Shown here: piece after piece, positions 1 to 45,089 of the stretch
Position numbering within the stretch: position 1 is the stretch's first letter
How the letters are laid out: each line of letters starts with the position of its first letter
IMG/VR virus record: IMGVR_UViG_3300027858_000001
Location: 1-45,089 of that record
DNA from: a virus
Reading direction: 5' to 3' (one strand)
DNA length: 45,089 nucleotides
Notes under the pieces: generated by a model
Seen by the model: the letters and a program-made list of their open reading frames with translations, nothing else
Database searches by the model: none
Told to the model about the DNA's origin: nothing
Program-made: the position numbers and the translations under genes

Positions 1-99
1 CACCGATTCTACGTTTTTATTGCCAAGGAAACTGACACCATCAATATCCTTCTTGTTCTCGGCAACTTCATCGATGTCCTTCTTCAACGCGGTGACCCG
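1..99. repeat. Terminal direct repeat, copy 1 (identical to 44991-45089)
   Basis: Bases 1-99 (caccgattctacg...gcggtgacccg) recur exactly as the last 99 bases of the window. The repeat lies inside a coding ORF. Confidence 0.95.
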
Positions 100-258
100 T
101 GCCGATTTCTGTTTCTGAGTCTCTTCCTTAACCAGCTCCAGCCAATCAGGAACAGGTTTCAATGGTTTCGGTGTAATGACGAATCCGTGACGAGGGTTGC
201 CCGGCTTATGCAGCGTTTTGTTCATGTAGCCGGGCGCTATTACCTTGTATCGTGGCAT
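1..258 (-). CDS. Hypothetical late protein, 86 aa (MPRYKVIAPGYMNKTLHKPGNPRHGF...NKNVESV). The ORF wraps the contig junction.
   Basis: ATG at 258-256 is preceded by AAGGGGA. The frame stays open to base 1, and its stop TAA is at 44990-44988 when the ends are joined. The ORF track missed it because it is split by linearisation. Confidence 0.6.
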   Translation of the reverse strand, partial: MPRYKVIAPGYMNKTLHKPGNPRHGFVITPKPLKPVPDWLELVKEETQKQKSARVTALKKDIDEVAENKKDIDGVSFLGNKNVESV

Positions 259-271
259 TTCAAATCCCCTT

Positions 272-305
272 AAAAAGAGTGAGGGGGTGGCAGCACCACC
301 CCCTC
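272..305 (-). terminator. Rho-independent terminator after the capsid/decoration genes
   Basis: Perfect 10-bp GC-rich stem gagggggtgg(281-290)/ccaccccctc(296-305) with a 5-nt loop. On the minus strand it is followed by ACTCTTTTTA. It starts 8 nt after the stop of ORF 313-744. Confidence 0.75.
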
Positions 306-312
306 AAATCAC

Positions 313-744
313 TTACGCGCCTGTGACGTTGGTTTGGTTGCCCATAGTAATACCGGCGGAGATCTTACCCGCAGTGGCGTTAGAACCTGTCACGGTATAG
401 TGAGCACCCAGATACCGCTCAGAGATATCATTGGGCAGGAAGTCAAGACTGACCTGCTTACCTGCTACCAGATCGGCAACAGGAATGGTCTGAGAGCTAA
501 TAACGGTGCCCAACGCAGTCGTCGCGCCGGTAGCTAGACTGATCGTCAAGCTGGTCAACGTGGCGAAGTCCTCAGTCACCTGGAACAGCACCGGGATTTT
601 CGTCCCTTTACCGATGTCCTGGTTGAGAGGTGCGACGGCACCGTAAGGGGTCCCCGGCACGCCGAGGTCTTTGACGTTTTCTGAGTCTGCTGTAGCAGTG
701 ATTGCCTGGTGAACAGAAAACTCTGATTCTGCTGATAAAATCAT
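313..744 (-). CDS. Putative capsid decoration/cement protein (143 aa, beta-rich)
   Basis: Lies immediately downstream of the major capsid gene. GAGGA RBS, strong terminator after it, Thr/Gly/Ala-rich beta-type composition. Resemblance to BPP-1 Bbp16-like cement proteins is from memory only. Confidence 0.4.
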   Translation of the reverse strand: MILSAESEFSVHQAITATADSENVKDLGVPGTPYGAVAPLNQDIGKGTKIPVLFQVTEDFATLTSLTISLATGATTALGTVISSQTIPVADLVAGKQVSLDFLPNDISERYLGAHYTVTGSNATAGKISAGITMGNQTNVTGA

Positions 745-783
745 TTTATGATCCTCAATTAATTAGAAGGAAGTCGCAACCTG

Positions 784-1782
784 TTAGGTTACGCGCGCCT
801 CAGTGTTGAGCAGTGAGTCGCTTTCCCGGATTGGAATGCCACGGTAGGTCAGAACTTCCTGCCCTTGGATCTCCATTGGTTTAAGGCGAATGAAGCTATC
901 ACTGGCGCCGGCATTGGTGGACAACGCATCAAGCGCTTCCATCACGTCGCGGTTACAGTAGATAGACAAGCTACCACCGGGGATACGACGGCTCTGCAGT
1001 TTCCAGTACGCTTTACGCATGAAATCAAACAATGCCACCGAACCGGCCTGCATGTCCGACACATCAACATTAGCAACGCGTGATACATACCGCCAATCTT
1101 TCACAGCCAGACCAACATGCCAGGTGAACTTCTCTTCCTTACCGTAGTAAGCGTTACTGGAACTATCGAGCAACCGCTGACGGCCCATGTCTTCCCGTTG
1201 AACACCAGCTTGAGTGCCTTTAGGGTAGAGCAGTTGAGTCTGATTATCGCCCCAACCCACGAACCAGATCGACGCGTTATCTGAGCCAGTACCACCGGCA
1301 TCGATGATCTGATTACCATTGGCAGCACTGAGATCGTCGAATCGTGGTGCTAGTCCCATAAACTCTTCAGGGTCTGAGGCAGTGTTACCGTAGAAGATCT
1401 TACTTGAGACCTCCTGATTCATCGCTTCCAGATACGCCATCGCCTCTGATAGACGCACAGCGCCCTCATTGGTGGACAGGTCCAGGATACGCTCATCGAT
1501 GGTGCTGAGCCCTTCCACAAACCCGGTGGTATCTTCGACCTGAGATTGACGGCCCTTGTCGTTCGGGATACCCTGGTACAGCTTGCCCCATGTCACGGCG
1601 GGCAGGCCAGCTCGCACGGTATGAAGGTGGGTAGTGCCTTTATTACACTCCACCGCGATAGCATCATCGAGGACAGGATTCATCTCTTTCAGGATCTCAA
1701 TGATCTGAACGAACTGACCCTTACCATCTTGCTGCTTGTATAAGTCGATCAAGTCGACATAGCTTGCGCCTAAAGTAGCCAT
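784..1782 (-). CDS. Major capsid protein (332 aa, presumed HK97 fold)
   Basis: Position after the portal and scaffold genes. Size and N-terminus (MATLGASYVDLIDLYKQQ...) are typical of podovirus capsid proteins. AGAGG RBS. Confidence 0.75.
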   Translation of the reverse strand: MATLGASYVDLIDLYKQQDGKGQFVQIIEILKEMNPVLDDAIAVECNKGTTHLHTVRAGLPAVTWGKLYQGIPNDKGRQSQVEDTTGFVEGLSTIDERILDLSTNEGAVRLSEAMAYLEAMNQEVSSKIFYGNTASDPEEFMGLAPRFDDLSAANGNQIIDAGGTGSDNASIWFVGWGDNQTQLLYPKGTQAGVQREDMGRQRLLDSSSNAYYGKEEKFTWHVGLAVKDWRYVSRVANVDVSDMQAGSVALFDFMRKAYWKLQSRRIPGGSLSIYCNRDVMEALDALSTNAGASDSFIRLKPMEIQGQEVLTYRGIPIRESDSLLNTEARVT

Positions 1783-1799
1783 TCATTTAGCCTCTAAAA

Positions 1800-2441
1800 T
1801 TATGCGGTTTTCGCCGCTGGGTAGAGAATAGACACTCGATCCGCAGGAGTGTTGCCGGGGGCATTAGTGCCTTCACCGGGTACATCCTCGCGGGTCAACT
1901 TGCCTACCCTGAACATAAACCGAATCATCTCAGGGTGGTTACCCACACCGTGATCAGTCAGCAATTGCTTCAGCTCTGGTGTCCCGAACTTGTCCACAGC
2001 AGTTCGAGCGATGGCGACGTTCTCATCGAACTTGTCACCACCGATCTCATTGTCGCTTCGAGAGTCGGTCTGCCATTGCGTCATCATCTGGTTAAACGCT
2101 TCTACTTGATTCTCAGCACCTGTCTTATTCTGTGCCGCCTGGAAGTCAACCAACTTCTGCGCCTGATCTTGCGTCAATCCCAGCTCTTTAAAGATGGGAC
2201 TGACCAAATCGATCATCGCCGTGTCTGGCTCTACCCCTTCAGGCATAGCAAAATCAGCATAGGTGTCTGGAGCACCAGCGTCACCAGTTCCTTCACTCGT
2301 AAGAGTAGTTTCACCCTCACCAGTTCCTTCACTCGTAAGAGTAGTTTCACCCTCACCAGTTCCTTCAACGACAGGAGTGTTCACCTGTTCGTTAGGTAAT
2401 TCTTCACCCTCAGCGGGTGCAACTGCTACATCGTTATCCAT
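1800..2441 (-). CDS. Scaffolding protein (213 aa)
   Basis: Lies between the portal and capsid genes. Acidic, repeat-containing N-terminus and helical C-terminus. GGAGA RBS. The start overlaps the upstream stop. Confidence 0.6.
   Translation of the reverse strand: MDNDVAVAPAEGEELPNEQVNTPVVEGTGEGETTLTSEGTGEGETTLTSEGTGDAGAPDTYADFAMPEGVEPDTAMIDLVSPIFKELGLTQDQAQKLVDFQAAQNKTGAENQVEAFNQMMTQWQTDSRSDNEIGGDKFDENVAIARTAVDKFGTPELKQLLTDHGVGNHPEMIRFMFRVGKLTREDVPGEGTNAPGNTPADRVSILYPAAKTA
2281..2367. repeat. 36-bp perfect tandem repeat (about 2.4 copies) inside the scaffold gene
   Basis: Units 2284-2319 and 2320-2355 are identical (ccagttccttcactcgtaagagtagtttcaccctca), with a partial third copy at 2356-2367. 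They encode GTGEGETTLTSE repeats. Confidence 0.95.
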
Positions 2442-2688
2442 TGTAATTCTCCGTGATCATTTTCAGGTAGTCTCCTGGTGATGCCTCTTTCAGTTCTAAC
2501 TCAAGCCATAGGCCGTGGCTTCTCTTGCCAGCGTTGTATGAGTGCATATTGGCGTCGGCAGTAAAAGTATTATAAAACAATCTAGTATGAGTCAGACAGT
2601 GCCAGACAAAATCCCTGCCACCGCGCGTGCTCAACTGCTGTTTCATCATTAACAGTTGTGAAGCTCTATCTACGGTTACCTCGCTCAT
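2434..2688 (-). CDS. Small head-module protein (84 aa)
   Basis: ATGA overlap with the portal stop, and its own stop overlaps the scaffold start. Possibly Bbp19-like, from memory only. Confidence 0.5.
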   Translation of the reverse strand: MSEVTVDRASQLLMMKQQLSTRGGRDFVWHCLTHTRLFYNTFTADANMHSYNAGKRSHGLWLELELKEASPGDYLKMITENYNG

Positions 2689-4361
2689 GCTAACCCCGCG
2701 TTACGCATCATCGCAGTGAGTCCGTTCTCGCCTTGCGTGTTTATCTCCGAAGCATCCTTTGCGGTAGCTGCCATCTGCTGGTTTTCCTCAGCTGCCTGAG
2801 CTTGTGCCGCTGCCTGAGCTTCCTGTTGCTGGATCTGTTGGACCTCTTCATCACCGCGTACCACTTTAGGATCGACTCCCAGAGCATCAGCGAAATCATC
2901 GACCGCTTGTAGTGCGTCAATTTTATGGCGCGCATCCGGCCATATCTGTGCGACCTGACCAGCGAACCCGGTGAGTCTCTCCAGATTACCGGTAGCAACC
3001 AAACGCTGCGCTTGTGCCAATACCGACACGTATTCAACATCCATATCAGTGCCCTGCAGCGCTTCAGGTGGTTCAGGTAACACCCCGTTCTTCTCAAGAA
3101 TGTTATACGTACGGTCGATCAACCCATCCAGTAACTCGGTGTGTAACCGCTCAAGCACCGGACCAAGCATCAACAACTTCTCTTCGTGTTTCTCTGCGAC
3201 CTCTCGTGCTGTGATCTGACGACGATCACTGTTCGACAACATCAAGAACAGATCCTCGTAGAACGCCTTGCTGATGCGCCCCTCCGCGTCACGGATCTCC
3301 TCCTTGATAACGCCGATCTCAGGTCGGTAGTTACCGTAGATAGAGGATAGGGTTGCACCAGGGTCATCGGTCCAGACGATATCCCCTGCTCTGGCCTGAG
3401 CACCCCCCATCTTGGTCTTGAGTGATGAAGGTCCTTGTAGTGGAGGTGACACCAGCTTATCGATCGCCTGGTACTTCCGCTTCTCCGCCAGTTGCAACGC
3501 CTTAACATCTCCCAGCGCAATCATGCCGGGGCAATCCGTGGCATAGATATCTTCTGCTGTCACATCCCACCGTGGGGATAGTATGGGGAAGTCATCAAAC
3601 CCGGACTCACGCAAGAACCCGCTATCGCCATTCTTCTTGGCCTGCCTGCTGTTCTCGTAGTAGACCGACCTGAACCGCTTGTCCTTCGCTAGTGGACTGA
3701 TCTGGTCTCGATCATCGTTAGGTTCGACACCATGAACCACAGTCACCCATGCCTCGGTGTTGCCTGACTCCCACATGTGCTGTACTGCGGTACTGCAGTT
3801 GTCAATCCCGAACTGCTTTACACACTGAGCCACTGTGATGTCGTACTCACGATAAAACGAATCGATCTGATTCTTGCCATCAGCGGCCAACACATACCCG
3901 CCAACAGTATATGGTCGGCACCAGATAACGTTCTCGAAATCCTCGAACACACCCATCGAAGCGGTGCCGAATACCCCTAACTCACCGTATAGCGTGTGCA
4001 GGGAGTTGTATGTATTCGATGAGCTGAACACCTTGTACATGATCATCTGCACCTGATGCAGCCATTTTTTGACTGCTGTGTTCTCATCGAGATCGCTATC
4101 ACCGGATGACAACCTGAACCATGGTCGAGCTGGTGACGTGATCCCGGCCATCATCCCCGACGCCAAGGTACGCACCGCCAACCGGCTAGTGTTATTGATC
4201 TGCTTGGTGTTGCGCTGATGGCCTTTGTTGCGGTCCGATGTTAAGAACCGTCCACGATGCGCCAGATGATAATCGGATAACTCCTGGTACACGGGAATAA
4301 ACGATGAGCGTTCACTCTCCATCGCTTTAAATCGTTTCCGGTAACTAGATATATTAGCCAT
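2685..4361 (-). CDS. Portal (head-to-tail connector) protein, T7 gp8-like (558 aa)
   Basis: The N-terminus (RKRFKAMESERSSFIPVYQELSDYHLAHRGRF...ITSPARPWFRL) resembles the podovirus connector family. Gln/Ala-rich C-terminal tail. Position upstream of the scaffold and capsid genes. Confidence 0.85.
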   Translation of the reverse strand: MANISSYRKRFKAMESERSSFIPVYQELSDYHLAHRGRFLTSDRNKGHQRNTKQINNTSRLAVRTLASGMMAGITSPARPWFRLSSGDSDLDENTAVKKWLHQVQMIMYKVFSSSNTYNSLHTLYGELGVFGTASMGVFEDFENVIWCRPYTVGGYVLAADGKNQIDSFYREYDITVAQCVKQFGIDNCSTAVQHMWESGNTEAWVTVVHGVEPNDDRDQISPLAKDKRFRSVYYENSRQAKKNGDSGFLRESGFDDFPILSPRWDVTAEDIYATDCPGMIALGDVKALQLAEKRKYQAIDKLVSPPLQGPSSLKTKMGGAQARAGDIVWTDDPGATLSSIYGNYRPEIGVIKEEIRDAEGRISKAFYEDLFLMLSNSDRRQITAREVAEKHEEKLLMLGPVLERLHTELLDGLIDRTYNILEKNGVLPEPPEALQGTDMDVEYVSVLAQAQRLVATGNLERLTGFAGQVAQIWPDARHKIDALQAVDDFADALGVDPKVVRGDEEVQQIQQQEAQAAAQAQAAEENQQMAATAKDASEINTQGENGLTAMMRNAGLA

Positions 4362-4782
4362 TTCTCACCCGATAAAACATCACAGTTAATAGAACAATCG
4401 TGTCAGTGGTGGTTGCGTTAATCCACACACCGGGGTCGATCTTCAGGTTTAACCCCGTTAGTGAAAAGTTAGACGCCCTGGTCAGCTGAGGTCGCAGTAT
4501 CTCGTTAATAGGCGTCACACTGTCATGTGCGTCAGCTGTGAAGATGTCCACATCTGCCGGGGTGGTATTGCTTACATCCTTGTCAGCGCTGACGATGATA
4601 TCGGTGACCACAATGAAGTGATCACTCACTGGTGCCATGAAGTTAAACGCGACACCTATGGTATCCATCGCCATCGTGATGGGAGAACTGTACTCTAGAG
4701 GTGCAACCACAAGCTGCCCAAACGGAGTGACATTCACTCGAATATCGTTGAGCTTACCCACCAGGCTAGCGTTAATGCTCAA
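4354..4782 (-). CDS. Beta-rich hypothetical protein, member of a tandem paralogue set (142 aa)
   Basis: TTG start overlaps the upstream TGA (TTGA), and the stop overlaps the portal start. Shares blocks with the two upstream ORFs, for example GQLVVAP and DHFIVVTDIIV. Confidence 0.55.
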   Translation of the reverse strand: MSINASLVGKLNDIRVNVTPFGQLVVAPLEYSSPITMAMDTIGVAFNFMAPVSDHFIVVTDIIVSADKDVSNTTPADVDIFTADAHDSVTPINEILRPQLTRASNFSLTGLNLKIDPGVWINATTTDTIVLLTVMFYRVRNG

Positions 4783-5318
4783 AGAGAGAGTACCCCCAGC
4801 GTGACATCAAGAGTGATCAGTCCTGTGCCTGCTACGCGCTTGAATGCGACCGCATCCCCTTGTGGAATGATGATCCCTCCTACCACCGAGACAAGGTACT
4901 CAGTGTCGGCCACTGCTGCCTCCGCGAATCCAAGGTGACCTAGTTTAGTAAGTCCCGTGATGTCAGTGTCGAACTTGGCCTCCATCGTGGGGGACAGCGG
5001 GCTGCTCATGTTTAAGTTGGTGACTTCTGCATCGGTCCCCGTCACATAAACCGGGTCACCAGTGACGCTCTCAATCATGAGTTTAGTCGGCACAGATGAT
5101 GACAGTTTGAAATGGTTAAACCCGATGTCAGTTGTGCCGGTGTTCTTGATGTAAAAGAAATAATCATCTGCTGCTGCTGGGGTCACTTGCATGAACACCG
5201 ATGACAGCAGCCCCGCGAACAGAAGCGTTTCCTCCAGGTTCTGACTCACCGCGTGGGTCATCAACCTGTTTGTGGGATCAACATCTGCGATTAATCCGTC
5301 CGCACCAGTAATCTGCAT
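4779..5318 (-). CDS. Beta-rich hypothetical protein, paralogue of 5318-5905 (179 aa)
   Basis: GGGAG RBS and a 1-nt TGATG overlap. Blocks VDPTNRLMTHA, DYFFYIKNTGTTD and TGTDAEVTNLNMSS match the neighbouring ORF. Confidence 0.6.
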   Translation of the reverse strand: MQITGADGLIADVDPTNRLMTHAVSQNLEETLLFAGLLSSVFMQVTPAAADDYFFYIKNTGTTDIGFNHFKLSSSVPTKLMIESVTGDPVYVTGTDAEVTNLNMSSPLSPTMEAKFDTDITGLTKLGHLGFAEAAVADTEYLVSVVGGIIIPQGDAVAFKRVAGTGLITLDVTLGVLSL

Positions 5319-5905
5319 CAGGTTAACTCCCTGTGAATTGGCACCTGTATTTGAACATTCATGCTGATATTGTCGGCACCCGGTTTAATCCCCATCGAGA
5401 AGGACGATCCAGGAGCCAGAACTATTGGCCTACCGGGGAATTCCCTCAGCGTGACTCCTTCAGGGATCAGTGCTGGTGCAGCAGAGGTCCCACCAGACAC
5501 CGTGCTACCCGTTGAGCCAATCTTGAAATCCCCCGTCAGCTTCTTAGAACTACCGAAGTTGAGATTGGCAGGGGTGAAGTCGGTCCCAGCGGTAATCAGT
5601 GTGCCGCCGGTCGGGTTTATTGTGAACTGCATCAACAAATCCCCTATACCGAACGTGGCACCGAACGTGCCAGAAAGCACATCAATAACCCATTGAACTT
5701 CCTCATTGTTCTTAATGTAAATAATATGGGAGTACCCAGAGCCAGTTAGACTCACCGTGCCTGTCGTAGCGAGAAACGCCCCACCCAGTAGCGCCTCAAC
5801 AACGCCTTGCGGCTCACTGCTTGCCGCCACCTCTAGCTGGTTTCGAGTGTTAACTCGCGATCCGCGTTGTGTCAGCGCGTCCACCAGGTTAGTCAATCCG
5901 CTCAT
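5318..5905 (-). CDS. Beta-rich hypothetical protein, paralogue of 4779-5318 (195 aa)
   Basis: ATGA overlap with the upstream ORF and a GGGAGCGG RBS. Blocks VNTRNQLEVAA, YSHIIYIKNNEEV and AGTDFTPANLNFGSS. Confidence 0.6.
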   Translation of the reverse strand: MSGLTNLVDALTQRGSRVNTRNQLEVAASSEPQGVVEALLGGAFLATTGTVSLTGSGYSHIIYIKNNEEVQWVIDVLSGTFGATFGIGDLLMQFTINPTGGTLITAGTDFTPANLNFGSSKKLTGDFKIGSTGSTVSGGTSAAPALIPEGVTLREFPGRPIVLAPGSSFSMGIKPGADNISMNVQIQVPIHRELT

Positions 5906-6321
5906 GTATCCGCTCCCGTTACCGTCGTCTCGAACGCCACTTCAAATCGTAAATTGAGCAATCGCAGCTCATCGATGACCGCTAGTTGGTCGATCCACAA
6001 CCGAGACAGCTGTGAATTCATTGCTGCAGCAAACTCTTCAATCGTGTCAATCGGGTTATCCGTACTGGCACCAAACTCAGTTACCGATAGGGATGCTGTG
6101 TCAGTCATCGCCAGCACCCAAACGTTCACATCCAACGACGGCACATGAAATATCGGGTCACTTCCGTTGAGGATGTGAAACGCTGTGTTAGATAGCGCAG
6201 GCTTAGTATCGTTGAACACGATACGCACACTATCACGATGCGCCTGCAACAGCAGCGGGTTCAGATCCACGTTGACCCTCACATACTGGGTCACATCTAG
6301 CACCGCGCTACCCGTGGACAC
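5902..6321 (-). CDS. Hypothetical protein with a beta-rich N-terminus and helical C-terminus (139 aa)
   Basis: GTG start overlaps the upstream TAG by 1 nt. Part of the coupled chain between terL and the portal gene. Confidence 0.5.
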   Translation of the reverse strand: MSTGSAVLDVTQYVRVNVDLNPLLLQAHRDSVRIVFNDTKPALSNTAFHILNGSDPIFHVPSLDVNVWVLAMTDTASLSVTEFGASTDNPIDTIEEFAAAMNSQLSRLWIDQLAVIDELRLLNLRFEVAFETTVTGADT

Positions 6322-6536
6322 TATTCGCCCAGAAGGTTTTTCGTGGCGGTTGCACCAGCGTTAGTCACACCACGCGAGCTGGTCAGGATAGTGCTGCGCT
6401 CGCTACCACCGGATGCCGCACGCTTGCGCTTCCTGTCTAAATCGCCGCCGCCCTGCCCTGCTGCCTCATCCGGCAGCCTGGGAGCCTCTGGTGGAGGTGG
6501 AGGCGGCTTAGGTGCTTTCTTTTTACTACCACACAT
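6321..6536 (-). CDS. Small basic Pro-rich protein (71 aa, MCGSKKKAPKPPPPPPEAP...)
   Basis: Strong RBS (AAGAGGGTGA) upstream of the ATG. Predicted to be disordered. No signal peptide despite the Cys at position 2. Confidence 0.5.
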   Translation of the reverse strand: MCGSKKKAPKPPPPPPEAPRLPDEAAGQGGGDLDRKRKRAASGGSERSTILTSSRGVTNAGATATKNLLGE

Positions 6537-6563
6537 ATGATCACCCTCTTACGTATAAATGCG

Positions 6564-9149
6564 TTATTGTAACAGATCCATCGCATCCAACGGGTTATAG
6601 TCCTTTTCACTGATATCTCTGTTACCAGGTATCGCATCCAGATGTCCTCGCTGCACCTCCAGTTTAGGCACCTCATACGCGAACGTTAATGCTAACGCGT
6701 CATACCAGTCGGGTGACTTGCCAATGCGTTTCTTGACCATATCCTTTGGCTCAATCTTCAACCGCGTGCGCTTGTCGAACAGATAATCCCTGTTGATTAG
6801 CTCTCTCTCCAGCATCTCATCATCCACGAGAGCGCCGCCATTGAGGATCCATGTTCTGAATCGAAACGCCATTTCAGATGCTTTATCTGCGAACTTCTTC
6901 TCATCGTCCGCCTTCCACCCGAATCCCACATCAACGCAGTGATATCCCAGCTGCCTCAGCCGATCCCCAATGGGACCGCCCATCGCCCCCACGTCGAGGA
7001 ACGTTACATTGGGTTTGTGCCGGTCCAGCAGCATCGTAATCTTGGCCACCACGTTCATCGAGTCACGAGAGGTCTCACCGCTGATGCGATACGTCTGGTC
7101 AGACTTAGCATCATGGCCACGCCTGAAAACGATCATACAGTCGTCATCACCGCCACGCGCAAGGTCAACCCCACATACCAGTGGGTCATCGCCTAGATAG
7201 TGTCCTGGACCCCTCTCCATCGCTTCCTTGATGGCATCGCCTGGTATGTACTGCATCTCCGACGCACTGGGGAACTGACCACGTACACGTACCTTGAAGA
7301 AATCAGAATCTTCACCGTAGTCCTCGGCCCATTCCTGAATCAAGTTCTTGTTGGTCATCTTGCATGTACGGCTGTCTATCTGGCGAGTGACCCACCGGTT
7401 GCTGTTGCGGTAGAACGCATCATGGAACTCGCCACTCTTTCGAGTAGGGTTACCGAAGAGGAAATGCATTGGCTCCCCATCAGTCTGGCCACCACGCGCC
7501 ACCTCGTAGATGACATCCGGCACAGCCGATGCCTCATCGAACAGGAACCACGGCGTAGACTCTGCTGCGTGCAAGCCTGCAAATGCCTCTGAGTTCTCTT
7601 CTCTACACGTTTGAGCATCCACCCGCCACTCCGCAGGCAGTCCCTTGTGAGCCAGGCTGGTAGCGGTCCACTCGAACCAGTGGCCAGTGATGCATCGGCG
7701 ATGCCATTTTGCCAGCTCAGACCACGTTTTAGTTTTCAGCTGCTCCCCGGTGTTCGCGGTGACCACACCCTTCGACCGGGGTCGTGTGCTCATGATGAAT
7801 AGTGCGATCCACGAGCTTAGGGCGCTGTTATGAGTGACGATGAAGTCGTTAGCCAGATACAGATGATCGGCTGCTGCCACCTCAATGCACATGCCGTATT
7901 TCATACCGATTGGCTCAATGGAGTCTATCCACCGCTTAGTATAGCGCGACTCTACCTTGTCGCCGAGCATCTTCCGCTTATATGTATGGGTGAAGGGGTT
8001 CCATGTGCCGCCAAAGTTGATGGTACAGCGGTGACAATCTTTCATGGGTTCAGATCGCACACCGTCCTTAACGTAGAACGTTTTCTTCGGTGTAGGGCAC
8101 ATCATCGCCTTGCCACCGAGCGAGCGCACCATCCAGATCAAATCCTCTACCAGGTGCTTGGAGGTGCTGCTATAACCGATGCTACCGGCTTTAGTGACCT
8201 CACCATCAGTGTCGAGCATACCGGCCACCAGATCACGTCTCACAGCCTCTGAGTTGTATTTGTACACATCCGCAATGAACTTGGTGTCACAGGTGACAGG
8301 AGCCATGCCGCAGTCCTTGAGCGCGGTATACAGGCCGGGGAGGGTGGCGCTTGCGAACCCCGTCTCCAAAAAAAGGTTAGTTTCCGTGTTGGGGTGGTAT
8401 TTCATTCTCCCCCATATCTCAGGCCGTGATGAACCGATGACACCTGATATGCTTGATCCATCCCCCAACCACACACCAACACGATACGCATCGTAATGCA
8501 TGCCGTTGTACGCAAACTGCACTGGGTCGCATGTGGGAATCTCCCATTGCCGCGCCATCGCTTTACCATTGGGACGCTTGACCCCCGCCTCCAATAGCTC
8601 CTGCGTCTCCATGACGCGCCACTTGTCGATGCCCTTACGCCGTTCCTGTCGGCCCTTGACTGCCCACTCATGCTCACCGGCGACATCGGTGGAACTGCCG
8701 TCATCGAATGTCACCTTGTAGAACTGCTTCCTGCATCCGCGAGTTCCGGTGATTCGCGTGGGTGTCCCATCCTTACCGAACACATAATCTCCGACCTTCA
8801 AATCGCCCCATTTAATATCTTCCATACCTATCGCCTCTTGGTTGTTTGAGGCGGAAACTATTACACGTTTTGCGTCTTGACACAACCTTTCTGCTTTCCC
8901 GGTGCCATGTCCTGAAGCAGTGGCAAATCGGATAGGTACCGTAGGAGTAAAGCCGTCGAACCCCCTGTCCCGGATCTCATGTCCCCACTCAATCAGGAAC
9001 TCTTTTTGCCATTCATCGGGTCCTGCCTGCCCTGACAGCTCGTCCACGCCCCAATCGAAGGCGAACATGACCCAACCATAGGGGTCACCGTAGAAGTCCC
9101 CCATAGCGTCCAGCAGAGAGATCTCAACCCCGAGCGCATCGGTAGTCAT
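6564..9149 (-). CDS. terL: Terminase large subunit, interrupted by an intein (861-aa precursor, 505-aa extein)
   Basis: ATGA coupling to terS. Walker A GHGTGK|S is restored after removing aa 86-441. Walker B-like FLFDEAS. The C-terminal nuclease-type region contains VCGVDLARGGDD. Confidence 0.85.
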   Translation of the reverse strand: MTTDALGVEISLLDAMGDFYGDPYGWVMFAFDWGVDELSGQAGPDEWQKEFLIEWGHEIRDRGFDGFTPTVPIRFATASGHGTGKAERLCQDAKRVIVSASNNQEAIGMEDIKWGDLKVGDYVFGKDGTPTRITGTRGCRKQFYKVTFDDGSSTDVAGEHEWAVKGRQERRKGIDKWRVMETQELLEAGVKRPNGKAMARQWEIPTCDPVQFAYNGMHYDAYRVGVWLGDGSSISGVIGSSRPEIWGRMKYHPNTETNLFLETGFASATLPGLYTALKDCGMAPVTCDTKFIADVYKYNSEAVRRDLVAGMLDTDGEVTKAGSIGYSSTSKHLVEDLIWMVRSLGGKAMMCPTPKKTFYVKDGVRSEPMKDCHRCTINFGGTWNPFTHTYKRKMLGDKVESRYTKRWIDSIEPIGMKYGMCIEVAAADHLYLANDFIVTHNSALSSWIALFIMSTRPRSKGVVTANTGEQLKTKTWSELAKWHRRCITGHWFEWTATSLAHKGLPAEWRVDAQTCREENSEAFAGLHAAESTPWFLFDEASAVPDVIYEVARGGQTDGEPMHFLFGNPTRKSGEFHDAFYRNSNRWVTRQIDSRTCKMTNKNLIQEWAEDYGEDSDFFKVRVRGQFPSASEMQYIPGDAIKEAMERGPGHYLGDDPLVCGVDLARGGDDDCMIVFRRGHDAKSDQTYRISGETSRDSMNVVAKITMLLDRHKPNVTFLDVGAMGGPIGDRLRQLGYHCVDVGFGWKADDEKKFADKASEMAFRFRTWILNGGALVDDEMLERELINRDYLFDKRTRLKIEPKDMVKKRIGKSPDWYDALALTFAYEVPKLEVQRGHLDAIPGNRDISEKDYNPLDAMDLLQ
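7827..8894 (-). mobile_element. Class 3 (WCT) intein with a LAGLIDADG homing-endonuclease domain in the TerL P-loop (356 aa)
   Basis: Boundaries are GTGK|AERL... and ...FIVTHN|S. Block B is GEHEW, block F is YGMCIEV and block G is VTHN. LAGLIDADG motifs are VGVWLGDGSS and LVAGMLDTDGEV. Codon positions were checked against the DNA. Confidence 0.8.
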
Positions 9150-9598
9150 AGAAACGACACCTCATCATCGTCACCGGGTGAGGACAGCCTGGCTCGACCG
9201 CGTTGTATCCGCGCTGCCGCATCATCGGGGGTCAGCATGTTGACATCGTGTTTAGCTGATGCCAGTCCATCAACCAGCTTGTGCTTGTTCATCTCCGACA
9301 GAACGCGTGTGCTGACTCCCAGGTCACCCGCCTGTCGAGCCAGTAGGTGGTTGTCGGCCAGTTCAAGCAGTATCCACTCAGCGTCGATGTCAGAGCTTGC
9401 CAGACGACGCAGCAGGATCTTCTCGATCGCTTCCTTAACATTGTCTCGCTCCAACAGCCGTATCGCAATGGCATTACCGAATCCAACTCGCTCGGCAGCT
9501 CTACCGGGGTTGAAGTCCTTGGTGTACTCAATGACGAACGAGAGTTCTCTGTCATTCATCGCGGGCAATCCGTCAACCTTTATTTTTCGCATAGTCAT
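9146..9598 (-). CDS. terS: Terminase small subunit (Terminase_2-like, about 150 aa)
   Basis: The DRELSFVIEYTKDFNPGRAAERVGFGN block matches the small-terminase HTH region. Lies directly upstream of terL with an ATGA overlap. The start was placed at ATG 9598 because the longer ORF (to 9796) runs through non-coding tandem repeats. Confidence 0.7.
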   Translation of the reverse strand: MTMRKIKVDGLPAMNDRELSFVIEYTKDFNPGRAAERVGFGNAIAIRLLERDNVKEAIEKILLRRLASSDIDAEWILLELADNHLLARQAGDLGVSTRVLSEMNKHKLVDGLASAKHDVNMLTPDDAAARIQRGRARLSSPGDDDEVSFL

Positions 9599-9679
9599 CA
9601 ACCGAAATGAAAAACAGTGTACCACGGCCCTTTTTACCGGGTTGAAAACACCCCCTATTTGACCGGTTGGGAAGAGACT

Positions 9680-9724
9680 GTGTTCATTCATGTTGTGTTC
9701 ATTCATGTTGTGTTTATCCGTGTT
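9680..9724. repeat. Three tandem 15-mers (GTGTTCATTCATGTT x2 plus the degenerate GTGTTTATCCGTGTT) upstream of terS
   Basis: Read directly from the sequence: 9680-9694, 9695-9709, 9710-9724. Confidence 0.9.
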
Positions 9725-9943
9725 TCCTTGGCGGTTTTTGCGTTTTCCGATTACATTCAAGGTTTTTTTCACTAGTGCGAAAAACTCCCGAACCAATTTT
9801 TCAGACCCCTAAATCCACGCGAATCTTCTAATAGGTATACTGGTATTGGGTTACAGAGGTTTTTTCGGCAAAACGTCACAAATAAACACAGTGCCTCTAA
9901 GTCAAGCCCAGTAAGGGTTAGAGTGAGTTATCCACAATTTTGA

Positions 9944-10034
9944 AAACCACCAAGGACACAGTACGAAGCATTTTTTTTTCGCTCCTAAGTCGTTGATCTA
10001 CGGTAACATTCAGAAACTGTGTCCTTGGTGGTTT
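9944..10034. promoter_or_regulatory. 19-bp perfect inverted repeat with a 53-nt spacer in the divergent control region
   Basis: aaaccaccaaggacacagt (9944-9962) is the exact reverse complement of actgtgtccttggtggttt (10016-10034). The spacer contains a T9 run. Confidence 0.85.
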
Positions 10035-10100
10035 ACGTTCGCCTTTATTTGTTGTACATTTGCACAACATAACAATTGTCTCAAGTTGTTACACCACCAG

Positions 10101-10127
10101 CCGTCACAAAATCACGAACCGTCACAA
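10101..10127. promoter_or_regulatory. Direct repeats CCGTCACAA x2 (18-bp period), with a related ACGTCACAA at 9873-9881
   Basis: Exact 9-mers at 10101-10109 and 10119-10127 in the non-coding control region. Confidence 0.7.
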
Positions 10128-10154
10128 CATTTCTCAGCACAAAAAAGAAAAAAT

Positions 10155-10184
10155 TGGACATATTTCGATAAGGTGTTGTACACT
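10155..10184 (+). promoter_or_regulatory. Candidate early promoter (TGGACA-N18-TACACT) with an upstream A-tract
   Basis: -35-like hexamer at 10155-10160 and -10-like hexamer at 10179-10184, preceded by the A-tract aaaaaagaaaaaa. Lies about 35 nt upstream of the first early gene. Overlaps the TGTTGTACA motif. Confidence 0.3.
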
Positions 10185-10218
10185 TGTGTAACACCACATT
10201 CACACCAGGAGATTCAGC

Positions 10219-10452
10219 ATGTTTTTTTATAAAATCGACCCCCAGAGCAAACTGTTCGCCCACCTTGAAGCCGCAATCGAGGTCGCATTCAAAGAAGCTG
10301 ACAACTACTGGGCCCGCCGCAACATCAGCGCAGCTCGTGCAGTCCTGCAGGTCGCTGACGTTAAGAACGCGGTTAAGAACGGTATCCTCACCGAAGCCAG
10401 GGTAACCAAAGGGACCCACCAACTAGGTCTTATATTAAAGAGTATGTCATGA
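10219..10452 (+). CDS. Early hypothetical protein (77 aa)
   Basis: CAGGAGA RBS. First gene of the plus-strand arm. Confidence 0.6.
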   Translation: MFFYKIDPQSKLFAHLEAAIEVAFKEADNYWARRNISAARAVLQVADVKNAVKNGILTEARVTKGTHQLGLILKSMS

Positions 10453-10850
10453 AGGTCGGTGACATCTACGGTATGCGGCAAGTCCTCTCCATCAACAACG
10501 ACCGGAGCGTCAACACCCGGTGTGATGGAGACTACAGCCCCTCTTGCTTGAAGAATGCCCCCACCCGTCCAGCGGTATTGATTAACTCCACGGTATGTAT
10601 AAAGTGTAGGTACACTACCAGCTATAATAAAAGCCCCCGGCCACGCCGGACCGTTAAGAAACTGAGGGAAACAACCATGAAGCCAGACAGATCCTTAATG
10701 CTCATCGCGCTAAGTGCAATACAGATCGAGATCGCCGAGGTAACCGACCGGATGATCAACACTCAAAGCGAAAGCAAACGCAAGATGTACTTAGCTGAAG
10801 TATCCAATGCAGTCACCCGGTATAACCACATCAAAGGATTACTCGAATGA
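10449..10850 (+). CDS. Early hypothetical protein (133 aa). A separate 57-aa product starting at ATG 10677 is also possible.
   Basis: ATGA overlap with the upstream gene. An internal GAGGGAAACAACCATG and a TATAAT at 10623-10628 suggest an alternative internal start. Confidence 0.45.
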   Translation: MKVGDIYGMRQVLSINNDRSVNTRCDGDYSPSCLKNAPTRPAVLINSTVCIKCRYTTSYNKSPRPRRTVKKLRETTMKPDRSLMLIALSAIQIEIAEVTDRMINTQSESKRKMYLAEVSNAVTRYNHIKGLLE

Positions 10851-11011
10851 ACGTTATCACTAGCTACTATCAATGCAGCGCCTGTGCGTACGACTGGGCA
10901 GTTGACTGGGACGGCGACGACACATCCACCGGTGATATCGCCGATGAATGCCCTGAGTGCGGTCACAAGCCGGTACAACCCTACGAATGGGAGGAGGAGG
11001 TTAATGGATAA
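10847..11011 (+). CDS. Zinc-ribbon protein, 54 aa (CxxC...CxxC), absent from the ORF track
   Basis: ATGA overlap with the upstream stop. Translates to MNVITSYYQCSACAYDWAVDWDGDDTSTGDIADECPECGHKPVQPYEWEEEVNG. Its 3' end supplies the GGAGGAGGAGG RBS for the next gene. Confidence 0.55.
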   Translation: MNVITSYYQCSACAYDWAVDWDGDDTSTGDIADECPECGHKPVQPYEWEEEVNG

Positions 11012-11195
11012 CGAACAGCTATTAAAAGAGAACGCCAAGCTCAAAGAGCTGTGCCAATCGAACCACGACCACGCCTGTGAACTGCTCGCCATGCTAGACG
11101 AGGTGAAAAAAGACCGCGGGGTCATGGATAACGCTTTAAGTTACTGTCTATTTTTCGCCGCTGGCATAGTCACGGCACTATTGGTGATGCAATGA
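11004..11195 (+). CDS. Small coiled-coil protein with a C-terminal TM anchor (63 aa)
   Basis: ATG 11004 follows a GGAGGAGGAGG RBS. Translates to MDNEQLLKENAKLKEL...YCLFFAAGIVTALLVMQ. Confidence 0.55.
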   Translation: MDNEQLLKENAKLKELCQSNHDHACELLAMLDEVKKDRGVMDNALSYCLFFAAGIVTALLVMQ

Positions 11196-11458
11196 AAACA
11201 GCAATATTTGAACGCAGCACAAGCGCAGCTCGCCCATCAGTGATCGTCCTGTACCTGGGACCCGGTGATATCCGCGAGCTATCCATCAACCAGGCTCAGC
11301 ACCTGTATGAGTCGATCGACATGCAGCTCAGTCACATGGTAGTCATTGTCACTACCGGTGAAGGCGATACCCGCACGATGTCGATACCCGATGCCAAGCA
11401 CCTGCACCAGTCGCTTGAGGCGGCGTTAACCGACGAACGGGAGTACCGGGGTGGATGA
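11192..11458 (+). CDS. Early hypothetical protein (88 aa) with an internal two-fold repeat
   Basis: ATGA overlap. DIRELSINQAQHLYESIDMQL and DTRTMSIPDAKHLHQSLEAAL are related halves. Confidence 0.55.
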   Translation: MKTAIFERSTSAARPSVIVLYLGPGDIRELSINQAQHLYESIDMQLSHMVVIVTTGEGDTRTMSIPDAKHLHQSLEAALTDEREYRGG

Positions 11459-11485
11459 TTTATTTTAAATAATTTCAAATAACTC

Positions 11486-11513
11486 TTGCTTTGTTTAAAT
11501 AGTTGGTTATAAT
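11486..11513 (+). promoter_or_regulatory. Sigma70-type promoter TTGCTT-N16-TATAAT
   Basis: -35 at 11486-11491 and a perfect -10 at 11508-11513, with AT-rich upstream DNA. Lies about 30 nt upstream of ATG 11542. Confidence 0.5.
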
Positions 11514-11541
11514 GATCACATCAACACTGGAGAAAAACGAA

Positions 11542-11766
11542 ATGAATGGCACTAAACAGATGGCAACCAGAATCGTAAACGCAGAAGAATCCTTTATCAG
11601 CTCTGTGATGGATCAGTTTGACAAAACCTACGAAGAATCAGAAAAAGTTTTAGCAGTTTTCAAAAAAGCAAAGGCAGTAAGAATTGACCCTGTTGGTGGG
11701 CAGTTTAGACTTACATCTGGATTGTTTTGGGAAGCTGATGTTATCAATAACGCATTATCGTCATAA
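11542..11766 (+). CDS. Hypothetical protein (74 aa) in an AT-rich islet
   Basis: GGAGAA RBS. The start was chosen downstream of the promoter. By eye, the composition is more AT-rich than the flanking DNA. Confidence 0.55.
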   Translation: MNGTKQMATRIVNAEESFISSVMDQFDKTYEESEKVLAVFKKAKAVRIDPVGGQFRLTSGLFWEADVINNALSS

Positions 11767-11768
11767 GA

Positions 11769-11930
11769 ATGACCCCATCACAACAAGCAAAAAGCGTGGG
11801 GCTTAAGAACCTCACGCAAGTTAGTAAGATTACAGGCGTTAGCCTTAACACACTCATAAACTGGCACAGGGACAAACCAGAGCTGTTTTTGGTTGTTCTT
11901 CTTGGATGCCTTGTGAGATTGGAGACATAA
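11769..11930 (+). CDS. Small helix-turn-helix DNA-binding protein, 53 aa, absent from the ORF track
   Basis: Translates to MTPSQQAKSVGLKNLTQVSKITGVSLNTLINWHRDKPELFLVVLLGCLVRLET. LTQVSKITGVSLNTLINW is a classic HTH. Tightly packed between neighbouring genes. Confidence 0.6.
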   Translation: MTPSQQAKSVGLKNLTQVSKITGVSLNTLINWHRDKPELFLVVLLGCLVRLET

Positions 11931-11932
11931 CA

Positions 11933-12088
11933 ATGGATGACATGGATACACTCGAACAGTACGTGAAGATGTTAGAAAACCGAGTCGCATGGCTCACCAA
12001 GATGGAGGATAGCAGGGTCACTGCCCACATCATAAACGCTACAATTTTTTTCTGTCTAGGTGCGGGAATCGCCCGCGCCTTTGGATAA
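11933..12088 (+). CDS. Small protein with a C-terminal TM anchor (51 aa)
   Basis: GGAGA RBS upstream of ATG 11933. Ends ...HIINATIFFCLGAGIARAFG. Confidence 0.5.
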   Translation: MDDMDTLEQYVKMLENRVAWLTKMEDSRVTAHIINATIFFCLGAGIARAFG

Positions 12089-12104
12089 CCCAGGAGAACC
12101 ACCA

Positions 12105-12698
12105 ATGAAAAACGCAACTTTAATAGTTCTAGCCATGTTCACCGGTAGCGCAATGGCAGAGTACGACACGCCACAATCTTCGTCTTCTAGCTATGCTGCT
12201 GCTTTAGCTGCACAAGGCCAGGCACAACGGCAATCAATGGCTCAGACAGCCACAGGCGGGAACGCATCGGTGGTAAACGACCACCGGTCATCGGTATCGT
12301 TTAAGGATCGAGTGGCTCCGCCTACCCCAAGAACAGCGACCAATTGCATAAACGGCGTGTGCCGTGCGACGCCAGTTTTCACCATAAACGGCGGCCACGA
12401 TGAAGGCATGGGATCGGTTATAGGGTTTGGCGTCTCGGTTCCATTCGGCGGCGGCGGTAAGGCAACAGCCAGGGCGCTAGCCTACGCTGCTAAAAAGCAG
12501 GAAGAAGAGCATGTCATGGCCATAGAGGCGCACCAAGCTGAAATGGCGAGCATGTGCATGGTTCTCCATACGGTGCTAAAGGTTAAAACCGAGACTAACG
12601 CAGAGCTGTTCGACCGCTGCGCCGGCTTCGAGCACCACAAAGGCGCCATTGTTTCACACAGCGGCCACGGCGATCCTCGCCAGGTTTCACCGCATTAA
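12105..12698 (+). CDS. Secreted early protein with a cleavable signal peptide (197 aa)
   Basis: GGAGAACCACCAATG initiation region. The N-terminus MKNATLIVLAMFTGSAMA|EY is a typical Sec signal. Confidence 0.65.
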   Translation: MKNATLIVLAMFTGSAMAEYDTPQSSSSSYAAALAAQGQAQRQSMAQTATGGNASVVNDHRSSVSFKDRVAPPTPRTATNCINGVCRATPVFTINGGHDEGMGSVIGFGVSVPFGGGGKATARALAYAAKKQEEEHVMAIEAHQAEMASMCMVLHTVLKVKTETNAELFDRCAGFEHHKGAIVSHSGHGDPRQVSPH

Positions 12699-12713
12699 TT
12701 GGAGATCGACCAA

Positions 12714-13040
12714 ATGCCGATAATTAATATGGACGAATTGCACGAGACGACTAACAAACTGGAAGGGCCCACCATGCATCATAGAAAAAAGACAGCGGCC
12801 GATCTGGAAAGCGACCACAATGATTTAAGGTCTCTTTTGCATCTAGCAGATCACTTCATCCATGAATATAGCAGACACTACAACACGACGTTACTGACAA
12901 ATACCCCAGAAGCAAGTGATGTTGATGATGTGATTTTAAAACACAATCACAGGCGCAACATTTATATACAGCTAGCCGATAAAGAATCGGCAATAATCCT
13001 CGCGCTGGAGGAATGGCGCGCCAAGGAGCAGCAACCATGA
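12714..13040 (+). CDS. Early hypothetical protein, His/acid-rich (108 aa)
   Basis: GGAGAT RBS 8 nt upstream of ATG 12714. Confidence 0.5.
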   Translation: MPIINMDELHETTNKLEGPTMHHRKKTAADLESDHNDLRSLLHLADHFIHEYSRHYNTTLLTNTPEASDVDDVILKHNHRRNIYIQLADKESAIILALEEWRAKEQQP

Positions 13041-13195
13041 ACGAAGCCGGAGTAATCATCACACAATTCATAGTTCTTATGCAGCAGCAGGGGGTGTGGC
13101 CGTGTCATTTAATCCCCGGTGAAGAGCCACAACCGATGGCAGTCGAAGCCCTTGCCTCAATGAAGAACGAATATCTGGAGATCCACCATGAATAA
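13037..13195 (+). CDS. Early hypothetical protein (52 aa)
   Basis: ATGA overlap with the upstream stop. Confidence 0.4.
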   Translation: MNEAGVIITQFIVLMQQQGVWPCHLIPGEEPQPMAVEALASMKNEYLEIHHE

Positions 13196-13433
13196 GACCA
13201 CATTAATGTTACGACAGGAAATCAGGCAGCTGCAGGATGAGAAGACCAAACTTCAAACCACCTGCATCGACTTGAGAGCTGACATCTACCTGAAGGAAAG
13301 AATGGTTAAGTACCACCGCCGCAACACTGAGGAAGCGAATCAGCGGATGAGCACCCACATCGCGAAAGAGCGCCGCACAACTATATACCTGGTTGTACTC
13401 GCCGTCGTAGCTTGCGGTGCCACTTTCATGTAA
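13188..13433 (+). CDS. Coiled-coil protein with a C-terminal TM anchor (81 aa)
   Basis: GGAGATCCACCATG initiation region. Ends ...RTTIYLVVLAVVACGATFM. Confidence 0.6.
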   Translation: MNKTTLMLRQEIRQLQDEKTKLQTTCIDLRADIYLKERMVKYHRRNTEEANQRMSTHIAKERRTTIYLVVLAVVACGATFM

Positions 13434-13514
13434 AAACAGGAGTCAATTTATGGCTGACCAAACCGTGAAGTATAAGTTAACGAATAAAGTTGCACAACCA
13501 TAGGAGATACCACC

Positions 13515-14192
13515 ATGTTAAAACTAAACCACCCAGAACAGAAAGGCACCAAGTACGACACTTCAACATGGGAGCGCTATGGCAAATTCTCCGTTGTGCC
13601 TGAAGGTATGTACCCATTAACGGCTGTCAATTATGTCATCGTGGGGGAGTCGGTGAGCATTGGTGACGATGCAGCCATTGGTGCCCGCGCAGCCATTGGT
13701 GACGGCGTATACATTGACAGTCATGCAGCCATCGGTGACGACGTATGCATTGGTGACAATGCAACTATCGGGGGTTACGCAACTATTGGTGACTTTGTAA
13801 CCATCGGCAGAGAGACAACTATTGGTGACTTTGCAACTATTGGTCACTTTGCAACCATCGGCAGAGAGACAACTATTGGGTATCATGCAATCGTCGGTAC
13901 CCGCGCAACCATCGATGACTGTGCAGTCATCGGTAGATCGGTGAGAATCGGTGACTTCGCAACCATCGGTGACTGGGCAATCTATATAGCTGATATTGGT
14001 CATGCTGACGGCTACCGCAAAACCCTGTGCGACTTGGACGGCATAGCCTACATTGGCGCAGGCTGCCGGTGGTTCTGTCTTCAAGATGCCTTGAATCACT
14101 GGAGCAACCACCAAGAAGACCGCAGAGCTACTATGGCATTGATGCAGTCGGCCAAAGCGCTGGCAGACCTGCACGGCCTTAAATACAAATAG
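13515..14192 (+). CDS. Hexapeptide-repeat (left-handed beta-helix type) protein with a Cys/Trp-containing C-terminal domain (225 aa)
   Basis: 18 uninterrupted hexads of the form xxxxIG from aa 45 to 152. The C-terminal domain includes GAGCRWFCLQDALNHW. TAGGAGATACCACCATG initiation region. Confidence 0.75.
   Translation: MLKLNHPEQKGTKYDTSTWERYGKFSVVPEGMYPLTAVNYVIVGESVSIGDDAAIGARAAIGDGVYIDSHAAIGDDVCIGDNATIGGYATIGDFVTIGRETTIGDFATIGHFATIGRETTIGYHAIVGTRATIDDCAVIGRSVRIGDFATIGDWAIYIADIGHADGYRKTLCDLDGIAYIGAGCRWFCLQDALNHWSNHQEDRRATMALMQSAKALADLHGLKYK
13647..13970. repeat. 18-bp periodic coding repeat (18 hexads), including a 54-bp internal duplication
   Basis: The -IG- dipeptide recurs every 6 codons. 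ccatcggcagagagacaactattgg occurs at 13801 and again at 13855. Confidence 0.9.
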
Positions 14193-14203
14193 GAGACACC
14201 ACC

Positions 14204-14416
14204 ATGCTAAAACTAAATTTTCCAGAACAGAAAGGCACCAAGTTCGATACTTCAACATGGGAGCAGGACGGCTGGCCTTCCGTTGTGCCAGACGATATGC
14301 CTCCATTAACGGCTCGCCAGCTTATTTACGTCGGGGATAACGCAACCATCGGTGAAGGCGCAACCATCGGCGACCGCGTACATATTGCAAATGACGTAAC
14401 CAACAAGCGCAAATAG
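14204..14416 (+). CDS. Truncated paralogue of the hexapeptide-repeat gene (70 aa, about 3 hexads, no C-terminal domain)
   Basis: About 125 bp of DNA-level similarity (14190-14319 versus 13501-13630). Begins MLKLNFPEQKGTKFDTSTWE versus MLKLNHPEQKGTKYDTSTWE. Confidence 0.6.
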   Translation: MLKLNFPEQKGTKFDTSTWEQDGWPSVVPDDMPPLTARQLIYVGDNATIGEGATIGDRVHIANDVTNKRK

Positions 14417-14427
14417 GAGACACCACT

Positions 14428-14733
14428 ATGATTACGATATCCACCCGATCATTCACTGCAGGCTCACACCTCAACGATCTCCGGGGGATCTTCGCGGCAC
14501 TGTCACCGATCAATATTGAGGTCATGTACTGCTGCGACAGTAACGCGTGCTATGAACTCAGTACCCTGGATGAGAGCCGGGAGGTTATCGGTACGTTCTC
14601 AAGGGTGATATCCGATGACGACAACAACCGATGGGTGCTCGCCTTCAGTAATCCCGCCGGGCATAGGGTGTATACTAATCTGCTGCGCGAGTTTTGCGGA
14701 GTTGATGAGATCCATAATGATTACCCCCAATAA
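14428..14733 (+). CDS. Early hypothetical protein (101 aa)
   Basis: TAGGAGACACCACTATG junction. Confidence 0.55.
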   Translation: MITISTRSFTAGSHLNDLRGIFAALSPINIEVMYCCDSNACYELSTLDESREVIGTFSRVISDDDNNRWVLAFSNPAGHRVYTNLLREFCGVDEIHNDYPQ

Positions 14734-14760
14734 AAAACCCGACCCCTTGTGAGGGTCGGG
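14732..14760 (-). terminator. GC-rich hairpin with its U-tract on the minus strand only
   Basis: Stem cccgaccc(14738-14745)/gggtcggg(14753-14760) with a 7-nt loop. An A6 run at 14732-14737 gives a T6 tail only on the minus strand. On the plus strand the hairpin is followed by ctcggag. Confidence 0.45.
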
Positions 14761-14774
14761 CTCGGAGTACCACC

Positions 14775-14816
14775 ATGAAAAAGCCACCACAGCTCGGAGC
14801 GTATAGTACCACATGA
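14775..14816 (+). CDS. 13-codon upstream ORF (MKKPPQLGAYSTT) translationally coupled to the primase gene
   Basis: GGAGTACCACCATG initiation region. Its TGA overlaps the primase ATG (ATGA at 14813-14816). The primase ATG has no RBS of its own. Confidence 0.4.
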   Translation: MKKPPQLGAYSTT

Positions 14817-17377
14817 TACATAATGAGTCATTCCTGTCCGCAATTTTCGGTGAAGACCTTCCATACGTTCATGTGACCGACTTCGTCGAAGATCCATCCA
14901 ACATACCACCCGATCGTCATCTGATCGCATGGCGCGGTGACTGGTACTCTCGGTACAAGTTCAACCCTGAGCCATCGAACCAGTATTTCACCATCTCGAT
15001 ATTCGAGCCGGATGAGAAGGGGACCGCCAGACGACGTAAGGCGTTGTTTCTGCGGACCCGGTGCATAGTGCTCGATGACGTAGTTGAGAAGCTCAGCATG
15101 GACGCGGTGAACTTGATGCCCCCTCCATCGTGGGTGATGGTGACCTCTACCGGGTCAGAGCAATGGGGTTACATACTCGACGAACCCTGTCACGACCGGG
15201 GCAAGGTGGAGAACCTGCTCGACGGTCTGGTGGCCAACGGTCTGGCGCCTGCGGGTAAGGATCCGGGAATGAAAGGCGTTACCCGGTACGTTCGGTTACC
15301 TGATGGGGTCAACACCAAGCAGGCCAAGCTGGTTGACGATCGTCCATACGATTGTCAGATAACAACATGGGAGCCAGACCGCCGGACATCGATGGCACAA
15401 CTAGCGGCACCGTTCCATGTCGACCTGGACAAGCCACGCAAAGAAGCTCGCATTGATGGTGCAGGGGATATTCCTGATCACCCGCTACTGCAGATCCCTG
15501 ACATCCTGACGGTCAAGGCGGTCCGATCTGAAGGCAGGTTCGAGGTAGAGTGTCCGTGGATCGATGACCACACCGGTGGAGCCGATGACGGTGCCGCCAT
15601 ATTCACAAATAAGGACGGCACTATTGGTTTCAAGTGCCATCACGGTAGTTGCGAGAACCGTAACCAGGGAGATCTGGTCCGGTGGTTAGACGACCAGCAA
15701 GCCGGTTTCAGCATGAGCATGAAGCAATGGCAGCTGGCACTGATAGCAAAGCAGATGGGAGCGCCTCCGACCGCCCCTCCTGTTACTGCGCCCGCCGGTA
15801 GCGCCATCAATAACCCCCCACCATCGACACCGAGCGTATCGGACACCATCAACGGCATGATCTCGTCACTGATAACCATGAACCCCAGCTCTGATGAAGC
15901 ACGGGCACACGCGGCGACGGTGTTGAAGGTGATCGATGGTGAGTCTGCGATCGACCAGAACCAGTGGCACAAGATGATGTGCGATGCCATGAGGTGGAGT
16001 AAAAAGGATCTATCGACCATCCTTAAAGAGCTGAAAGTTGAATGGTATGGTGGCCGCAATGAGGATCCATCGTTCTGCTCTAGTTTTGTCTATGTTCACC
16101 AACAAGGGAAGTTCTACGACCGTAAGACCAACGTGTTCTATTCTCCCGCCAACTTTCAAGATGCGTTCATGGACAAGGACGCCGAGGCGAGGATCAATGC
16201 ATTGCAAAACGGCTTGGTACCGAAAGTAATTAAGCTAGACTTCGCCCCTAAAATGCCGCTCATATTTGAACGCGAAGGGGTGCTTTACGGTAACACCTAC
16301 GAGACACCAACCCACCGGCCAGGGGTGCCAGGTGATGTGTCCAGGTGGCTGGACCATTGGGACCAGATGGGATGGGCTGAACACCGTGATCACATGCTGA
16401 AGTGGATGGCCTACACCATGCGCCACCCTGAGAAGAAGATAAACCACATGCTCCTCCTGGGAGGCGCGGAAGGTACCGGTAAAGATTACTTACTGCACCC
16501 TCTGATCGAGTACATGGGTGATTACTGTGCGGTGATCAGCGGCGATGAGTTGATCGGTAGCTTTCACGACCACCTGGTCAACTGTAAGTACCTACACATC
16601 AATGAAGCGGAGCTGTTCGACCATCGTGAGGCGATGGCAGTAAGCGCTAAAATTAAGCCTCTGGCGGCGGCACCCCCGAACACCCTGCGAGTTAATCCCA
16701 AAGGACTGACACCATTCAAAATTAGCAACATCGTTAACCTAACAATGACAACTAACAGTCCGACACCACTCCGACTCGATGGTGCCAGCAGGCGGATCTA
16801 TGCTATGTGGACCCATCTAATAGTTCGTGACGACGGCGGTGAAGGGGACATGCTACCGATATGGTCTCAATACTGGGACGACCGGTGGAGTTGGATGAAC
16901 GATCAAGGCGGGCAGGATGCGTGTATATGGTATCTGCTTAACGAAGTGGACATCAGTGATTTCAAACCCGGTACGGCTCCCCCCATGACCACCTTCTTGC
17001 GTGAAATTACCGATGCGTCCAAGAGTCCCGTAGTGTTGACCCTGGAGACCTTCATCCGCCGTCGCATATCCGCGTTTCACAGTGACCTGTTGACCGTGTC
17101 CGATATGGTAGAGGCGATCAAGGCATCCGCGTTCACCCACTCGGACTCAATCATTGCGGAGATGGCGTGGATGACTCCCATTAAAATATCGAAAGCATTG
17201 AAAACCATGTCTAGTGTGCGACCGATGAGAGCGTATAAATCCAAAGCCGAAGCAAGGGTGTGGGTCCTCCGGTGCCCTGAACGATACGAAAAAATGGGGT
17301 CAGCGGAACTATACGACACCTATAAGAAACAATTGAAGCAAGCTAAGGAACATTTGCCGCTAAAAGTTGTGAAGTAG
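14813..17377 (+). CDS. Bifunctional primase-polymerase / SF3 (D5/P4-type) helicase (854 aa)
   Basis: The N-terminal prim-pol-like region contains IVLDDV. Zinc motif CPWIDDHTGG...FKCHHGSC. Pro-rich linker. Walker A GGAEGTGKD and Walker B-like YLHINEA. Confidence 0.8.
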   Translation: MIHNESFLSAIFGEDLPYVHVTDFVEDPSNIPPDRHLIAWRGDWYSRYKFNPEPSNQYFTISIFEPDEKGTARRRKALFLRTRCIVLDDVVEKLSMDAVNLMPPPSWVMVTSTGSEQWGYILDEPCHDRGKVENLLDGLVANGLAPAGKDPGMKGVTRYVRLPDGVNTKQAKLVDDRPYDCQITTWEPDRRTSMAQLAAPFHVDLDKPRKEARIDGAGDIPDHPLLQIPDILTVKAVRSEGRFEVECPWIDDHTGGADDGAAIFTNKDGTIGFKCHHGSCENRNQGDLVRWLDDQQAGFSMSMKQWQLALIAKQMGAPPTAPPVTAPAGSAINNPPPSTPSVSDTINGMISSLITMNPSSDEARAHAATVLKVIDGESAIDQNQWHKMMCDAMRWSKKDLSTILKELKVEWYGGRNEDPSFCSSFVYVHQQGKFYDRKTNVFYSPANFQDAFMDKDAEARINALQNGLVPKVIKLDFAPKMPLIFEREGVLYGNTYETPTHRPGVPGDVSRWLDHWDQMGWAEHRDHMLKWMAYTMRHPEKKINHMLLLGGAEGTGKDYLLHPLIEYMGDYCAVISGDELIGSFHDHLVNCKYLHINEAELFDHREAMAVSAKIKPLAAAPPNTLRVNPKGLTPFKISNIVNLTMTTNSPTPLRLDGASRRIYAMWTHLIVRDDGGEGDMLPIWSQYWDDRWSWMNDQGGQDACIWYLLNEVDISDFKPGTAPPMTTFLREITDASKSPVVLTLETFIRRRISAFHSDLLTVSDMVEAIKASAFTHSDSIIAEMAWMTPIKISKALKTMSSVRPMRAYKSKAEARVWVLRCPERYEKMGSAELYDTYKKQLKQAKEHLPLKVVK

Positions 17378-17380
17378 TAG

Positions 17381-17409
17381 TTGTATTGTTGTACATCAGT
17401 TGATACAAT
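17381..17409 (+). promoter_or_regulatory. Sigma70-type promoter TTGTAT-N17-TACAAT
   Basis: -35 at 17381-17386 and -10 at 17404-17409. The two hexamers are also reverse complements of each other. Contains the TGTTGTACA motif. Lies 27 nt upstream of ATG 17436. Confidence 0.5.
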
Positions 17410-17435
17410 TTGCTCCCCGACAACAGGAGATTAAA

Positions 17436-17639
17436 ATGGTAACACCGTGCGACATGACCATCGCTTTCCGAGGATACGCCGAGGACTGGGAAGGCTTTGA
17501 CTACCAGTGTTCTATTATCGGTAGAACGCGTCCCCAAATGCTCCGCGAACTCATGCGGGCATTCGCTGATGGTCGAATCACCATCGAACCCACGACTGCA
17601 CAACAAGCAGCACACGAAGGACTATATCTCAATGATTGA
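17436..17639 (+). CDS. Hypothetical protein (67 aa)
   Basis: CAGGAGA RBS 7 nt upstream of the ATG. Confidence 0.55.
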   Translation: MVTPCDMTIAFRGYAEDWEGFDYQCSIIGRTRPQMLRELMRAFADGRITIEPTTAQQAAHEGLYLND

Positions 17640-17988
17640 AAAAACTCTTGAAAGAATCGCCACAGCTCTCGAAGCTATCGCCAACCACATGGAACCCATG
17701 GCAATACCAATAGTAGAAGCAGTAATCGAATCCATCGAACCACCTGCGGCACCAATCGAACCACCTGCTGTAGAGGCACCACCCCATGTAGCGCCGGTGC
17801 CCCCTTCAGCTCCGTTGTCCATGGAAGAGTTCAACGCCGCGCTAGTGGTAGAGTTCAAGCGGTTGGGGAGTGATCGCGGACCCATTGACGCAGCGTTTAA
17901 AATCGCAGGCGTGGCCGGTGTGAGTGACATGTCTCCCAGTGACTACAATTCATTCCTTGAGAATATCCAAGCGTTACCTGGCGCATGA
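17632..17988 (+). CDS. Hypothetical protein with a Pro-rich linker (118 aa)
   Basis: ATG 17632 overlaps the upstream gene by 8 nt. Begins MIEKTLERIATALEAIANH. Confidence 0.5.
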   Translation: MIEKTLERIATALEAIANHMEPMAIPIVEAVIESIEPPAAPIEPPAVEAPPHVAPVPPSAPLSMEEFNAALVVEFKRLGSDRGPIDAAFKIAGVAGVSDMSPSDYNSFLENIQALPGA

Positions 17989-19244
17989 GTGCTCACGCAC
18001 GCCTTGGTCCATCGAATCACCGATGGCCTAACTGCCCCGGGTCAGTGAGAGAGGAGGCCGCCTACCCAGATGTAGCGGGGGCTGCTGCCATAGACGGTAC
18101 CGGGTCTCATCTGCTGCTGGAACTATGTTTGCAAAACAGTGTACGTGCTGACGCATACGAGTCTCAGGTCATCGGTGAAGGTCATGAAGACGCACCGATG
18201 GGATGGTTCGTCGACAAGGACCGTGCGATAAGAGTTCAGATGTGTCTTGACTACCTGGTTCGTCGTGTCGATGAGCTGAAGCATGAGTTCGGTGATGATG
18301 CAGTCATCGCCATCGAGTCGGAGAGCTTGTCCAACCCGGGGCAGCGTGCGGGCAGAGACGACTGGTGGGGTACGGTTGATATAACAGTCACCGTCACCGT
18401 TGATGGTAAGGTGATGTTCATTGAAGTCATCGATTATAAAGACGGGAGGATGTGGGTAAACGTCAGCGGCAACTCACAGCTTCAATCGTATCTGATCGGT
18501 AAAGTTAATGTGGCGGCATTCGATGACCGGATTGGTGGCAGGATCACTATTGTTCAGCCTAAAACCCGCACACCGGTTCGGTACGAGTTTATCTACTCAT
18601 CGGATCTGATCGAAGTTGAGCGAGGGCTGGTAGCAGCAGCAGCGGCAACGGATGACCCCAATGCTCCCCTGATACCCGATGACAAGTTAGGTAAAGGACA
18701 CTGCCACTGGTGCAGTCATAAAACCAACTGTGACGCGTTGGTTCAATCATTATCCAAAGGAATAGCAACCATGAAAGAGACCGATATGGAGTTGTTCTCA
18801 TCGCTAGAAACAGCGGTGGCAACTCTCAGTGAAATGCCTGGCGAACAGCTGGGACGGCTTGCCGATACAAAGCAAGCGGTGGAGAAGATCTACGAAAAGA
18901 TTCAAGTTGAAATTGAGCTGCGACTGGTACGTGGCGATGATGTCCCAGGATGGGACATGGGAGAGGGTCGAGGATCTCAGGTCTGGGCTATGGAGGATGA
19001 TGAAGTAGAAAAAGCCCTGCGCTCTCGACGGTTTCTCAAGAGTCAGATTTTCCCATCCAAACTAATATCGCCAGCTCAAGCGCTCAAACGTGAAGGGCTG
19101 ACCGAAACACAGATTAAAAAAATGAAAGAGGAGTTGATCGTTTTCAAAGCAGGGGCCCAACGTCCTGTCCAAGTACCGCGGGAGACGCAAGATCCATCAG
19201 TCATGTTTATGGATGCTGTCGAACCCGAAGTAAGTTTTCTTTAA
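17985..19244 (+). CDS. DUF2800-type PD-(D/E)XK (Cas4-like) nuclease (419 aa)
   Basis: The N-terminus ARLGPSNHRWPNCPGS and the C-terminal Cys cluster GHCHWCSHKTNC match the four-cysteine Cas4/AddB-type pattern. Sits in the conserved position upstream of DUF2815 and the polymerase. Confidence 0.75.
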   Translation: MSAHARLGPSNHRWPNCPGSVREEAAYPDVAGAAAIDGTGSHLLLELCLQNSVRADAYESQVIGEGHEDAPMGWFVDKDRAIRVQMCLDYLVRRVDELKHEFGDDAVIAIESESLSNPGQRAGRDDWWGTVDITVTVTVDGKVMFIEVIDYKDGRMWVNVSGNSQLQSYLIGKVNVAAFDDRIGGRITIVQPKTRTPVRYEFIYSSDLIEVERGLVAAAAATDDPNAPLIPDDKLGKGHCHWCSHKTNCDALVQSLSKGIATMKETDMELFSSLETAVATLSEMPGEQLGRLADTKQAVEKIYEKIQVEIELRLVRGDDVPGWDMGEGRGSQVWAMEDDEVEKALRSRRFLKSQIFPSKLISPAQALKREGLTETQIKKMKEELIVFKAGAQRPVQVPRETQDPSVMFMDAVEPEVSFL

Positions 19245-19262
19245 AATTAGGAGTTAATCACC

Positions 19263-19961
19263 ATGGCACAACATTTAGTTTATGGCGTAATCTCGTACCC
19301 CCATTTATTCGAGCCTCACACCAGTAATCCGAAGTATCCTAAGCGGTACAGCATTGACATAATGCTGCCCCCGGGGGATCCTCAAATAGCGATATTGCAA
19401 ACGGACATTGACCAGTCATGGGCTAATAAATCCCCGTCTGATCCTAACAAAAACGTGTATTGCTTGTCCCCCTACGACGACCGTAAGGACAATAATAGCT
19501 ATGACCCCCGGTTCGCCGGGTGGACAGTGTTCACCGCTAACGCCAAGGACACCTCTCAACCGGTTGTCGTGGACAAAGGCGGCATCCCCGTCCTTAACCG
19601 CAGTGATGTATTCGCGGGTGGAATGGCGTGGGTCCATGCGAGCATATTCGCTATTGATAATGGGGTGACCGCTGCGATTAATGGAGTGAAAGTCGCTGGC
19701 GTCGTGGGACCGGTAGGCCGCCTTGATGGTAAGCCTACGGTAGAGCAGATGTTTGCTGATACCAGTGTGCCTGCCGATGCGCCAGCGCCTCCCGCACCCA
19801 TGGCAGCGCCAGCGCCTCCTCCCCCTCCTACAGCGCCAGTGCATCAGATGACTGACGCCGCGCAGGGCACCTACGAGCAGTACGTAGCACAGGGATGGAC
19901 CGCCAATCAGATGATTGATGCTGGCCTCCTCGTGCCACCGGGGGCATCCCCCTCGTTCTGA
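19263..19961 (+). CDS. DUF2815-type ssDNA-binding-like protein (232 aa)
   Basis: VYGVISYPHLFEPH N-terminus. Pro/Ala-rich C-terminal tail. Followed by a terminator. Confidence 0.65.
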   Translation: MAQHLVYGVISYPHLFEPHTSNPKYPKRYSIDIMLPPGDPQIAILQTDIDQSWANKSPSDPNKNVYCLSPYDDRKDNNSYDPRFAGWTVFTANAKDTSQPVVVDKGGIPVLNRSDVFAGGMAWVHASIFAIDNGVTAAINGVKVAGVVGPVGRLDGKPTVEQMFADTSVPADAPAPPAPMAAPAPPPPPTAPVHQMTDAAQGTYEQYVAQGWTANQMIDAGLLVPPGASPSF

Positions 19962-19967
19962 TTAACC

Positions 19968-19996
19968 GGCCCCCTGGCAACGGGGGGCCTTTCATT
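19968..19996 (+). terminator. Rho-independent terminator or attenuator after the SSB-like gene
   Basis: Stem ggccccc(19968-19974)/gggggcc(19983-19989) with an 8-nt loop, followed by tttcatt. Confidence 0.55.
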
Positions 19997-20009
19997 AAGG
20001 TTAAAGCTT

Positions 20010-22025
20010 ATGACACCTGATTTTATATTCGGTGTGACGCCGGGTGATGTCGTCTACGATATAGAGACATACCCTAACGTTTTCACCATGAAAGCACTAC
20101 ACCACACCACCCGGAAACGCTGGACGTTCGAGGTCAGTGAGCGTCGTAACGACCTGGATCTGATTGTTCAGTTCATGAACACGCTAGCAGCCAATCAATG
20201 CCGAATGGTTGGTTTCAATAACATCGGTTTCGATTACCCGGTCATCCACATGATTCACCAGACTGGTGGCGCGTGGATCACTGTTGAGAACATCTACGAA
20301 AAAGCAATGGGGATCATCCAAGGTAATCGGGCTGTTCATACGGTGTGGGAGTCTGGCGGGGTTGTTCATGCGGTGTGGGAGTCTGACTGGGCTGTCCCCC
20401 AGGTAGATCTATTCAAGATCCATCACTTTGACAACATGGCAAGGTCAACCAGTCTGAAAGCTCTGGAGTTCGCCATGCGGATGCCCCGCATAGAAGATCT
20501 ACCGTTCCCAGTCGGTAAGCCACTGACCCCTGACCAGATTGATCCGCTGCTCGAGTACAACGAGTACGATGTCGATGCTACCGATGACTTCCTGACCGAG
20601 ACTAAAGAGATGCTGGCGTTCAGGGAAGAGCTTGCTAAGGACTACGGCGACGACGCGTTCATCAACTACAACGACACCAAAATAGGTAAACAGATTTTCA
20701 TCCGCCGCCTTGAAGGTCACACCCCTGGGTCATGCTATCAACGCATCAATGGTCGCCGTGAGCCGGTCCAGACGATCAGGCAAAACATTAAACTCAATGA
20801 TGTGATACTACCTATGGTTAAGTTCACGCATCCAGAAACCAATCGGATCTTGGACTATTTTCAGCAGCAGGTGATCACCGAAACCAAAGGTGTGTTTAAA
20901 AATGTGAGTTGCTCCATCAACGGATTCCAACTCGATTTCGGTACGGGAGGGTTACACGGGTCAATCAGTAACACAACGGTCACCAGTGATGATGAGTGGA
21001 TCATAGAAGATTGGGATGTTGCCAGTTACTACCCGAACCTCGCAATCCAGAATAACTTGCGACCTGACCACCTCGGCGACCTGTTCTGTCACATCTACGC
21101 TGACATGTATGAGCAGCGTAAACAGCATGCCAAAGGGTCCACGCAGAATGCTGCGTTGAAGCTCGGTCTCAACGGTAGTTATGGTGACAGCAACAACCAG
21201 TATAGTCCGCTGTTCGATCCGCAGTTCACGATGGCAATCACCATCAATGGGCAGCTGTTATTGTGCATGTTGATCGAAGCGCTGATGGTTGATCAATCGG
21301 TGAAGATGGTGCAAGTGAACACCGACGGACTGACCATCAAGTACCCGCGCGAGATACAACCATGGGTGCATCTCGTCACCAAGTGGTGGGAAGGTGTCAC
21401 CCGGCTGACACTGGAAGTTGCTGAATATAAATCGATGTATATCCGTGATGTGAATAATTACATCGCTGTCTATACCGATGGCTCGATTAAACGCAAAGGT
21501 GCGTACGAGCACAACAAGGAATGGCATCAGGACCCTGGTGCTCTAATCGTACCTATCGCAGCGGAGAAGGTCCTTGTCAACGGCGAGGATGTCAGAGAAG
21601 TTATCTGCAGCCACCCTGACCCCTATGACTTCATGCTCAGGGGCAAGGCACCAGGTGGGTCACACCTACGATGGGGAACCATTCGACAGCAGAAGTTATG
21701 CCGGTATTACATCAGCACCGATGGTGATTACCTCGAAAAAGTCATGCCACCTAAAGGCCCGCCTGGAGAGTACAAGCGTGCCAACAGCCTGACCGATGAT
21801 TACTATAATAGTGTGATGGCTGAGATTGGTAATGGTGTATGGGATGAACGGATCCACACCAAAAACAAAAGCGTGTATGAGACCAGAGTGACCGGATTAC
21901 ACACCGTCAATACTGTTCAGATGGCGAATAACATGAATGAGATGACGTTCGGTGATATCGATTACGAGTGGTACATCGCTGAGACTGTGAAACTGACAAG
22001 TCCTATTATGAGTAACGTGATATGA
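20010..22025 (+). CDS. DNA polymerase with family B-type motifs and a 3'-5' exonuclease domain (671 aa)
   Basis: ExoI VYDIETYPN, ExoII GFNNIGFDYPVI, ExoIII EYNEYDVDAT. Polymerase motif A DVASYYPNLAI, motif B KLGLNGSYGDS, motif C VQVNTDGL. Confidence 0.8.
   Translation: MTPDFIFGVTPGDVVYDIETYPNVFTMKALHHTTRKRWTFEVSERRNDLDLIVQFMNTLAANQCRMVGFNNIGFDYPVIHMIHQTGGAWITVENIYEKAMGIIQGNRAVHTVWESGGVVHAVWESDWAVPQVDLFKIHHFDNMARSTSLKALEFAMRMPRIEDLPFPVGKPLTPDQIDPLLEYNEYDVDATDDFLTETKEMLAFREELAKDYGDDAFINYNDTKIGKQIFIRRLEGHTPGSCYQRINGRREPVQTIRQNIKLNDVILPMVKFTHPETNRILDYFQQQVITETKGVFKNVSCSINGFQLDFGTGGLHGSISNTTVTSDDEWIIEDWDVASYYPNLAIQNNLRPDHLGDLFCHIYADMYEQRKQHAKGSTQNAALKLGLNGSYGDSNNQYSPLFDPQFTMAITINGQLLLCMLIEALMVDQSVKMVQVNTDGLTIKYPREIQPWVHLVTKWWEGVTRLTLEVAEYKSMYIRDVNNYIAVYTDGSIKRKGAYEHNKEWHQDPGALIVPIAAEKVLVNGEDVREVICSHPDPYDFMLRGKAPGGSHLRWGTIRQQKLCRYYISTDGDYLEKVMPPKGPPGEYKRANSLTDDYYNSVMAEIGNGVWDERIHTKNKSVYETRVTGLHTVNTVQMANNMNEMTFGDIDYEWYIAETVKLTSPIMSNVI
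20331..20390. repeat. In-frame 30-bp tandem duplication (26 of 30 identical) in the polymerase exonuclease domain
   Basis: Copies at 20331-20360 and 20361-20390 encode AVHTVWESGG and VVHAVWESDW. Confidence 0.9.
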
Positions 22026-22035
22026 GCACTTACTG

Positions 22036-22338
22036 ATGGGTGTCCGAGAGAATAAAGTGGAGACGTACCTGACCGATGAGGTCAGGAAACTGGGAGGCGA
22101 TACCCGTAAGTGGGTGTGCCCTGACCACAGCGGTGTGCCCGATAGAATTGTGGGGGTACCGGGGATCTCCCCTGTATTCGTTGAAGTGAAGACCGTGGAC
22201 GGCCAGTTACTACCAAGCCAGATACGAGAACTCCCACGACTCAGAGATGGTATGGGCCTTGAGGTGGTCACGGTATACGGACACTATCAAGTTGATCTCC
22301 TGATCATAGAACTAAAGGAACGATTAAATAATGCTTAA
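22036..22338 (+). CDS. VRR-NUC domain nuclease (100 aa)
   Basis: The SGVPDRIVG...VFVEVKTVDGQLLPSQ block matches the VRR-NUC catalytic core. Confidence 0.75.
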   Translation: MGVRENKVETYLTDEVRKLGGDTRKWVCPDHSGVPDRIVGVPGISPVFVEVKTVDGQLLPSQIRELPRLRDGMGLEVVTVYGHYQVDLLIIELKERLNNA

Positions 22339-24817
22339 CCCTGGCGACCTGTACGACTACCAAAAAGAGGCGGTGCTCCACCAGCTGTACAACCCTGAGA
22401 CAATGCTCTGGTTGCAAATGGGCCTGGGCAAAGAGCAACCGAACTCCGAACCATTGCTGACCCCCGACGGGTGGCGACCCCTCGGTGACATCGTACCCGG
22501 TGATAGTGTCATCGGTGCTAACGGTGAGCCGACCGAAGTGCTGAGAGTGTACCCGCAAGGGGATAAAGAAGTGGTCACTATTACCTTCGGTGACGGCACG
22601 TTCGCCCGGTGCGGGTGGGACCATCTATGGAACGTTAAGACGAACCACGATGTGATGTCAGGGAAACCGTGGAGGGTGATGACTACACGCGCAATCGTTG
22701 ATTCAGGGTTGGACCAAGGTAGTAACAGTAAATACCTGATACCAATCTGTAAGCCGGTGACCTACTCCCATCGCGACCTACCGGTGGATCCTTACTTACT
22801 GGGGGTCATCCTTGGCGACGGCACCGTATCAGAGGCGAGCGGCATAGTCATCTGCACCGATACCGAAATCGTGACTAAATGTGGAGCGTCATCTATCAAG
22901 CTGCATGAGACCTCTGCATATACCAGCTATGGGTACATCTCCCAAATCAAACAGCACATGCGTGATCTTAATTTGATGGGTAAGCGTAGCTGGGAAAAGC
23001 ATTTACCGGGAGAATACCTGCGAGCATCAATCAACCAACGGTTGTCGGTGTTACAGGGGTTACTAGACACCGACGGATCCCCCATGAAATCGGGAGGAGT
23101 GGAGTTCTGTTCCACCAGTGAGGATCTTGCGGACGCGGTGGTTGACCTGACCCAATCGCTCGGAGGGATCGCTCGCAAATCAGGTCCCAGGGTTACCCGT
23201 CATCAGGGTGGGCTAGGGCACCCGTCGTTCAGGGTTAATGTCAAACTGCCGCTAGATTTCATCCCGTTCACCTTAGCTCGAAAATTGGTACGATGGGTCC
23301 GCCCTACGAAGTACCAACCACATCGCCGCATACGGTCTATCAAGGTGACCGGCCACGAAGCGTCCACCTGCATCAGTGTTGCTGCTCCTGATAATTTATA
23401 CCTGACCCGTAACCATGTGGTCACTCACAATACCCCGATCACCCTGACAACCATTGTGGACCGTATGCGCGCCGGTCAAGTACAAAAGACCTTGGTGTTC
23501 GGTCCATTGAGAGTTATCCACGCAGTGTGGGAGAGAGAAGCCCGTAAGTGGGATCACACCCGGCACCTACGATTCAGTGTGGTCCACGGCAATAAAGCTA
23601 AACGACACCGTGCGCTGTTCCTGGACGCAGACGTATACCTGACCAACTATGAGAACATGAATTGGATCGCAGAATATTTAGACCACTATTACACCCAGCA
23701 AAACAAGCCGTTACCGTTCCAAATGGTTGTCTACGATGAAGTCTCTAAACTCAAGAACGCCACATCGTTGAGAATGAAAGGGGGCAACCGCGACCGTAAA
23801 AACAAACGCGGAGAATACACCCCGGTGAAGTACACCGGTTGGAGAAAGATCATACCTCACATCCCATACCGCACGGGGTTAACTGGCACCCCCGCAAGCA
23901 ATGGTTATCTGGATCTTCACGGGCAATACCTCGCGGTGGATAACGGTGATCGTTTAGGGACCGGGATCACTCGGTTCAAAGATTTGTATTTTGAGTCTGA
24001 CTATAACGGGTGGACTTATACTCCCACTGAAACCGGTCGTGCGATGATCGAACAGCGTATCCATGACATCACAATTAAAATGGATACCAAGGACTATTTG
24101 ACGCTACCGCCTACTACTTATACCAACATGATGGTGGATCTGCCGCCGAAAGCACGCAAGGCATACGATCAGATTGAAGCGGACATGTTCACCCAGCTGG
24201 ACTCAGGCAACGCGATCGAGCTGTTTACTAAAAACACTATCTCGAATAAATGCCTGCAATTCTGCAACGGCGGTGTTTACCTTGTCGCGGGAGAGTCCGA
24301 GTGGGAAGCAGTTCACGACGCCAAGCTGGAAGCGCTGGACGAAGTGATCGAGGAGGCAGCCGGTCAGCCGGTGCTATGCGGTTACTCGTTTAAATCAGAC
24401 GCTGCCAGGATCATGGCCAGATATAAGCGGATGCACCCGGTTAACTTAACCGCCATGCCAGCGAGTAAGACTCCAGGAATCATCGATAAGTGGAACCGGG
24501 GCGAGATTAAACTCCTGATCGGCCACCCTGCTTCTATCGGCCACGGTGTCGATGGTCTGCAGGATAGCGGGAGCATCCTTGCATGGTTTGGTCTACCGTG
24601 GTCATTAGAGCATTACCTGCAGATGAACCAACGACTAGACCGCAACGGACAGAAACATCCGGTATCAGTCATCAGGATACTCTGTAACAATACAGTCGAC
24701 CTGGCGGTAGCGGATGCACTGGAACGCAAGGCAGATGATGAGGATGGACTCAAGTCCGCACTAGAACGCTACCGTAAAGGGATCACCACCAATGACCTTG
24801 AGGTCAACTTTTATTAA
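22331..24817 (+). CDS. SNF2/DEAD-like helicase, interrupted by an intein (828-aa precursor, 495-aa extein)
   Basis: DYQKEAV. Walker A MGLGK|T is restored after removing aa 35-367. Also YDEVSKLKN (DExx box) and C-terminal QMNQRLDRNGQ (motif VI-like). Confidence 0.85.
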   Translation: MLNPGDLYDYQKEAVLHQLYNPETMLWLQMGLGKEQPNSEPLLTPDGWRPLGDIVPGDSVIGANGEPTEVLRVYPQGDKEVVTITFGDGTFARCGWDHLWNVKTNHDVMSGKPWRVMTTRAIVDSGLDQGSNSKYLIPICKPVTYSHRDLPVDPYLLGVILGDGTVSEASGIVICTDTEIVTKCGASSIKLHETSAYTSYGYISQIKQHMRDLNLMGKRSWEKHLPGEYLRASINQRLSVLQGLLDTDGSPMKSGGVEFCSTSEDLADAVVDLTQSLGGIARKSGPRVTRHQGGLGHPSFRVNVKLPLDFIPFTLARKLVRWVRPTKYQPHRRIRSIKVTGHEASTCISVAAPDNLYLTRNHVVTHNTPITLTTIVDRMRAGQVQKTLVFGPLRVIHAVWEREARKWDHTRHLRFSVVHGNKAKRHRALFLDADVYLTNYENMNWIAEYLDHYYTQQNKPLPFQMVVYDEVSKLKNATSLRMKGGNRDRKNKRGEYTPVKYTGWRKIIPHIPYRTGLTGTPASNGYLDLHGQYLAVDNGDRLGTGITRFKDLYFESDYNGWTYTPTETGRAMIEQRIHDITIKMDTKDYLTLPPTTYTNMMVDLPPKARKAYDQIEADMFTQLDSGNAIELFTKNTISNKCLQFCNGGVYLVAGESEWEAVHDAKLEALDEVIEEAAGQPVLCGYSFKSDAARIMARYKRMHPVNLTAMPASKTPGIIDKWNRGEIKLLIGHPASIGHGVDGLQDSGSILAWFGLPWSLEHYLQMNQRLDRNGQKHPVSVIRILCNNTVDLAVADALERKADDEDGLKSALERYRKGITTNDLEVNFY
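22433..23431 (+). mobile_element. Class 3 (WCT) intein with a LAGLIDADG domain in the SNF2 helicase P-loop (333 aa)
   Basis: Boundaries are GLGK|EQPN... and ...HVVTHN|T. Block B is WDHLW, block F is STCISV and block G is VTHN. LAGLIDADG motifs are LLGVILGDGTV and VLQGLLDTDGSP. Codon positions were checked against the DNA. Confidence 0.8.
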
Positions 24818-25059
24818 TAGTTGCGTACCGGCGACAGGCGCATTGTGGCGGTGCCGGTTAGCTGCACCCTGATGGGCATCATCGATAAAACCATAGTGCC
24901 GTCACTGTCTGCAGAAAAAGTGCCCTCAATCATGTCCTGGAAGTTGCCATCACCGTCGCCTATCTCCATGGTAATGGTGCCGGTGCCGACATTGGCGCGG
25001 TATTGGTACTCACCGGATTTAGGGGTTATCGCCACGTTATGCTGCATGTTTAAGTTCAT
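24814..25059 (-). CDS. Small beta-rich protein, last gene of the late arm (81 aa)
   Basis: ATGA overlap with the upstream gene. Its stop overlaps the SNF2 stop on the opposite strand. Confidence 0.5.
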   Translation of the reverse strand: MNLNMQHNVAITPKSGEYQYRANVGTGTITMEIGDGDGNFQDMIEGTFSADSDGTMVLSMMPIRVQLTGTATMRLSPVRNY

Positions 25060-26177
25060 CGTATAGTCCTTGGCGTTAGTGATCCTGACATAATAGTGCC
25101 CGGTATTATACTACTTGTGTCTGTTATTGGTATGGCAAACGCAGCAGGATCAACTAAATTAGCCTGCTCTGCTTCTATATATTCTTGGGGCAAGACAAAT
25201 TTTCCGCCCCTAACTTCCCCCATTCGACCTTCGTATCTTCTATACGAATCATTATTATAGTAAGCACCAATCCTAAAAGCAGCGTCTCCTACAATTCCGG
25301 TCGTGTTGTTGAGCGTCACGTCTGATACTTCTACAACGCCATGAACATAACTACGCACGTAAGGAGCAGCCCTGTCCCATACTGCGTGCATTAGCGTCGT
25401 CTCACCAGCTGTAACGCCTGACCCAGCCAGCTCATCGGCGGTGACTGTTTCTAAGACTTTAAAACGGCCATTTGATTGAAACTGAACATAATTCTGAGAC
25501 GTTCCACTATCCCAATTCCCAAACAGAGCGGTGTTTGACGAAACAACATCGGCATTCTGCAGGCACGACATAGTAACGTCGGCCAAATCCAAAGCGCTTA
25601 TTGACCCTGAGATTGTCAACGCATGTAGCAACGATGAGAACTCAAGCCAGCTTGCCCCGTAAGGGTGCCCCGCAGTTGTTCCAGAGATTGAAGTCCCTGT
25701 GGTAAGGCTGGCATTGTAACCGTTCCCTGTAACGTCCTCGAATTCGCCCGCAGTACCATTACCGCTTGCCTCTGTTAGTGGGAGAACGAACTCCCAGTCT
25801 TGGTAGACTTCGTTATAACCGAAGGCCGCCCCCGGCGCTGGTTGTGTCTCCCCTGCCATGTTGTACCAGATATAGAACTCATTATCGGAAACGTCGCTTA
25901 GCGTAGGCAGATATACCTTTATCTCGCAATCCCGCAATGCTTCTATGGGATTAGTTACGAACCGTCTAACATGGCAAGCAAGTCTTGTGGCCCCTAAATC
26001 ATCAGACGAAAATCTTATATCTCCGCCACCATTTAACGCCGAGTGACTACTGCCGTTAGCGACCTCGTTTAAAAGGTTGTCGAGCGTTATTGTCACGACA
26101 AACCCTGTCAAGGCAGCGTTTATCTTGCTGCTAGGGATGGTGATTTTATGGCTTCGCCAGCCAACGGGGAACGCCAT
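25056..26177 (-). CDS. Putative receptor-binding or tail-appendage protein, DUF2341-like N-terminus plus LamG/ConA-like lectin domain (373 aa)
   Basis: The N-terminus (WRSHKITIPSSKINAALTGFVVTITL...GGDIRFSS...YIWYN) resembles DUF2341. The C-terminal half resembles LamG-type domains. Late-arm position. Confidence 0.45.
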   Translation of the reverse strand: MAFPVGWRSHKITIPSSKINAALTGFVVTITLDNLLNEVANGSSHSALNGGGDIRFSSDDLGATRLACHVRRFVTNPIEALRDCEIKVYLPTLSDVSDNEFYIWYNMAGETQPAPGAAFGYNEVYQDWEFVLPLTEASGNGTAGEFEDVTGNGYNASLTTGTSISGTTAGHPYGASWLEFSSLLHALTISGSISALDLADVTMSCLQNADVVSSNTALFGNWDSGTSQNYVQFQSNGRFKVLETVTADELAGSGVTAGETTLMHAVWDRAAPYVRSYVHGVVEVSDVTLNNTTGIVGDAAFRIGAYYNNDSYRRYEGRMGEVRGGKFVLPQEYIEAEQANLVDPAAFAIPITDTSSIIPGTIMSGSLTPRTIR

Positions 26178-26374
26178 CAGAGCTTCGCCTTTATTGCATC
26201 TTTGAAGTGCTTTGTCGATCGCAACGGCAGCCCTGCCTCGATTCTCAGCGAGTTGATTTCATCAAATAGAACCCATGCAACTGCCGTTTGTAAATCACAC
26301 GGGTCATCTATCTGTGTAACCACTGAGTCCTTCCATGCGTCGTTGATCGCTTCGCGGTGAAGTACGGAAACCAT
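26177..26374 (-). CDS. Hypothetical protein (65 aa)
   Basis: ATG 26374 lies just after the upstream TGA. A GTG at 26380 is an alternative start. Confidence 0.4.
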   Translation of the reverse strand: MVSVLHREAINDAWKDSVVTQIDDPCDLQTAVAWVLFDEINSLRIEAGLPLRSTKHFKDAIKAKL

Positions 26375-26376
26375 AA

Positions 26377-26874
26377 TCACAGCCCTACCATTTCACAGAC
26401 CCAACGCCAGCTATTAGTCCGGCAAATGTCGTCAATGGTTTGAAAGTTCAGAGGTGCCGCCGGTCGAGCCGGTCCAGTGGACGTAACCTTCCACTCGATC
26501 GGCAGTATCGGCTCGTAAGGCACACTGTCTAAACCGCCTGCGCCTTTAACCACTACCGTCGCATAGACGATGTGCGTGGTTTCTTCGTTCATCAGGTCGA
26601 ACACCAACTCTAGCTCGGTAGCATCATCGATCACGTCGCCAGTATCCGGCTCAAAAACGACCATCTTGGTGACCGGCGGATTAGGGAAGTCCTCGAACTT
26701 GGTGACCGGTTTATCCAGCGTGAAGTAATAGTCGTACCCAATAATAGTCCCCCGGTCTAACGGGTTACCCCTAGTGTCAAGCGCGGGTGGGTCGACTTTC
26801 AGCGTAAACGATCTCATCTCTGCGTAAGACACGACCGGTATCAGTAGCATTAATGTGATTAACCATTTTTTCAT
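26377..26874 (-). CDS. Secreted protein with a signal peptide (165 aa)
   Basis: AAGGAAATG RBS. The N-terminus MKKWLITLMLLIPVVSYA|EM is signal-like. No lipobox cysteine. Confidence 0.6.
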   Translation of the reverse strand: MKKWLITLMLLIPVVSYAEMRSFTLKVDPPALDTRGNPLDRGTIIGYDYYFTLDKPVTKFEDFPNPPVTKMVVFEPDTGDVIDDATELELVFDLMNEETTHIVYATVVVKGAGGLDSVPYEPILPIEWKVTSTGPARPAAPLNFQTIDDICRTNSWRWVCEMVGL

Positions 26875-26974
26875 TTTTTCATTTCCTTAAGTTTGGTTTC
26901 GTATTTGTAGATTCGCCGCTCCAATCGGTGCGCCGCCCATCGAAATAGAAGCTGTTTAATAATTACCCACATAT

Positions 26975-27382
26975 CTAATTACCGTAGAACCACTTCCCAA
27001 CATCGAAGCCTGGGCATGTTTTCCGCGTGTCCAGATCACGATGACCAACGACCTCTGCTTCTGGGTATATTTTTAGCCATTCGTTGAGCTGTATACGCAG
27101 TGCGGCAAGCTGGTTCATGGTCGCATCGCCACCCATACCGATAAGACAGACGCCAAGCGAGTCGCTGTTATTGCCTTGCCCGTCTCGGTCGAAGTCCCTA
27201 ACGTGCGCGCCTTGCCAATATATCGGGCGGCCTTGTTGAACCTCACCATCTTCGAGAATAACGGAATTGTACCCAATGCCAGACCATCCATTTTGAACGT
27301 GCCATCGGTGAATGGTTGAGGCATCGTCGCCGCGCCCCTGCGGGCTATCGCTGCAATGTGCTACCAGATATTTTATTTCCAT
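26975..27382 (-). CDS. N-acetylmuramoyl-L-alanine amidase (T7 lysozyme/PGRP type endolysin, 135 aa)
   Basis: Zinc-ligand pattern VAHCSDS ... VVGHRDL ... KTCPGFDV, as in T7 gp3.5-type amidases. Confidence 0.85.
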   Translation of the reverse strand: MEIKYLVAHCSDSPQGRGDDASTIHRWHVQNGWSGIGYNSVILEDGEVQQGRPIYWQGAHVRDFDRDGQGNNSDSLGVCLIGMGGDATMNQLAALRIQLNEWLKIYPEAEVVGHRDLDTRKTCPGFDVGKWFYGN

Positions 27383-27741
27383 GCTCCCCAGCCTCCTAAT
27401 CTAACCGCTGCCCACATTCCTCTACGCCTGAACGACGCCACGCCGTCTTGCTTCATAGCAAGGTCAAATTGCTTGTCGGCCCATTGTCTTGAACCTATGT
27501 TTTCACAATACAAGTAATCATGCAAACAAGCAGCCCGCTGATGCTTTCCTAGCTTCCCGGCGAACCATCCAAACATCCACGGGATCGAAGCCAGGTTGAA
27601 AATAAACCCTGCGGGTACAACTATCTTAATAGGGCCTGTTTCCCAGACCAGCGGCGCGGTGAGCCTAACCTTCCCTCGAACAATAACACCATCAATCACA
27701 ACGGGCGCATAGTCGAAATCTTCAATCGGAGTCGTGAACAT
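27373..27741 (-). CDS. DUF1353 family protein (122 aa)
   Basis: PAGFIFNLASIPWMFGW...AACLHDYLYC matches the DUF1353 signature. Overlaps the amidase start by 10 nt. Confidence 0.65.
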   Translation of the reverse strand: MFTTPIEDFDYAPVVIDGVIVRGKVRLTAPLVWETGPIKIVVPAGFIFNLASIPWMFGWFAGKLGKHQRAACLHDYLYCENIGSRQWADKQFDLAMKQDGVASFRRRGMWAAVRLGGWGAWK

Positions 27742-27745
27742 CTAC

Positions 27746-28117
27746 CTACATTCCATTAGACCAGATATAAAGCACAAGTGCCACCAGCGATGCCCCGAGG
27801 ATGGGGATCAACCAGCGGTACAATCTAACTTCCTTATTCTTAACACCGTCAACCGCGTCACCAAGTGTCATGAATTTAGCATCGACATTACGATGGACCC
27901 CTGATATTGAGGTGTTAAGTGACCCCATAAAATCACGATGGTTGTTCTCTGTTTGTTCCCATAACCGGGTCAACTCTTCTTTCGTTTCCCTGGTCGCAAC
28001 TAAACATCGCTCCTCATGTCCCGCTAACGCGTCAATGGCCTGTTGGCCCATCGACTCCCCTCGTTGGGCTTGCATCCTTGCTTCATGATCAATCACTAAT
28101 TCTGGCAATGGGTCCAC
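27746..28117 (-). CDS. Coiled-coil protein with a C-terminal TM anchor (up to 123 aa, start uncertain). Possible lysis accessory protein or holin-like.
   Basis: The C-terminus is LYRWLIPILGASLVALVLYIWSNGM. The GTG at 28117 abuts the RBS. A TTG at 28108 or internal ATGs are alternative starts. Confidence 0.4.
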   Translation of the reverse strand: MDPLPELVIDHEARMQAQRGESMGQQAIDALAGHEERCLVATRETKEELTRLWEQTENNHRDFMGSLNTSISGVHRNVDAKFMTLGDAVDGVKNKEVRLYRWLIPILGASLVALVLYIWSNGM

Positions 28118-28125
28118 CTCTTTAA

Positions 28126-30966
28126 TTATAAAAATTCTAATACTTCAATGTCAGCGCTACCCAACGTGAAGTCTATTGAAGATGTGGTGGAAAAACTTAT
28201 ACCAAAAATTTGAGCTACCCCCTGTGGCCTGACTTCTCGGATCATTGTCGGCGGAGCATGAGCATACCCGGTAGTGAGTACCTGAGTTGACTCCACATTT
28301 ATTGAGTTAATCCTCACATTAAACGTGACCGTGGTGGTGCCGAACGCTCCTGTACCCCTGATGTAATACTTAACCACCAACCGCGAGCTATCACTCTTCG
28401 GGTAGAAATTAGCAAAGTCATCGGTTAAGGATGTTGCTGCTGCCGCCGATCCTCGTCGATACAAGCGATGTTGTATTATTGACTCCCCCTGCTCGTTTTC
28501 ATACTTGAGCTGCTGACCCGCGACGTACCCAGCATGACTCGCGTAGAGCGCCAGCGCTGCTGTCCTGAAAGCGGTCTGGGAGGAGTTAGTCTGTGCTGGC
28601 CTTAGTGACGCAACACCACTATCACGAAAGCCTAACCACGCGTAGTCCGCTACTGCGTCGACCCATGGGAAAACTTTTTGCATCTGGTCCAATACTCTCC
28701 ACCAGGGGGCAGGGTAGTCGTTCTGGTACCCATCACTAGTAGCCCATGCCCCTGAAAGAATTGCTGTCCCACTGAACGCGGTACCATCTGCAATCGAGAT
28801 TTCGCCGGTATACGTGGTGTCAATCGTGACCACCGTGGTCGACGTGAACCCTGTTATCTTCGCCCGTCCACCATCCCAATCGGTTAAGAAACGACCGACA
28901 TCGCCTGCGACGAATGCTGCCCCCGCTGCAGTAGCGGTAACTGCAGCGCCACTGGTTGCAGATAAAGTCAGCGTTACCGCGTGAGTTTCCCCCATCTGCC
29001 ATGACTCGACGTTAGCCCATAGCCGGATCTGCCTGGTGGATGTGATTGATATAGCGTTGGCGATATCGATAGCCCCTCGCCAGATTGTGAAATGAGCATC
29101 GAGTTGCGACCGGGTTAGCGCGGGCACCCATGTATATCGTGCGTTGATCAGGTCGTTTCCGGGGCCAACACTATCCTGAGCACTGAATATATCGCACCCG
29201 GAGTCGATCAGACGTTGTGCGAATGTGCTCGTGGCCGCCAGATCAGCCGGACTGGGAGGTCCTATCATTATTGGCTTTCCATAGGACCGGAGCGAAAGAT
29301 CCGTGCCACTCACGAGAGTGACGTTCCCTGTGTATTGATTACTGAACTCAAACTCACCCGGTTCGTGTGAAATGTAAAACCCGTGAAATGAGTCGTAGTT
29401 GTTGAACTGAGCTATCAGGTCTGCCGCAACTTCGCGAGTACGATCTTGAGCGTTCGTCAATCGAGTCGTGAGAGTCAGACCATATCTCACTGGATCAGCC
29501 CCGCCTGCCGGGTTACCTGTGACTCCATCCCAGTATGAAAGCAAATCGCCCGTGAGAGCTGTGTCGCCATTCCTACCGAGGCCGAGGTATACGTGCATGT
29601 CTTGCTTTTCACACTCGCTCAAGATCACTTCGACCGGGTTGAAATTATCTACGTTCGGGTAGCCGGGTAGCAGTGTCTTCCAGAACGCACCCGTTTGGCT
29701 GGTGTCGTGGTCTGTAGGAAAACTGAACCCCGGTTGATAGAACCAGAATGATAGATACTCTACGTACGGTACGATTGCTGAGCGGATCCCCGCGCTCGCC
29801 ATCTCTCGGATCACCTCTCTTATGTATAGTTCGGTCATGTAGTTAGCAGCGCCATCCGACGACCGCTCGAAAACAGTGACATTTGGTGATAACCGTAACA
29901 GCTCTAACCACGCAGCCGTCGCATAATTTTTATAAGGGAATATGGTGTTATCGTTTTCCGCCATCTTCCTTTTCAGGGTCTGCTTGTCGTTACCCTCTAT
30001 AGGGGTAACAGCGATCTCAGATAAACTGCGAACCCTTACCCCACCATCTCCGGTTATGACTACCGTGCCCATCGTCTGGAACGTACCGGGCACCGGCGAA
30101 TCGACCAGGTAACTGCCTGGGGTAATGAGAGGACTCTCATAAAAAGCTGATGCAGCGAGGAAGGCGGTAGAGTCGTCGGTACCGTCTGCCAACGCCCCAA
30201 ACTGCTTGACGTTAGCCTGACCCGTTACAAACAGCCCGACAAACTCTATCGAAGGTACCGCAGTGGATTTGATCACACTACCGTTATCATCAGTAGCAGC
30301 GGTCACTGCACGCGAGAAGTACACATTACCCCCATCGGTACCTTTGCCTGCGGTGTGTTCAATGCAGAACACCAGCTGATCCACCCCGATACTAGCATCC
30401 GCTTTCATCGCGGCCACCGTCACAACTTTTCTAATGAAGTCGGACTCCACGAAACTACCGGGTAAGATCGAGGAAGGGTCAATGTTTTCCAGCCCCGTGA
30501 GATCCCCCCTCCACCGTAGTATCTGCAGAGACTCAGGGTCAGGCAGTGTCAGTGGTAATGCTCCCGAATAGGAGTCGCCTACCGCTGCCGATCGTGAAAG
30601 TGAATCTCTTAATTGCTGTATCAAGAATGTGAGGTGATCCATCTGATCTTCATGCACATCAGGAAAGAATCCGCCCTGTGAGCTGAACGCGGTCAGCTGG
30701 TTCTCGATATAGTTCGACCGAATATACCACTCAGCGCCTGTAGGGAGCGGACCGGCGATCCTCAGTATGCTGCCTCCCCCGTCAACCCCAATACCCGAAA
30801 CGGTGTAATCGGTGTCCACCGCGAGCAGCGTCTCACCCCCGGCGACATCGGTCTCGTAGACCTTAACCTGACTTTTATCTTTAATCCTGAAAGTGTACGA
30901 GAAAGTGTCCGTAACGTTGTTACCGATGTACGGTCCTGATGTGATGTTAGTCGTGTTTACAGTCAT
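28126..30966 (-). CDS. Tail fibre or tailspike with a putative glycoside-hydrolase-like central domain (946 aa)
   Basis: The N-terminal module (YIGNNVTDTFSYTFRIKDKSQVKVYE...DYTV...FPDVHEDQMDHLTFLIQQL) is common in phage fibre N-termini. FHGFYISHEPGEFEF resembles TIM-barrel hydrolase-like domains. Lies after the internal virion genes. Confidence 0.65.
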   Translation of the reverse strand: MTVNTTNITSGPYIGNNVTDTFSYTFRIKDKSQVKVYETDVAGGETLLAVDTDYTVSGIGVDGGGSILRIAGPLPTGAEWYIRSNYIENQLTAFSSQGGFFPDVHEDQMDHLTFLIQQLRDSLSRSAAVGDSYSGALPLTLPDPESLQILRWRGDLTGLENIDPSSILPGSFVESDFIRKVVTVAAMKADASIGVDQLVFCIEHTAGKGTDGGNVYFSRAVTAATDDNGSVIKSTAVPSIEFVGLFVTGQANVKQFGALADGTDDSTAFLAASAFYESPLITPGSYLVDSPVPGTFQTMGTVVITGDGGVRVRSLSEIAVTPIEGNDKQTLKRKMAENDNTIFPYKNYATAAWLELLRLSPNVTVFERSSDGAANYMTELYIREVIREMASAGIRSAIVPYVEYLSFWFYQPGFSFPTDHDTSQTGAFWKTLLPGYPNVDNFNPVEVILSECEKQDMHVYLGLGRNGDTALTGDLLSYWDGVTGNPAGGADPVRYGLTLTTRLTNAQDRTREVAADLIAQFNNYDSFHGFYISHEPGEFEFSNQYTGNVTLVSGTDLSLRSYGKPIMIGPPSPADLAATSTFAQRLIDSGCDIFSAQDSVGPGNDLINARYTWVPALTRSQLDAHFTIWRGAIDIANAISITSTRQIRLWANVESWQMGETHAVTLTLSATSGAAVTATAAGAAFVAGDVGRFLTDWDGGRAKITGFTSTTVVTIDTTYTGEISIADGTAFSGTAILSGAWATSDGYQNDYPAPWWRVLDQMQKVFPWVDAVADYAWLGFRDSGVASLRPAQTNSSQTAFRTAALALYASHAGYVAGQQLKYENEQGESIIQHRLYRRGSAAAATSLTDDFANFYPKSDSSRLVVKYYIRGTGAFGTTTVTFNVRINSINVESTQVLTTGYAHAPPTMIREVRPQGVAQIFGISFSTTSSIDFTLGSADIEVLEFL

Positions 30967-30968
30967 GG

Positions 30969-33900
30969 TTATTTACGCTCTGGTCCGAATAGGAATGAGT
31001 GCATGCTGGCGTCTTCACCTTCCACGAGAACGTCGTACAAGTGCTCCCCCGTGGCCCATGCCTGATTAACACCGGGGACGCCTACAGCAGCCCCGACAAA
31101 TTTACTGGAACCCTTCACCTGCCCCTTCGTGATATCTTCATCGGTGAACCCTCGTTTAACCAGTTCAGGTATTGACATGGTGCCTTGCTCAAGAACAGCA
31201 GCCAATGGTGTCATATTGTAACCGAATTCCCCTACCGATGCTGACGCCACATCACGGATGAAGGGGATCGACTGTGCAGGGAATAACGCCGTGTTGGTCA
31301 ACATCCGTTGTAATCGATCATCATCATCTTCAGGTTCTCCGAGTTCACCACGCATCATCATCTCGAATAACACCGGTATGGTGAATAGAAACATCGCTTT
31401 AGATGCCACGTTGGTGGTTGAGTATCTCCCCGATTTAGCCCCTTTCACAAGGTCCCTCTCCATGTTCCATAACGAACTGAAAAAGGTCATAAACATCGTG
31501 AGCATCCGGCCAGTCTCTGCTTGACCGCGCATGATCCTCGCCATATTCATGGTCGAGCCGGACCCCTGAACATTCTCGATAACCCAGTCCGCGTGTTGAT
31601 ATGCGCGCTTCTGATCTCCGTGCTCGCTCATCGACTTGATATACGCCGCGTGCCATGTGGGTACATCCACCATGTAAGTCTGGATCAACATGATGTGCTT
31701 CATCGATGTTTCTTGTGCTGCCTTCAGAAACGGTAGATTGCCTACCGTATTGAACGCATCCTTAACTTTCCGACCGGTCTTAATGTCCGCCGAGCTGGTG
31801 ATATTCGCCATCGCGTTCTTTATCTCACGGTCCATCGTGGTCGTGCGGTGCTTCATCACTTTGGAGTTTTCCATCGCGAAATCCAGCGAGTCTTTCATAC
31901 TGGCGGGACTCTTCAAGATACTACGCAATGCCTGGTAGACGGGCCCTATCCCCAGCTCAGCGATGGAGTTGGACAACCCTGATATCTGGATGATCCCCGT
32001 AGACGCCTTGAACCCCATCACACCAAGGGTGGTGCCGAAACGCAGTCGACCTAGTATATCGTCCCAGAACATTTTCACAGGCGCCTCACGGCCATCCTTG
32101 GCGATGTCATTGAGCCACGGCGACAGCTGTGCATACTCTTCTGGACCGAGCTTCGCACTGATGGCTTTAGCAACCCTGGAGTCATTGATCAGCTTATTAA
32201 CTTCACGAACGGTGTCGTGATGCGTGATGTAGTGAATGGTCTCCTGGAAGTGCGACGGCACCACATCCAGGCTCAACCGGATAGCATCATAAGCCCCTGT
32301 CCGCTCACTGGTAGCACTAGCAGTGACCGACGCCTGAATGCTACTGGTAGAACTGAACATTGATTCAGTTTGGGCATCCCGCCGATCTTCATTGAGCTTA
32401 GCTTTCTGTGATTGTTTGGGGTCATATTTGACCGGGTAGTACCCGCCGCGATACTCACCGAAAGGAGTGACCACCGGTACTGCTTCCACTTTCGGTGGAG
32501 CCAGTCCAGTGGTACGACGATGCACCTCTGCCAGTTGCGGGTACAGTTCGTCCATCTTGTCCCAAATTAGCTGCACCATATCCCAATCGCTTTTGGTCAT
32601 GTGCGCCAGGATCGCTTGTAACTGGGGATTATCGAGGGTAATCGACGCGTCCACATCGGGGTCAGCCCACTGTTCACCAAGTAACATCTTACGCAGGTTC
32701 CCCGTGTTACCAGTGTTCAGTGCCACTGCGAGCACCTGATGACCGAAGAGGTTATCCTCGATCTCAGGGATATACAGTTTCTGGTTGTGCCGTTTGATAT
32801 CTGCTTTACTGCGGTTCTGAATGGCGTTCATAACGTCTACGCCGGTCTGGTCCCACAACGCCTGTTCACTGTCATAGGCGTCAACGAACCCCTGAACCAA
32901 TATCTGATGGCTAATACCTGTGCGCTCTCCACCATCTAACCAGCTGGCCATGAAGGGGATCTTGGTCATCTGAGCCATCATCCAACGACCCCAGTGGGCA
33001 CCCTCAACAACAGTGGTACGACTGGTGCTGAACTTATCGTCAGACGCCTCATCCATGCTGTCCACCCAATTAGTGACCAGTTTGTCGAATGTGATCTGAT
33101 CCTCTAACCGGGTGATCTTGTTTGAATACCGTGCAACGTGTTCGATGTTCTTCAATGATTCGTCGACACCTTTCAGCGCTGCCGACGGCACCTCCTTCCA
33201 GTGGGTCACGTAAAGCTCATCGAGTACCTCGGGCGTGAGCACCAACCCTTCACCGTGAACCTCCATTCGGTCCTTGGCCCACATTGCGATGTTTTCGTTT
33301 TCCTTATCCACCGCCTTCAGGGTGGCGGATTTGCGGAATTCAAAGCGGTTCAGGATCTTGACGATCTGCCCCCAATGACCGCCGTCTGCTTTCATGATCT
33401 CTTCGCGAACAGATTTTTTAGAGTACCGAGCGACACGATCCACAATACCCTCGGTGGTTTCACGAGCTTTGGTCGCTTCCATCCCCAGGTAGTAATTCAC
33501 CACCTGGCGGCGTTTAGCTTCCATCGCCCCTTCCTTATTCCCCTCAGCGAGCATACGTGCAGACTCTTGAGCTGCGCGGATCTCCGCCTTGCGATACTTA
33601 CCGGGGTGAGTCTCACGGTACGACAGCTTGCCTATGCGCTCCTCTGCCACCGCCTTGATGGTAGCCCGATCAACCGTGGGGGTGCGTGACTGCCTAGCAA
33701 GTGCTTTCAGCTCTTTGAGTAGCAGCTTACCGCGTTCCTCGTTCATCACTGCAGCGTCTGCACGCGCTTCGAGGGTGCCATCGGTCATCACATCACCGTG
33801 ACGTTCCAGCATGATCTGCTGCGCCCGTGCGTCGGCTGCGTGTTCTATCTTCGGTGCGTTGATGAGTTCGCCCAACATCTCTGACCCGGAAGTGAACCCG

Positions 33901-36900
33901 AGCAGCCCTGCAGCTTCATCAGGGTGCAACCCTATACCACCCTTGGCAGTCATGCCTCGCAGCGGCGGCGGGATCGACACTGATTTACGACCGAGCTTGT
34001 CGACCTTCTCCTCGCTAACCTGGTCCTTCACCGTAGCGTGATCCAACTTGATGTCACCGTCGCGCAGGGTTGTCCGTGCGCGGTATACCGGCTCATCGCC
34101 AAGTGCGACCATCTGCTCATCAATGATGTCCTGCTTTTCCTCTTTCCACCATTCTTTAGTTTGATTGGTCAAGTGTCGGAGCATCTCATCACGCAGCGTC
34201 TCGGTCTGCTTGTCCTTGGTCTGTTCGACCTGCTGCTGGTACGCGTGGAACTCCTCCTCGGTCATACCCGCCATCGTCGCATCGGTGAACATTGGCTCGT
34301 GCTGTGCCCGTGTCTCTGCTGCTGCGATCTGCTCCTCTGTTGCCAGCAACCGGTCGAACACCTCACGCATCTCGGCGTCGAGATTGACGTTCAGCTTGCC
34401 CCGGAGCGACCGGTAGAGCTGGGTCAGCCATCGAGCGAACGTGCGGAACACGTTACGCAGCTCTACCGATGGGGCCTTGCCTTCCATCAGATAGGTCTCG
34501 AATCCCCGTGCGAACTGCTCATGCGCTGCCCGGCGAATCGCTGTATCCTTTGCCGGGTTGCCAGTGGTAGTCTGATCCAGGAACGCGACCACATCGTCTT
34601 CAGTGATGGGGCCATCTTTACGAGTGGAGCCTGCTTCTTGCCCCAGCACCTCAGTCGTATCACCCAGGTGTGTGTTAGCTTCTTTCGCAACATCGGCAGC
34701 GTTACGCTTGAACCACTCGTTGATGGTTTGTACGGTATCGCTACCAGTCTTCAGCTCCATCTCATACATGAAGTGAGCGAACTCGTGAACAAACGTGGAC
34801 AGATCCGCAGCCTCGGTCAACCGGATCACCGAGGTAGCAGGGTCGAAGGTGCCTCGTGTGTTCTGAAACAACAGTTGCGTCTGCTCTGCTGTAACTTGTT
34901 GGCGAGTTTTACCTTTACCGCTGGGATCGTACACTCTGATTTTCAGTCCAGCATCCTTCAGAACTTGCTTTGCTTCACTGGATAGACCGCGAGGTACTAC
35001 TGCCGTGTGAAACTCACTGAAACTCACTGGTCGTTGTATTTTAGTTTCAAAATAACTGGTTGGCAGTGCTACAAGGTACTCCGTTAAATCGTTGATCACT
35101 TGCCATGTTTCGGGGGTCATGTCGAACGTTTCAAGCACTTCTCTACGTCCACCCATTATCGCGGTGCCGGCGTCGTCGGCGTACCCCCACGACGACGCGT
35201 CGAATTTATAAAACGGTTTTAGTTTGTCGAGAGCATCCATGAACACCGTTTGGGATTCATCCTTAACCTTGGTCAGTTCCTCTTCAGTGATGATTTGGTC
35301 GCGGCGAGCCTGCACTTGCTTGATCGTTTTCATCTCGTTAGCGTATGCCGACCTGACGGATCCCGCACCGTAAAACGATGCCTCGCCGCCTTGCAACTTC
35401 TGCGTCATCGCTTTCACCACGTTGGTGAGGTTGTAATCCACGTACTTTCTGTTGCCGCTGGGGGTAAACCCTTTGAACAGCTTTTTACTCTTGACCATGC
35501 TGTTAAACTGATCAGTCGCCCATTGGTCGTACGCATCGCGTGTCTTTTTAACCCGCATCTTCTTATCGATGTCTGCTCGCAGCTGATGGGTATCGACCGC
35601 GCCGTGCTGCTTGAACCGGCGAACCTCTGCCTCGAAACCACGCAAATTACTGTCCTGGACTTCCCCTTCCTCCGTGAACCAGAGGTCAGCGTATCGCTCA
35701 GCTCGATCTGGACTCGCCTCTTCAGCATTTTTCAATATAGCGGTGTAATGTTGTTTCGCTATTTTCCGAAACTTATCACTACGAGAATCCGCGACATCTA
35801 GCTTTGCTGCTTTCCGAACTGTCGAACTGATCTTCTTGTTCTTCGGTTTGGGTGCTTTGTTTTGTTGTTGAAGCCATAAATACTGTGCTGCCGTAGATCG
35901 CTGAAAGCTCTCCGCTCCCCCTTGGCCCTCCATCGAGTCGATATCAAGATCATCCAGGTCCAGGTGTCGAAGCTCTCTTAACTGAAGGTTGATTTCATTG
36001 AACTTGTCGAGATCGATATCATAGGTCGCCCGAGGTTGACGAGGACTGTAAATGTCACTATCAAAAGTGCGCGCACGTTCAGAGTTGAGAATCGACGGAT
36101 CGGCTAGTAATGACACCTCACCGAACGACGTGAACTCTCCTTTATCAGTGCGAAGAGTAGCAAGGGATGGTGCCGCTAACCCACCCAAATCCGCTGCAGC
36201 CAGTATGTTCTCTGCGGACAGGTTATGTGTGACGATAAGGTTTTCATCTACAGACTGAGCCAGTAGATTAGCGGACCCGCTCTCATCAGGGTCAAACGCT
36301 GCATTGACTGATCGGGCATTCGACGCGTCATATATAGCAGTGTTAAGAACATCTGCCTCTTTAACCACGAATGAGTCATACCCGAGGCTGCGGATCGCTG
36401 CCTGCACAGGCAAGCTCTCCACGGTCTCCCAGTTTTCCATCGCTTCGTTGTCCGACATTTCAACGATCGTGTCCTTGGCTTGAGTAGCAGCATCGCCCTG
36501 GTCAACGCCTGTTTTCACCAGCTCATCGGTCAACGCCTGCTCAAACGCGGTGCTCTCCGACTCACTCCAGTCCAACGGATTGAACCGCTTCTCGTTCCTC
36601 AGTATCACCGGGTAGACGGTCGGTGACACCTCATCGCTTGCCTCCCCTCGCTGTTGAGAGAAGATGGTGGCGAACGCGCTCTCCGGCGTGAAAAACGTAT
36701 ACCCGCGCCCATGCCCCGCTTTACTCGGTTTGAACTCGTTAATGTCCCCGGTAGTGGCACCGTGATACATGATCGTGTTGGTGTCAAACCCCATCTCAGC
36801 GGCCCGCGTCATGCGGCCCTCTTGAGACATGTCCAGACCTTTATCCGCAGCGTTTATCCACTCACGGCCTTCACCGATGTCAACGCCTTCGTACCCTTCA

Positions 36901-38960
36901 GCGGCGGCCTGTTCGAGTACCTCCCCCTCTGCGATGGCGTCAGCCCTACCGGTCTGTGGCCCTTCAACGGTAAGCCCTGATTGAGTGTAAGCCTCTGTGA
37001 TCGAGATCCCGTTCTTCTTAGCATGAACAGTCGCCCACGCAGGTAAGAGCTGCGCCATCACCCCCGCGTTTTTAGGGGTGACCATACCGGTGTCGACCAG
37101 TTGACCCTTGAGCGACTCGTACATCTCCTGCGCTTCAACGTACGCGCTGGCATCTTTGCTGGCATCTTCGATCAGCGCATCAACAAACTTCTCGTGCTCT
37201 TTTGTTGCCTGCTCCTGACGAAGCGGTGAGATGGCGTCAGGGTCCATGGTCATACCCGGGCGCAGCGCATCGAAGTGCTCCGTGCCGCTGATCTCTGATG
37301 CAAATTTCTCAGTCGGAACCACGACATCGATATCCAGTACCGCCGCTTCCCGCGCCTGTTTCTGCAATAACTGTAACGCGGCATCCGATGCTATTTCATC
37401 CGCCGTCTTGCCTTGCAGATAAGTAGCTACCTGTTCACCGTCGATGTAAACGTTCTCGTTACCTTCACCGGTCACCCCGGAGACGAACTCCTCGAACTTA
37501 CCCTTGTTCCGTGCTTTCAACTTGTCGTTGGCAACGGCTGCGTTCAGTGAATCGATTTTCTTCTGGTCGATCTCGTTCAGTTCTTTTCTGCGATTAGCAT
37601 CCGACCGAGCGTGAATCGCTGTACCAATGCCACCAGGGATGATAGACGCCTGGAATCCTGTGACCGCTGCCTCGGCAACCCTGGGCACTGCCTCGGCCAT
37701 GTTGTCGAATACCTGCTCGAAGTCGTGATCGGTGAACGCACCATCGTCCATGAGCTTGACCACTTCCCCCATGCTCACGTTGGTGAACTCCTGGAACCCC
37801 TCGGTCGCACCTTCAACGAATAGCGCGCCGGCATACCGCCGACCTAACCGCTTCATCGCCTGTCGGCCTGTCTCGGTTCCAAGCGCTTCCATGACTTTCT
37901 TGCGGATCTTCGACTTCATCATCGGGTTGAACTTGCCACCGACCGCACCCATCGTCCCGCCGATCGCTGCGATACCGAGTGACTCCGCTGCAGCGTTAAT
38001 AACGCCCACCACTAGCGCACCGTACCCGGCAAGCTCAGGGTCTATGACATTACCATCGTCATCGGTCAGCGCTGCCAACTCGTTAAAGGCGATGCCTGAC
38101 TCAAGATCGAACGCGCCCTTAGCCGTTCCCACGCGAGCGCCGACACGAACCCCTACCGCTGCCCCTGCTATCGCGCCAGGAAGCGCCCCTGCCCCTGCAG
38201 CGGTCGCGCCAACTGCGGCACCGATCGCCCCGCCGGTGACACCACCACCTGCACCGAACTTAATCGACTCGGTGAAGATGTCTCCCATGATGGGTAGCAT
38301 CTCGGTAGTTGCCAGAGGCGTGTTCAGTATCGGACCGAAGTCTTCAATGGGGGACGCCATCTCCTCCTCGATCTCGCGCAGGCGTGCAACCTGGTCCTCG
38401 GTTAACGGATCCCCCATGCTGATGGAGTTCCACATCCCCACCTGACCCAAACGTGACGACTCTACCGCTAACTGGCCATGACCGAACGAATCCTTGACGG
38501 CCTGTCCGTAATCTTTGACATCATCGACCACCTCACCTGCCGTTTTCAAGGTGTCCTCAATGATCTGCATGACATCTATATCATCTTGAGCAATGATCGC
38601 ATTGTCGAAGTTGCTGACAAACTTAGCAGTGCCAGGACTCTTCTCAGTCATGGAGTCAAAGTCAACCTGGTCCAGCTTCAGCTTTTGCTCCATCGCTTCT
38701 GAGTCAGCTTCCACCGCGATCATCGGAGCGCCGGTCGCCGCACTGAGGTTCATCTTCTTGGCGTGCGCGTCGGGATCAACTTTGACTGCTTCACTGAAGT
38801 TCGCAATCTGACGGACCGGGTCAACCCCCGGCGCGGTTGTTGTTCCTATGTCCAGTGGTGCCAGATCCAGCGGAACGGGTGGTGCCACCCCTTCATCGAG
38901 TGGTTTTTCTTTGGCGATACCGAAAGCGCCGAAATCAACGTTCTCTAAATTTAATTCCAT
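30969..38960 (-). CDS. Giant internal virion/ejection protein with polyvalent-protein features (2663 aa)
   Basis: Continuous 7,992-nt ORF in the T7 gp16-equivalent position. Gly/Ala zipper-like hydrophobic region at aa 235-345 (37926-38258). MYHGATTGDINEFKPS...GYTFFTPESAF lies near aa 731 (about 36700-36770). HEFAH is at aa 1392 (34773-34787), followed by AHEQFARGFETYL. Hydrophobic C-terminal segments. Confidence 0.8.
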   Translation of the reverse strand: MELNLENVDFGAFGIAKEKPLDEGVAPPVPLDLAPLDIGTTTAPGVDPVRQIANFSEAVKVDPDAHAKKMNLSAATGAPMIAVEADSEAMEQKLKLDQVDFDSMTEKSPGTAKFVSNFDNAIIAQDDIDVMQIIEDTLKTAGEVVDDVKDYGQAVKDSFGHGQLAVESSRLGQVGMWNSISMGDPLTEDQVARLREIEEEMASPIEDFGPILNTPLATTEMLPIMGDIFTESIKFGAGGGVTGGAIGAAVGATAAGAGALPGAIAGAAVGVRVGARVGTAKGAFDLESGIAFNELAALTDDDGNVIDPELAGYGALVVGVINAAAESLGIAAIGGTMGAVGGKFNPMMKSKIRKKVMEALGTETGRQAMKRLGRRYAGALFVEGATEGFQEFTNVSMGEVVKLMDDGAFTDHDFEQVFDNMAEAVPRVAEAAVTGFQASIIPGGIGTAIHARSDANRRKELNEIDQKKIDSLNAAVANDKLKARNKGKFEEFVSGVTGEGNENVYIDGEQVATYLQGKTADEIASDAALQLLQKQAREAAVLDIDVVVPTEKFASEISGTEHFDALRPGMTMDPDAISPLRQEQATKEHEKFVDALIEDASKDASAYVEAQEMYESLKGQLVDTGMVTPKNAGVMAQLLPAWATVHAKKNGISITEAYTQSGLTVEGPQTGRADAIAEGEVLEQAAAEGYEGVDIGEGREWINAADKGLDMSQEGRMTRAAEMGFDTNTIMYHGATTGDINEFKPSKAGHGRGYTFFTPESAFATIFSQQRGEASDEVSPTVYPVILRNEKRFNPLDWSESESTAFEQALTDELVKTGVDQGDAATQAKDTIVEMSDNEAMENWETVESLPVQAAIRSLGYDSFVVKEADVLNTAIYDASNARSVNAAFDPDESGSANLLAQSVDENLIVTHNLSAENILAAADLGGLAAPSLATLRTDKGEFTSFGEVSLLADPSILNSERARTFDSDIYSPRQPRATYDIDLDKFNEINLQLRELRHLDLDDLDIDSMEGQGGAESFQRSTAAQYLWLQQQNKAPKPKNKKISSTVRKAAKLDVADSRSDKFRKIAKQHYTAILKNAEEASPDRAERYADLWFTEEGEVQDSNLRGFEAEVRRFKQHGAVDTHQLRADIDKKMRVKKTRDAYDQWATDQFNSMVKSKKLFKGFTPSGNRKYVDYNLTNVVKAMTQKLQGGEASFYGAGSVRSAYANEMKTIKQVQARRDQIITEEELTKVKDESQTVFMDALDKLKPFYKFDASSWGYADDAGTAIMGGRREVLETFDMTPETWQVINDLTEYLVALPTSYFETKIQRPVSFSEFHTAVVPRGLSSEAKQVLKDAGLKIRVYDPSGKGKTRQQVTAEQTQLLFQNTRGTFDPATSVIRLTEAADLSTFVHEFAHFMYEMELKTGSDTVQTINEWFKRNAADVAKEANTHLGDTTEVLGQEAGSTRKDGPITEDDVVAFLDQTTTGNPAKDTAIRRAAHEQFARGFETYLMEGKAPSVELRNVFRTFARWLTQLYRSLRGKLNVNLDAEMREVFDRLLATEEQIAAAETRAQHEPMFTDATMAGMTEEEFHAYQQQVEQTKDKQTETLRDEMLRHLTNQTKEWWKEEKQDIIDEQMVALGDEPVYRARTTLRDGDIKLDHATVKDQVSEEKVDKLGRKSVSIPPPLRGMTAKGGIGLHPDEAAGLLGFTSGSEMLGELINAPKIEHAADARAQQIMLERHGDVMTDGTLEARADAAVMNEERGKLLLKELKALARQSRTPTVDRATIKAVAEERIGKLSYRETHPGKYRKAEIRAAQESARMLAEGNKEGAMEAKRRQVVNYYLGMEATKARETTEGIVDRVARYSKKSVREEIMKADGGHWGQIVKILNRFEFRKSATLKAVDKENENIAMWAKDRMEVHGEGLVLTPEVLDELYVTHWKEVPSAALKGVDESLKNIEHVARYSNKITRLEDQITFDKLVTNWVDSMDEASDDKFSTSRTTVVEGAHWGRWMMAQMTKIPFMASWLDGGERTGISHQILVQGFVDAYDSEQALWDQTGVDVMNAIQNRSKADIKRHNQKLYIPEIEDNLFGHQVLAVALNTGNTGNLRKMLLGEQWADPDVDASITLDNPQLQAILAHMTKSDWDMVQLIWDKMDELYPQLAEVHRRTTGLAPPKVEAVPVVTPFGEYRGGYYPVKYDPKQSQKAKLNEDRRDAQTESMFSSTSSIQASVTASATSERTGAYDAIRLSLDVVPSHFQETIHYITHHDTVREVNKLINDSRVAKAISAKLGPEEYAQLSPWLNDIAKDGREAPVKMFWDDILGRLRFGTTLGVMGFKASTGIIQISGLSNSIAELGIGPVYQALRSILKSPASMKDSLDFAMENSKVMKHRTTTMDREIKNAMANITSSADIKTGRKVKDAFNTVGNLPFLKAAQETSMKHIMLIQTYMVDVPTWHAAYIKSMSEHGDQKRAYQHADWVIENVQGSGSTMNMARIMRGQAETGRMLTMFMTFFSSLWNMERDLVKGAKSGRYSTTNVASKAMFLFTIPVLFEMMMRGELGEPEDDDDRLQRMLTNTALFPAQSIPFIRDVASASVGEFGYNMTPLAAVLEQGTMSIPELVKRGFTDEDITKGQVKGSSKFVGAAVGVPGVNQAWATGEHLYDVLVEGEDASMHSFLFGPERK

Positions 38961-40654
38961 TATCTCGCCTGGTTGTAAACGCTAAGAATATTTTCCGCTG
39001 ACACTTCTCGGTTATTGGCCTCTAACGCACCGATAACTTGCTCCATTGCATCTAGCGGAATACCTTCAAGCACTGAGAGATTTGCGCCGGTAATGGGCAC
39101 CCCTGCCGACGATAACACCTGTGCCGTCATGTCGATATCTACTATGTCCAAGTCGGTGAGATCGCGGGTGCTGTCAAATATGAACCCGCTTTTAACCCAT
39201 TCACCTGCTATACCCTGAACCACCGCAGTGTACTCAGCGGTTGTGAGGTTAACGCCGCCTTTCGCTTCCGATTGGGCAGCCACCTCGGTATCGATCAACG
39301 AATAAAACTGACTGACCCTCTTCTGGGTGTTCGTGTCCCATTTAGACTTCTTACCGAACAACTGTTGCGCTGCGAGGTTGGTCTCACTGGCGCGGGTTCT
39401 ACCGGTAGCACTTTCAAGCCTGTCAACATCGGACCCGCCTTCGCGAGCTACCATTATCTTCTTAACGAGTTTGTCGTAGTCAGGCTTAGCCAGCTGATCA
39501 GCGTACTGTGCCGGGTCCATATCTTTCAAAAGATTACTGTCATCAGGTGCCATCATCAGTTCGCCGAATAACACCTTATCCGTGACTACCGGCTTACCTT
39601 TGATCAGCGATGCCTTTTGAACTGCCGATAGCCGCTCCCACCCTTCAGGGTCTTGAGCCTGGAACGTTGTTGCGGTATTGCCGGGTAATAGTACATGGTC
39701 CTGAGCCTCGTGGTACGCGTCCACCTGCGCCTCGCTCTCAGCCCGCCTTGCCAGGCTGAACCTCGACATCGCTTCTCCCATAACTTTTTTCTGAACATCG
39801 ACATCCTTAATCTTCTCGACCTCAGCTATGATGTCCTCACGACTGTCAAAGTTACGCACCAACCGTTGGCCTTCTGTGACCGCGTACATGGCATCGCGCT
39901 GAGTCTTCTCGGTGCGGGTCTTGGTCTCGATCCGCTTGGTGAGGTTGATCTTATCAGGACCCTCCAGATACTTACCGAGGGTGTCCATCGACTTTCGCCC
40001 ATCAGCAGCACTGTTCGCCGTGGCAGCGGTGATGGCTGCATCCGCTACCGACGCATCGAACGTCTGCAGCTTCTCTGCGAGTGCTTCAGCGCTGATCCCC
40101 GATAACTTCGCTGCGTCCGCTATAGCAAGCCGACCGATCTCACGCTGTTCGGTCAACGCCTTTGGTTGGTTCCAGTACAGTGATGAAGTCTCGACCGCGT
40201 TCTCTACCTGCGCTCCCAGGGTGGACAGCTCCCACACTTGAGCGCCCTTACTCGCGTGACGCGCGATGTCTGAGGTGCCACGGGTAACATGATTGTCCGC
40301 TATCTTGCTGAACATCTGGCGCGCGCGGTCGGACTCGATCGACCCTTCATACTTTTTCTGCAGGTCCTGCAGCGCCTTACCCGCAGCCTCGCCCCCTTCA
40401 AAGGCGTTCTGACCTTGAGTGTTGAAGTACCCGTTATCGGCGTTAAAGAACAAATCGTTCTTCTCGCGCTCGAACTGTACCAGTGTATCCTCGGCGACAG
40501 TGGTATCGACCCGCTGTCCCATCGCATTGAGCGCCCCCGCCAACCGAGTAACCCCCACACCTATTGAGGGGGACGCGGGCCCGGCCGTGGCGCGGGGTTG
40601 CCGAACAACCTGTGACCCGACCTGTGACTGACCGTATTGAGCAATTTTTGGCAT
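38960..40654 (-). CDS. Internal virion protein (564 aa)
   Basis: Start placed at ATG 40654 (MPKIAQYGQSQV), 1 nt after the upstream TAA. The longer ORF would overlap the upstream gene. Lies between a small hydrophobic core protein and the giant protein. Confidence 0.5.
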   Translation of the reverse strand: MPKIAQYGQSQVGSQVVRQPRATAGPASPSIGVGVTRLAGALNAMGQRVDTTVAEDTLVQFEREKNDLFFNADNGYFNTQGQNAFEGGEAAGKALQDLQKKYEGSIESDRARQMFSKIADNHVTRGTSDIARHASKGAQVWELSTLGAQVENAVETSSLYWNQPKALTEQREIGRLAIADAAKLSGISAEALAEKLQTFDASVADAAITAATANSAADGRKSMDTLGKYLEGPDKINLTKRIETKTRTEKTQRDAMYAVTEGQRLVRNFDSREDIIAEVEKIKDVDVQKKVMGEAMSRFSLARRAESEAQVDAYHEAQDHVLLPGNTATTFQAQDPEGWERLSAVQKASLIKGKPVVTDKVLFGELMMAPDDSNLLKDMDPAQYADQLAKPDYDKLVKKIMVAREGGSDVDRLESATGRTRASETNLAAQQLFGKKSKWDTNTQKRVSQFYSLIDTEVAAQSEAKGGVNLTTAEYTAVVQGIAGEWVKSGFIFDSTRDLTDLDIVDIDMTAQVLSSAGVPITGANLSVLEGIPLDAMEQVIGALEANNREVSAENILSVYNQAR

Positions 40655-40655
40655 A

Positions 40656-41246
40656 TTAAAATCCGCGTTGTTGTTCTTTCGGAACAGAGCTTCCCAGCCC
40701 CCCGGTTGTGACCGCTGCACTCTCCGGGGTAAACCATTTATCTGCCACTCCGGTGTTCGCGAGATCCGCCGCACCACCGAAAAGGGTATTGGTCGCTCTG
40801 AGGGTGCTATCACTTCGTGCGTTGTCCCCCTGACTACGGGTCAAACGCGCCTCACTCTGTGAAGCATTGAACTGCTGATCACCGGTATCACGGATACGCA
40901 ACGCATCCACTTCGCCCAGCTCGATGGTATCGGTCTGCAACTGTAACGCTGACCCAGAGTTTAGAGAGACTCCCGACGCTCCCAGCTGTGCTGTCTGTTT
41001 AGCCAGTAGCTCTGCTGTGATCCGTCGCCGCTTACCTTCTTCCTCGGTTGCCGCGTTACGGGTCCGCTGAGCTTCGTCCTCAGCCAGTCGAGCGTTATAT
41101 TTCGCTACGCCTTCCTGATATTTTCCTTCCTGTACTTGCTGGTATGCTGTGCCTACTGCAGCCGCTGCTGCAATGTAAGGTGATGCGGTCGATATGGCGC
41201 TACCTACATACCCCGCCCCGGCTGCTAGTGCTGCGTACCCACACAT
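40656..41246 (-). CDS. Internal virion protein with a hydrophobic Gly/Ala-rich N-terminus (196 aa)
   Basis: CAGGAG RBS. Begins MCGYAALAAGAGYVGSAISTASPYIAAAAAVGTAY, followed by a charged helical region. Confidence 0.45.
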   Translation of the reverse strand: MCGYAALAAGAGYVGSAISTASPYIAAAAAVGTAYQQVQEGKYQEGVAKYNARLAEDEAQRTRNAATEEEGKRRRITAELLAKQTAQLGASGVSLNSGSALQLQTDTIELGEVDALRIRDTGDQQFNASQSEARLTRSQGDNARSDSTLRATNTLFGGAADLANTGVADKWFTPESAAVTTGGLGSSVPKEQQRGF

Positions 41247-41247
41247 A

Positions 41248-41709
41248 TCAATTACTCCTGTTCATGTGAAACTCATAAAACATCTCGCCGTTGACACCGA
41301 TGGGCATGGCCTCGCTAAAGGTGAACCCCAACCGGCGCAACCACCGGACGCTCGATGCGTTGTCTGCGTGAACGTGATTACTGATCCGTGGGCAAATATC
41401 TAACATCGCTTCGATCACTTTCGGTGTCACAGTCATCAGCTCCCGCCTTGCTTTGAACATGCCATTGGTAGTCAGCATCCACAGCGTTCCTTCCCCTATT
41501 AGAATATCACGTATACCTAACCCGTATATTCCCAGGGGGACCCCATCGCCACGCACCACCGTGAGGTAGTCCGACGAAACCATCCCGATATTCATCGCCT
41601 GAGAGGGTGTGTGGTTGTGAGACGCCATCACCTCGGCGGCATCTGCAGCACGCATATTCGCTGCTATGTAATCCGCGTCCGCTTGTGTGGGTTGACTGAA
41701 AGTGATCAT
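41248..41709 (-). CDS. GNAT-like internal-virion-protein-A-type protein (153 aa)
   Basis: ATGA overlap with the gp12-like gene. ...NASSVRWLRRLGFTF resembles the acetyltransferase-fold C-terminus. Sits in the position of T7 gp13 / phiKMV internal virion protein A. Confidence 0.4.
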   Translation of the reverse strand: MITFSQPTQADADYIAANMRAADAAEVMASHNHTPSQAMNIGMVSSDYLTVVRGDGVPLGIYGLGIRDILIGEGTLWMLTTNGMFKARRELMTVTPKVIEAMLDICPRISNHVHADNASSVRWLRRLGFTFSEAMPIGVNGEMFYEFHMNRSN

Positions 41710-44021
41710 CCGCCTACCGATATCACTGGAATCACCGACAGCACCGCCAACGGCAGTGGAGATCTCTGCTCGACCCGGACTCCTCCCCCTTTCGCCCACT
41801 GAGGGTCAATGAAAACTTCATCCTTCGCTGTTCGCAACATCACAGGAGCATAGTCATCAGAGTCGTATCGGGGCTTAATCTCCCTCATGGGAGCGGCGGA
41901 TCCGTCATCTTGAGTGGGGCCCACAAACCCTCCACGCGACTGCTCCGTTTCGATGGTCACCTTCGATACTGAGAGTGACTGAGCCTTCAGGGTGTCAGTG
42001 ACCGACCCCACATCCAGATCAAGCAGTTCCATCGCGGGAGTGTATTCAAGACCGACATGAACCCTTGACGCTGCGCGCGGTAGAGTAATGGCGCCCGCCG
42101 TTACCGTCAGCCCTGTCACCACGTTGCCGTTAGCCAGGACACCCACGTTCTCCCCCTCCAAGTGGCCCAGCCCTGACACGGAAGTAACCGCCTGTCTTGA
42201 CTTGCCGCCAGAGACGTACGCGGTAAACCCCGTACCATCGATATTGGCGTCGGTGAATTGGTCAGTCAGCTCATAAGCGTTAGCGCTCACGTTCACTAAT
42301 TTATATTGAGACATGTTCAGCTCAGTCATCCCAACAACATCACTGATATCAACCAAGTCACCTTCAGAGTAAGGGTGCCCGGTGTCAGTGATCACCACAG
42401 GAGAGGTCTGAGTCGCATTGCTGATCATGTTCGGCGAATCCAGCGTCAACCCTGAGTCAACGAAGAAGGCGTCCCATGCGTTGGTAGACTCACGCGGATC
42501 CAGTCGCTCGATGTACCTCACAGTGGTGCCACCGATCGTCCGCTTGATGATCACATACACCGCGTCACGGGACCCCTCAGTGATCACCGAGACATCTTCA
42601 AACTCACCATCGGTTGTGTGCTGATGCCATCCCCAGACCTGGTGTTCGCGCTTGTACGTCAGTCCTAACAACCGGCCATCATCGCGCACGCACCACAAAA
42701 TGCTATACGGCTCTGCTGCATAGGCCATTGAAATAATCTCGTGACCCTCGAACATGTGCTCTGACATTAACGACAGGTCATTACCGGTGTACTTATCTGA
42801 GCTGAATTCGTACCCCAGGTCACGGATACGCGCACCCTTCTCCTGTAAATACAAAGCGGTACTGTTGATCACCACAGGAGGCACCTTCGATGACCCGTTG
42901 TACGACTGGATCCTCACACCGATTGTGGAGGGTGTGAGTACATTGTCCTGACCCTCGGTCACCAACCACTCTCCACCTGATGTCAGCAGTATCAATGAGT
43001 CCAGCGATAAGAGGTGTCGGATCTCGTTCACTTGCTGGCCAACGATGGTGAAGGTCACCGCATCATCGTCTCTGGCAGGGACTGATCCCCTCATAGAATT
43101 GTAGTTATCCGTCTGAGAGGTGAACGTGGCCTGCGGTTCATTGGTTGTGTTCGCGAACACCTGCCGCTGCTGGTAGTAGTTCACCGTCGAGGGTTTATTA
43201 CCGACACCACTGAACGGCTGACGGTTCTCTGGTGGAGAGTCAGTCATCACGGGTGCGATGTTGAAATCAGTGAACGTCAGTGTCTTAGAGTCCCCTATCC
43301 ACCCATAAACGTTACTGGTTAGCGACGGTTCCTTGTAAACACGATAATGGTCCGCTGCCGCGACTGATGTCCATGTTAGCTGAGCGCCCCATGTAGTCGT
43401 CAATGATGTGGGTGCGATCGTGGCGACAAGTGACGGTAACGACTCTACCCCATCCGCGTCGACCGCGGTCACCACGTAATAATAGGTTTTATTGTAGGTG
43501 CCACCACCAGCTCCCACGCTAATTATCGATGAGATCGATGGCGCTGCCACCGTCGATGCATAGTTGATTGTGGTGAGCGTCCACGCGTCATCCGCTGATC
43601 TACTCAGATTAGTTGGATCATGTTCTGGATGTACGATGGTCATCACATCCGCTGACTGGGTAAAGTTCAGGTCACGCAGTTGTGCTTCAGTGTACGGTGT
43701 GACCAGTGAGAATATCGTAGGTCCCCCACCTGCGAGCACTAACCCGCCGTCCTTCACGACACGCATTTTCAGGTGCTCAAAAACCAGCATGTAAGTCTGT
43801 TCAGTGTTGAAACTGAACGGGATTAACCGGGCCTCTTTGGTGGAGTCGTCCAGCTCTGCAACGAACCGGAACCCTGGCCGTGAGTAAACACCCCCTTGTG
43901 CCCTGATGAAGAAGTTCTCACACAGCGCGAGTCCAGTCGCGTACTTGGTGAGATCCGCCCGCGACCGTAATGCTGGCGCAATCTCTCCTGATGTGAAACT
44001 GCGTTGAATGGTCTGGGGCAT
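41706..44021 (-). CDS. Tail tubular protein B / nozzle (T7 gp12-like by position, 771 aa)
   Basis: AAGGAGA RBS. Size and position directly after the gp11-like gene. The N-terminus is FTSGEIAPALRSRADLTKY...GGVYSRPGF. Confidence 0.6.
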   Translation of the reverse strand: MPQTIQRSFTSGEIAPALRSRADLTKYATGLALCENFFIRAQGGVYSRPGFRFVAELDDSTKEARLIPFSFNTEQTYMLVFEHLKMRVVKDGGLVLAGGGPTIFSLVTPYTEAQLRDLNFTQSADVMTIVHPEHDPTNLSRSADDAWTLTTINYASTVAAPSISSIISVGAGGGTYNKTYYYVVTAVDADGVESLPSLVATIAPTSLTTTWGAQLTWTSVAAADHYRVYKEPSLTSNVYGWIGDSKTLTFTDFNIAPVMTDSPPENRQPFSGVGNKPSTVNYYQQRQVFANTTNEPQATFTSQTDNYNSMRGSVPARDDDAVTFTIVGQQVNEIRHLLSLDSLILLTSGGEWLVTEGQDNVLTPSTIGVRIQSYNGSSKVPPVVINSTALYLQEKGARIRDLGYEFSSDKYTGNDLSLMSEHMFEGHEIISMAYAAEPYSILWCVRDDGRLLGLTYKREHQVWGWHQHTTDGEFEDVSVITEGSRDAVYVIIKRTIGGTTVRYIERLDPRESTNAWDAFFVDSGLTLDSPNMISNATQTSPVVITDTGHPYSEGDLVDISDVVGMTELNMSQYKLVNVSANAYELTDQFTDANIDGTGFTAYVSGGKSRQAVTSVSGLGHLEGENVGVLANGNVVTGLTVTAGAITLPRAASRVHVGLEYTPAMELLDLDVGSVTDTLKAQSLSVSKVTIETEQSRGGFVGPTQDDGSAAPMREIKPRYDSDDYAPVMLRTAKDEVFIDPQWAKGGGVRVEQRSPLPLAVLSVIPVISVGG

Positions 44022-44024
44022 TAC

Positions 44025-44669
44025 TTATCTCCTTGCGTTTACGTACTCGCTGTTCTCTTGCGTCGCATATTGTTCATTGGCGTCTTGCGCCTCCGCGCTA
44101 GCGAGGTACTGCTGGTACAGTGTATATGAATCGTTTCGCAGGGATCTGCCTGCTTCTGACCCCACAATGGGTATCGCTATCTCAGCCGCCAACAGGTGTG
44201 ATAGCGCGATAATAAATGTGGGAGAGAACAGATTGGTATCGGTAGCCTCCACCGCGTAATCGATACGTAGATCTGTGTCGTTACTACCGATAACCTTATT
44301 GCCGTCGATGTTGAGGATCTCATAGGGGATCTGCACACGAAGCTCCCCCGGGGTAACGTACAGATCCTCGCGGTAGCTACGCGTAAATGACGTATCAATC
44401 AGGGTTATTTCTTCCTGTTCCCCCACCAACCGATGAATCTTCATGCAGTCCGATGGGTACTGATACGCGTATCCCCAATTGAATATCTCATCGGTTAGTA
44501 GTGCTAACGGCTTGATCGAGCGAGCGAACTGCCATGTGCCCGTTTGCAGCAGCATGTCCCGCATCAACGGGTATCTCAGCTTGCACGTCTGTGCCTGCAC
44601 GCTCGATTCATCCAGCGAGTTTATGCTCCCAGCCCTGATGTTGCCCAGCGCCAGGTTGCATATCTCCAC
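44025..44669 (-). CDS. Tail tubular protein A / adaptor (T7 gp11-like, 214 aa)
   Basis: The N-terminus ICNLALGNIRAGSINSLDESSVQAQTCKLRY...TGTWQFA parallels the gp11 N-terminal motif (NDILASIGEPPVSTLE...GWTF). GTG start. Confidence 0.55.
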   Translation of the reverse strand: MEICNLALGNIRAGSINSLDESSVQAQTCKLRYPLMRDMLLQTGTWQFARSIKPLALLTDEIFNWGYAYQYPSDCMKIHRLVGEQEEITLIDTSFTRSYREDLYVTPGELRVQIPYEILNIDGNKVIGSNDTDLRIDYAVEATDTNLFSPTFIIALSHLLAAEIAIPIVGSEAGRSLRNDSYTLYQQYLASAEAQDANEQYATQENSEYVNARR

Positions 44670-44677
44670 TACGGAAG

Positions 44678-44983
44678 CTATGACTCACCCCCACCGTAGA
44701 GCACGGTAGCTGCGTCAGATTTCTCCATCAGCTCAACATCTATCTCGGTCAGCTGAATAGTCATGGAAGCGTTCTCCCCCATTTTAGCGTCCTTAGATTG
44801 CCGGACATTCTCGACAAACGCTACCGCGCGGACCTCAACCACGCTACCCACTTGCATCCCATCGGTGTTCAACGCGTTCAATAGCTCATCTGAAAATGAC
44901 AGAGACGTGCCATAGGGGTACCCCTCATCGTTATTAGCCAGAGTCTCCTGTGAAGGGGTTTCCAGCTTAATCTTAGTGAGCAC
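44678..44983 (-). CDS. Hypothetical late protein (101 aa)
   Basis: GTG start 4 nt after the TAA of the wrap-around ORF. No ATG occurs until codon 42. Confidence 0.45.
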   Translation of the reverse strand: MLTKIKLETPSQETLANNDEGYPYGTSLSFSDELLNALNTDGMQVGSVVEVRAVAFVENVRQSKDAKMGENASMTIQLTEIDVELMEKSDAATVLYGGGES

Positions 44984-44990
44984 CGGATTA

Positions 44991-45089
44991 CACCGATTCT
45001 ACGTTTTTATTGCCAAGGAAACTGACACCATCAATATCCTTCTTGTTCTCGGCAACTTCATCGATGTCCTTCTTCAACGCGGTGACCCG
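44991..45089. repeat. Terminal direct repeat, copy 2 (identical to 1-99)
   Basis: Exact 99-bp identity with the first 99 bases. Confidence 0.95.

Follow-up and report, generated by a model that had tools for sequence, protein, structure and literature searches.

The gene for the terminase large subunit (TerL) of a marine tailed phage is split within its Walker A motif by a 356-aa insert (nt 7827..8894, minus strand), which we are highly confident is a class 3 intein with a LAGLIDADG homing endonuclease, carried in a precursor predicted to splice to a 505-aa TerL and itself predicted to home. The anatomy of this element, its exact insertion point, its conserved catalytic residues and its modelled fold were established in this analysis. 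The window, meaning the whole stretch of 45,089 nucleotides that was analysed, looks like a complete phage genome with a 99-bp terminal repeat; a tRNA scan of it found no tRNA genes, and the host probably belongs to the Gammaproteobacteria. Megablast of positions 6000..10000 against phage GenBank records returned no near-identical DNA, so the phage has no close cultured relative among them.

The interrupted terminase gene

The TerL precursor ORF (6564..9149, minus strand) comprises 861 codons plus a stop and divides into an N-extein, the intein and a C-extein. The N-extein (TerL aa 1-85; 8895..9149, minus strand) ends with SGHGTGK (nt 8895..8915), the opening portion of Walker A. The C-extein (aa 442-861 plus stop; 6564..7826, minus strand) opens with Ser442, which completes Walker A, and holds the Walker B motif WFLFDEAS (nt 7527..7550, minus strand) and the nuclease domain. 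Directly upstream, with a 4-nt overlap at the TerL start, lies the gene for the small terminase subunit (TerS; 9146..9796, minus strand), which matches phrog_51, terminase small subunit, in PHROGs (E = 1e-9); PF03592 (Terminase_2) is recorded for the called TerS gene on the source contig.

TerL itself matches phrog_2, terminase large subunit (E = 2.8e-29), and its spliced form is 61% identical to an intein-free Vibrio phage TerL and 40% identical to that of epsilon15. The precursor had no terminase match in Pfam, the spliced extein had no Pfam match of any kind, and a phmmer search of PDB sequences with the extein yielded no meaningful match; the identification of TerL therefore draws on PHROGs, annotated homologues and the fold search. 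In Foldseek comparisons, the non-insert part of an AlphaFold2 model resembles the Sf6 gp2, HK97, D6E and T4 gp17 terminases, and the C-extein resembles the isolated TerL nuclease domains 8DKR and 5C10. Residues G80, H81, G82, G84 and K85 of the N-extein and D538 and E539 of Walker B are invariant in an 81-sequence alignment. The gene thus shows a Walker A and B ATPase, a C-terminal RNase H-like nuclease and an adjoining small-subunit gene, as expected of TerL.

The insert separates Lys85 from the Walker A serine exactly (SGHGTGK/S, the slash marking the junction). Its boundaries read ...ATASGHGTGK/AERLCQD... and ...NDFIVTHN/SALSSW, and its removal leaves a 505-aa TerL with SGHGTGKS, encoded across the spliced junction, equivalent to an intein-free Walker A, by GCTTCAGGACATGGCACCGGGAAA/AGCGCCCTAAGCTCGTGGATCGCA. 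An earlier sequence-only reading had proposed a 356-aa insert at aa 86-441 splitting the TerL P-loop, and its coordinates, junctions and 505-aa product all proved correct. The alignment of the extein with intein-free TerL proteins, which that reading had suggested as a check, gave the same boundaries: among the best 120 homologues, 47 intein-free proteins of 499-547 aa read through SGHGxGK-S without a gap, and 71 carry a related insert of 316-358 aa at the identical point. The pattern used to extract these inserts demanded a [ST]-H-N C terminus followed by S, T or C, so that position G:5 could be Ser or Thr. An HMM built from the 71 homologous inserts matches the window's ORF with E = 1e-146.

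The intein begins with ~26 residues (AERLCQDAKRVIVSASNNQEAIGMED) for which most relatives have a shorter stretch; beyond a subgroup of 15 members, alignment here is poor. A later start at Cys90 (AERL/CQD...), as for a class 1 intein, was considered but rejected, since in intein-free homologues no additional residue separates GK from S; a further point against it is that only 3 of the 15 relatives with the N-terminal extension have this Cys. Some TerL homologues additionally hold a class 1 intein in Walker B.

Splicing and endonuclease domains of the insert

Within the insert, the residues predicted to catalyze splicing are found in three blocks, all on the minus strand. The block B core GEHEW (aa 158-162; 8664..8678) supplies His B:10 (intein H75) and Trp B:12 (intein W77). 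Block F starts with YGMCIEV (aa 418-424; 7878..7898), in which Cys F:4 (intein C336, TerL C421) is the predicted initiating nucleophile. [quoted passage not shown] His B:10, Trp B:12, Cys F:4, Thr G:5 and the terminal His and Asn are each kept in 71/71 inserts, the His-Asn pair having been demanded by the extraction pattern, and G:5 is Thr in all 71 even though the pattern also permitted Ser. Residue 1 is Ala86 here and A, G, L, Q, I, M or R in the 71 homologues, never C, S or T. Lys occupies position -1 in every case, while +1, where the pattern demanded S, T or C, is Ser in 69 and Thr in 2.

A HMMER alignment with the solved class 3 intein 6BS8 pairs HEW with HQW, MCIEV with RCVEV and VTHN with PTHN, which bears out the block numbering. 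[quoted passage not shown]

The nearest sequences in the PDB are the class 3 inteins 6BS8, 6RIX and 6RIY, matched at E = 6.7e-6 by the single sequence. With a profile of the family, E falls to 7e-15 for 6RIX and 5.5e-14 for 6BS8, with the catalytic residues aligned; given these values and the match of the insert HMM to the ORF, the intein similarity is not a chance one. The insert's PHROGs matches (E = 5e-23 to 3e-11) are to those portions of terminase, primase and helicase-loader families that bear inteins. The Hint and LAGLIDADG profile searches that had also been proposed succeeded only in part. For both the precursor and the insert, all Pfam matches of these kinds fell under the curated cut-offs, including Hom_end_hint and, in single-sequence searches, LAGLIDADG_3 (17.7-19.3 bits, cut-off 22.5) and Hom_end (16.2-17.9 bits, cut-off 21.1), so support comes instead from PHROGs, the PDB profile matches and the fold. 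NCBIfam intein_Cterm matched block G with 15.6 bits, exactly its cut-off.

The AlphaFold2 model has a mean pLDDT of 89.3, with values mostly of 85-98 across the insert and below 50 for residues 82-84, in the split Walker A loop, and for 847-851 and 858-861 at the extreme C terminus. Foldseek finds the fold of the insert to be similar to those of PI-SceI (E = 9e-14, target TM about 0.6), TliVMA and PI-PfuI, and the alignment with PI-SceI spans about 440-470 columns. Both LAGLIDADG motifs lie on the minus strand. The first, VGVWLGDGSS (aa 224-233; 8451..8480), has intein D145 as its catalytic Asp; the second, LVAGMLDTDGEV (aa 307-318; 8196..8231), contains VAGMLDTDG with catalytic Asp D230. Of the 71 inserts, 58 have Asp and 13 have Asn at the motif 1 position, where the flanking Gly residues are invariant, and 70 keep the motif 2 Asp. 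The sub-threshold LAGLIDADG_3 and Hom_end matches fall at motif 2, and the family profile matches the PI-SceI endonuclease domain with E = 9e-12. The insert therefore has two motifs in which an acidic residue precedes Gly, together with the fold of an endonuclease domain and sequence similarity to one. Every motif quoted in the sequence-only reading (GEHEW, YGMCIEV, FIVTHN and these two) is present, and its suggestion that the homing endonuclease is intact agrees with the retained catalytic Asp residues and the PI-SceI-like fold of the model.

Predicted splicing, homing and alternative explanations

The gene would be translated as an 861-aa precursor with its ATP-binding loop split, and such a precursor should for that reason be inactive as a packaging ATPase. 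By homology, splicing is expected to follow the route of the Bethlehem DnaB and M. smegmatis DnaBi1 inteins; class 3 inteins are known to require the block F Cys and to form a branched thioester intermediate at block F (PMC2807308, PMC5222942). Intein Cys336 (F:4), aided by block B His75 and Trp77, would attack the Lys85-Ala86 bond to give a thioester-branched intermediate, from which the N-extein would move to the side chain of Ser+1. Cyclization of the C-terminal Asn356, aided by His355, would then free the intein, and an O-to-N acyl shift would yield the 505-aa TerL with an intact GHGTGKS loop. Homology likewise points to endonuclease activity and to packaging that depends on splicing. In a co-infection, intein-free TerL alleles would be cleaved at the sequence that codes for Walker A, either by the freed intein or by the precursor, and the element would be copied in as the break is repaired from the intein-bearing allele (homing).

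There are other possible explanations for the insert. From its presence in 71 of the best 120 homologues one could argue that it belongs permanently to this terminase lineage, as an accessory domain that is never excised, but we give this almost no credence: it interrupts Gly-Lys-Ser, which is invariant in Walker A, homologues that are closely comparable do without it and have no compensating sequence, the residues it conserves serve intein catalysis and not terminase function, and its fold is that of Hint plus LAGLIDADG. It is also very improbable that the element is a splicing-dead relic, or an intein of class 1 or 2 type crippled by Ala1, which would make TerL a pseudogene and the phage defective. 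Although Ala1 is incapable of the standard first step and the Pfam matches are sub-threshold, the Trp/Cys/Thr triplet, which stands in for the N-terminal nucleophile that is lacking and is absent from class 2 inteins (PMC2807308), occurs here and in 71/71 relatives, as do His-Asn and Ser/Thr+1. The frame is moreover open across 861 codons, the genome appears complete, and in a non-exhaustive scan of ten large ORFs against PHROGs the only other terminase match was to the intein-bearing part of a helicase.

An intein that splices but has an inactive endonuclease would be an immobile, vertically inherited passenger, kept only since imprecise loss would destroy the P-loop. The base composition is compatible with this, as GC and GC3 are 0.533 and 0.632 for the intein and 0.549 and 0.630 for the extein; there is no difference between them to mark a recent acquisition, which suggests long residence. 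No near-identical intein-free allele was found among the homologues, where the nearest intein-free one is about 64% identical and the nearest relative overall (74%) also bears the intein, so recent homing is not demonstrated. The 13 of 71 relatives with Asn for the first catalytic Asp further indicate that endonuclease decay occurs in the family. We nevertheless consider an inactive endonuclease unlikely in the window's phage. In this copy both catalytic Asp are retained, as are the invariant Gly residues of the two motifs, its endonuclease region is modelled with high confidence, and a related TerL intein, that of BAKA, cleaves DNA (PMC5050341). Presence and absence of the intein are polymorphic at one site among homologues, and the identities of intein and extein to the window's protein are uncorrelated across them (r = 0.10), one homologue (P0027) having an intein that is 62% identical and an extein that is only 39% identical. 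Such a pattern fits horizontal movement and would be hard to explain by vertical descent alone. An intein that splices and homes hence remains our preferred reading.

Another class 3 intein, related to the first, lies elsewhere in the window, where it occupies the P-loop of an SNF2-like helicase (22433..23431, plus strand). The two inteins are only 35% identical, and the spliced TerL and helicase junctions share only 21/60 nt, so nothing points to a recent intragenomic jump. One rather speculative hypothesis, which we rate as quite improbable, is that two P-loop class 3 inteins in helicase and terminase, both started by a Cys thiol, could act as a post-translational checkpoint. Oxidizing conditions or thiol-binding metals inside the host would then keep replication and packaging proteins as inactive precursors until conditions improve. 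Conditional splicing has been demonstrated for DnaBi1 of M. smegmatis, likewise a class 3 intein (PMC6195587). The TerL intein lacks a counterpart of the Cys that serves as disulfide partner in DnaBi1, although it has seven other Cys.

Significance and relation to known inteins

Elements of this type at such sites have been known since 2009, and class 3 inteins in phage TerL P-loops are already described: Tori et al. 2010 (PMC2807308) placed them there, and terminase inteins, BAKA's included, splice, with that of BAKA cleaving DNA site-specifically (Kelley et al. 2016, PMC5050341). Knowledge of how inteins work is unchanged by the present case. It does widen the range of class 3 inteins in phage P-loop ATPases, which now reaches beyond actinobacteriophages into a large group of epsilon15-like podoviruses, both marine and enterobacterial, and the collection of at least 71 related one-site inteins with intein-free counterparts could serve studies of homing dynamics or the mining of splicing tools. 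For annotation, the product should be given as a 505-aa TerL plus a 356-aa intein, and not as an 861-aa terminase.

The Bethlehem DnaB class (PMC2807308), 6BS8 (M. smegmatis DnaBi1) and 6RIX (M. chimaera DnaB1) have in common with the TerL intein a non-nucleophilic residue 1, Trp B:12, Cys F:4, Thr G:5 and Ser/Thr at +1, and they too interrupt the P-loop of an ATPase immediately behind the Walker A Lys. They differ in host protein, which is DnaB rather than TerL, and those DnaB inteins with solved structures are mini-inteins that lack an endonuclease, whereas the TerL intein has a full LAGLIDADG domain and a longer N-terminal hairpin, with about 12 extra residues before the conserved WGDL. Closer in setting are the mycobacteriophage inteins TerL1-a/-b (Kelley et al. 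2016, PMC5050341; e.g. BAKA gp6), which are likewise class 3-type, LAGLIDADG-bearing and located in the TerL Walker A. A tblastn search brought up related inserts in the TerL of cluster J mycobacteriophages such as BAKA, whose intein has HLW, RCIQV and IPTHN/S at the equivalent positions and is 31-36% identical to the window's intein. The terminase lineages are different, since the mycobacteriophage inteins sit in a terminase_1 of actinobacteriophages and the window's TerL is epsilon15/Vibrio-podovirus-like and has no Pfam match, and so are the host ranges, the window's phage being marine and probably infecting Gammaproteobacteria.

The closest cultured-phage counterpart is found in Salmonella virus PAT1, 65FD and 66FD (Uetakevirus, epsilon15-like), which belong to the same TerL lineage. 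The PAT1 intein occupies the equivalent GK/S site (SGHGIGK/...IVTHN/S) and has Ala1, HLW and VCFEV. It shares 36% identity with the window's intein in tblastn and 42% when the two are aligned globally, and at 322 aa it lacks the N-terminal extension. GenBank labels the PAT1 protein only as 'terminase large subunit', and we found no paper describing its intein; together with the lack of an above-threshold Pfam match, this plain label indicates that automated pipelines miss the intein. Lastly, PI-SceI (the VMA1 intein), TliVMA and PI-PfuI have the same two-domain Hint plus LAGLIDADG architecture as the TerL intein, but these are class 1 inteins with Cys1 and with Asp or another residue at F:4, and their identity with the TerL intein is only 10-16%.

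An insert at one bond of the terminase P-loop

In the translated ORF of the large terminase (TerL) precursor (6564..9149, minus strand, 861 codons), the insert is bounded by the junctions ...ATASGHGTGK(85)/A(86)ERLCQD... and ...NDFIVTHN(441)/S(442)ALSSW.... TerL aa 86-441 correspond exactly to nt 8894..7827, as a sequence-only reading had placed them, and their excision leaves the anticipated 505 aa with a restored Walker A motif, SGHGTGKS. All motifs quoted in that reading are found at their assigned residues once the ORF is translated and indexed, namely GEHEW (block B, aa 158-162), YGMCIEV (block F, aa 418-424), FIVTHN (block G, aa 436-441) and the two LAGLIDADG motifs VGVWLGDGSS (aa 224-233) and LVAGMLDTDGEV (aa 307-318). 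The earlier observation is confirmed, and its interpretation as a class 3 LAGLIDADG intein in the TerL P-loop is supported.

A search for TerL homologues covered 5.8 billion proteins, from which the best 120 relatives were analysed. An insert of 316-358 aa occupies exactly the same point of the P-loop in 71 of these, while 47 intein-free homologues (499-547 aa) run SGHGxGK-S gap-free and the remaining two are N-terminally truncated. Relatives thus either have the insert whole or lack it, at a single peptide bond of the P-loop with the invariant Lys on one side and Ser on the other. The search also recovered an identical TerL protein, encoded on a 45,117-bp contig from a marine metagenome (SRR1699482, PRJNA266633).

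Pfam detects no terminase family in the precursor or in the spliced sequence. Against PHROGs, the C-extein matches phrog_2, ‘terminase large subunit’ (E = 2.8e-29), and in tblastn spliced TerL aligns in a single piece, over 93-98% of its length, with phage GenBank records. Annotated terminases among the matches come from Vibrio phages 1.021.A and PS25B.1 (59-61% identity), from Pseudomonas phages, and from epsilon15-like phages of Salmonella, Klebsiella and E. coli (about 40%). A small terminase subunit gene (9146..9796, minus strand; phrog_51, with PF03592 on the source contig) lies directly upstream. The whole precursor was modelled with AlphaFold2 (alignment of 81 sequences, mean pLDDT 89.3), and in Foldseek the model matches the Sf6 gp2, HK97, D6E and T4 gp17 terminases as well as isolated TerL nuclease domains.

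Class 3 features and proposed splicing route

The catalytic residues follow the class 3 pattern that had been read from the window's copy. Residue 1, Ala in the window, is A (36), G (20), L (10) or otherwise Q, I, M or R across the 71 extracted inserts, and Cys, Ser or Thr in none. Block B His75 (position 10) and Trp77 (position 12), block F Cys336 (position 4) and a -1 Lys are found in 71/71. The inserts were extracted with a pattern that demanded a C-terminal Ser/Thr-His-Asn and, directly after it, Ser, Thr or Cys, which in part predetermines four positions: block G Thr354 (position 5; 71/71, though Ser was also allowed), His355 and Asn356 (71/71, pattern-required), and +1, which is Ser in 69/71 and Thr in 2/71.

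LAGLIDADG_3, Hom_end and Hom_end_hint all stay under the curated Pfam cut-offs, and NCBIfam intein_Cterm scores exactly its cut-off; Pfam by itself would not have called the intein. The family profile against PDB, PHROGs and Foldseek nonetheless agree. In phmmer against all PDB sequences, class 3 DnaB inteins rank top (6BS8 from M. smegmatis, E = 6.7e-6; 6RIX and 6RIY), with HEW aligned on HQW, MCIEV on RCVEV and VTHN on PTHN. A family profile improves class 3 DnaB inteins to E = 7e-15 and 5.5e-14 and reaches PI-SceI across the endonuclease region (E = 9e-12), while PHROGs matches fall on intein-bearing parts of terminase, primase and helicase-loader families (E = 5e-23 to 3e-11). With the AlphaFold2 model, Foldseek retrieves PI-SceI (E about 1e-13; target TM about 0.6; some 460 aligned columns) along with PI-PfuI and the TliVMA and PhoVMA inteins. 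Confidence is high over the insert, where 10-residue pLDDT block means are mostly 85-98, with 79-83 toward its C-terminal end; only split Walker A residues 82-84 and short stretches at the very C terminus of the precursor (847-851, 858-861) have values <50.

Homology to the Bethlehem DnaB intein (PMC2807308), to further class 3 inteins (PMC5222942) and to DnaBi1 of M. smegmatis (PMC6195587) suggests the most likely route. The precursor would fold with its P-loop split, and Cys F:4, assisted by block B His and Trp, would attack the Lys85-Ala86 bond. The N-extein would be transferred to Ser+1, followed by Asn356 cyclisation and an acyl shift restoring GHGTGKS. Kelley et al. placed P-loop intein sites on a TerL pentamer and concluded that splicing is needed for assembly and catalysis (PMC5050341); we infer that the window's TerL likewise needs it.

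Mobility, a second intein and genome ends

The acidic residue ahead of the final Gly is kept in both LAGLIDADG motifs (intein D145 and D230), so the predicted endonuclease of the window's copy looks intact, as had been suggested. Across the 71 inserts the first position is Asp in 58 and Asn in 13, and the second is Asp in 70; activity has probably been lost in some relatives. Mobility is supported only indirectly, by the presence/absence pattern and by intein and extein identities to the window's TerL that are uncorrelated (r = 0.10, 70 homologues); for example, intein and extein are 62% and 39% identical in homologue P0027 and 68% and 47% in P0011. Counting against a recent arrival are the equal GC and GC3 of intein and extein, a nearest relative (P0002, 74%) that also bears the intein, and nearest intein-free homologues that are only about 64% identical.

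An SNF2-like helicase ORF (22331..24817, plus strand) has its Walker A split at GLGK/T by a 333-aa class 3-type LAGLIDADG insert (22433..23431, plus strand) with Glu1, DHLW, STCISV, VVTHN/T and two LAGLIDADG motifs. This second insert shares 35% identity with the TerL intein, exceeds the Pfam LAGLIDADG_3 cut-off and matches the TerL-intein family HMM (E = 2e-75), which matched no ORF of the window besides TerL and helicase. The phage thus carries a related pair of class 3 inteins, each in a P-loop.

Seven TerL homologues (P0003, P0004, P0011, P0013, P0019, P0063, P0103) have two inteins each, class 3 in Walker A and class 1 in Walker B at DEA/S. The latter has Cys1, CHDDxTEV... and the end WSGN/S with a penultimate Gly; most copies are about 345-360 aa long and that of P0103 about 160 aa. 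The class 1 site, in homologues that are themselves outside the window, corresponds to window nt ~7529/7530.

The window starts and ends with the same 99 bases (1..99 and 44991..45089), a direct repeat that points to an assembly closed into a circle or to terminally redundant ends. The window is therefore probably a complete genome, about 44,990 bp in size. Its structural/tail region includes a very large ORF (2663 aa, 30969..38960, minus strand), flanked by a tail-fibre-like gene (28126..30966) and, on the other side, a 617-aa protein with endolysin-like matches (38960..40813). For a 373-aa ORF (25056..26177, minus strand), PHROGs gives no match at E <= 1e-5.

Relation to known phage inteins

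Class 3 inteins in phage TerL P-loops are an established phenomenon. Mycobacteriophage inteins in the TerL P-loop were described by Kelley et al., who demonstrated that the BAKA gp6 intein splices and cuts DNA specifically (PMC5050341). In tblastn the window's TerL intein matches 556 phage records, including BAKA and other cluster J phages (31% identity) and Aeromonas, crAss-like, Porphyromonas and Clostridium phages. The window's element is peculiar only in its longer N-terminal hairpin, AERLCQDAKRVIVSASNNQEAIGMED ahead of the conserved WGDL, common to 14/70 relatives. Salmonella virus PAT1, 65FD and 66FD match best (36%). PAT1 is a cultured Uetakevirus, and its GenBank record annotates TerL without mention of an intein. 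Its 816-aa ‘terminase large subunit’ (MT261384.1, 1195..3645) is of the same lineage as the window's TerL, and harbours a homologous class 3 intein of 322 aa (ALRPDD...YIVTHN/S, at GK/S) at the same SGHGIGK/...IVTHN/S site.

Follow-up and report, generated by a model that had tools for sequence, protein, structure and literature searches.

Class 3 inteins are defined by the lack of an N-terminal nucleophile, together with a Trp at position 12 of block B, a Cys at F4 and a Thr at G5 (PMC3196547, PMC7664689). According to Tori & Perler 2011, as summarised in PMC3196547, they are monophyletic and a phage origin has been proposed for them. The insertion between the Lys and the Thr of a P-loop has been described as a 'classic' intein site, that of TerL1-a included (PMC5050341).

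The window, i.e. the whole stretch of 45,089 nucleotides analyzed here (IMG/VR record IMGVR_UViG_3300027858_000001), is a tailed-phage genome of approx. 45 kb, whose assembly is complete with a 99-bp terminal repeat. A six-frame scan of the whole genome with the profile of the intein family found two copies, one in the gene for the terminase large subunit (TerL) and one in the gene for a SNF2-family helicase, and no third copy.

The mycobacteriophage TerL1-a inteins (Kelley et al. 2016, PMC5050341) interrupt terminase at the Walker A Lys|Thr/Ser just as the TerL intein of the window does, occur sporadically among related phages, and several of the mycobacteriophage terminase inteins are both splicing-competent and endonuclease-active (PMC5050341). 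However, TerL1-a belongs to another terminase lineage and host group, and the window TerL intein carries an N-terminal extension of approx. 12 residues; mycobacteriophage terminase inteins are about 31% identical to it over 93% of the length. The Snf2 intein of Deinococcus radiodurans (Brace et al. 2010, as cited in PMC3196547) resembles the second intein of the window in that the class 3 signature, in that secondary account Trp B12, Cys F4 and Thr G5, is found in a SNF2 helicase. The helicase intein of the Mycobacterium phages Alice and Colt (cluster C1 'HEL', HepA-like) shares 42% identity with the SNF2 intein of the window along its full length and also sits at the helicase P-loop (SGK|A...THN|S). 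In Colt, gp205 (Cas4/RecB-like) also holds an intein of this family, so that a phage genome with two homologous class 3 inteins is not without precedent; the second Colt copy, however, is not at a P-loop, whereas in the window the Walker A Lys|Ser/Thr is interrupted in both cases.

Transfer between P-loops has been described as well. The Anaeramoeba cluster 1 inteins (Gallot-Lavallee et al. 2023, PMC10710043) are class 3-like, with atypical N-terminal residues that are also found in phages; all of them interrupt the P-loops of proteins that are not homologous to one another, and they group together, from which the authors infer P-loop-to-P-loop transfer. That case concerns dozens of inteins and evidence of within-genome transfer in a eukaryote, in contrast to the distant, independently acquired pair of the window. 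In actinobacteriophages, class 3 LAGLIDADG inteins have switched from TerL to Cas4 by means of similar DNA at nucleotide-binding sites (bioRxiv 10.1101/2025.01.02.630785, where ±30 nt around the sites are compared as well). In that case, however, the donor intein is closely related to the recipient one and the sites have 10+2 bases in common, whereas the identity of the window inteins is 28–32% and their sites agree in the GxGK[ST] codons only. The P-loop site, the monophyly and phage derivation of class 3 inteins and host switching from P-loop to P-loop are therefore all already published.

Structure of the two intein genes

The terminase gene contains the following features. The gene for the terminase small subunit lies directly upstream of it (9146-9796).

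6564..9149, minus strand: TerL precursor gene, an open reading frame of 861 aa (505 aa after splicing)
8895..9149, minus strand: TerL N-extein, aa 1–85, with the Walker A end GHGTGK, aligned with the N-exteins of L001 and L002, which end in GHGIGK
7827..8894, minus strand: TerL intein, 356 aa, AERLC...IVTHN, with boundaries from the empty allele L001
8664..8672, minus strand: TerL intein block B His-Glu-Trp (putative catalytic His, and Trp B12 of the Trp-Cys-Thr signature)
8451..8480, minus strand: TerL intein LAGLIDADG motif 1, VGVWLGDGSS, acidic Asp145 retained
8196..8225, minus strand: TerL intein LAGLIDADG motif 2, AGMLDTDGEV, Asp230 retained
7878..7892, minus strand: TerL intein block F, MCIEV, with Cys336 as predicted class 3 nucleophile
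7827..7838, minus strand: TerL intein block G, VTHN, followed by Ser at +1
6564..7826, minus strand: TerL C-extein, beginning with the Ser (+1) that completes the GK|S P-loop

The features of the helicase gene are these.

22331..24817, plus strand: SNF2-family helicase precursor gene (Pfam SNF2-rel_dom, E 2.1e-11), 828 aa (495 aa after splicing)
22331..22432, plus strand: SNF2 N-extein, aa 1–34, with the end MGLGK
22433..23431, plus strand: SNF2 intein, 333 aa, EQPNS...VVTHN, family profile score 364 bits
22622..22630, plus strand: SNF2 intein block B His-Leu-Trp
22799..22828, plus strand: SNF2 intein LAGLIDADG motif 1, LGVILGDGTV
23054..23083, plus strand: SNF2 intein LAGLIDADG motif 2, QGLLDTDGSP (Pfam LAGLIDADG_3 27.0 bits, cut-off 22.5)
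23366..23380, plus strand: SNF2 intein block F, TCISV, with Cys313 aligned with the Cys of RCVEV in the class 3 intein MchDnaB1
23420..23431, plus strand: SNF2 intein block G, VTHN, followed by Thr at +1
23432..24817, plus strand: SNF2 C-extein, beginning TPITLTTIVD as does the post-GLGK sequence of the empty allele L006

The 3' ends of the two inteins exactly delimit the region 7827..23431, with 7827 belonging to the TerL intein (7827-8894, minus strand) and 23431 to the SNF2 intein (22433-23431, plus strand). The TerL intein splits GHGTGK|...THN|S and the SNF2 intein MGLGK|...THN|T. Intein-less TerL of L001 reads GHGIGK|SAITAW, and SNF2 of L006 reads MLWLQMGLGK|TPITLTTIVD, identical to the spliced protein of the window. 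Since the empty alleles (L001 for TerL; L005, L006 and L007 for SNF2) show an exact in-frame join at K|S and K|T, the intein boundaries are exact. The spliced TerL is 63% identical to that of L001 over 495 aa, and the spliced SNF2 product is 68–70% identical to L005 and L006 and 56% to L007.

By all sequence hallmarks, both inteins are assigned to class 3. Residue 1 is Ala in the TerL intein and Glu in the SNF2 intein, neither being a Cys/Ser/Thr nucleophile, whereas the Deinococcus radiodurans Snf2 intein begins with Ser. Of 109 family members, 78 begin with Ala and none with Cys. The block B motif H-x-W is present as HEW (TerL) and HLW (SNF2), its His and Trp being invariant in 98/98 family members, as are the block F Cys (MCIEV and TCISV, aligned with the catalytic Cys of MchDnaB1 RCVEV) and the T-H-N of block G. 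Each intein ends in His-Asn, followed by a Ser or Thr nucleophile at +1 (VTHN|S in TerL, VTHN|T in SNF2).

In both, a LAGLIDADG endonuclease domain is nested in a class 3 splicing domain, and the two LAGLIDADG motifs have kept their acidic residues (WLGDG and LDTDG in TerL, ILGDG and LDTDG in SNF2); in the family the Asp of motif 1 is conserved in 88/98 and that of motif 2 in 94/98 members. The TerL intein scores 321 bits with the family profile and 17.7 bits with Pfam LAGLIDADG_3, which is below the cut-off of 22.5. The Hint fold is supported by an AlphaFold model and Foldseek for the TerL intein and by sequence matches to 6RIX and 6BS8 for the SNF2 intein, these class 3 DnaB inteins being the solved structures closest to it by sequence. 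In detail, the TerL model has a pLDDT of 86.6 and a pTM of 0.87, with a pLDDT >90 in the endonuclease domain. Its best Foldseek match is PI-SceI (TM 0.66, E 2e-17, approx. 15% identity in the structural alignment); other bifunctional inteins match as well, and so do the mini-inteins gp41-1, 6BS8 and 6RIX; the predicted fold of the endonuclease domain matches PI-SceI and I-DmoI.

The N-terminus of the TerL intein is unusual in its extension of approx. 12 residues compared to most relatives, and model confidence is low for the first 22 residues or so. The possibility that a canonical block A lies upstream in a shifted frame was rejected: no other frame is open there, and the extension, which the L002 intein has too, is genuine. 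Likewise, a class 1 intein starting at Cys5 of AERLC was rejected, because the empty alleles join directly after GK and the relatives begin with Ala, Gln or Gly at the junction and have no Cys there.

Relationship of the inteins and their insertion sites

The original prediction held that the two inteins are paralogues, alignable over their whole length, at the same sub-site of two unrelated ATPases. BLASTP gave 100/336 identities (30%, E 5e-36) over the full length, splicing and endonuclease domains included, and a global alignment 32% identity, the overall range being 28–32%. All seven peptide pairs quoted in support are present and in register, and the interruption of GxGK|[ST] is exact when judged by the intein-less alleles L001 and L006. 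At the sequence level the ATPases are indeed unrelated, as the best BLASTP match between the spliced exteins has an E of 3.3. Nevertheless, TerL and SNF2 are both P-loop NTPases, interrupted at the structurally equivalent Walker A position. Shared ancestry of the inteins also stands, but close paralogy does not: the pair is less similar than each intein is to same-site relatives, which reach 44–59%. Judged from their sequences, the two inteins are homologous, yet not close paralogues.

In detail, the TerL intein is 44–48% identical over the full length to same-site terminase inteins in other genomes, its closest relatives being found in terminases of uncultured phages and Enterobacterales prophages, and 69% identical to a half-intein in P0004. 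The SNF2 intein shows 55–59% identity to other SNF2 inteins (59% for L004 and L159). The comparison with the nearest database inteins thus speaks against a close tie between the two. Among all pairwise identities in the family, that of the window pair falls at the 12th percentile and is the lowest between the TerL and SNF2 clades. As a relative of the TerL intein, the SNF2 intein comes 70th of 97, and in the opposite direction the TerL intein comes 97th of 97. In neighbour-joining trees (337 columns, with bootstraps) the window TerL intein was joined to P0009 in 96/100 and the window SNF2 intein to P0080 in 98/100 replicates, the TerL clade having a support of 75 and the SNF2 clade of 99. Each intein falls into a site-specific clade tied to its own host gene.

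Intein and extein identities are discordant: P0004 has an intein identity of 69% and an extein identity of 46%, P0009 of 44% and 70%, respectively. In the SNF2 extein tree the intein-bearing alleles are scattered, and L159 ranks 78th of 83. The exteins within each of the TerL and SNF2 clades are 35–70% identical, and the split between the TerL and SNF2 inteins is therefore older than the phage lineage.

At the DNA level, blastn detected no significant similarity between the two intein genes, their longest shared word being 11 nt, and no traces of gene conversion between them were found. The flanks of the TerL and SNF2 sites are identical in 14/24 positions at ±12 nt, all of them in the GxGK[ST] codons with background outside, and in 21/60 positions over ±30 nt; comparison of the two sites at both distances revealed no shared endonuclease target beyond the GxGK[ST] motif. 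The suggestion that P-loop-coding DNA acts as a portable homing site has been published before (PMC10710043; bioRxiv 10.1101/2025.01.02.630785).

Database searches with each intein return host families of the other (PhoH, dCTP deaminase), and host proteins of the family in the database survey comprise terminase, SNF2, PhoH, DnaB, DnaC-like, AAA_24, thymidine kinase and dCTP deaminase. The insertion sites have G[KR] at −2/−1 in 109/116 cases and Thr or Ser at +1 in 98/98 scorable ones.

Among related phages both sites are mostly empty. The survey covered the 80 best loci per gene and may favour intein-less matches, so that occupancy figures are rough; among the matches listed, 1/81 TerL loci and 2/84 SNF2 loci were occupied, and at least 18 near-complete relatives lack both inteins. 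No GenBank phage had a megablast match to positions 6000-25000, a scan of viral contigs with the primase protein for loci spanning the TerL and SNF2 genes gave no matches, and none of the viral contigs recovered was a relative with both genes together plus either intein.

Origin of the pair and alternative explanations

The data are very probably best explained by two separately acquired members of one old class 3 LAGLIDADG intein family, which uses G-[K/R]|[S/T] sites, mainly in Walker A motifs. As related phages are mostly empty at both sites, we suggest that two members of one promiscuous family invaded independently.

The original prediction offered two routes, movement between the two genes within the phage lineage or a common pool. 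The latter is borne out by the occupation of G[KR]|[ST] sites in many different proteins. In the former, one endonuclease would recently have cut the P-loop DNA of the other ATPase gene and the intein would have been copied across, for which the common sub-site, class and domain layout and the full-length homology could be quoted. Moreover, the central 24 bases of the two sites share 13–17/24 positions, close to the 15–18/24 between alleles of one site, comparable switches are documented elsewhere (PMC10710043; bioRxiv 10.1101/2025.01.02.630785), and inteins of DnaC/IstB-like ATPases, 47–50% identical, are found inside the SNF2-intein clade. However, the pair is less similar than 88% of all family pairs, each intein has closer same-site relatives in other genomes and is joined to a foreign neighbour with a bootstrap of 96 or 98, the intein genes show no DNA similarity, and the divergence of the exteins within the clades places the split before the lineage. 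Recent transfer is thus largely refuted by the present data, and we consider it very improbable. Even less credit can be given to a generic resemblance without specific common origin, on the grounds that any two Hint and LAGLIDADG inteins have blocks A, B, F and G and two endonuclease motifs. Several of the matched peptides are indeed canonical (LGDG, LDTDG, VTHN), but the similarity extends over 336 residues and includes the non-motif stretches WRVM-T, IP-C-PV, SLGG-A and PF-T. Class 1 LAGLIDADG inteins give much weaker matches: when the SNF2 intein is compared by sequence with the endonuclease domain of PI-SceI, the best E is 0.05, and the TerL model has approx. 15% identity to PI-SceI when aligned by structure. 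In addition, a single profile recovers both inteins, both carry the rare class 3 signature and each search returns host families of the other. Accordingly, what was found is mixed with regard to the original prediction: the inteins belong to separate site-specific subfamilies with flanks alike only in the GxGK[ST] codons, yet their similarity is not merely generic.

It is also conceivable, though unlikely, that one or both inteins are remnants which no longer home and perhaps splice poorly, and which are kept since exact deletion is rare. Inactive class 3 inteins are on record (PMC3196547), the TerL intein has an atypical N-terminus of low model confidence and a sub-threshold Pfam endonuclease match, and the G+C content of both inteins (0.53–0.54) matches that of the genome (0.52), suggesting long residence. 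On the other hand, neither intein has lost any catalytic splicing residue or either LAGLIDADG aspartate, the frames are open across 356 and 333 codons, the TerL endonuclease domain is modelled confidently and the N-terminal extension is conserved in L002. As TerL is indispensable to a tailed phage and this genome is complete, splicing must work if the phage is viable.

Proposed mechanism and significance

If two separately acquired, functional inteins are assumed, the precursors with their broken P-loops would not bind ATP. The block F Cys (Cys336 in TerL, Cys313 in SNF2) would attack the peptide bond between the Lys and the intein to form a thioester branch, the N-extein would be transferred to the Ser or Thr at +1, cyclisation of the terminal Asn would release the intein, and an O-to-N shift would restore GxGK[ST]. 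The freed intein would then act as a homing endonuclease: in co-infecting relatives it would cut those alleles of its host gene that lack an intein, and repair of the cut allele would copy the intein in. The common ancestry of the pair would go back to an ancient host-protein switch via the shared P-loop codons, not within this phage but long before it.

A further reading, to which we attach little probability, is that the TerL and SNF2 endonucleases keep an overlapping specificity for a GGN-AAA-[A/T]CN core and that the two ATPases are at the same time jointly gated by redox. Such an overlap would fit the central 24 bp of the two sites, which agree (13–17/24) nearly as well as alleles of one site do (15–18/24). 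If this is true, further P-loop genes of co-infecting phages could be targets of either intein, and the family would be a general driver of host-protein switching. The block F Cys of class 3 DnaB inteins is sensitive to oxidant and zinc, the mycobacterial ones being conditionally inhibited; by analogy, both ATPases could depend on such a sensitive Cys, so that packaging and replication/recombination could be gated together.

The window pair leaves current understanding unchanged. The strict G-[K/R]|[S/T] siting across many proteins lends support to the published view that inteins use nucleotide-binding motifs as stepping stones when they move between genes, and the known range of the intein family is extended to uncultured, non-actinobacterial phages. 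For annotation, the TerL and SNF2 genes should be marked as intein-containing, and not as encoding oversized or fused proteins. Since the inteins sit between the Walker A Lys and Ser/Thr, both ATPases would, as originally predicted, require splicing to regain the P-loop; in one phage, the packaging motor and a SNF2 helicase would thus both need class 3 splicing for their ATP-binding loops.

Two interrupted ATPase genes in a complete phage genome

Bases 1-99 and 44991-45089 are identical, an exact 99-bp direct terminal repeat, and the window represents a phage genome of ~44,990 bp, complete and assembled as a circle. It encodes a major head protein, portal, small and large terminase, primase, exonuclease, ssDNA-binding protein, DNA polymerase, SNF2 helicase and tail proteins. 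The DNA polymerase gene carries a 30-nt tandem duplication (20329-20395, plus strand; 2.2 copies, 86% match) that encodes AVHTVWESGG / VVHAVWESD, and the tail-gene region (30969-38960, minus strand) holds one ORF of 2663 aa, the C-terminal ~1,300 residues of which are 45% identical to L006, a related uncultured phage. Nested periodic repeats of 18/36/54 nt at 13658-13980, in the overlapping ORFs 13515-14192 (plus) and 13617-14306 (minus), may encode a hexapeptide-repeat type protein.

The terminase large subunit (TerL) and SNF2 helicase genes each contain an intein:

Interrupted genes and their inteins
6564-9149, minus strand: TerL ORF, 861 aa, ~350 residues over-long
7827-8894, minus strand: TerL intein, 356 aa; GHGTGK / AERLC...DFIVTHN / SALSSW
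22331-24817, plus strand: SNF2 helicase ORF, 828 aa, ~350 residues over-long
22433-23431, plus strand: SNF2 intein, 333 aa; MGLGK / EQPNS...NHVVTHN / TPITLT

Both pairs of limits agree exactly with the original prediction. Since uninterrupted alleles exist in related uncultured phages (GHGIGK-SAITAW for TerL in L001; for SNF2, GLGK-TPITLT in L005 and L006, GLGK-TIISLS in L007), the two insertions can be placed exactly between the Walker A Lys and the next Ser/Thr; the SNF2 junction peptide of L006 is identical to that of the spliced window protein.

Neither intein begins with a nucleophile (position 1 is Ala in TerL, Glu in SNF2); in each, block B contains His-x-Trp, block F a Cys (MCIEV in TerL, TCISV in SNF2), and the C-terminus reads Thr-His-Asn. 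Class 3 inteins, as published, are marked by Trp B12, Cys F4, Thr G5 and the absence of an N-terminal nucleophile (PMC3196547, PMC7664689) and, judged from their sequences, both window inteins bear this signature. Compared by sequence with solved structures, the SNF2 intein comes closest to class 3 DnaB inteins from M. chimaera (6RIX, 6RIY) and M. smegmatis (6BS8), with which its Trp in block B, Cys in block F and Thr in block G align. Two LAGLIDADG motifs with retained aspartates are found in both inteins; Pfam LAGLIDADG_3 scores above cut-off in the SNF2 intein and below it in the TerL intein. As modelled by AlphaFold (pLDDT 86.6, pTM 0.87; poor confidence only in the first ~22 residues), the TerL intein matches the bifunctional inteins PI-SceI, TliVMA and PI-PfuI, and its modelled splicing domain also gp41-1 and class 3 DnaB inteins. 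Its N-terminus (8814-8894, minus strand; AERLCQDAKRVIVSASNNQEAIGMEDIKW) is atypical and ~12 residues longer than in most relatives, an extension common to the window and L002 TerL inteins.

Relationship of the two copies

That two homologous inteins occupy the same P-loop sub-site, as originally predicted, was confirmed. The TerL and SNF2 inteins are 30% identical over 336 residues (BLASTP, E 5e-36), an alignment that takes in the splicing part as well as the endonuclease part, and 32% identical in a global alignment. Generic intein similarity is far weaker than this: the sequence match of the SNF2 intein to the endonuclease region of PI-SceI has E 0.05, and a structural alignment of the TerL intein model with PI-SceI gives ~15% identity. 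A family profile detects only these two copies in the window genome (321 bits for TerL, 364 for SNF2), and no similarity was detectable between the spliced TerL and SNF2 exteins (best E 3.3).

The prediction had further taken the two as paralogues, the pattern suggesting an intein that moved between two P-loop genes, either within this phage lineage or from a common pool. Family-level ancestry, the common P-loop site and the predicted dependence of both proteins on splicing hold; movement between the two genes in this lineage does not. Each intein has much closer relatives in other genomes, at the same site and in the same kind of protein. In database searches, the TerL intein is 44-48% identical to those of other terminases (P0001, P0002, P0009, L002) and 69% identical to that of P0004, over the half-intein that P0004 has, and the SNF2 intein is 59% identical to the SNF2 inteins of L004/P0080 and L159. 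When relatives are ranked in an alignment of 98 family sequences, the partner comes 70th of 97 for the TerL intein and last (97/97) for the SNF2 intein; the identity of the pair falls at the 12th percentile of those between any two family members, and at the bottom of the range seen between the clades. In neighbour-joining trees, bootstrap support is 75/100 for a terminase-intein clade, 99/100 for an SNF2/DnaC-like clade, and 96 and 98 for joining the TerL and SNF2 inteins to their foreign nearest neighbours. The two intein genes have no similarity as DNA; no word longer than 11 nt is common to both. The window inteins are not close paralogues; no intein moved between the TerL and SNF2 genes in this lineage, and the two copies are old, separate acquisitions.

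Target sites and family hosts

The DNA flanking the two sites was compared for a shared endonuclease target, as proposed at the outset. Within 12 nt on either side of the junction, the reconstructed empty sites share 14/24 bases (background 6.0 ± 2.1), all in the Gly-x-Gly-Lys-Ser/Thr codons; within 30 nt, 21/60 match. In the central 24 nt, cross-site identity (13-17/24) is near that between same-site alleles (15-18/24). Outside this core same-site alleles are still ~70% identical and cross-site similarity is gone, so that essentially none extends past the GK[ST] codons, an outcome that the original prediction had named as counting against it.

Of the 116 database members whose N-terminal junction is intact, 109 have Gly-Lys (75) or Gly-Arg (34) directly before the intein, and the residue after every scorable C-terminal junction is Thr (63) or Ser (35); residue 1 is mostly Ala and never Cys. 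Hosts include terminases, SNF2 helicases, PhoH, DnaB, DnaC/IstB-like and AAA_24 ATPases, thymidine kinase and dCTP deaminase, with PhoH containing family inteins at two sites, the P-loop and MRGR/T. As non-P-loop sites in PhoH (MRGR/T; P0026-P0034, P0085-P0121) and dCTP deaminase (EGK/SS; P0138-P0168) resemble the P-loop at the junction, the data suggest that a Gly-[Lys/Arg]/[Ser/Thr] core is what the family endonucleases recognise. In DnaC/IstB-like ATPases (P0083, P0084) the P-loops hold inteins with 47-50% identity to the SNF2 intein of the window, hence the host protein was switched via the P-loop within the SNF2-intein clade. Three bacterial proteins of 261-328 aa (P0062, P0125, P0195; Thalassospira, Deinococcus, Micromonospora), annotated as free-standing 'LAGLIDADG family homing endonuclease', match almost the full intein and may be inteins called as separate ORFs.

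Family inteins are frequent in GenBank phages, where 556 and 854 records match the TerL and SNF2 inteins, for example mycobacteriophage terminases and helicases, Salmonella phage terminases and the PhiPA3 SNF2 helicase. Like the window, Mycobacterium phage Colt (L167, MK359359.1) has two family inteins in two genes (6711-7769 and 26575-27549). One lies at the P-loop of helicase gp179 (SGK/A...THN/S); the other follows ELK in gp205, annotated 'HNH endonuclease', and by this position looks like an insertion at a Cas4/RecB-like site.

Distribution and significance

Scans of IMG/VR with extein alignments listed 81 TerL and 84 SNF2 loci from syntenic phages. Among these best loci only L002 carries the TerL intein and only L004 and L159 the SNF2 intein, fractions that are rough since a limit to the 80 best loci per gene may favour uninterrupted genes. 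The two listings have in common at least 18 near-complete genomes (32-47 kb) in which neither site is occupied. SNF2 alleles with the intein are scattered across the extein tree, and identities to the window diverge between intein and extein (69% vs 46% in P0004, 44% vs 70% in P0009). This patchiness and discordance suggest homing and turnover rather than simple vertical descent. In the related contig L004 (9369-9409 and 17204-18163), the intein-bearing SNF2 gene is in two ORFs, with an apparent frameshift right after the intein, and a reverse transcriptase (RVT_1) is encoded as well.

Kelley et al. reported that class 3 inteins from different host proteins of phages and bacteria are related, and that 161 mycobacteriophages hold 229 inteins (PMC5050341). 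P-loop insertions are known from many ATPases, including HepA/SNF2, PhoH and terminases (Novikova et al. 2016, PMC4760082), and Tori & Perler, as cited in PMC3196547, put forward the view that class 3 inteins form a monophyletic group derived from phages. Gallot-Lavallee et al. (2023, PMC10710043) reported that non-homologous proteins carry class 3-like inteins in their P-loops, from which they inferred P-loop-to-P-loop transfers, and a 2025 preprint presents nucleotide-binding sites as a route by which phage class 3 inteins switch exteins (bioRxiv 10.1101/2025.01.02.630785). Because of these papers, movement between P-loop genes is an already published model; what the window adds is an instance in which both copies are old, separate acquisitions.

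Follow-up and report, generated by a model that had tools for sequence, protein, structure and literature searches.

A predicted class 3 intein with a LAGLIDADG endonuclease domain in the P-loop of a podophage SNF2-family helicase

In the 45,089-nucleotide podophage sequence analyzed here (IMG/VR record IMGVR_UViG_3300027858_000001, hereafter "the window"), the gene for an SNF2-family helicase is interrupted within motif I, which raises the questions of whether the interruption is an intein, to which class it belongs, and where exactly it begins and ends. The helicase open reading frame (ORF) reads ...WLQMGLGK/EQPNSEPLLTPDGW...LYLTRNHVVTHN/TPITLTTIV, where the slashes mark the ends of an in-frame insert of 999 nucleotides between the Lys and the Thr of motif I (GLGK/T), corresponding to residues E35 to N367 of the precursor. 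The original prediction described a 333-residue class 3 LAGLIDADG intein here, and the insert and all of the motifs quoted for it were present at the positions listed in Table 1. Our analysis supports that interpretation: judging from the sequence, the insert is very probably a bifunctional class 3 intein and LAGLIDADG endonuclease in the P-loop of the helicase, for which protein splicing and homing are the predicted activities. Within the region, the minus-strand ORFs were 61–106 aa long, and the plus-strand frame was continuous and conserved over the entire insert.

We removed the insert in silico and searched the spliced sequence against domain models. The score of the SNF2-rel_dom match rose from 43.9 to 56.6 bits (E 2.9e-15) and the match then spanned motif I, and ResIII and DEAD matches appeared in addition to Helicase_C. 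The spliced sequence thus contains both an SNF2-related N-lobe with motif I (GxGKT) and a Helicase_C lobe. The SNF2/Rad54 helicase of PDB 1Z63 has DMGLGKTLQTI aligned across the splice junction. The predicted junction peptide is ...LQMGLGKTPITLTTIV..., with TMLWLQMGLGKTPITLTTIV, or sub-peptides of it across GK-TP, as the expected proteolytic products. Because trypsin cleaves after the junction Lys (K/T), a tryptic junction peptide is unsuitable, and Glu-C, Asp-N or chymotrypsin is needed.

Intein-free homologues provided the empty site. These proteins were 68–77% identical at 100% coverage, the in-silico spliced protein aligned with them end to end, with collinear exteins on both sides, and they read ...MLWLQMGLGK-TPITLTTIV... 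where the window has the insert. Empty sites were also found at the DNA level in four cultured phages, namely the Vibrio phages MZH0603, 1.021.A and PS25B.1 and the Yersinia phage fEV-1. A megablast search of positions 21000..26000 against phage genomes gave no match, and relatives were detectable only at the protein level (∼70% identity in the helicase). Since GLGK-TPITL is the empty site both in the homologues and in the four cultured phages, both ends of the intein are fixed to the residue, and the claim that excision restores the GLGKT motif holds at exactly the boundary that had been proposed. Two other placements were considered and rejected. An N-terminal boundary at Ser5 would keep EQPN within GLGK-T, which was seen in no homologue, and shifts by one residue are excluded because the C-terminal end must be HN/T and the homologues have GLGK directly followed by TPITL.

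Table 1. Positions in the window of the helicase precursor, the predicted intein and their parts.
Feature	Position	Strand	Basis
SNF2-family helicase precursor ORF (intein host), 828 aa + stop	22331..24817	+	SNF2-rel_dom and Helicase_C matches
N-extein, 34 aa; ends MGLGK, the first part of motif I (Walker A)	22331..22432	+	homologues ...MLWLQMGLGK-TPITL; PDB 1Z63
Predicted intein E1..N333, 333 aa, class 3 type, with embedded LAGLIDADG endonuclease domain	22433..23431	+	
Block A (EQPNSEPLLTPDGW); residue 1 = Glu, non-nucleophile	22433..22474	+	sequence; relatives' shared xQPxSEPxLTPxGW block
Block B GWDHLW, residues 61–66; His64 = B:10, Trp66 = B:12	22613..22630	+	family alignment; aligns with AAHQW of MchDnaB1
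LAGLIDADG homing endonuclease domain, about residues 106–290	22748..23302	+	Pfam LAGLIDADG_3, E 7e-7
LAGLIDADG motif 1 LLGVILGDGTV, residues 122–132; Asp129	22796..22828	+	
LAGLIDADG motif 2 VLQGLLDTDGSP, residues 206–217; Asp214	23048..23083	+	
Block F STCISV, residues 311–316; Cys313 = F:4, predicted class 3 nucleophile	23363..23380	+	aligns with VRCVEV of class 3 DnaB inteins
Block G VVTHN, residues 329–333 (nt 23417..23431); Thr331 = G:5, then His332, Asn333 and C-extein Thr+1 (23432..23434)	23417..23434	+	
C-extein, 461 aa + stop; begins with Thr of GLGKT, the remaining helicase	23432..24817	+	homologue alignment; spliced-domain search

The similarity of the insert to Hint domains, on which the original prediction depended, was found both in sequence and in predicted fold. 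In a phmmer search against the PDB, which matched DnaB and gp41-1 inteins, the top matches were the class 3 DnaB inteins MchDnaB1 (6rix/6riy) and Msm DnaBi1 (6bs8), with E-values of 8e-8 to 3e-7. All of these top matches being class 3, the insert is by this measure a relative of that class, and class 3 inteins are reported to be monophyletic. The AlphaFold (AF2) model of the intein had a pLDDT of 95.7 and a pTM of 0.93, and its top Foldseek matches were PI-SceI (E 1e-17, TMq 0.69–0.76), TliVMA and PI-PfuI; class 3 mini-inteins covered the Hint part with a TMt of about 0.8. The generic intein models of Pfam (Intein_splicing, Hint) and NCBIfam (intein_Nterm, intein_Cterm) gave no significant match in this intein, so a missing generic match is not evidence against an intein here. 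The motifs in the insert are not chance occurrences, as judged from the E-value of 8e-8 to a class 3 DnaB intein and from a LAGLIDADG_3 score above the gathering cutoff. At E ≤ 0.001, the insert matched 18,358 representative proteins, and P-loop inteins from PhoH, DnaB, TerL and SNF2 proteins are among its relatives.

The defining features of class 3 inteins are a residue 1 that is not a nucleophile, a WCT triplet and a Ser or Thr at +1 (PMC2807308). The predicted WCT signature in blocks B, F and G and the Thr+1 were confirmed: W66, C313 and T331 are accompanied by H64 and a non-nucleophilic Glu1, and the C-terminal end reads THN/T (23423..23434), that is, His-Asn followed by one of the Cys, Ser or Thr residues expected at +1. 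Across 58 aligned relatives, the triplet was conserved (W in 58/58, C in 55/58, T in 57/58), as were the B:10 His (57/58), the C-terminal His (58/58) and the Asn (54/58). Among 178 intein copies in a wider set, residue +1 was T in 136 and S in 40. Position 7 of block B is Gly in this intein; it is Asp or Ser in the class 3 inteins studied, and the position is variable across the family.

The original prediction regarded Glu1 as unusual even for class 3 and advised that the N-terminal boundary be checked. We computed residue-1 frequencies from the database matches, using the 58-relative alignment and the 178-copy set. Position 1 of the relatives was A, Q, P, M, L, G or E, and Glu is indeed uncommon (2 of 58 in the close set and 6 of 178 copies in the wider set). 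However, it is recurrent, and the closest relative, P0121, which occupies the same site and is 59% identical, starts with EQP. The homologue alignment upheld the boundary, and because Glu1 recurs, is shared by P0121, and is replaced by Gln, Leu or Ala at the start of other same-site inteins, we consider that the boundary is not in doubt.

Both LAGLIDADG motifs named in the original prediction were present, and each retains the acidic residue expected for catalysis, Asp129 in GDG and Asp214 in DTDG. In the family, G128, D129 and G130 are nearly invariant, and D212, D214 and G215 are invariant. The Pfam LAGLIDADG_3 match scored 29.9 bits against a gathering cutoff of 22.5 bits, and Foldseek matched this part to the endonuclease domain of PI-SceI, I-DmoI and I-Tsp061I. 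Relative to the same-site intein of L001, pN/pS was 0.27–0.37 for Hint-N, the endonuclease and Hint-C; synonymous sites had reached saturation in this comparison. Same-site inteins were few (P0121, P0123, P0133 and P0138, and the representatives P0243, P0254 and P0255), compared with 3,657 homologues of the helicase (E ≤ 1e-10), and the distribution of the intein at this conserved helicase site is sporadic.

We propose the following mechanism. The Hint domain, with blocks A and B in its N-terminal part and F and G in its C-terminal part, is split by the two-motif LAGLIDADG endonuclease, and in the precursor, where the insert separates the Walker A Lys from the Thr, the P-loop cannot form. Cys313 (F:4), activated by His64, Trp66 and Thr331, would attack the Lys34-Glu35 bond to give a branched thioester at block F. 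The N-extein would next be transferred to Thr+1, cyclization of Asn333 would release the intein, and an O-to-N shift would yield ...GLGKTPITL..., restoring the helicase. Once free, the intein (37 kDa) or its endonuclease domain may then cut intein-less alleles at the conserved coding sequence of motif I, for which the predicted target duplex is GGTTGCAAATGGGCCTGGGCAAA/ACCCCGATCACCCTGACAACC, and the element would home during co-infection. Such homing would account for the sporadic presence of the intein among otherwise collinear helicases. The evidence for homing is indirect and consists of this distribution and the purifying selection on the endonuclease part.

Three other readings of the insert were weighed. 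First, it may be a decayed relic that no longer splices, in which case the helicase would be a pseudogene or a precursor with another role. An intein-like sequence of this kind is known, since the class 3-like Arsp-FB24 Arth_1007 intein of Arthrobacter is inactive despite its appearance (PMC3196547), and Glu1 and the Gly at B:7 are both minority residues. However, the 828-codon ORF is intact, all of the catalytic positions (H64, W66, C313, T331, H332, N333 and T+1) are kept, and all three parts of the intein are under purifying selection relative to L001. Furthermore, the exteins are full length and, as noted above, closely similar to intein-free helicases, whereas those of Arth_1007 are 66 aa, and Glu1 recurs in independent lineages. 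We therefore regard decay as quite unlikely.

Second, the insert could be a functional class 1 or class 2 intein, with a shifted Ser or Cys start or with Thr+1 attacking the N-terminal junction directly, so that Cys313 would not be essential. In class 1 inteins, a Cys, Ser or Thr at position 1 starts an N-S/O acyl shift, and the residue at this position is Glu here. Ser5 lies close to the N terminus, and some inteins with WCT have Ser1 or Cys1 (PMC2807308), but if the intein began at Ser5, EQPN would stay behind in the helicase, as described above. Class 2 (KlbA-type) inteins have a non-nucleophilic residue 1, but those known lack the WCT triplet (PMC2807308), which is present in this insert, and the nearest solved relatives are class 3; we consider splicing by either of these mechanisms very improbable. 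Third, a free-standing or intron-encoded LAGLIDADG endonuclease fused in frame by chance, with no protein splicing, is barely credible, because although LAGLIDADG_3 is the sole Pfam match inside the insert, Hint-fold segments on both flanks match solved inteins, the ORF is continuous and interrupted by neither stop nor start signals, and intein blocks A and G lie at the termini.

The origin of the predicted class 3 intein was considered in two further respects. It is not a recent copy of the TerL intein, the second intein of the window, since the two are only 29% identical, while the inteins of further SNF2, DnaC-like and PhoH proteins share 36–59% identity with the SNF2 intein. A foreign composition was also rejected: the GC content was 53.9% in the intein, 51.3% in the exteins and 52.3% in the window, which is not distinctive. 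Inteins of class 1 type are present in sister helicases, at two sites different from this one.

Brace et al., in Protein Sci 19:1525 of 2010, are said to have described a class 3 Snf2 intein of Deinococcus radiodurans, in an SNF2-family protein of a bacterial host. The best match from a cultured phage was the helicase intein of cluster C1 mycobacteriophages (e.g., Alice gp175), which is 41.9% identical over the entire intein. It shares the LAGLIDADG architecture, a position in a helicase P-loop where the Walker A Lys directly precedes the intein (SGSGK/AEPVSEPVLTPTGW...LTHN/S), HLW in block B and a CI motif in block F, but it has Ala1 and Ser+1 instead of Glu1 and Thr+1, and its host is a distinct and much larger helicase (980 aa) of an actinophage myovirus. 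This cluster C1 intein may belong to "HEL", the class that Kelley et al. 2016 describe for HepA-related helicases (PMC5050341). In gp233 of Pseudomonas phage PhiPA3, also a phage SNF2 helicase, the Walker A Lys is likewise followed by an intein (AAGTGK/AQPLTS...FIVTHN/T). This intein has WCT and LAGLIDADG motifs, but it is 34.7% identical, has Ala1, and resides in a jumbo-phage protein of 1057 aa. The class 3 prototype, the DnaB intein of mycobacteriophage Bethlehem, shares a non-nucleophilic residue 1, WCT, Thr+1 and a phage helicase host, and also has an embedded endonuclease (341 aa), whereas it has Pro1 and Gln-1 and a DnaB-type rather than SNF2 host (PMC2807308). Msm DnaBi1 (6BS8) and MchDnaB1 (6RIX/6RIY) share the P-loop insertion, with their H65/W67 corresponding to H64/W66 here, and differ in being mini-inteins without an endonuclease domain, with Ala1 and a bacterial DnaB host. 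PI-SceI (the Sce VMA1 intein) is the closest in overall fold, with Hint and two-motif LAGLIDADG parts, but it is a eukaryotic class 1 intein (Cys1, Cys+1) with an additional DNA-recognition region and about 16% identity. Class 3 inteins are found chiefly in P-loops, with DnaB, RecG, SNF2 and TerL as host proteins (PMC2807308), and K/T is the "classic" P-loop insertion (PMC5050341). Since SNF2, DnaB and TerL proteins with class 3 inteins have been published, the present one is not a new kind of intein; phages are already well known to carry such inteins at sites of this type.

A more speculative idea concerns both inteins of this podophage (∼45 kb), the one in the SNF2 replication helicase and the one in TerL, which are class 3 inteins in P-loops. 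They might serve as switches that operate conditionally after translation, with Glu1 additionally tuning the reactivity of the N-terminal junction, for example its pH dependence. Since both inteins would use a catalytic cysteine, replication and packaging might be halted at the same time when the host is under oxidative or metal stress. Stress-dependent splicing of this kind is established for DnaBi1 of M. smegmatis, which is also a class 3 intein in a P-loop (PMC6195587). The idea is conceivable, but we consider it unlikely to be the case.

The SNF2 intein was also matched by the PHROG profiles for TerL, a DnaC-like loader and primase, and gene 2 of Mycobacterium phage Phrappuccino is labeled "DarB-like antirestriction" in RefSeq and terminase in GenBank. 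Members of this very large intein family appear to confuse functional labels. The main importance of the finding is for annotation. If the intein is left unannotated, the P-loop seems broken and the gene seems twice its true size; the product should instead be described as an intein-containing precursor, with the intein at residues 35–367 and a mature helicase of 495 aa. With Glu1 and Thr+1 at K/T, it would be a clean added example of a class 3 intein directed at a Walker A loop, and of the part that phages play as a reservoir of such inteins.

The segment that the original prediction marked as a class 3 intein corresponds exactly to residues E35–N367 of the SNF2 helicase precursor, and every motif quoted for it was found in the ORF translation. 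With slashes marking the intein junctions, the precursor reads MLNPGDLYDYQKEAVLHQLYNPETMLWLQMGLGK / EQPNSEPLLTPDGW ... LYLTRNHVVTHN / TPITLTTIVDRMRAGQV. In the unspliced ORF, the Pfam domain SNF2-rel_dom matched only 3' of the insert (residues 380–483), Helicase_C matched weakly, and LAGLIDADG_3 matched within the insert.

Features of the window and of L001, a related phage contig from metagenome JGI 3300000352
Feature	Position	Strand	Description
SNF2 helicase precursor ORF	22331..24817	+	single continuous ORF, 828 aa
Intein insert	22433..23431	+	333 aa, 999 nt
GWDHLW	intein residues 61-66		
LLGVILGDGTV	intein residues 122-132		
VLQGLLDTDGSP	intein residues 206-217		
STCISV	intein residues 311-316		
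VVTHN	intein residues 329-333		followed by Thr
TerL intein (first of the window)	7827..8894	-	356-aa insert (AERLCQDAK...NDFIVTHN) in TerL ORF 6564..9149 (-)
Small ORF	22036..22338	+	100 aa; phrog_93 endonuclease family, E 3e-17; weak Holliday-junction-resolvase match
2663-aa ORF	30969..38960	-	only phrog_9880 (function unknown), E 4e-290
L001 helicase	7943..10430		split by frameshift just past ...SKLKN; possibly sequencing error
L001 RVT_1 gene	17204..18163		reverse transcriptase near contig end; possibly part of diversity-generating retroelement

Residues 35–367 were deleted in silico, and the resulting 495-aa protein was used to search for homologues. This in-silico splicing raised the SNF2-rel_dom score from 43.9 to 56.6 bits, with a match that now spans motif I, and ResIII and DEAD matches were gained. 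The search detected 3,657 homologues at E ≤ 1e-10, of which the best 120 were nearly all 494–500 aa long, with 68–77% identity and 100% query coverage. The aligned intein-free homologues read ...SMLWLQMGLGKTPITLTTIVDRMRAGQV, and DMGLGKTLQTI of the Sulfolobus SNF2/Rad54 helicase (1Z63) aligned with QMGLGKTPITL across the junction; the GLGKT motif expected on excision is restored. The nearest cultured phages (∼70% identity) were podoviruses, namely the Vibrio phages MZH0603, 1.021.A/B/C, 1.185.O, and PS25B.1, and the Yersinia phage fEV-1. At the exact position of the 999 nt, the DNA of MZH0603, 1.021.A, PS25B.1, and fEV-1 has an unbroken ...GGxAAR/ACxCCxATCAC..., so the empty site matches the proposed one. 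Based on these homologues, the domain restoration, and the 1Z63 alignment, the N-terminal boundary is settled: the intein starts at Glu35, flanked by Lys−1 and Thr+1. Because trypsin would cut the spliced K/T junction, a Glu-C/Asp-N or chymotryptic peptide is needed for mass spectrometry.

The boundary had been flagged for checking because a Glu at intein position 1 was considered unusual. Its rarity was borne out. An exhaustive phmmer search with the intein detected 18,358 representative proteins at E ≤ 0.001 (5,401 at E ≤ 1e-30), and residues were tallied in 178 full-length copies from the best 148. Position 1 was A in 89, Q in 19, P in 19, M in 12, L in 9, G in 9, E in 6, S in 4, R in 3, C in 3, F in 2, D in 2, and H in 1; position −1 was Lys in 138, and position +1 was Thr in 136, Ser in 40, and Cys in 2. 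Glu1 is therefore a minority residue (about 3%, 6/178), yet a recurrent one. The doubt did not hold: P0121, the homologous helicase of L001, has an intein with Glu1 at the identical site (MLWLQMGLGK/EQPDSEP...VVTHN/TPITLTSIV), and the homologue P0255 has Glu1 in a similar MLxLxMGLGK context. Other inteins of this helicase site begin with Leu (P0138), Ala (P0123, P0254), or Gln (P0243). Glu1 is one base change from the common Gln1, and in this family position 1 varies freely among non-nucleophiles; thus, Glu1 gives no reason to doubt the aligned boundary.

The best sequence matches of the insert among solved structures were the class 3 DnaB inteins MchDnaB1 (6RIX/6RIY, E about 1e-7) and M. smegmatis DnaBi1 (6BS8), followed by the gp41-1 intein; PI-SceI matched its middle part weakly. 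In alignments with solved-structure inteins, HLW of block B corresponded to HQW, TCISV of block F to RCVEV, and VTHN to PTHN. An AlphaFold2 model built with 53 aligned relatives was very confident (mean pLDDT 95.7, pTM 0.93). Foldseek against the PDB matched the whole molecule to PI-SceI (E 1e-17, TMq 0.69–0.76), the TliVMA and PhoVMA inteins, and PI-PfuI; the Hint part to class 3 mini-inteins (TMt about 0.8); and the endonuclease part to I-DmoI and I-Tsp061I. Hint-domain similarity was thus found by both sequence and predicted fold, and the Foldseek matches indicate that, in the modeled architecture, a LAGLIDADG endonuclease with two motifs interrupts a Hint domain. The predicted WCT signature is present, and among 58 complete relatives its residues were conserved in 58 (Trp, B:12), 55 (Cys, F:4), and 57 (Thr, G:5); His at B:10 was found in 57, His at G:6 in 58, and Asn at G:7 in 54. 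Both LAGLIDADG motifs are also present. Across the 53-sequence alignment, G128, D129, and G130 show almost no variation, and D212, D214, and G215 show none, so the endonuclease active site looks intact. Every defining feature of class 3 inteins that can be tested in sequence was found.

The closest relative of the intein is that of P0121 (59% identity), on the JGI contig L001, whose replication genes are in the same order as those of the window. Synonymous differences between the two inteins greatly outnumbered non-synonymous ones throughout: pN/pS was 0.36 for Hint-N, 0.37 for the endonuclease part, and 0.27 for Hint-C, with saturation at synonymous sites. This is the pattern expected of a functional element. 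The sole rival carrying any weight is a decayed, non-splicing relic, as an inactive class 3-like intein is documented (PMC3196547), but the intact catalytic set, the purifying selection, and the full-length, conserved exteins argue against it. The homologue alignments and the WCT triplet exclude splicing by a class 1 or class 2 route as well as a displaced boundary. The continuous ORF, together with the Hint segments that flank the endonuclease on either side, excludes an intron or a free-standing endonuclease fused in frame. The observation is confirmed, and its interpretation as a class 3 intein is supported.

Since all these features were found, the intein belongs to an already known kind of element, ordinary in phage biology. 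Class 3 inteins have been described in mycobacteriophage TerL and helicase genes, and Lys/Thr has been termed the "classic" insertion of P-loop inteins (Kelley et al., PMC5050341). In cultured phages, tblastn gave 854 intein matches, the best being helicase inteins of cluster C1 mycobacteriophages (41.9% identity), such as Alice gp175 (SGSGK/AEPVSEP...LTHN/S); the SNF2 helicase gp233 of Pseudomonas phage PhiPA3 has one at GTGK/AQPLTS...VTHN/T. Several related class 3 inteins, from two to five per protein, occur in many of the representative proteins, e.g., P0246 (1896 aa). In P0273, two directly adjoin (residues 156–508 and 509–844, ...YIVTHN/CTTEDTPVKTKYGW...), so Cys1 of the second occupies the +1 position of the first. 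Shared intein sequence appears to mislead functional annotation: RefSeq versions of several phage records name intein-bearing genes "DarB-like antirestriction" (gene 2 of Mycobacterium phage Phrappuccino is so named in RefSeq and is a terminase in GenBank), and the intein alone matches PHROG profiles for terminase large subunit, DnaC-like helicase loader, and DNA primase.

The TerL intein of the window lies between Lys and Ser of the Walker A loop (ASGHGTGK/.../SALSSW; ASGHGIGK-SAFTAM in MZH0603, without the insert). Compared with the SNF2 intein, it has about 12 additional residues in the block A region at its N terminus. The two inteins share only 29% identity, so recent copying was rejected. 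The small ORF and the start of the helicase ORF share 8 nt, and L001 has a 100-aa gene in the matching position; the ORF looks like a small nuclease whose gene and the helicase gene are a conserved pair. At the position of the 2663-aa ORF, MZH0603 carries a gene of 5.7 kb named "coil containing protein"; in this podophage group, the ORF product may be an internal protein of the virion or an ejection protein.

The most likely mechanism follows that worked out for the Bethlehem DnaB intein (PMC2807308) and for later class 3 inteins (PMC5222942, PMC7664689): Cys313 would attack the Lys34-Glu35 amide to form the block F branched thioester, the N-extein would pass to Thr+1, Asn333 would cyclize, and an O-to-N shift would yield GLGKT. 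The unspliced precursor should be ATPase-dead because its Walker A loop is split, as argued for the P-loop inteins of DnaB and RadA (PMC6195587). Sister helicases P0101 (813 aa) and P0074 (806 aa), ∼70% identical to that of the window, carry class 1-type inserts (CLAEGTEVL...FIAHN/C and CLHPSTQVL...FISHN/S) at two other conserved sites, after ...SNKCLQF and ...LLIGHPA in the window helicase; neither protein's inserts gave a LAGLIDADG match. The helicase family has therefore been invaded by inteins at a minimum of three sites. The predicted cleavage target of the LAGLIDADG domain is the conserved sequence that encodes motif I in intein-less alleles. Same-site copies number a handful against thousands of empty helicase homologues, and related inteins follow the Walker A Lys in numerous NTPases that are not related to one another (including SNF2, DnaC-like, PhoH, thymidine kinase, DnaB, and TerL); this very patchy presence and occurrence in unrelated proteins support the view that the intein is mobile.

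Follow-up and report, generated by a model that had tools for sequence, protein, structure and literature searches.

The locus raises the question of what a podovirus encodes in a single protein of 2,663 residues at the place where T7-like phages encode gp16, and whether such a protein could carry enzymes into the host together with the DNA. The window analysed here (IMG/VR record IMGVR_UViG_3300027858_000001, 45,089 nt in full) repeats its first 99 bases at its end, indicating a circular assembly with 44,990 bp of unique sequence. An earlier note, made from the letters alone, had described one unbroken 7,992-nt ORF taking up about 18% of the genome. The frame is indeed open, on the minus strand (30969-38960; 2,663 aa plus stop, ATG start, no internal stops), whereas the plus strand of this interval, when translated, is interrupted by stops throughout; it accounts for 17.8% of the 44,990-bp circle, and all sequence strings quoted in the note are found in its product. 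Over aa 244-2651 the protein matches PHROG 9880, a family of unknown function, at E = 3.5e-290. Our reading is that it is probably an ejection protein of the IVP-D type (the T7 gp16 position) of a BPP-1/epsilon15-type podovirus, built as a three-part chassis for the delivery of effectors.

30969..38960, minus strand: the whole ORF, probable giant ejection protein at the IVP-D/gp16 position with polyvalent architecture (ORF and translation)

The genomic neighbourhood provides the first part of the answer. On the minus strand the genes run in the order of homologs of T7 gp11, gp12, gp13 and gp14, a helical protein of gp15 size, the ORF and a tailspike, and the gp16 position proposed earlier thus holds according to both PHROG and Pfam, with the ORF between gp14/gp15-type genes and the tailspike.

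44025..44669, minus strand: tail tubular protein A, gp11-like (phrog_394, E = 1.1e-41)
41706..44021, minus strand: tail tubular protein B, gp12-like (phrog_376, E = 8.3e-205)
41248..41799, minus strand: gp13-like internal virion protein (phrog_308, E = 8.9e-36)
40656..41246, minus strand: gp14-like internal virion protein (phrog_418, E = 5.8e-29)
38960..40813, minus strand: upstream neighbour at the gp15 (IVP-C) position, helical and without cysteine (PHROG profiles)
28126..30966, minus strand: downstream tailspike; gp17-like N-terminal adaptor, DUF4434 domain (profile matches)

The gp14-like protein scores under the cut-off of Pfam T7_gp14, and the gp15-position neighbour, which has no Pfam or PDB match, aligns position 1 of its PHROG profile with residue 54, its real start probably being the ATG at 40654. 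The stop codon of this upstream gene overlaps the start codon of the ORF by one base (TAATG), only 2 nt separate the stop codon of the ORF from the start of the tailspike gene, and the ORF is translationally coupled to both neighbours. The likeness to T7 is confined to this tail and internal-protein module and does not extend to the rest of the genome, in which both strands are coding and no phage RNA polymerase was found among the large ORFs scanned; the nearest isolates by tblastn are BPP-1-like and Vibrio podoviruses.

A link by homology to the IVP-D family comes from the conserved core, most of which forms a helical chassis.

30969..34340, minus strand: all-helical chassis of the probable ejection protein, aa 1541-2663 and stop, with homology to BPP-1 Bbp10 (tblastn, HMM, AlphaFold2)
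31341..31412, minus strand: conserved C-terminal hydrophobic helix, aa 2517-2540 (hydrophobicity scan, consensus of relatives)

Residues 1362-2663 match BPP-1 Bbp10 (E = 5e-117 by tblastn, 870 bits with the core HMM) as well as proteins of Pseudomonas phage AF and of Caulobacter, Xanthomonas and Vibrio podoviruses, and 930 homologs are found in a large protein collection. AlphaFold2 predicts aa 1345-2544 to be nearly all helix, with several helices of 35-47 residues (mean pLDDT 80.8), and the core has 75 structural matches in BFVD at E <= 0.001; where hydrophobic C-terminal helices had been noticed before, we find the one at aa 2517-2540. Bbp10, with which this core is strongly homologous, is listed as an IVP-D homolog by Hardies et al. 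2016 (PMC4819975), and epsilon15 gp17 is a member of the same family. Family traits shared here are the place of the gene, which follows gp13-, gp14- and gp15-like genes and is itself followed by the fibre/spike gene, and an all-helical, cysteine-free core of ~1,300 aa, compared with 1,318 aa for T7 gp16. Neither T7 gp16 nor N4 gp50 gave a significant match to the core profile in hmmsearch or hhalign, so that the link to gp16 rests on synteny and on the published stepwise HMM matching. Unlike T7 gp16, the protein has no lytic transglycosylase domain, a feature that varies across the wider IVP-D family; Pfam and PHROG searches revealed neither a family of this kind, in agreement with what had been noted, nor a lysozyme. 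Unlike the IVP-D family, it bears ~1,370 extra N-terminal residues with LPD22, hydrophobic segments and enzymatic cargo. The whole protein contains no cysteine, and the same holds for 93 of 98 long relatives and for T7 gp15/gp16 and N4 gp50/gp51, as against a cysteine content of 1.0-1.7% in the replication proteins of the same phage. Together with the helical core, this lack of cysteine speaks indirectly for a protein that would be packaged and ejected. In the literature we found no experimental evidence for packaging of this protein or its BPP-1-like relatives; in the BPP-1 cryo-EM paper, mass spectrometry identified only two capsid proteins.

At the other end of the protein lies a second conserved region, whose alignments to relatives stop abruptly.

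36909..38960, minus strand: conserved N-terminal module, aa 1-684, ending in VLEQ at 681-684 (homolog alignments)
38526..38795, minus strand: LPD22 domain, aa 56-145 (Pfam PF18834, 67.1 bits, cut-off 28.6)
37926..38255, minus strand: Gly/Ala-rich, glycine-zipper-like hydrophobic segments, aa 236-345 (composition, GxxxG counts, Kyte-Doolittle)

Most of the length of this module is aligned by 102 retrieved proteins, residue 684 being a recurrent end of BLAST alignments to relatives, and LPD22 is found in most homologs among the 120 matches listed. The zipper-like segment recognised earlier is real: the run from aa 236 to 345 is 25% Gly and 25% Ala with ~9 overlapping GxxxGxxxG matches, hydrophobic Kyte-Doolittle windows fall at aa 241-277 and 305-336, and Pfam DUF6861 matches aa 218-277 with 34.7 bits. 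A hydrophobic segment within the first 600 aa is present in 85 of 98 long relatives.

Between the two conserved regions lie the domains that we regard as cargo.

36255..36863, minus strand: cargo 1, ART-PolyVal-type ADP-ribosyltransferase-like domain, aa 700-902 (Pfam PF18760)
34863..36254, minus strand: cargo 2, PBECR5 module, aa 903-1366 (Pfam PF18814, 58.2 bits, cut-off 25)

The first of these takes in a conserved N-terminal helix (KGLDMSQEGRMTRAAEMGFDT), the strings IMYHGATTGDINEFKPS at aa 730, GYTFFTPESAFATIF at aa 753 and VYPVILRNEKRFNP at aa 782, by which an ART-PolyVal block had been suspected, and a C-terminal tail AAFDPD...LLAQ. The suspicion is borne out at the borderline: PF18760 gives 34.3 bits on the isolated segment aa 700-902 and 27.7 in the full protein, the cut-off being 31.2, and each of the 16 relatives in the alignment is matched by the family model (best E = 2.8e-32). 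The active site of PolyVal ARTs is H-Y-D, with His on strand 1, Tyr on strand 2 and Asp on strand 5 (PMC5512222). Here H733 is shared by all 27 relatives and D878 by 16 of them, and R883/S884 vary little or not at all. F756 and F767 align with diphtheria-toxin Y54 and Y65; of the 27 relatives, 14 have F at position 756, 9 have Y and 3 have W, and 22 have Tyr at position 767. An ART profile run against PDB sequences returned 23 matches, all of them diphtheria-toxin or PARP-type ARTs and all sub-threshold (E = 0.03-0.4). AlphaFold2 models the segment with low confidence (pLDDT 35-79), and Foldseek with this low-confidence model found no significant match in the PDB. On sequence grounds cargo 1 is a predicted ADP-ribosyltransferase.

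Cargo 2 gives an identity to what the earlier note had left unnamed as a further conserved-looking block ('IVTHNLS'), namely IVTHNLSAENILAAADLGGLAAPSLA at aa 909, which is part of PBECR5, a predicted RNase module. The Pfam model spans aa 906-1094 of a conserved unit of ~465 aa that ends in LLFQ. A cargo query (aa 700-1368) retrieved 3,607 proteins at E <= 0.001 from a representative library, the alignments falling mainly on the PBECR5 module among the matches listed. For PBECR5 a conserved His close to the N-terminus and a conserved Ser/Thr are expected (PMC5512222); H912 (97%) and N913 are conserved and present in this module, and S932 and S972 are conserved. All near-invariant residues of the family are retained in this copy, the invariant ones including H912, N913, D969, Y971, R974, E1193, R1203, E1305, K1307 and R1310. 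The module is modelled at a pLDDT of ~96; a Foldseek search of the PDB, run on a model larger than the domain itself, gave nothing at E <= 0.001, and the matches listed (50 of 270) include no BECR protein. To our knowledge, neither ART-PolyVal nor PBECR5 has been characterised experimentally.

It is conceivable that these domains have decayed and persist as non-catalytic ballast, binding modules or spacers in a purely structural ejection protein, much as the PBECR of Mu MuF is inactive according to Iyer et al. (PMC5512222). The sub-threshold ART score in the full-protein scan, the phenylalanines at 756 and 767, the latter a position at which most relatives have Tyr, and the poor ART model would all fit such a decay. 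However, the ART domain retains H733, D878 and R883/S884, position 756 is Phe in about half of its own family, and no near-invariant PBECR5 residue has been lost. Moreover, in diphtheria toxin Tyr-to-Phe changes at the NAD-stacking positions are largely tolerated. Finally, the absence of cysteine extends to the cargo, an indication that passage through the tail has been a selective constraint on this part as well. We therefore consider decay of the cargo unlikely.

Directly downstream of the cargo, the conserved core opens with a putative peptidase.

34341..34862, minus strand: zincin-like HExxH...E domain, opening the conserved core, aa 1367-1540 (invariant residues, AlphaFold2, hhalign)
34773..34787, minus strand: HEFAH motif, aa 1392-1396 (motif and conservation)
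34479..34523, minus strand: HEQFARGFETYLMEG, aa 1480-1494, helix with a candidate third metal ligand (conservation)

HEFAH at aa 1392 is the sole HExxH of the protein, and AHEQFARGFETYLMEGKAPS follows at aa 1479. Far from being fortuitous, the motif is unchanged across 61 relatives, some with as little as 30% identity (H1392, E1393 and H1396, together with H1480, E1481, E1488, Y1490 and E1493), as is the downstream HEQFARGFE. AlphaFold2 lays the domain out as strand-strand-helix(HExxH)...helix(HEQFARGFE), with HEFAH in a helix at 1387-1405 and E1481, E1488 and E1493 in a helix at 1469-1493. The canonical zincin fold has three strands before the active-site helix; two short ones are predicted here, at aa 1370-1373 and 1378-1381, the residues before them being of low confidence or outside the model. 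Pfam offers only sub-threshold matches (DUF6782, M3, M91, M78) and leaves the MPTase-PolyVal model unmatched, a PDB sequence-profile search with the domain returned no peptidase, and Foldseek of the 1,200-aa core against the PDB gave nothing at E <= 0.001. The strongest indirect tie comes from hhalign, which aligns the domain with the compact DUF6782-like putative metallopeptidase domain of one relative, P0010 (82% probability, E = 1e-5). The zincin assignment made earlier thus stands as to motif, invariance and predicted topology, which point to such a fold, and does not extend to a significant match with a curated metallopeptidase family or a solved structure, and hence we call the domain zincin-like. 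In 13 of 94 relatives the HExxH and HEQFAR helices are separated by a second insert of ~130-400 aa.

This domain could also be viewed as a peptidase that breaches the envelope, cutting peptidoglycan or lipoprotein in place of the T7 gp16 transglycosylase, in a protein that would act mainly in the periplasm. It occupies the N-terminus of the conserved core just as the transglycosylase does in T7 gp16, no muralytic domain is detectable in the ORF or its gp15-position neighbour, relatives carry the GenBank labels 'lysin' or 'lysis protein', and a role of this kind has been proposed by the phi24B authors for the metallopeptidase domain of gp47 (10.64898/2026.04.10.717836). On the other hand, the 'lysin/crystallin' labels find no Pfam match here, and relatives insert whole domains of a cytoplasmic type, ART for example, within the HExxH domain itself. 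The well-known peptidoglycan metallopeptidases M23 and M15 lack HExxH, and families of this type are unmatched in the protein. An envelope-breaching function thus appears improbable to us.

What sets the cargo apart from the flanking modules is that it is exchanged. In orthologs with 55-68% core identity the same slot holds Zeta_toxin, RadC, GGDEF, Kinase-PolyVal, MuF_C, PBECR1 or GNAT domains, LPD23 with a DUF6782-like domain, or ParB_N with ART. The slot boundaries carry a hydrophobic-hydrophobic-x-Gln motif that coincides with the homology breakpoints.

36909..36920, minus strand: junction VLEQ, aa 681-684, between N-terminal module and cargo (homology breakpoints)
36255..36266, minus strand: junction LLAQ, aa 899-902, between ART and PBECR5 (homology breakpoints)
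34863..34874, minus strand: junction LLFQ, aa 1363-1366, between PBECR5 and core (homology breakpoints)

If the modules are separated at these junctions, the phage prohead protease, acting during capsid maturation, might do so in place of the HExxH domain. A protease-like gene is indeed encoded at 1800-2441 (prohead-protease-like; phrog_458, E = 1.1e-52), the junction motif lies at a constant distance upstream of the core in ~100 of 111 relatives, and hydrophobic-x-Gln resembles the L/I-x-E rule of T4, whose gp21 trims Alt and internal proteins at Leu/Ile-x-Glu sites. Nevertheless, the capsid proteins of BPP-1 are reported to be uncleaved, and it is the invariant HExxH domain that directly adjoins the best conserved junction, so that we give this possibility little weight. 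Finally, that the protein is no internal virion protein at all, but a tail-associated lysin or fibre or a late non-structural toxin, as labels on relatives such as 'lysin containing a beta/gamma crystallin motif', 'lysis protein' and 'coil containing protein' might suggest, is hardly credible in view of its gene lying between internal virion protein genes and the tailspike, its all-helical core, its complete lack of cysteine, the absence of any lysozyme, crystallin or fibre domain in Pfam and the published status of Bbp10 as IVP-D (PMC4819975).

From the position, domain content, conservation, ortholog cassette exchange and lack of cysteine observed here, we infer how this delivery chassis may be packaged, ejected, catalytically active and processed. 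Its three parts would be the N-terminal module (aa 1-684) with LPD22 and the glycine-zipper hydrophobic segments, the cargo slot (aa 685-1366) with the ART-PolyVal-like domain and the 465-aa PBECR5 predicted RNase module, and the cysteine-free helical core of ~1,300 aa (aa 1367-2663) with the zincin-like domain first and a hydrophobic helix near its end. A few copies would be packaged in the capsid core alongside the gp14- and gp15-like proteins; upon infection they would pass through the tail as unfolded chains before the DNA does. A trans-envelope conduit would form with the help of the helical core and the hydrophobic segments, and the cargo domains would arrive in the cytoplasm, where they could transfer ADP-ribose onto host or defence proteins and cut RNA. 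The zincin-like domain would most likely cut at the hydrophobic-hydrophobic-x-Gln junctions and thereby free the modules; this is the least certain step, the cleavage role of the motif being purely conjectural.

A bolder version of the model, possible in our eyes though doubtful, sees in the protein a plug-and-play injector whose HExxH domain frees junction-delimited cassettes after ejection, and in PBECR5 a new enzyme fold, for which thousands of matching proteins in a representative library, a pLDDT of 96 and the lack of a solved structural neighbour would speak. If this were true, close relatives would differ in the free enzymes that they deliver to the cytoplasm ahead of all phage gene expression, these including an ART, an RNase, a Zeta-type kinase, a diguanylate cyclase, an acetyltransferase and a JAB peptidase.

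Several known systems resemble this arrangement in part. Closest in domain content are the polyvalent proteins of phages and conjugative elements (Iyer, Burroughs, Anand, de Souza and Aravind 2017; PMC5512222), with which the protein shares a giant multidomain make-up encoded among virion genes, the combination of LPD22 with a predicted ART assigned to the H-Y-D PolyVal type, a predicted RNase of the PBECR group and a domain with HExxH, at least two unrelated effector-type domains (ART-PolyVal and PBECR5, both predicted) and extensive domain shuffling among orthologs. Iyer et al. predict that polyvalent proteins are co-delivered with DNA and autoprocessed by their metallopeptidase, a zincin-like hub that is frequent though not obligatory (PMC5512222). 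In contrast to those described, the HExxH domain here matches no MPTase-PolyVal or other curated peptidase model, and the effectors are not free strings of domains but sit in a fixed slot on a 1,300-aa IVP-D-type helical chassis. The N4 virion RNA polymerase gp50, likewise giant and cysteine-free, is packaged in the virion and ejected into the cell, and is described in the literature as an enzyme housed within an IVP-D homolog that has a metallopeptidase-like HExxH domain (PMC5512222, PMC4819975); its cargo is an RNA polymerase, whereas here an ART and an RNase are predicted, and hhalign aligned the HExxH stretch only (3.9% probability, non-significant). Stx phage phi24B, also a podovirus, encodes gp47, a polyvalent protein of 2,811 aa with LPD domains. 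Proteomics has detected it in virions, and the phi24B authors put it forward as an ejection protein and describe its MuF-C domain as a metallopeptidase (10.64898/2026.04.10.717836); likened here by description, it differs in its LPD domains (LPD5, LPD1 and LPD38) and is a member of the F116 structural group. T4 Alt and P1 DarB/DdrB are head-packaged enzymes that are injected with the DNA and modify the host or protect the DNA, but they are stand-alone proteins of myovirus heads and no part of an ejection chassis that spans the envelope. Alt, which undergoes processing prior to packaging, is an ADP-ribosyltransferase of the R-S-E class, as opposed to the H-Y-D/E class. By analogy only, polymorphic and MARTX toxins also combine a constant delivery part with exchangeable effector cassettes and short conserved junctions, and in MARTX toxins a built-in protease frees the effectors; these are, however, secreted bacterial toxins, and no homology is claimed.

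The protein is thus a clear new representative of a type described before (Iyer 2017; Hardies 2016). Polyvalent proteins and IVP-D homologs with cytoplasm-bound domains have been published, and no new principle emerges here; the value of the locus lies in a well-defined member with concrete predictions. The targets of ART-PolyVal and PBECR5 and the role of the conserved HExxH domain are directly testable with it, and the chassis with its junctions could be tested as a carrier of chosen proteins into bacteria. Above all, the locus is a clean natural example of a constant ejection chassis with differing enzymes at one slot in close relatives. Since proteins injected with the phage DNA act before phage transcription, such enzymes would be prime candidates for first-strike counter-defence or host takeover.

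The giant protein is encoded, as the earlier note had claimed, by a single unbroken reading frame at 30969-38960; the frame lies on the minus strand and has 2,663 codons and a stop codon, and every string quoted from it there was found in the translation (at aa 236, 730, 753, 782, 909, 1392 and 1479); a plus-strand reading of the same interval was ruled out, as it contains stop codons throughout. Because bases 1-99 of the window are an exact repeat of 44991-45089, the assembly closes into a circle of 44,990 unique bp, of which the giant gene occupies 17.8%, in agreement with the earlier estimate of about 18% of the genome. Its start codon overlaps the stop codon of the gene before it, the tailspike gene begins 2 nt past its own stop, and the structural operon spans the circular junction, with the terminase, portal, protease and major capsid genes also lying on the minus strand beyond it.

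Genes surrounding the giant ORF
44025-44669, minus strand: tail tubular protein A, gp11-like
41706-44021, minus strand: tail tubular protein B, gp12-like
41248-41799, minus strand: gp13-like gene
40656-41246, minus strand: gp14-like gene
38960-40813 (start probably at 40654), minus strand: helical protein at the gp15 position
28126-30966, minus strand: tailspike, directly after the giant ORF in gene order
after the tailspike in minus-strand order, minus strand: tail assembly chaperone, then amidase

The T7-like setting proposed for this gene held for the tail and internal-protein module but not beyond it. No single-subunit RNA polymerase was found among the window ORFs of at least 400 aa that were scanned, and the window genes occupy both strands, with primase, exonuclease, a gp2.5-like SSB, DNA polymerase and a SNF2 helicase on the opposite one; T7 likeness is thus confined to that module, and despite it the phage is not an autographivirus. 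The first 25 kb gave no nucleotide match among 50,697 phage records. At the protein level, the nearest isolates are the Vibrio phages 1.021.A/B/C, PS25B.1 and MZH0603, which share ~60% identity across 63-65% of the query; the remoter matches, limited to aa ~1362-2663, include Bordetella BPP-1 (Bbp10), Pseudomonas AF and phages of Caulobacter, Xanthomonas, Nostoc and Octadecabacter.

Several other genes of this phage merit a remark. With its listed GTG start, the gene at the gp15 position shares 158 nt with the gene upstream; since PHROG profiles match its product from residue 54, which corresponds to profile position 1, the true start is probably the ATG at 40654. A muralytic domain in this protein was considered and rejected, the PHROG label "endolysin" being accompanied by neither a Pfam nor a PDB match. 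In the tailspike, aa 1-127 form a gp17-like N-terminal adaptor and aa 383-658 a DUF4434 domain (50 bits); the protein also weakly matches tail-spike and EPS-depolymerase PHROG families and is probably a polysaccharide-degrading spike. The SNF2-type helicase ORF (22331-24817, plus strand) contains a LAGLIDADG domain at aa 236-283, and its N-terminal ~380 aa have their PHROG families in common with aa ~90-450 of the terminase (861 aa, 6564-9149, minus strand), which points to an intein or homing endonuclease inserted in each of the two genes.

The giant protein itself is built of recognizable modules.

Pfam domains of the giant protein
aa 56-145: LPD22, 67.1 bits (cut-off 28.6)
aa 218-277: DUF6861, over the Gly-rich run, 34.7 bits (cut-off 28)
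aa 730-871: ART-PolyVal, 34.3 bits on the segment and 27.7 in the full protein (cut-off 31.2)
aa 906-1094: PBECR5, 58.2 bits (cut-off 25)

Over aa 1100-2663 Pfam returned nothing except a chance-level Peptidase_M3 match across the HExxH (E = 0.012), and phmmer with the whole protein gave chance-level matches only among PDB sequences; the whole protein falls in PHROG family 9880, of unknown function. When the full protein was compared by BLAST with 120 listed homologs, its N-terminal module could be aligned to about residue 684 and its core from about residue 1366-1369, and the stretch between them varied from protein to protein. Proteins with a core 55-68% identical to this one carry in the slot, by precomputed and rerun Pfam assignments, Zeta_toxin, RadC-JAB, LPD23 with a DUF6782-like HExxH domain, GGDEF, Kinase-PolyVal, ParB_N, ART-PolyVal, MuF_C, PBECR1 or GNAT. 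Relatives take up insertions at two further sites. Between the HExxH and HEQFARGFE helices (aligned to aa 1396-1480 of the giant protein), 13 of 94 relatives, for example P0016, P0041, P0066 and P0077, carry ~130-400 extra residues, including an ART domain in P0041 and P0077; the other site is near residue 1633. Homologs of aa 1340-2663 number 930, and some relatives and some phages possess little beyond this core (~1,340-1,370 aa). At one metagenomic locus (L004, 7480-13535) the giant gene falls into several ORFs: the N-module has 697 aa, ART+PBECR5 form a separate ORF of 732 aa, and two small ORFs and the core make up the rest. An A-run frameshift parts cargo from core there, which may reflect faulty assembly or a genuine split. 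The relative P0121 was rejected as a stand-alone ART+PBECR5 gene, since its cargo/core break is an A-run frameshift on its contig and so may stem from faulty assembly.

The homology breakpoints coincide exactly with three motifs of the form hydrophobic-hydrophobic-x-Gln.

Junction motifs
36909-36920, minus strand: VLEQ (aa 681-684), module boundary
36255-36266, minus strand: LLAQ (aa 899-902), module boundary
34863-34874, minus strand: LLFQ (aa 1363-1366), module boundary

About 100 of 111 relatives, whatever their cargo, have [LFIVM]-x-Q 21-29 residues upstream of an ST-x-x-HExxH anchor; PBECR5 modules, in the sequences reaching that far, terminate in (L/V/I)(L/F)FQ (F in 63 of 64, Q in 45 of 56), and ART-PolyVal domains close with AAFDPD...LLAQ. 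A role of hydrophobic-hydrophobic-x-Gln as a universal punctuation of giant polyvalent proteins was discarded, as it occurred 1,047 times against 1,081 in shuffled sequences. Since the loose motif is not enriched and only the form [LIVMF][LF][AF]Q is (~1.8-fold, among the listed examples mostly at ART/PBECR5 module ends), we regard it as a feature of module ends. These motifs could be cleavage sites, recombination joints or merely conserved joints, and if cuts do occur, the prohead protease remains a rival candidate for making them, alongside the metallopeptidase that has been proposed to autoprocess polyvalent proteins (Iyer et al. 2017, PMC5512222).

An ART-like block near aa 731 had been suggested from the sequence, and this was supported by the Pfam score of the segment and by an alignment of 27 related segments across aa 700-902, in which H733 and R883 are invariant and S884 nearly so; position 878 is Asp in 16 of the 27, and Asn or Glu in six more. 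All 16 members of a profile built from such domains match Pfam ART-PolyVal, and its 23 matches among PDB sequences are all diphtheria-toxin or PARP-class ADP-ribosyltransferases, at E values of only 0.03-0.4, with YHG aligned over toxin H21 and two aromatic positions over toxin Y54 and Y65. The family is defined by a His in strand 1, a Tyr in strand 2 and an Asp in strand 5 (Iyer et al. 2017, PMC5512222). Here F756 occupies the strand-2 position, which is Phe in 14, Tyr in 9 and Trp in 3 of the 27 segments, and the next conserved Tyr, present in 22 of the 27, is replaced by F767. In diphtheria toxin, Tyr-to-Phe changes of the stacking tyrosines are largely tolerated. The AlphaFold2 model of this segment is poor (pLDDT 35-79). 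We conclude that aa 700-902 represent a genuine ART-PolyVal family member, whose catalysis is predicted.

The block beginning "IVTHNLS..." that the earlier note had singled out opens a conserved unit of ~465 aa (aa 903-1366, window positions 34863-36254), roughly twice as long as the Pfam PBECR5 model and modelled at pLDDT ~96. Every near-invariant residue of 109 homologs is kept in the giant protein, among them H912, N913, G926, G927, P931, S932, G947, D969, Y971, S972, P973, R974, P976, E1193, G1198, R1203, Y1303, F1304, E1305, K1307, R1310, E1316 and F1317. An exhaustive search of aa 700-1368 against 1.84 billion representative proteins matched 3,607 proteins at E <= 0.001 and 626 at E <= 1e-30; the best 150 of the 3,607 align mainly over the PBECR5 module, and most are 2,000-6,000 aa long. 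Among plasmids the cargo was found in four Vibrio megaplasmids only, and among deposited phages in three records only, which match just its C-terminal half. The C-terminal half of the PBECR5 unit (aa ~1120-1366) also aligns alone in some proteins. Foldseek with the 669-aa cargo model gave no PDB match at E <= 0.001, and the assignment of PBECR5 as a predicted RNase therefore rests on the Pfam family and the inference of Iyer et al. A rival, less probable reading is that the cargo is catalytically dead.

The zincin proposed at the head of the core (aa 1367-1540) stood as far as conservation goes. Across 61 aligned homologs, with identities as low as 30%, no variation is seen at H1392, E1393 and H1396 or at H1480, E1481, E1488, Y1490, E1493 and P1497, and the flanking ADLST and HEQFARGFE are nearly invariant; HEFAH is the only HExxH in the giant protein, and an HExxH is present in all relatives whose alignment covers the site, including four that BLAST aligned downstream of it only. 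In the AlphaFold2 model of aa 1345-2544 (mean pLDDT 80.8, pTM 0.61), two short strands are followed by the HExxH helix, a variable, partly disordered insert and a helix bearing the invariant Glu residues. The claim found no significant match in Pfam or PDB, however: no peptidase was among the PDB sequence matches of the HExxH-region profile, Foldseek with the 1,200-aa core model returned no PDB match at E <= 0.001, and a Pfam scan of 29 alignment members placed metallopeptidase families (DUF6782, M3, M91, M78) below threshold only, DUF6782 in 4 of the 29 with a best E of 0.0012. The best link found runs through the relative P0010, whose cargo slot holds a compact domain, LSTLLHEVQHAIQERENFARGG, scoring 23.6 bits on DUF6782 ("putative metallopeptidase") and aligning with the HExxH profile at an hhalign probability of 82% (E = 1e-5); a PDB sequence search with it gave no matches. 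For these reasons we call the domain "zincin-like", and we consider it fairly probable that it is a true zincin-fold metalloenzyme. That it serves to breach the envelope remains a competing account of its role.

The core is almost wholly helical in the AlphaFold2 model. Against predicted viral structures, Foldseek gave 75 matches at E <= 0.001, uncharacterised or named after cargo ("Large polyvalent protein associated domain", "ART-PolyVal-like", "Nuclease", "N-acetyltransferase", "MuF C-terminal", "crystallin motif"), one being a "structural protein" of a Tenacibaculum phage. The core HMM scores BPP-1 Bbp10 at 870 bits; a literature search found no virion proteomics for Bbp10. Neither hmmsearch nor hhalign detected anything significant between the core and T7 gp16, T7 gp15, N4 gp50 or N4 gp51, and T7 IVP-D has been linked to such proteins only via stepwise joining of subgroup HMMs (Hardies et al. 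2016, PMC4819975). These four proteins, N4 gp50 with its 3,500 aa included, are free of cysteine, and so are all 2,663 residues of the giant protein, cargo domains included, and 93 of its 98 relatives longer than 1,800 aa. In the same phage, cysteine makes up 1.0-1.7% of replication proteins and 0.26-0.72% of portal, capsid, tube and spike proteins; at 0.3%, eight would be expected in the giant protein. This fits selection on a protein that would cross the tail channel and periplasm unfolded.

Taken together, we argue that the giant protein is best explained as an IVP-D-type ejection protein doubling as an effector carrier, a reading grounded in its observed position, homology, domain content, cassette exchange and cysteine pattern. 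It would be packaged, ejected and cleaved, and its domains would be catalytically active; these steps draw support from N4 gp50, from the autoprocessing proposal of Iyer et al. and from phi24B gp47, a 2,811-aa polyvalent protein detected in virions by proteomics (bioRxiv 10.64898/2026.04.10.717836). A last rival, that the giant protein does not belong to the virion, is very unlikely.

Polyvalent proteins, and IVP-D homologs with cytoplasm-bound cargo, have already been published, and the giant protein adds a clearly delineated further member to these concepts. Apparently unstated in the relevant papers are the fixed cargo slot with its Gln-terminated junctions, the PBECR5 module as a structural orphan extending over 465 aa in full, the uncatalogued HExxH domain heading a BPP-1-type chassis, and a lack of any cysteine throughout the family, which may provide a usable signature for ejected proteins.
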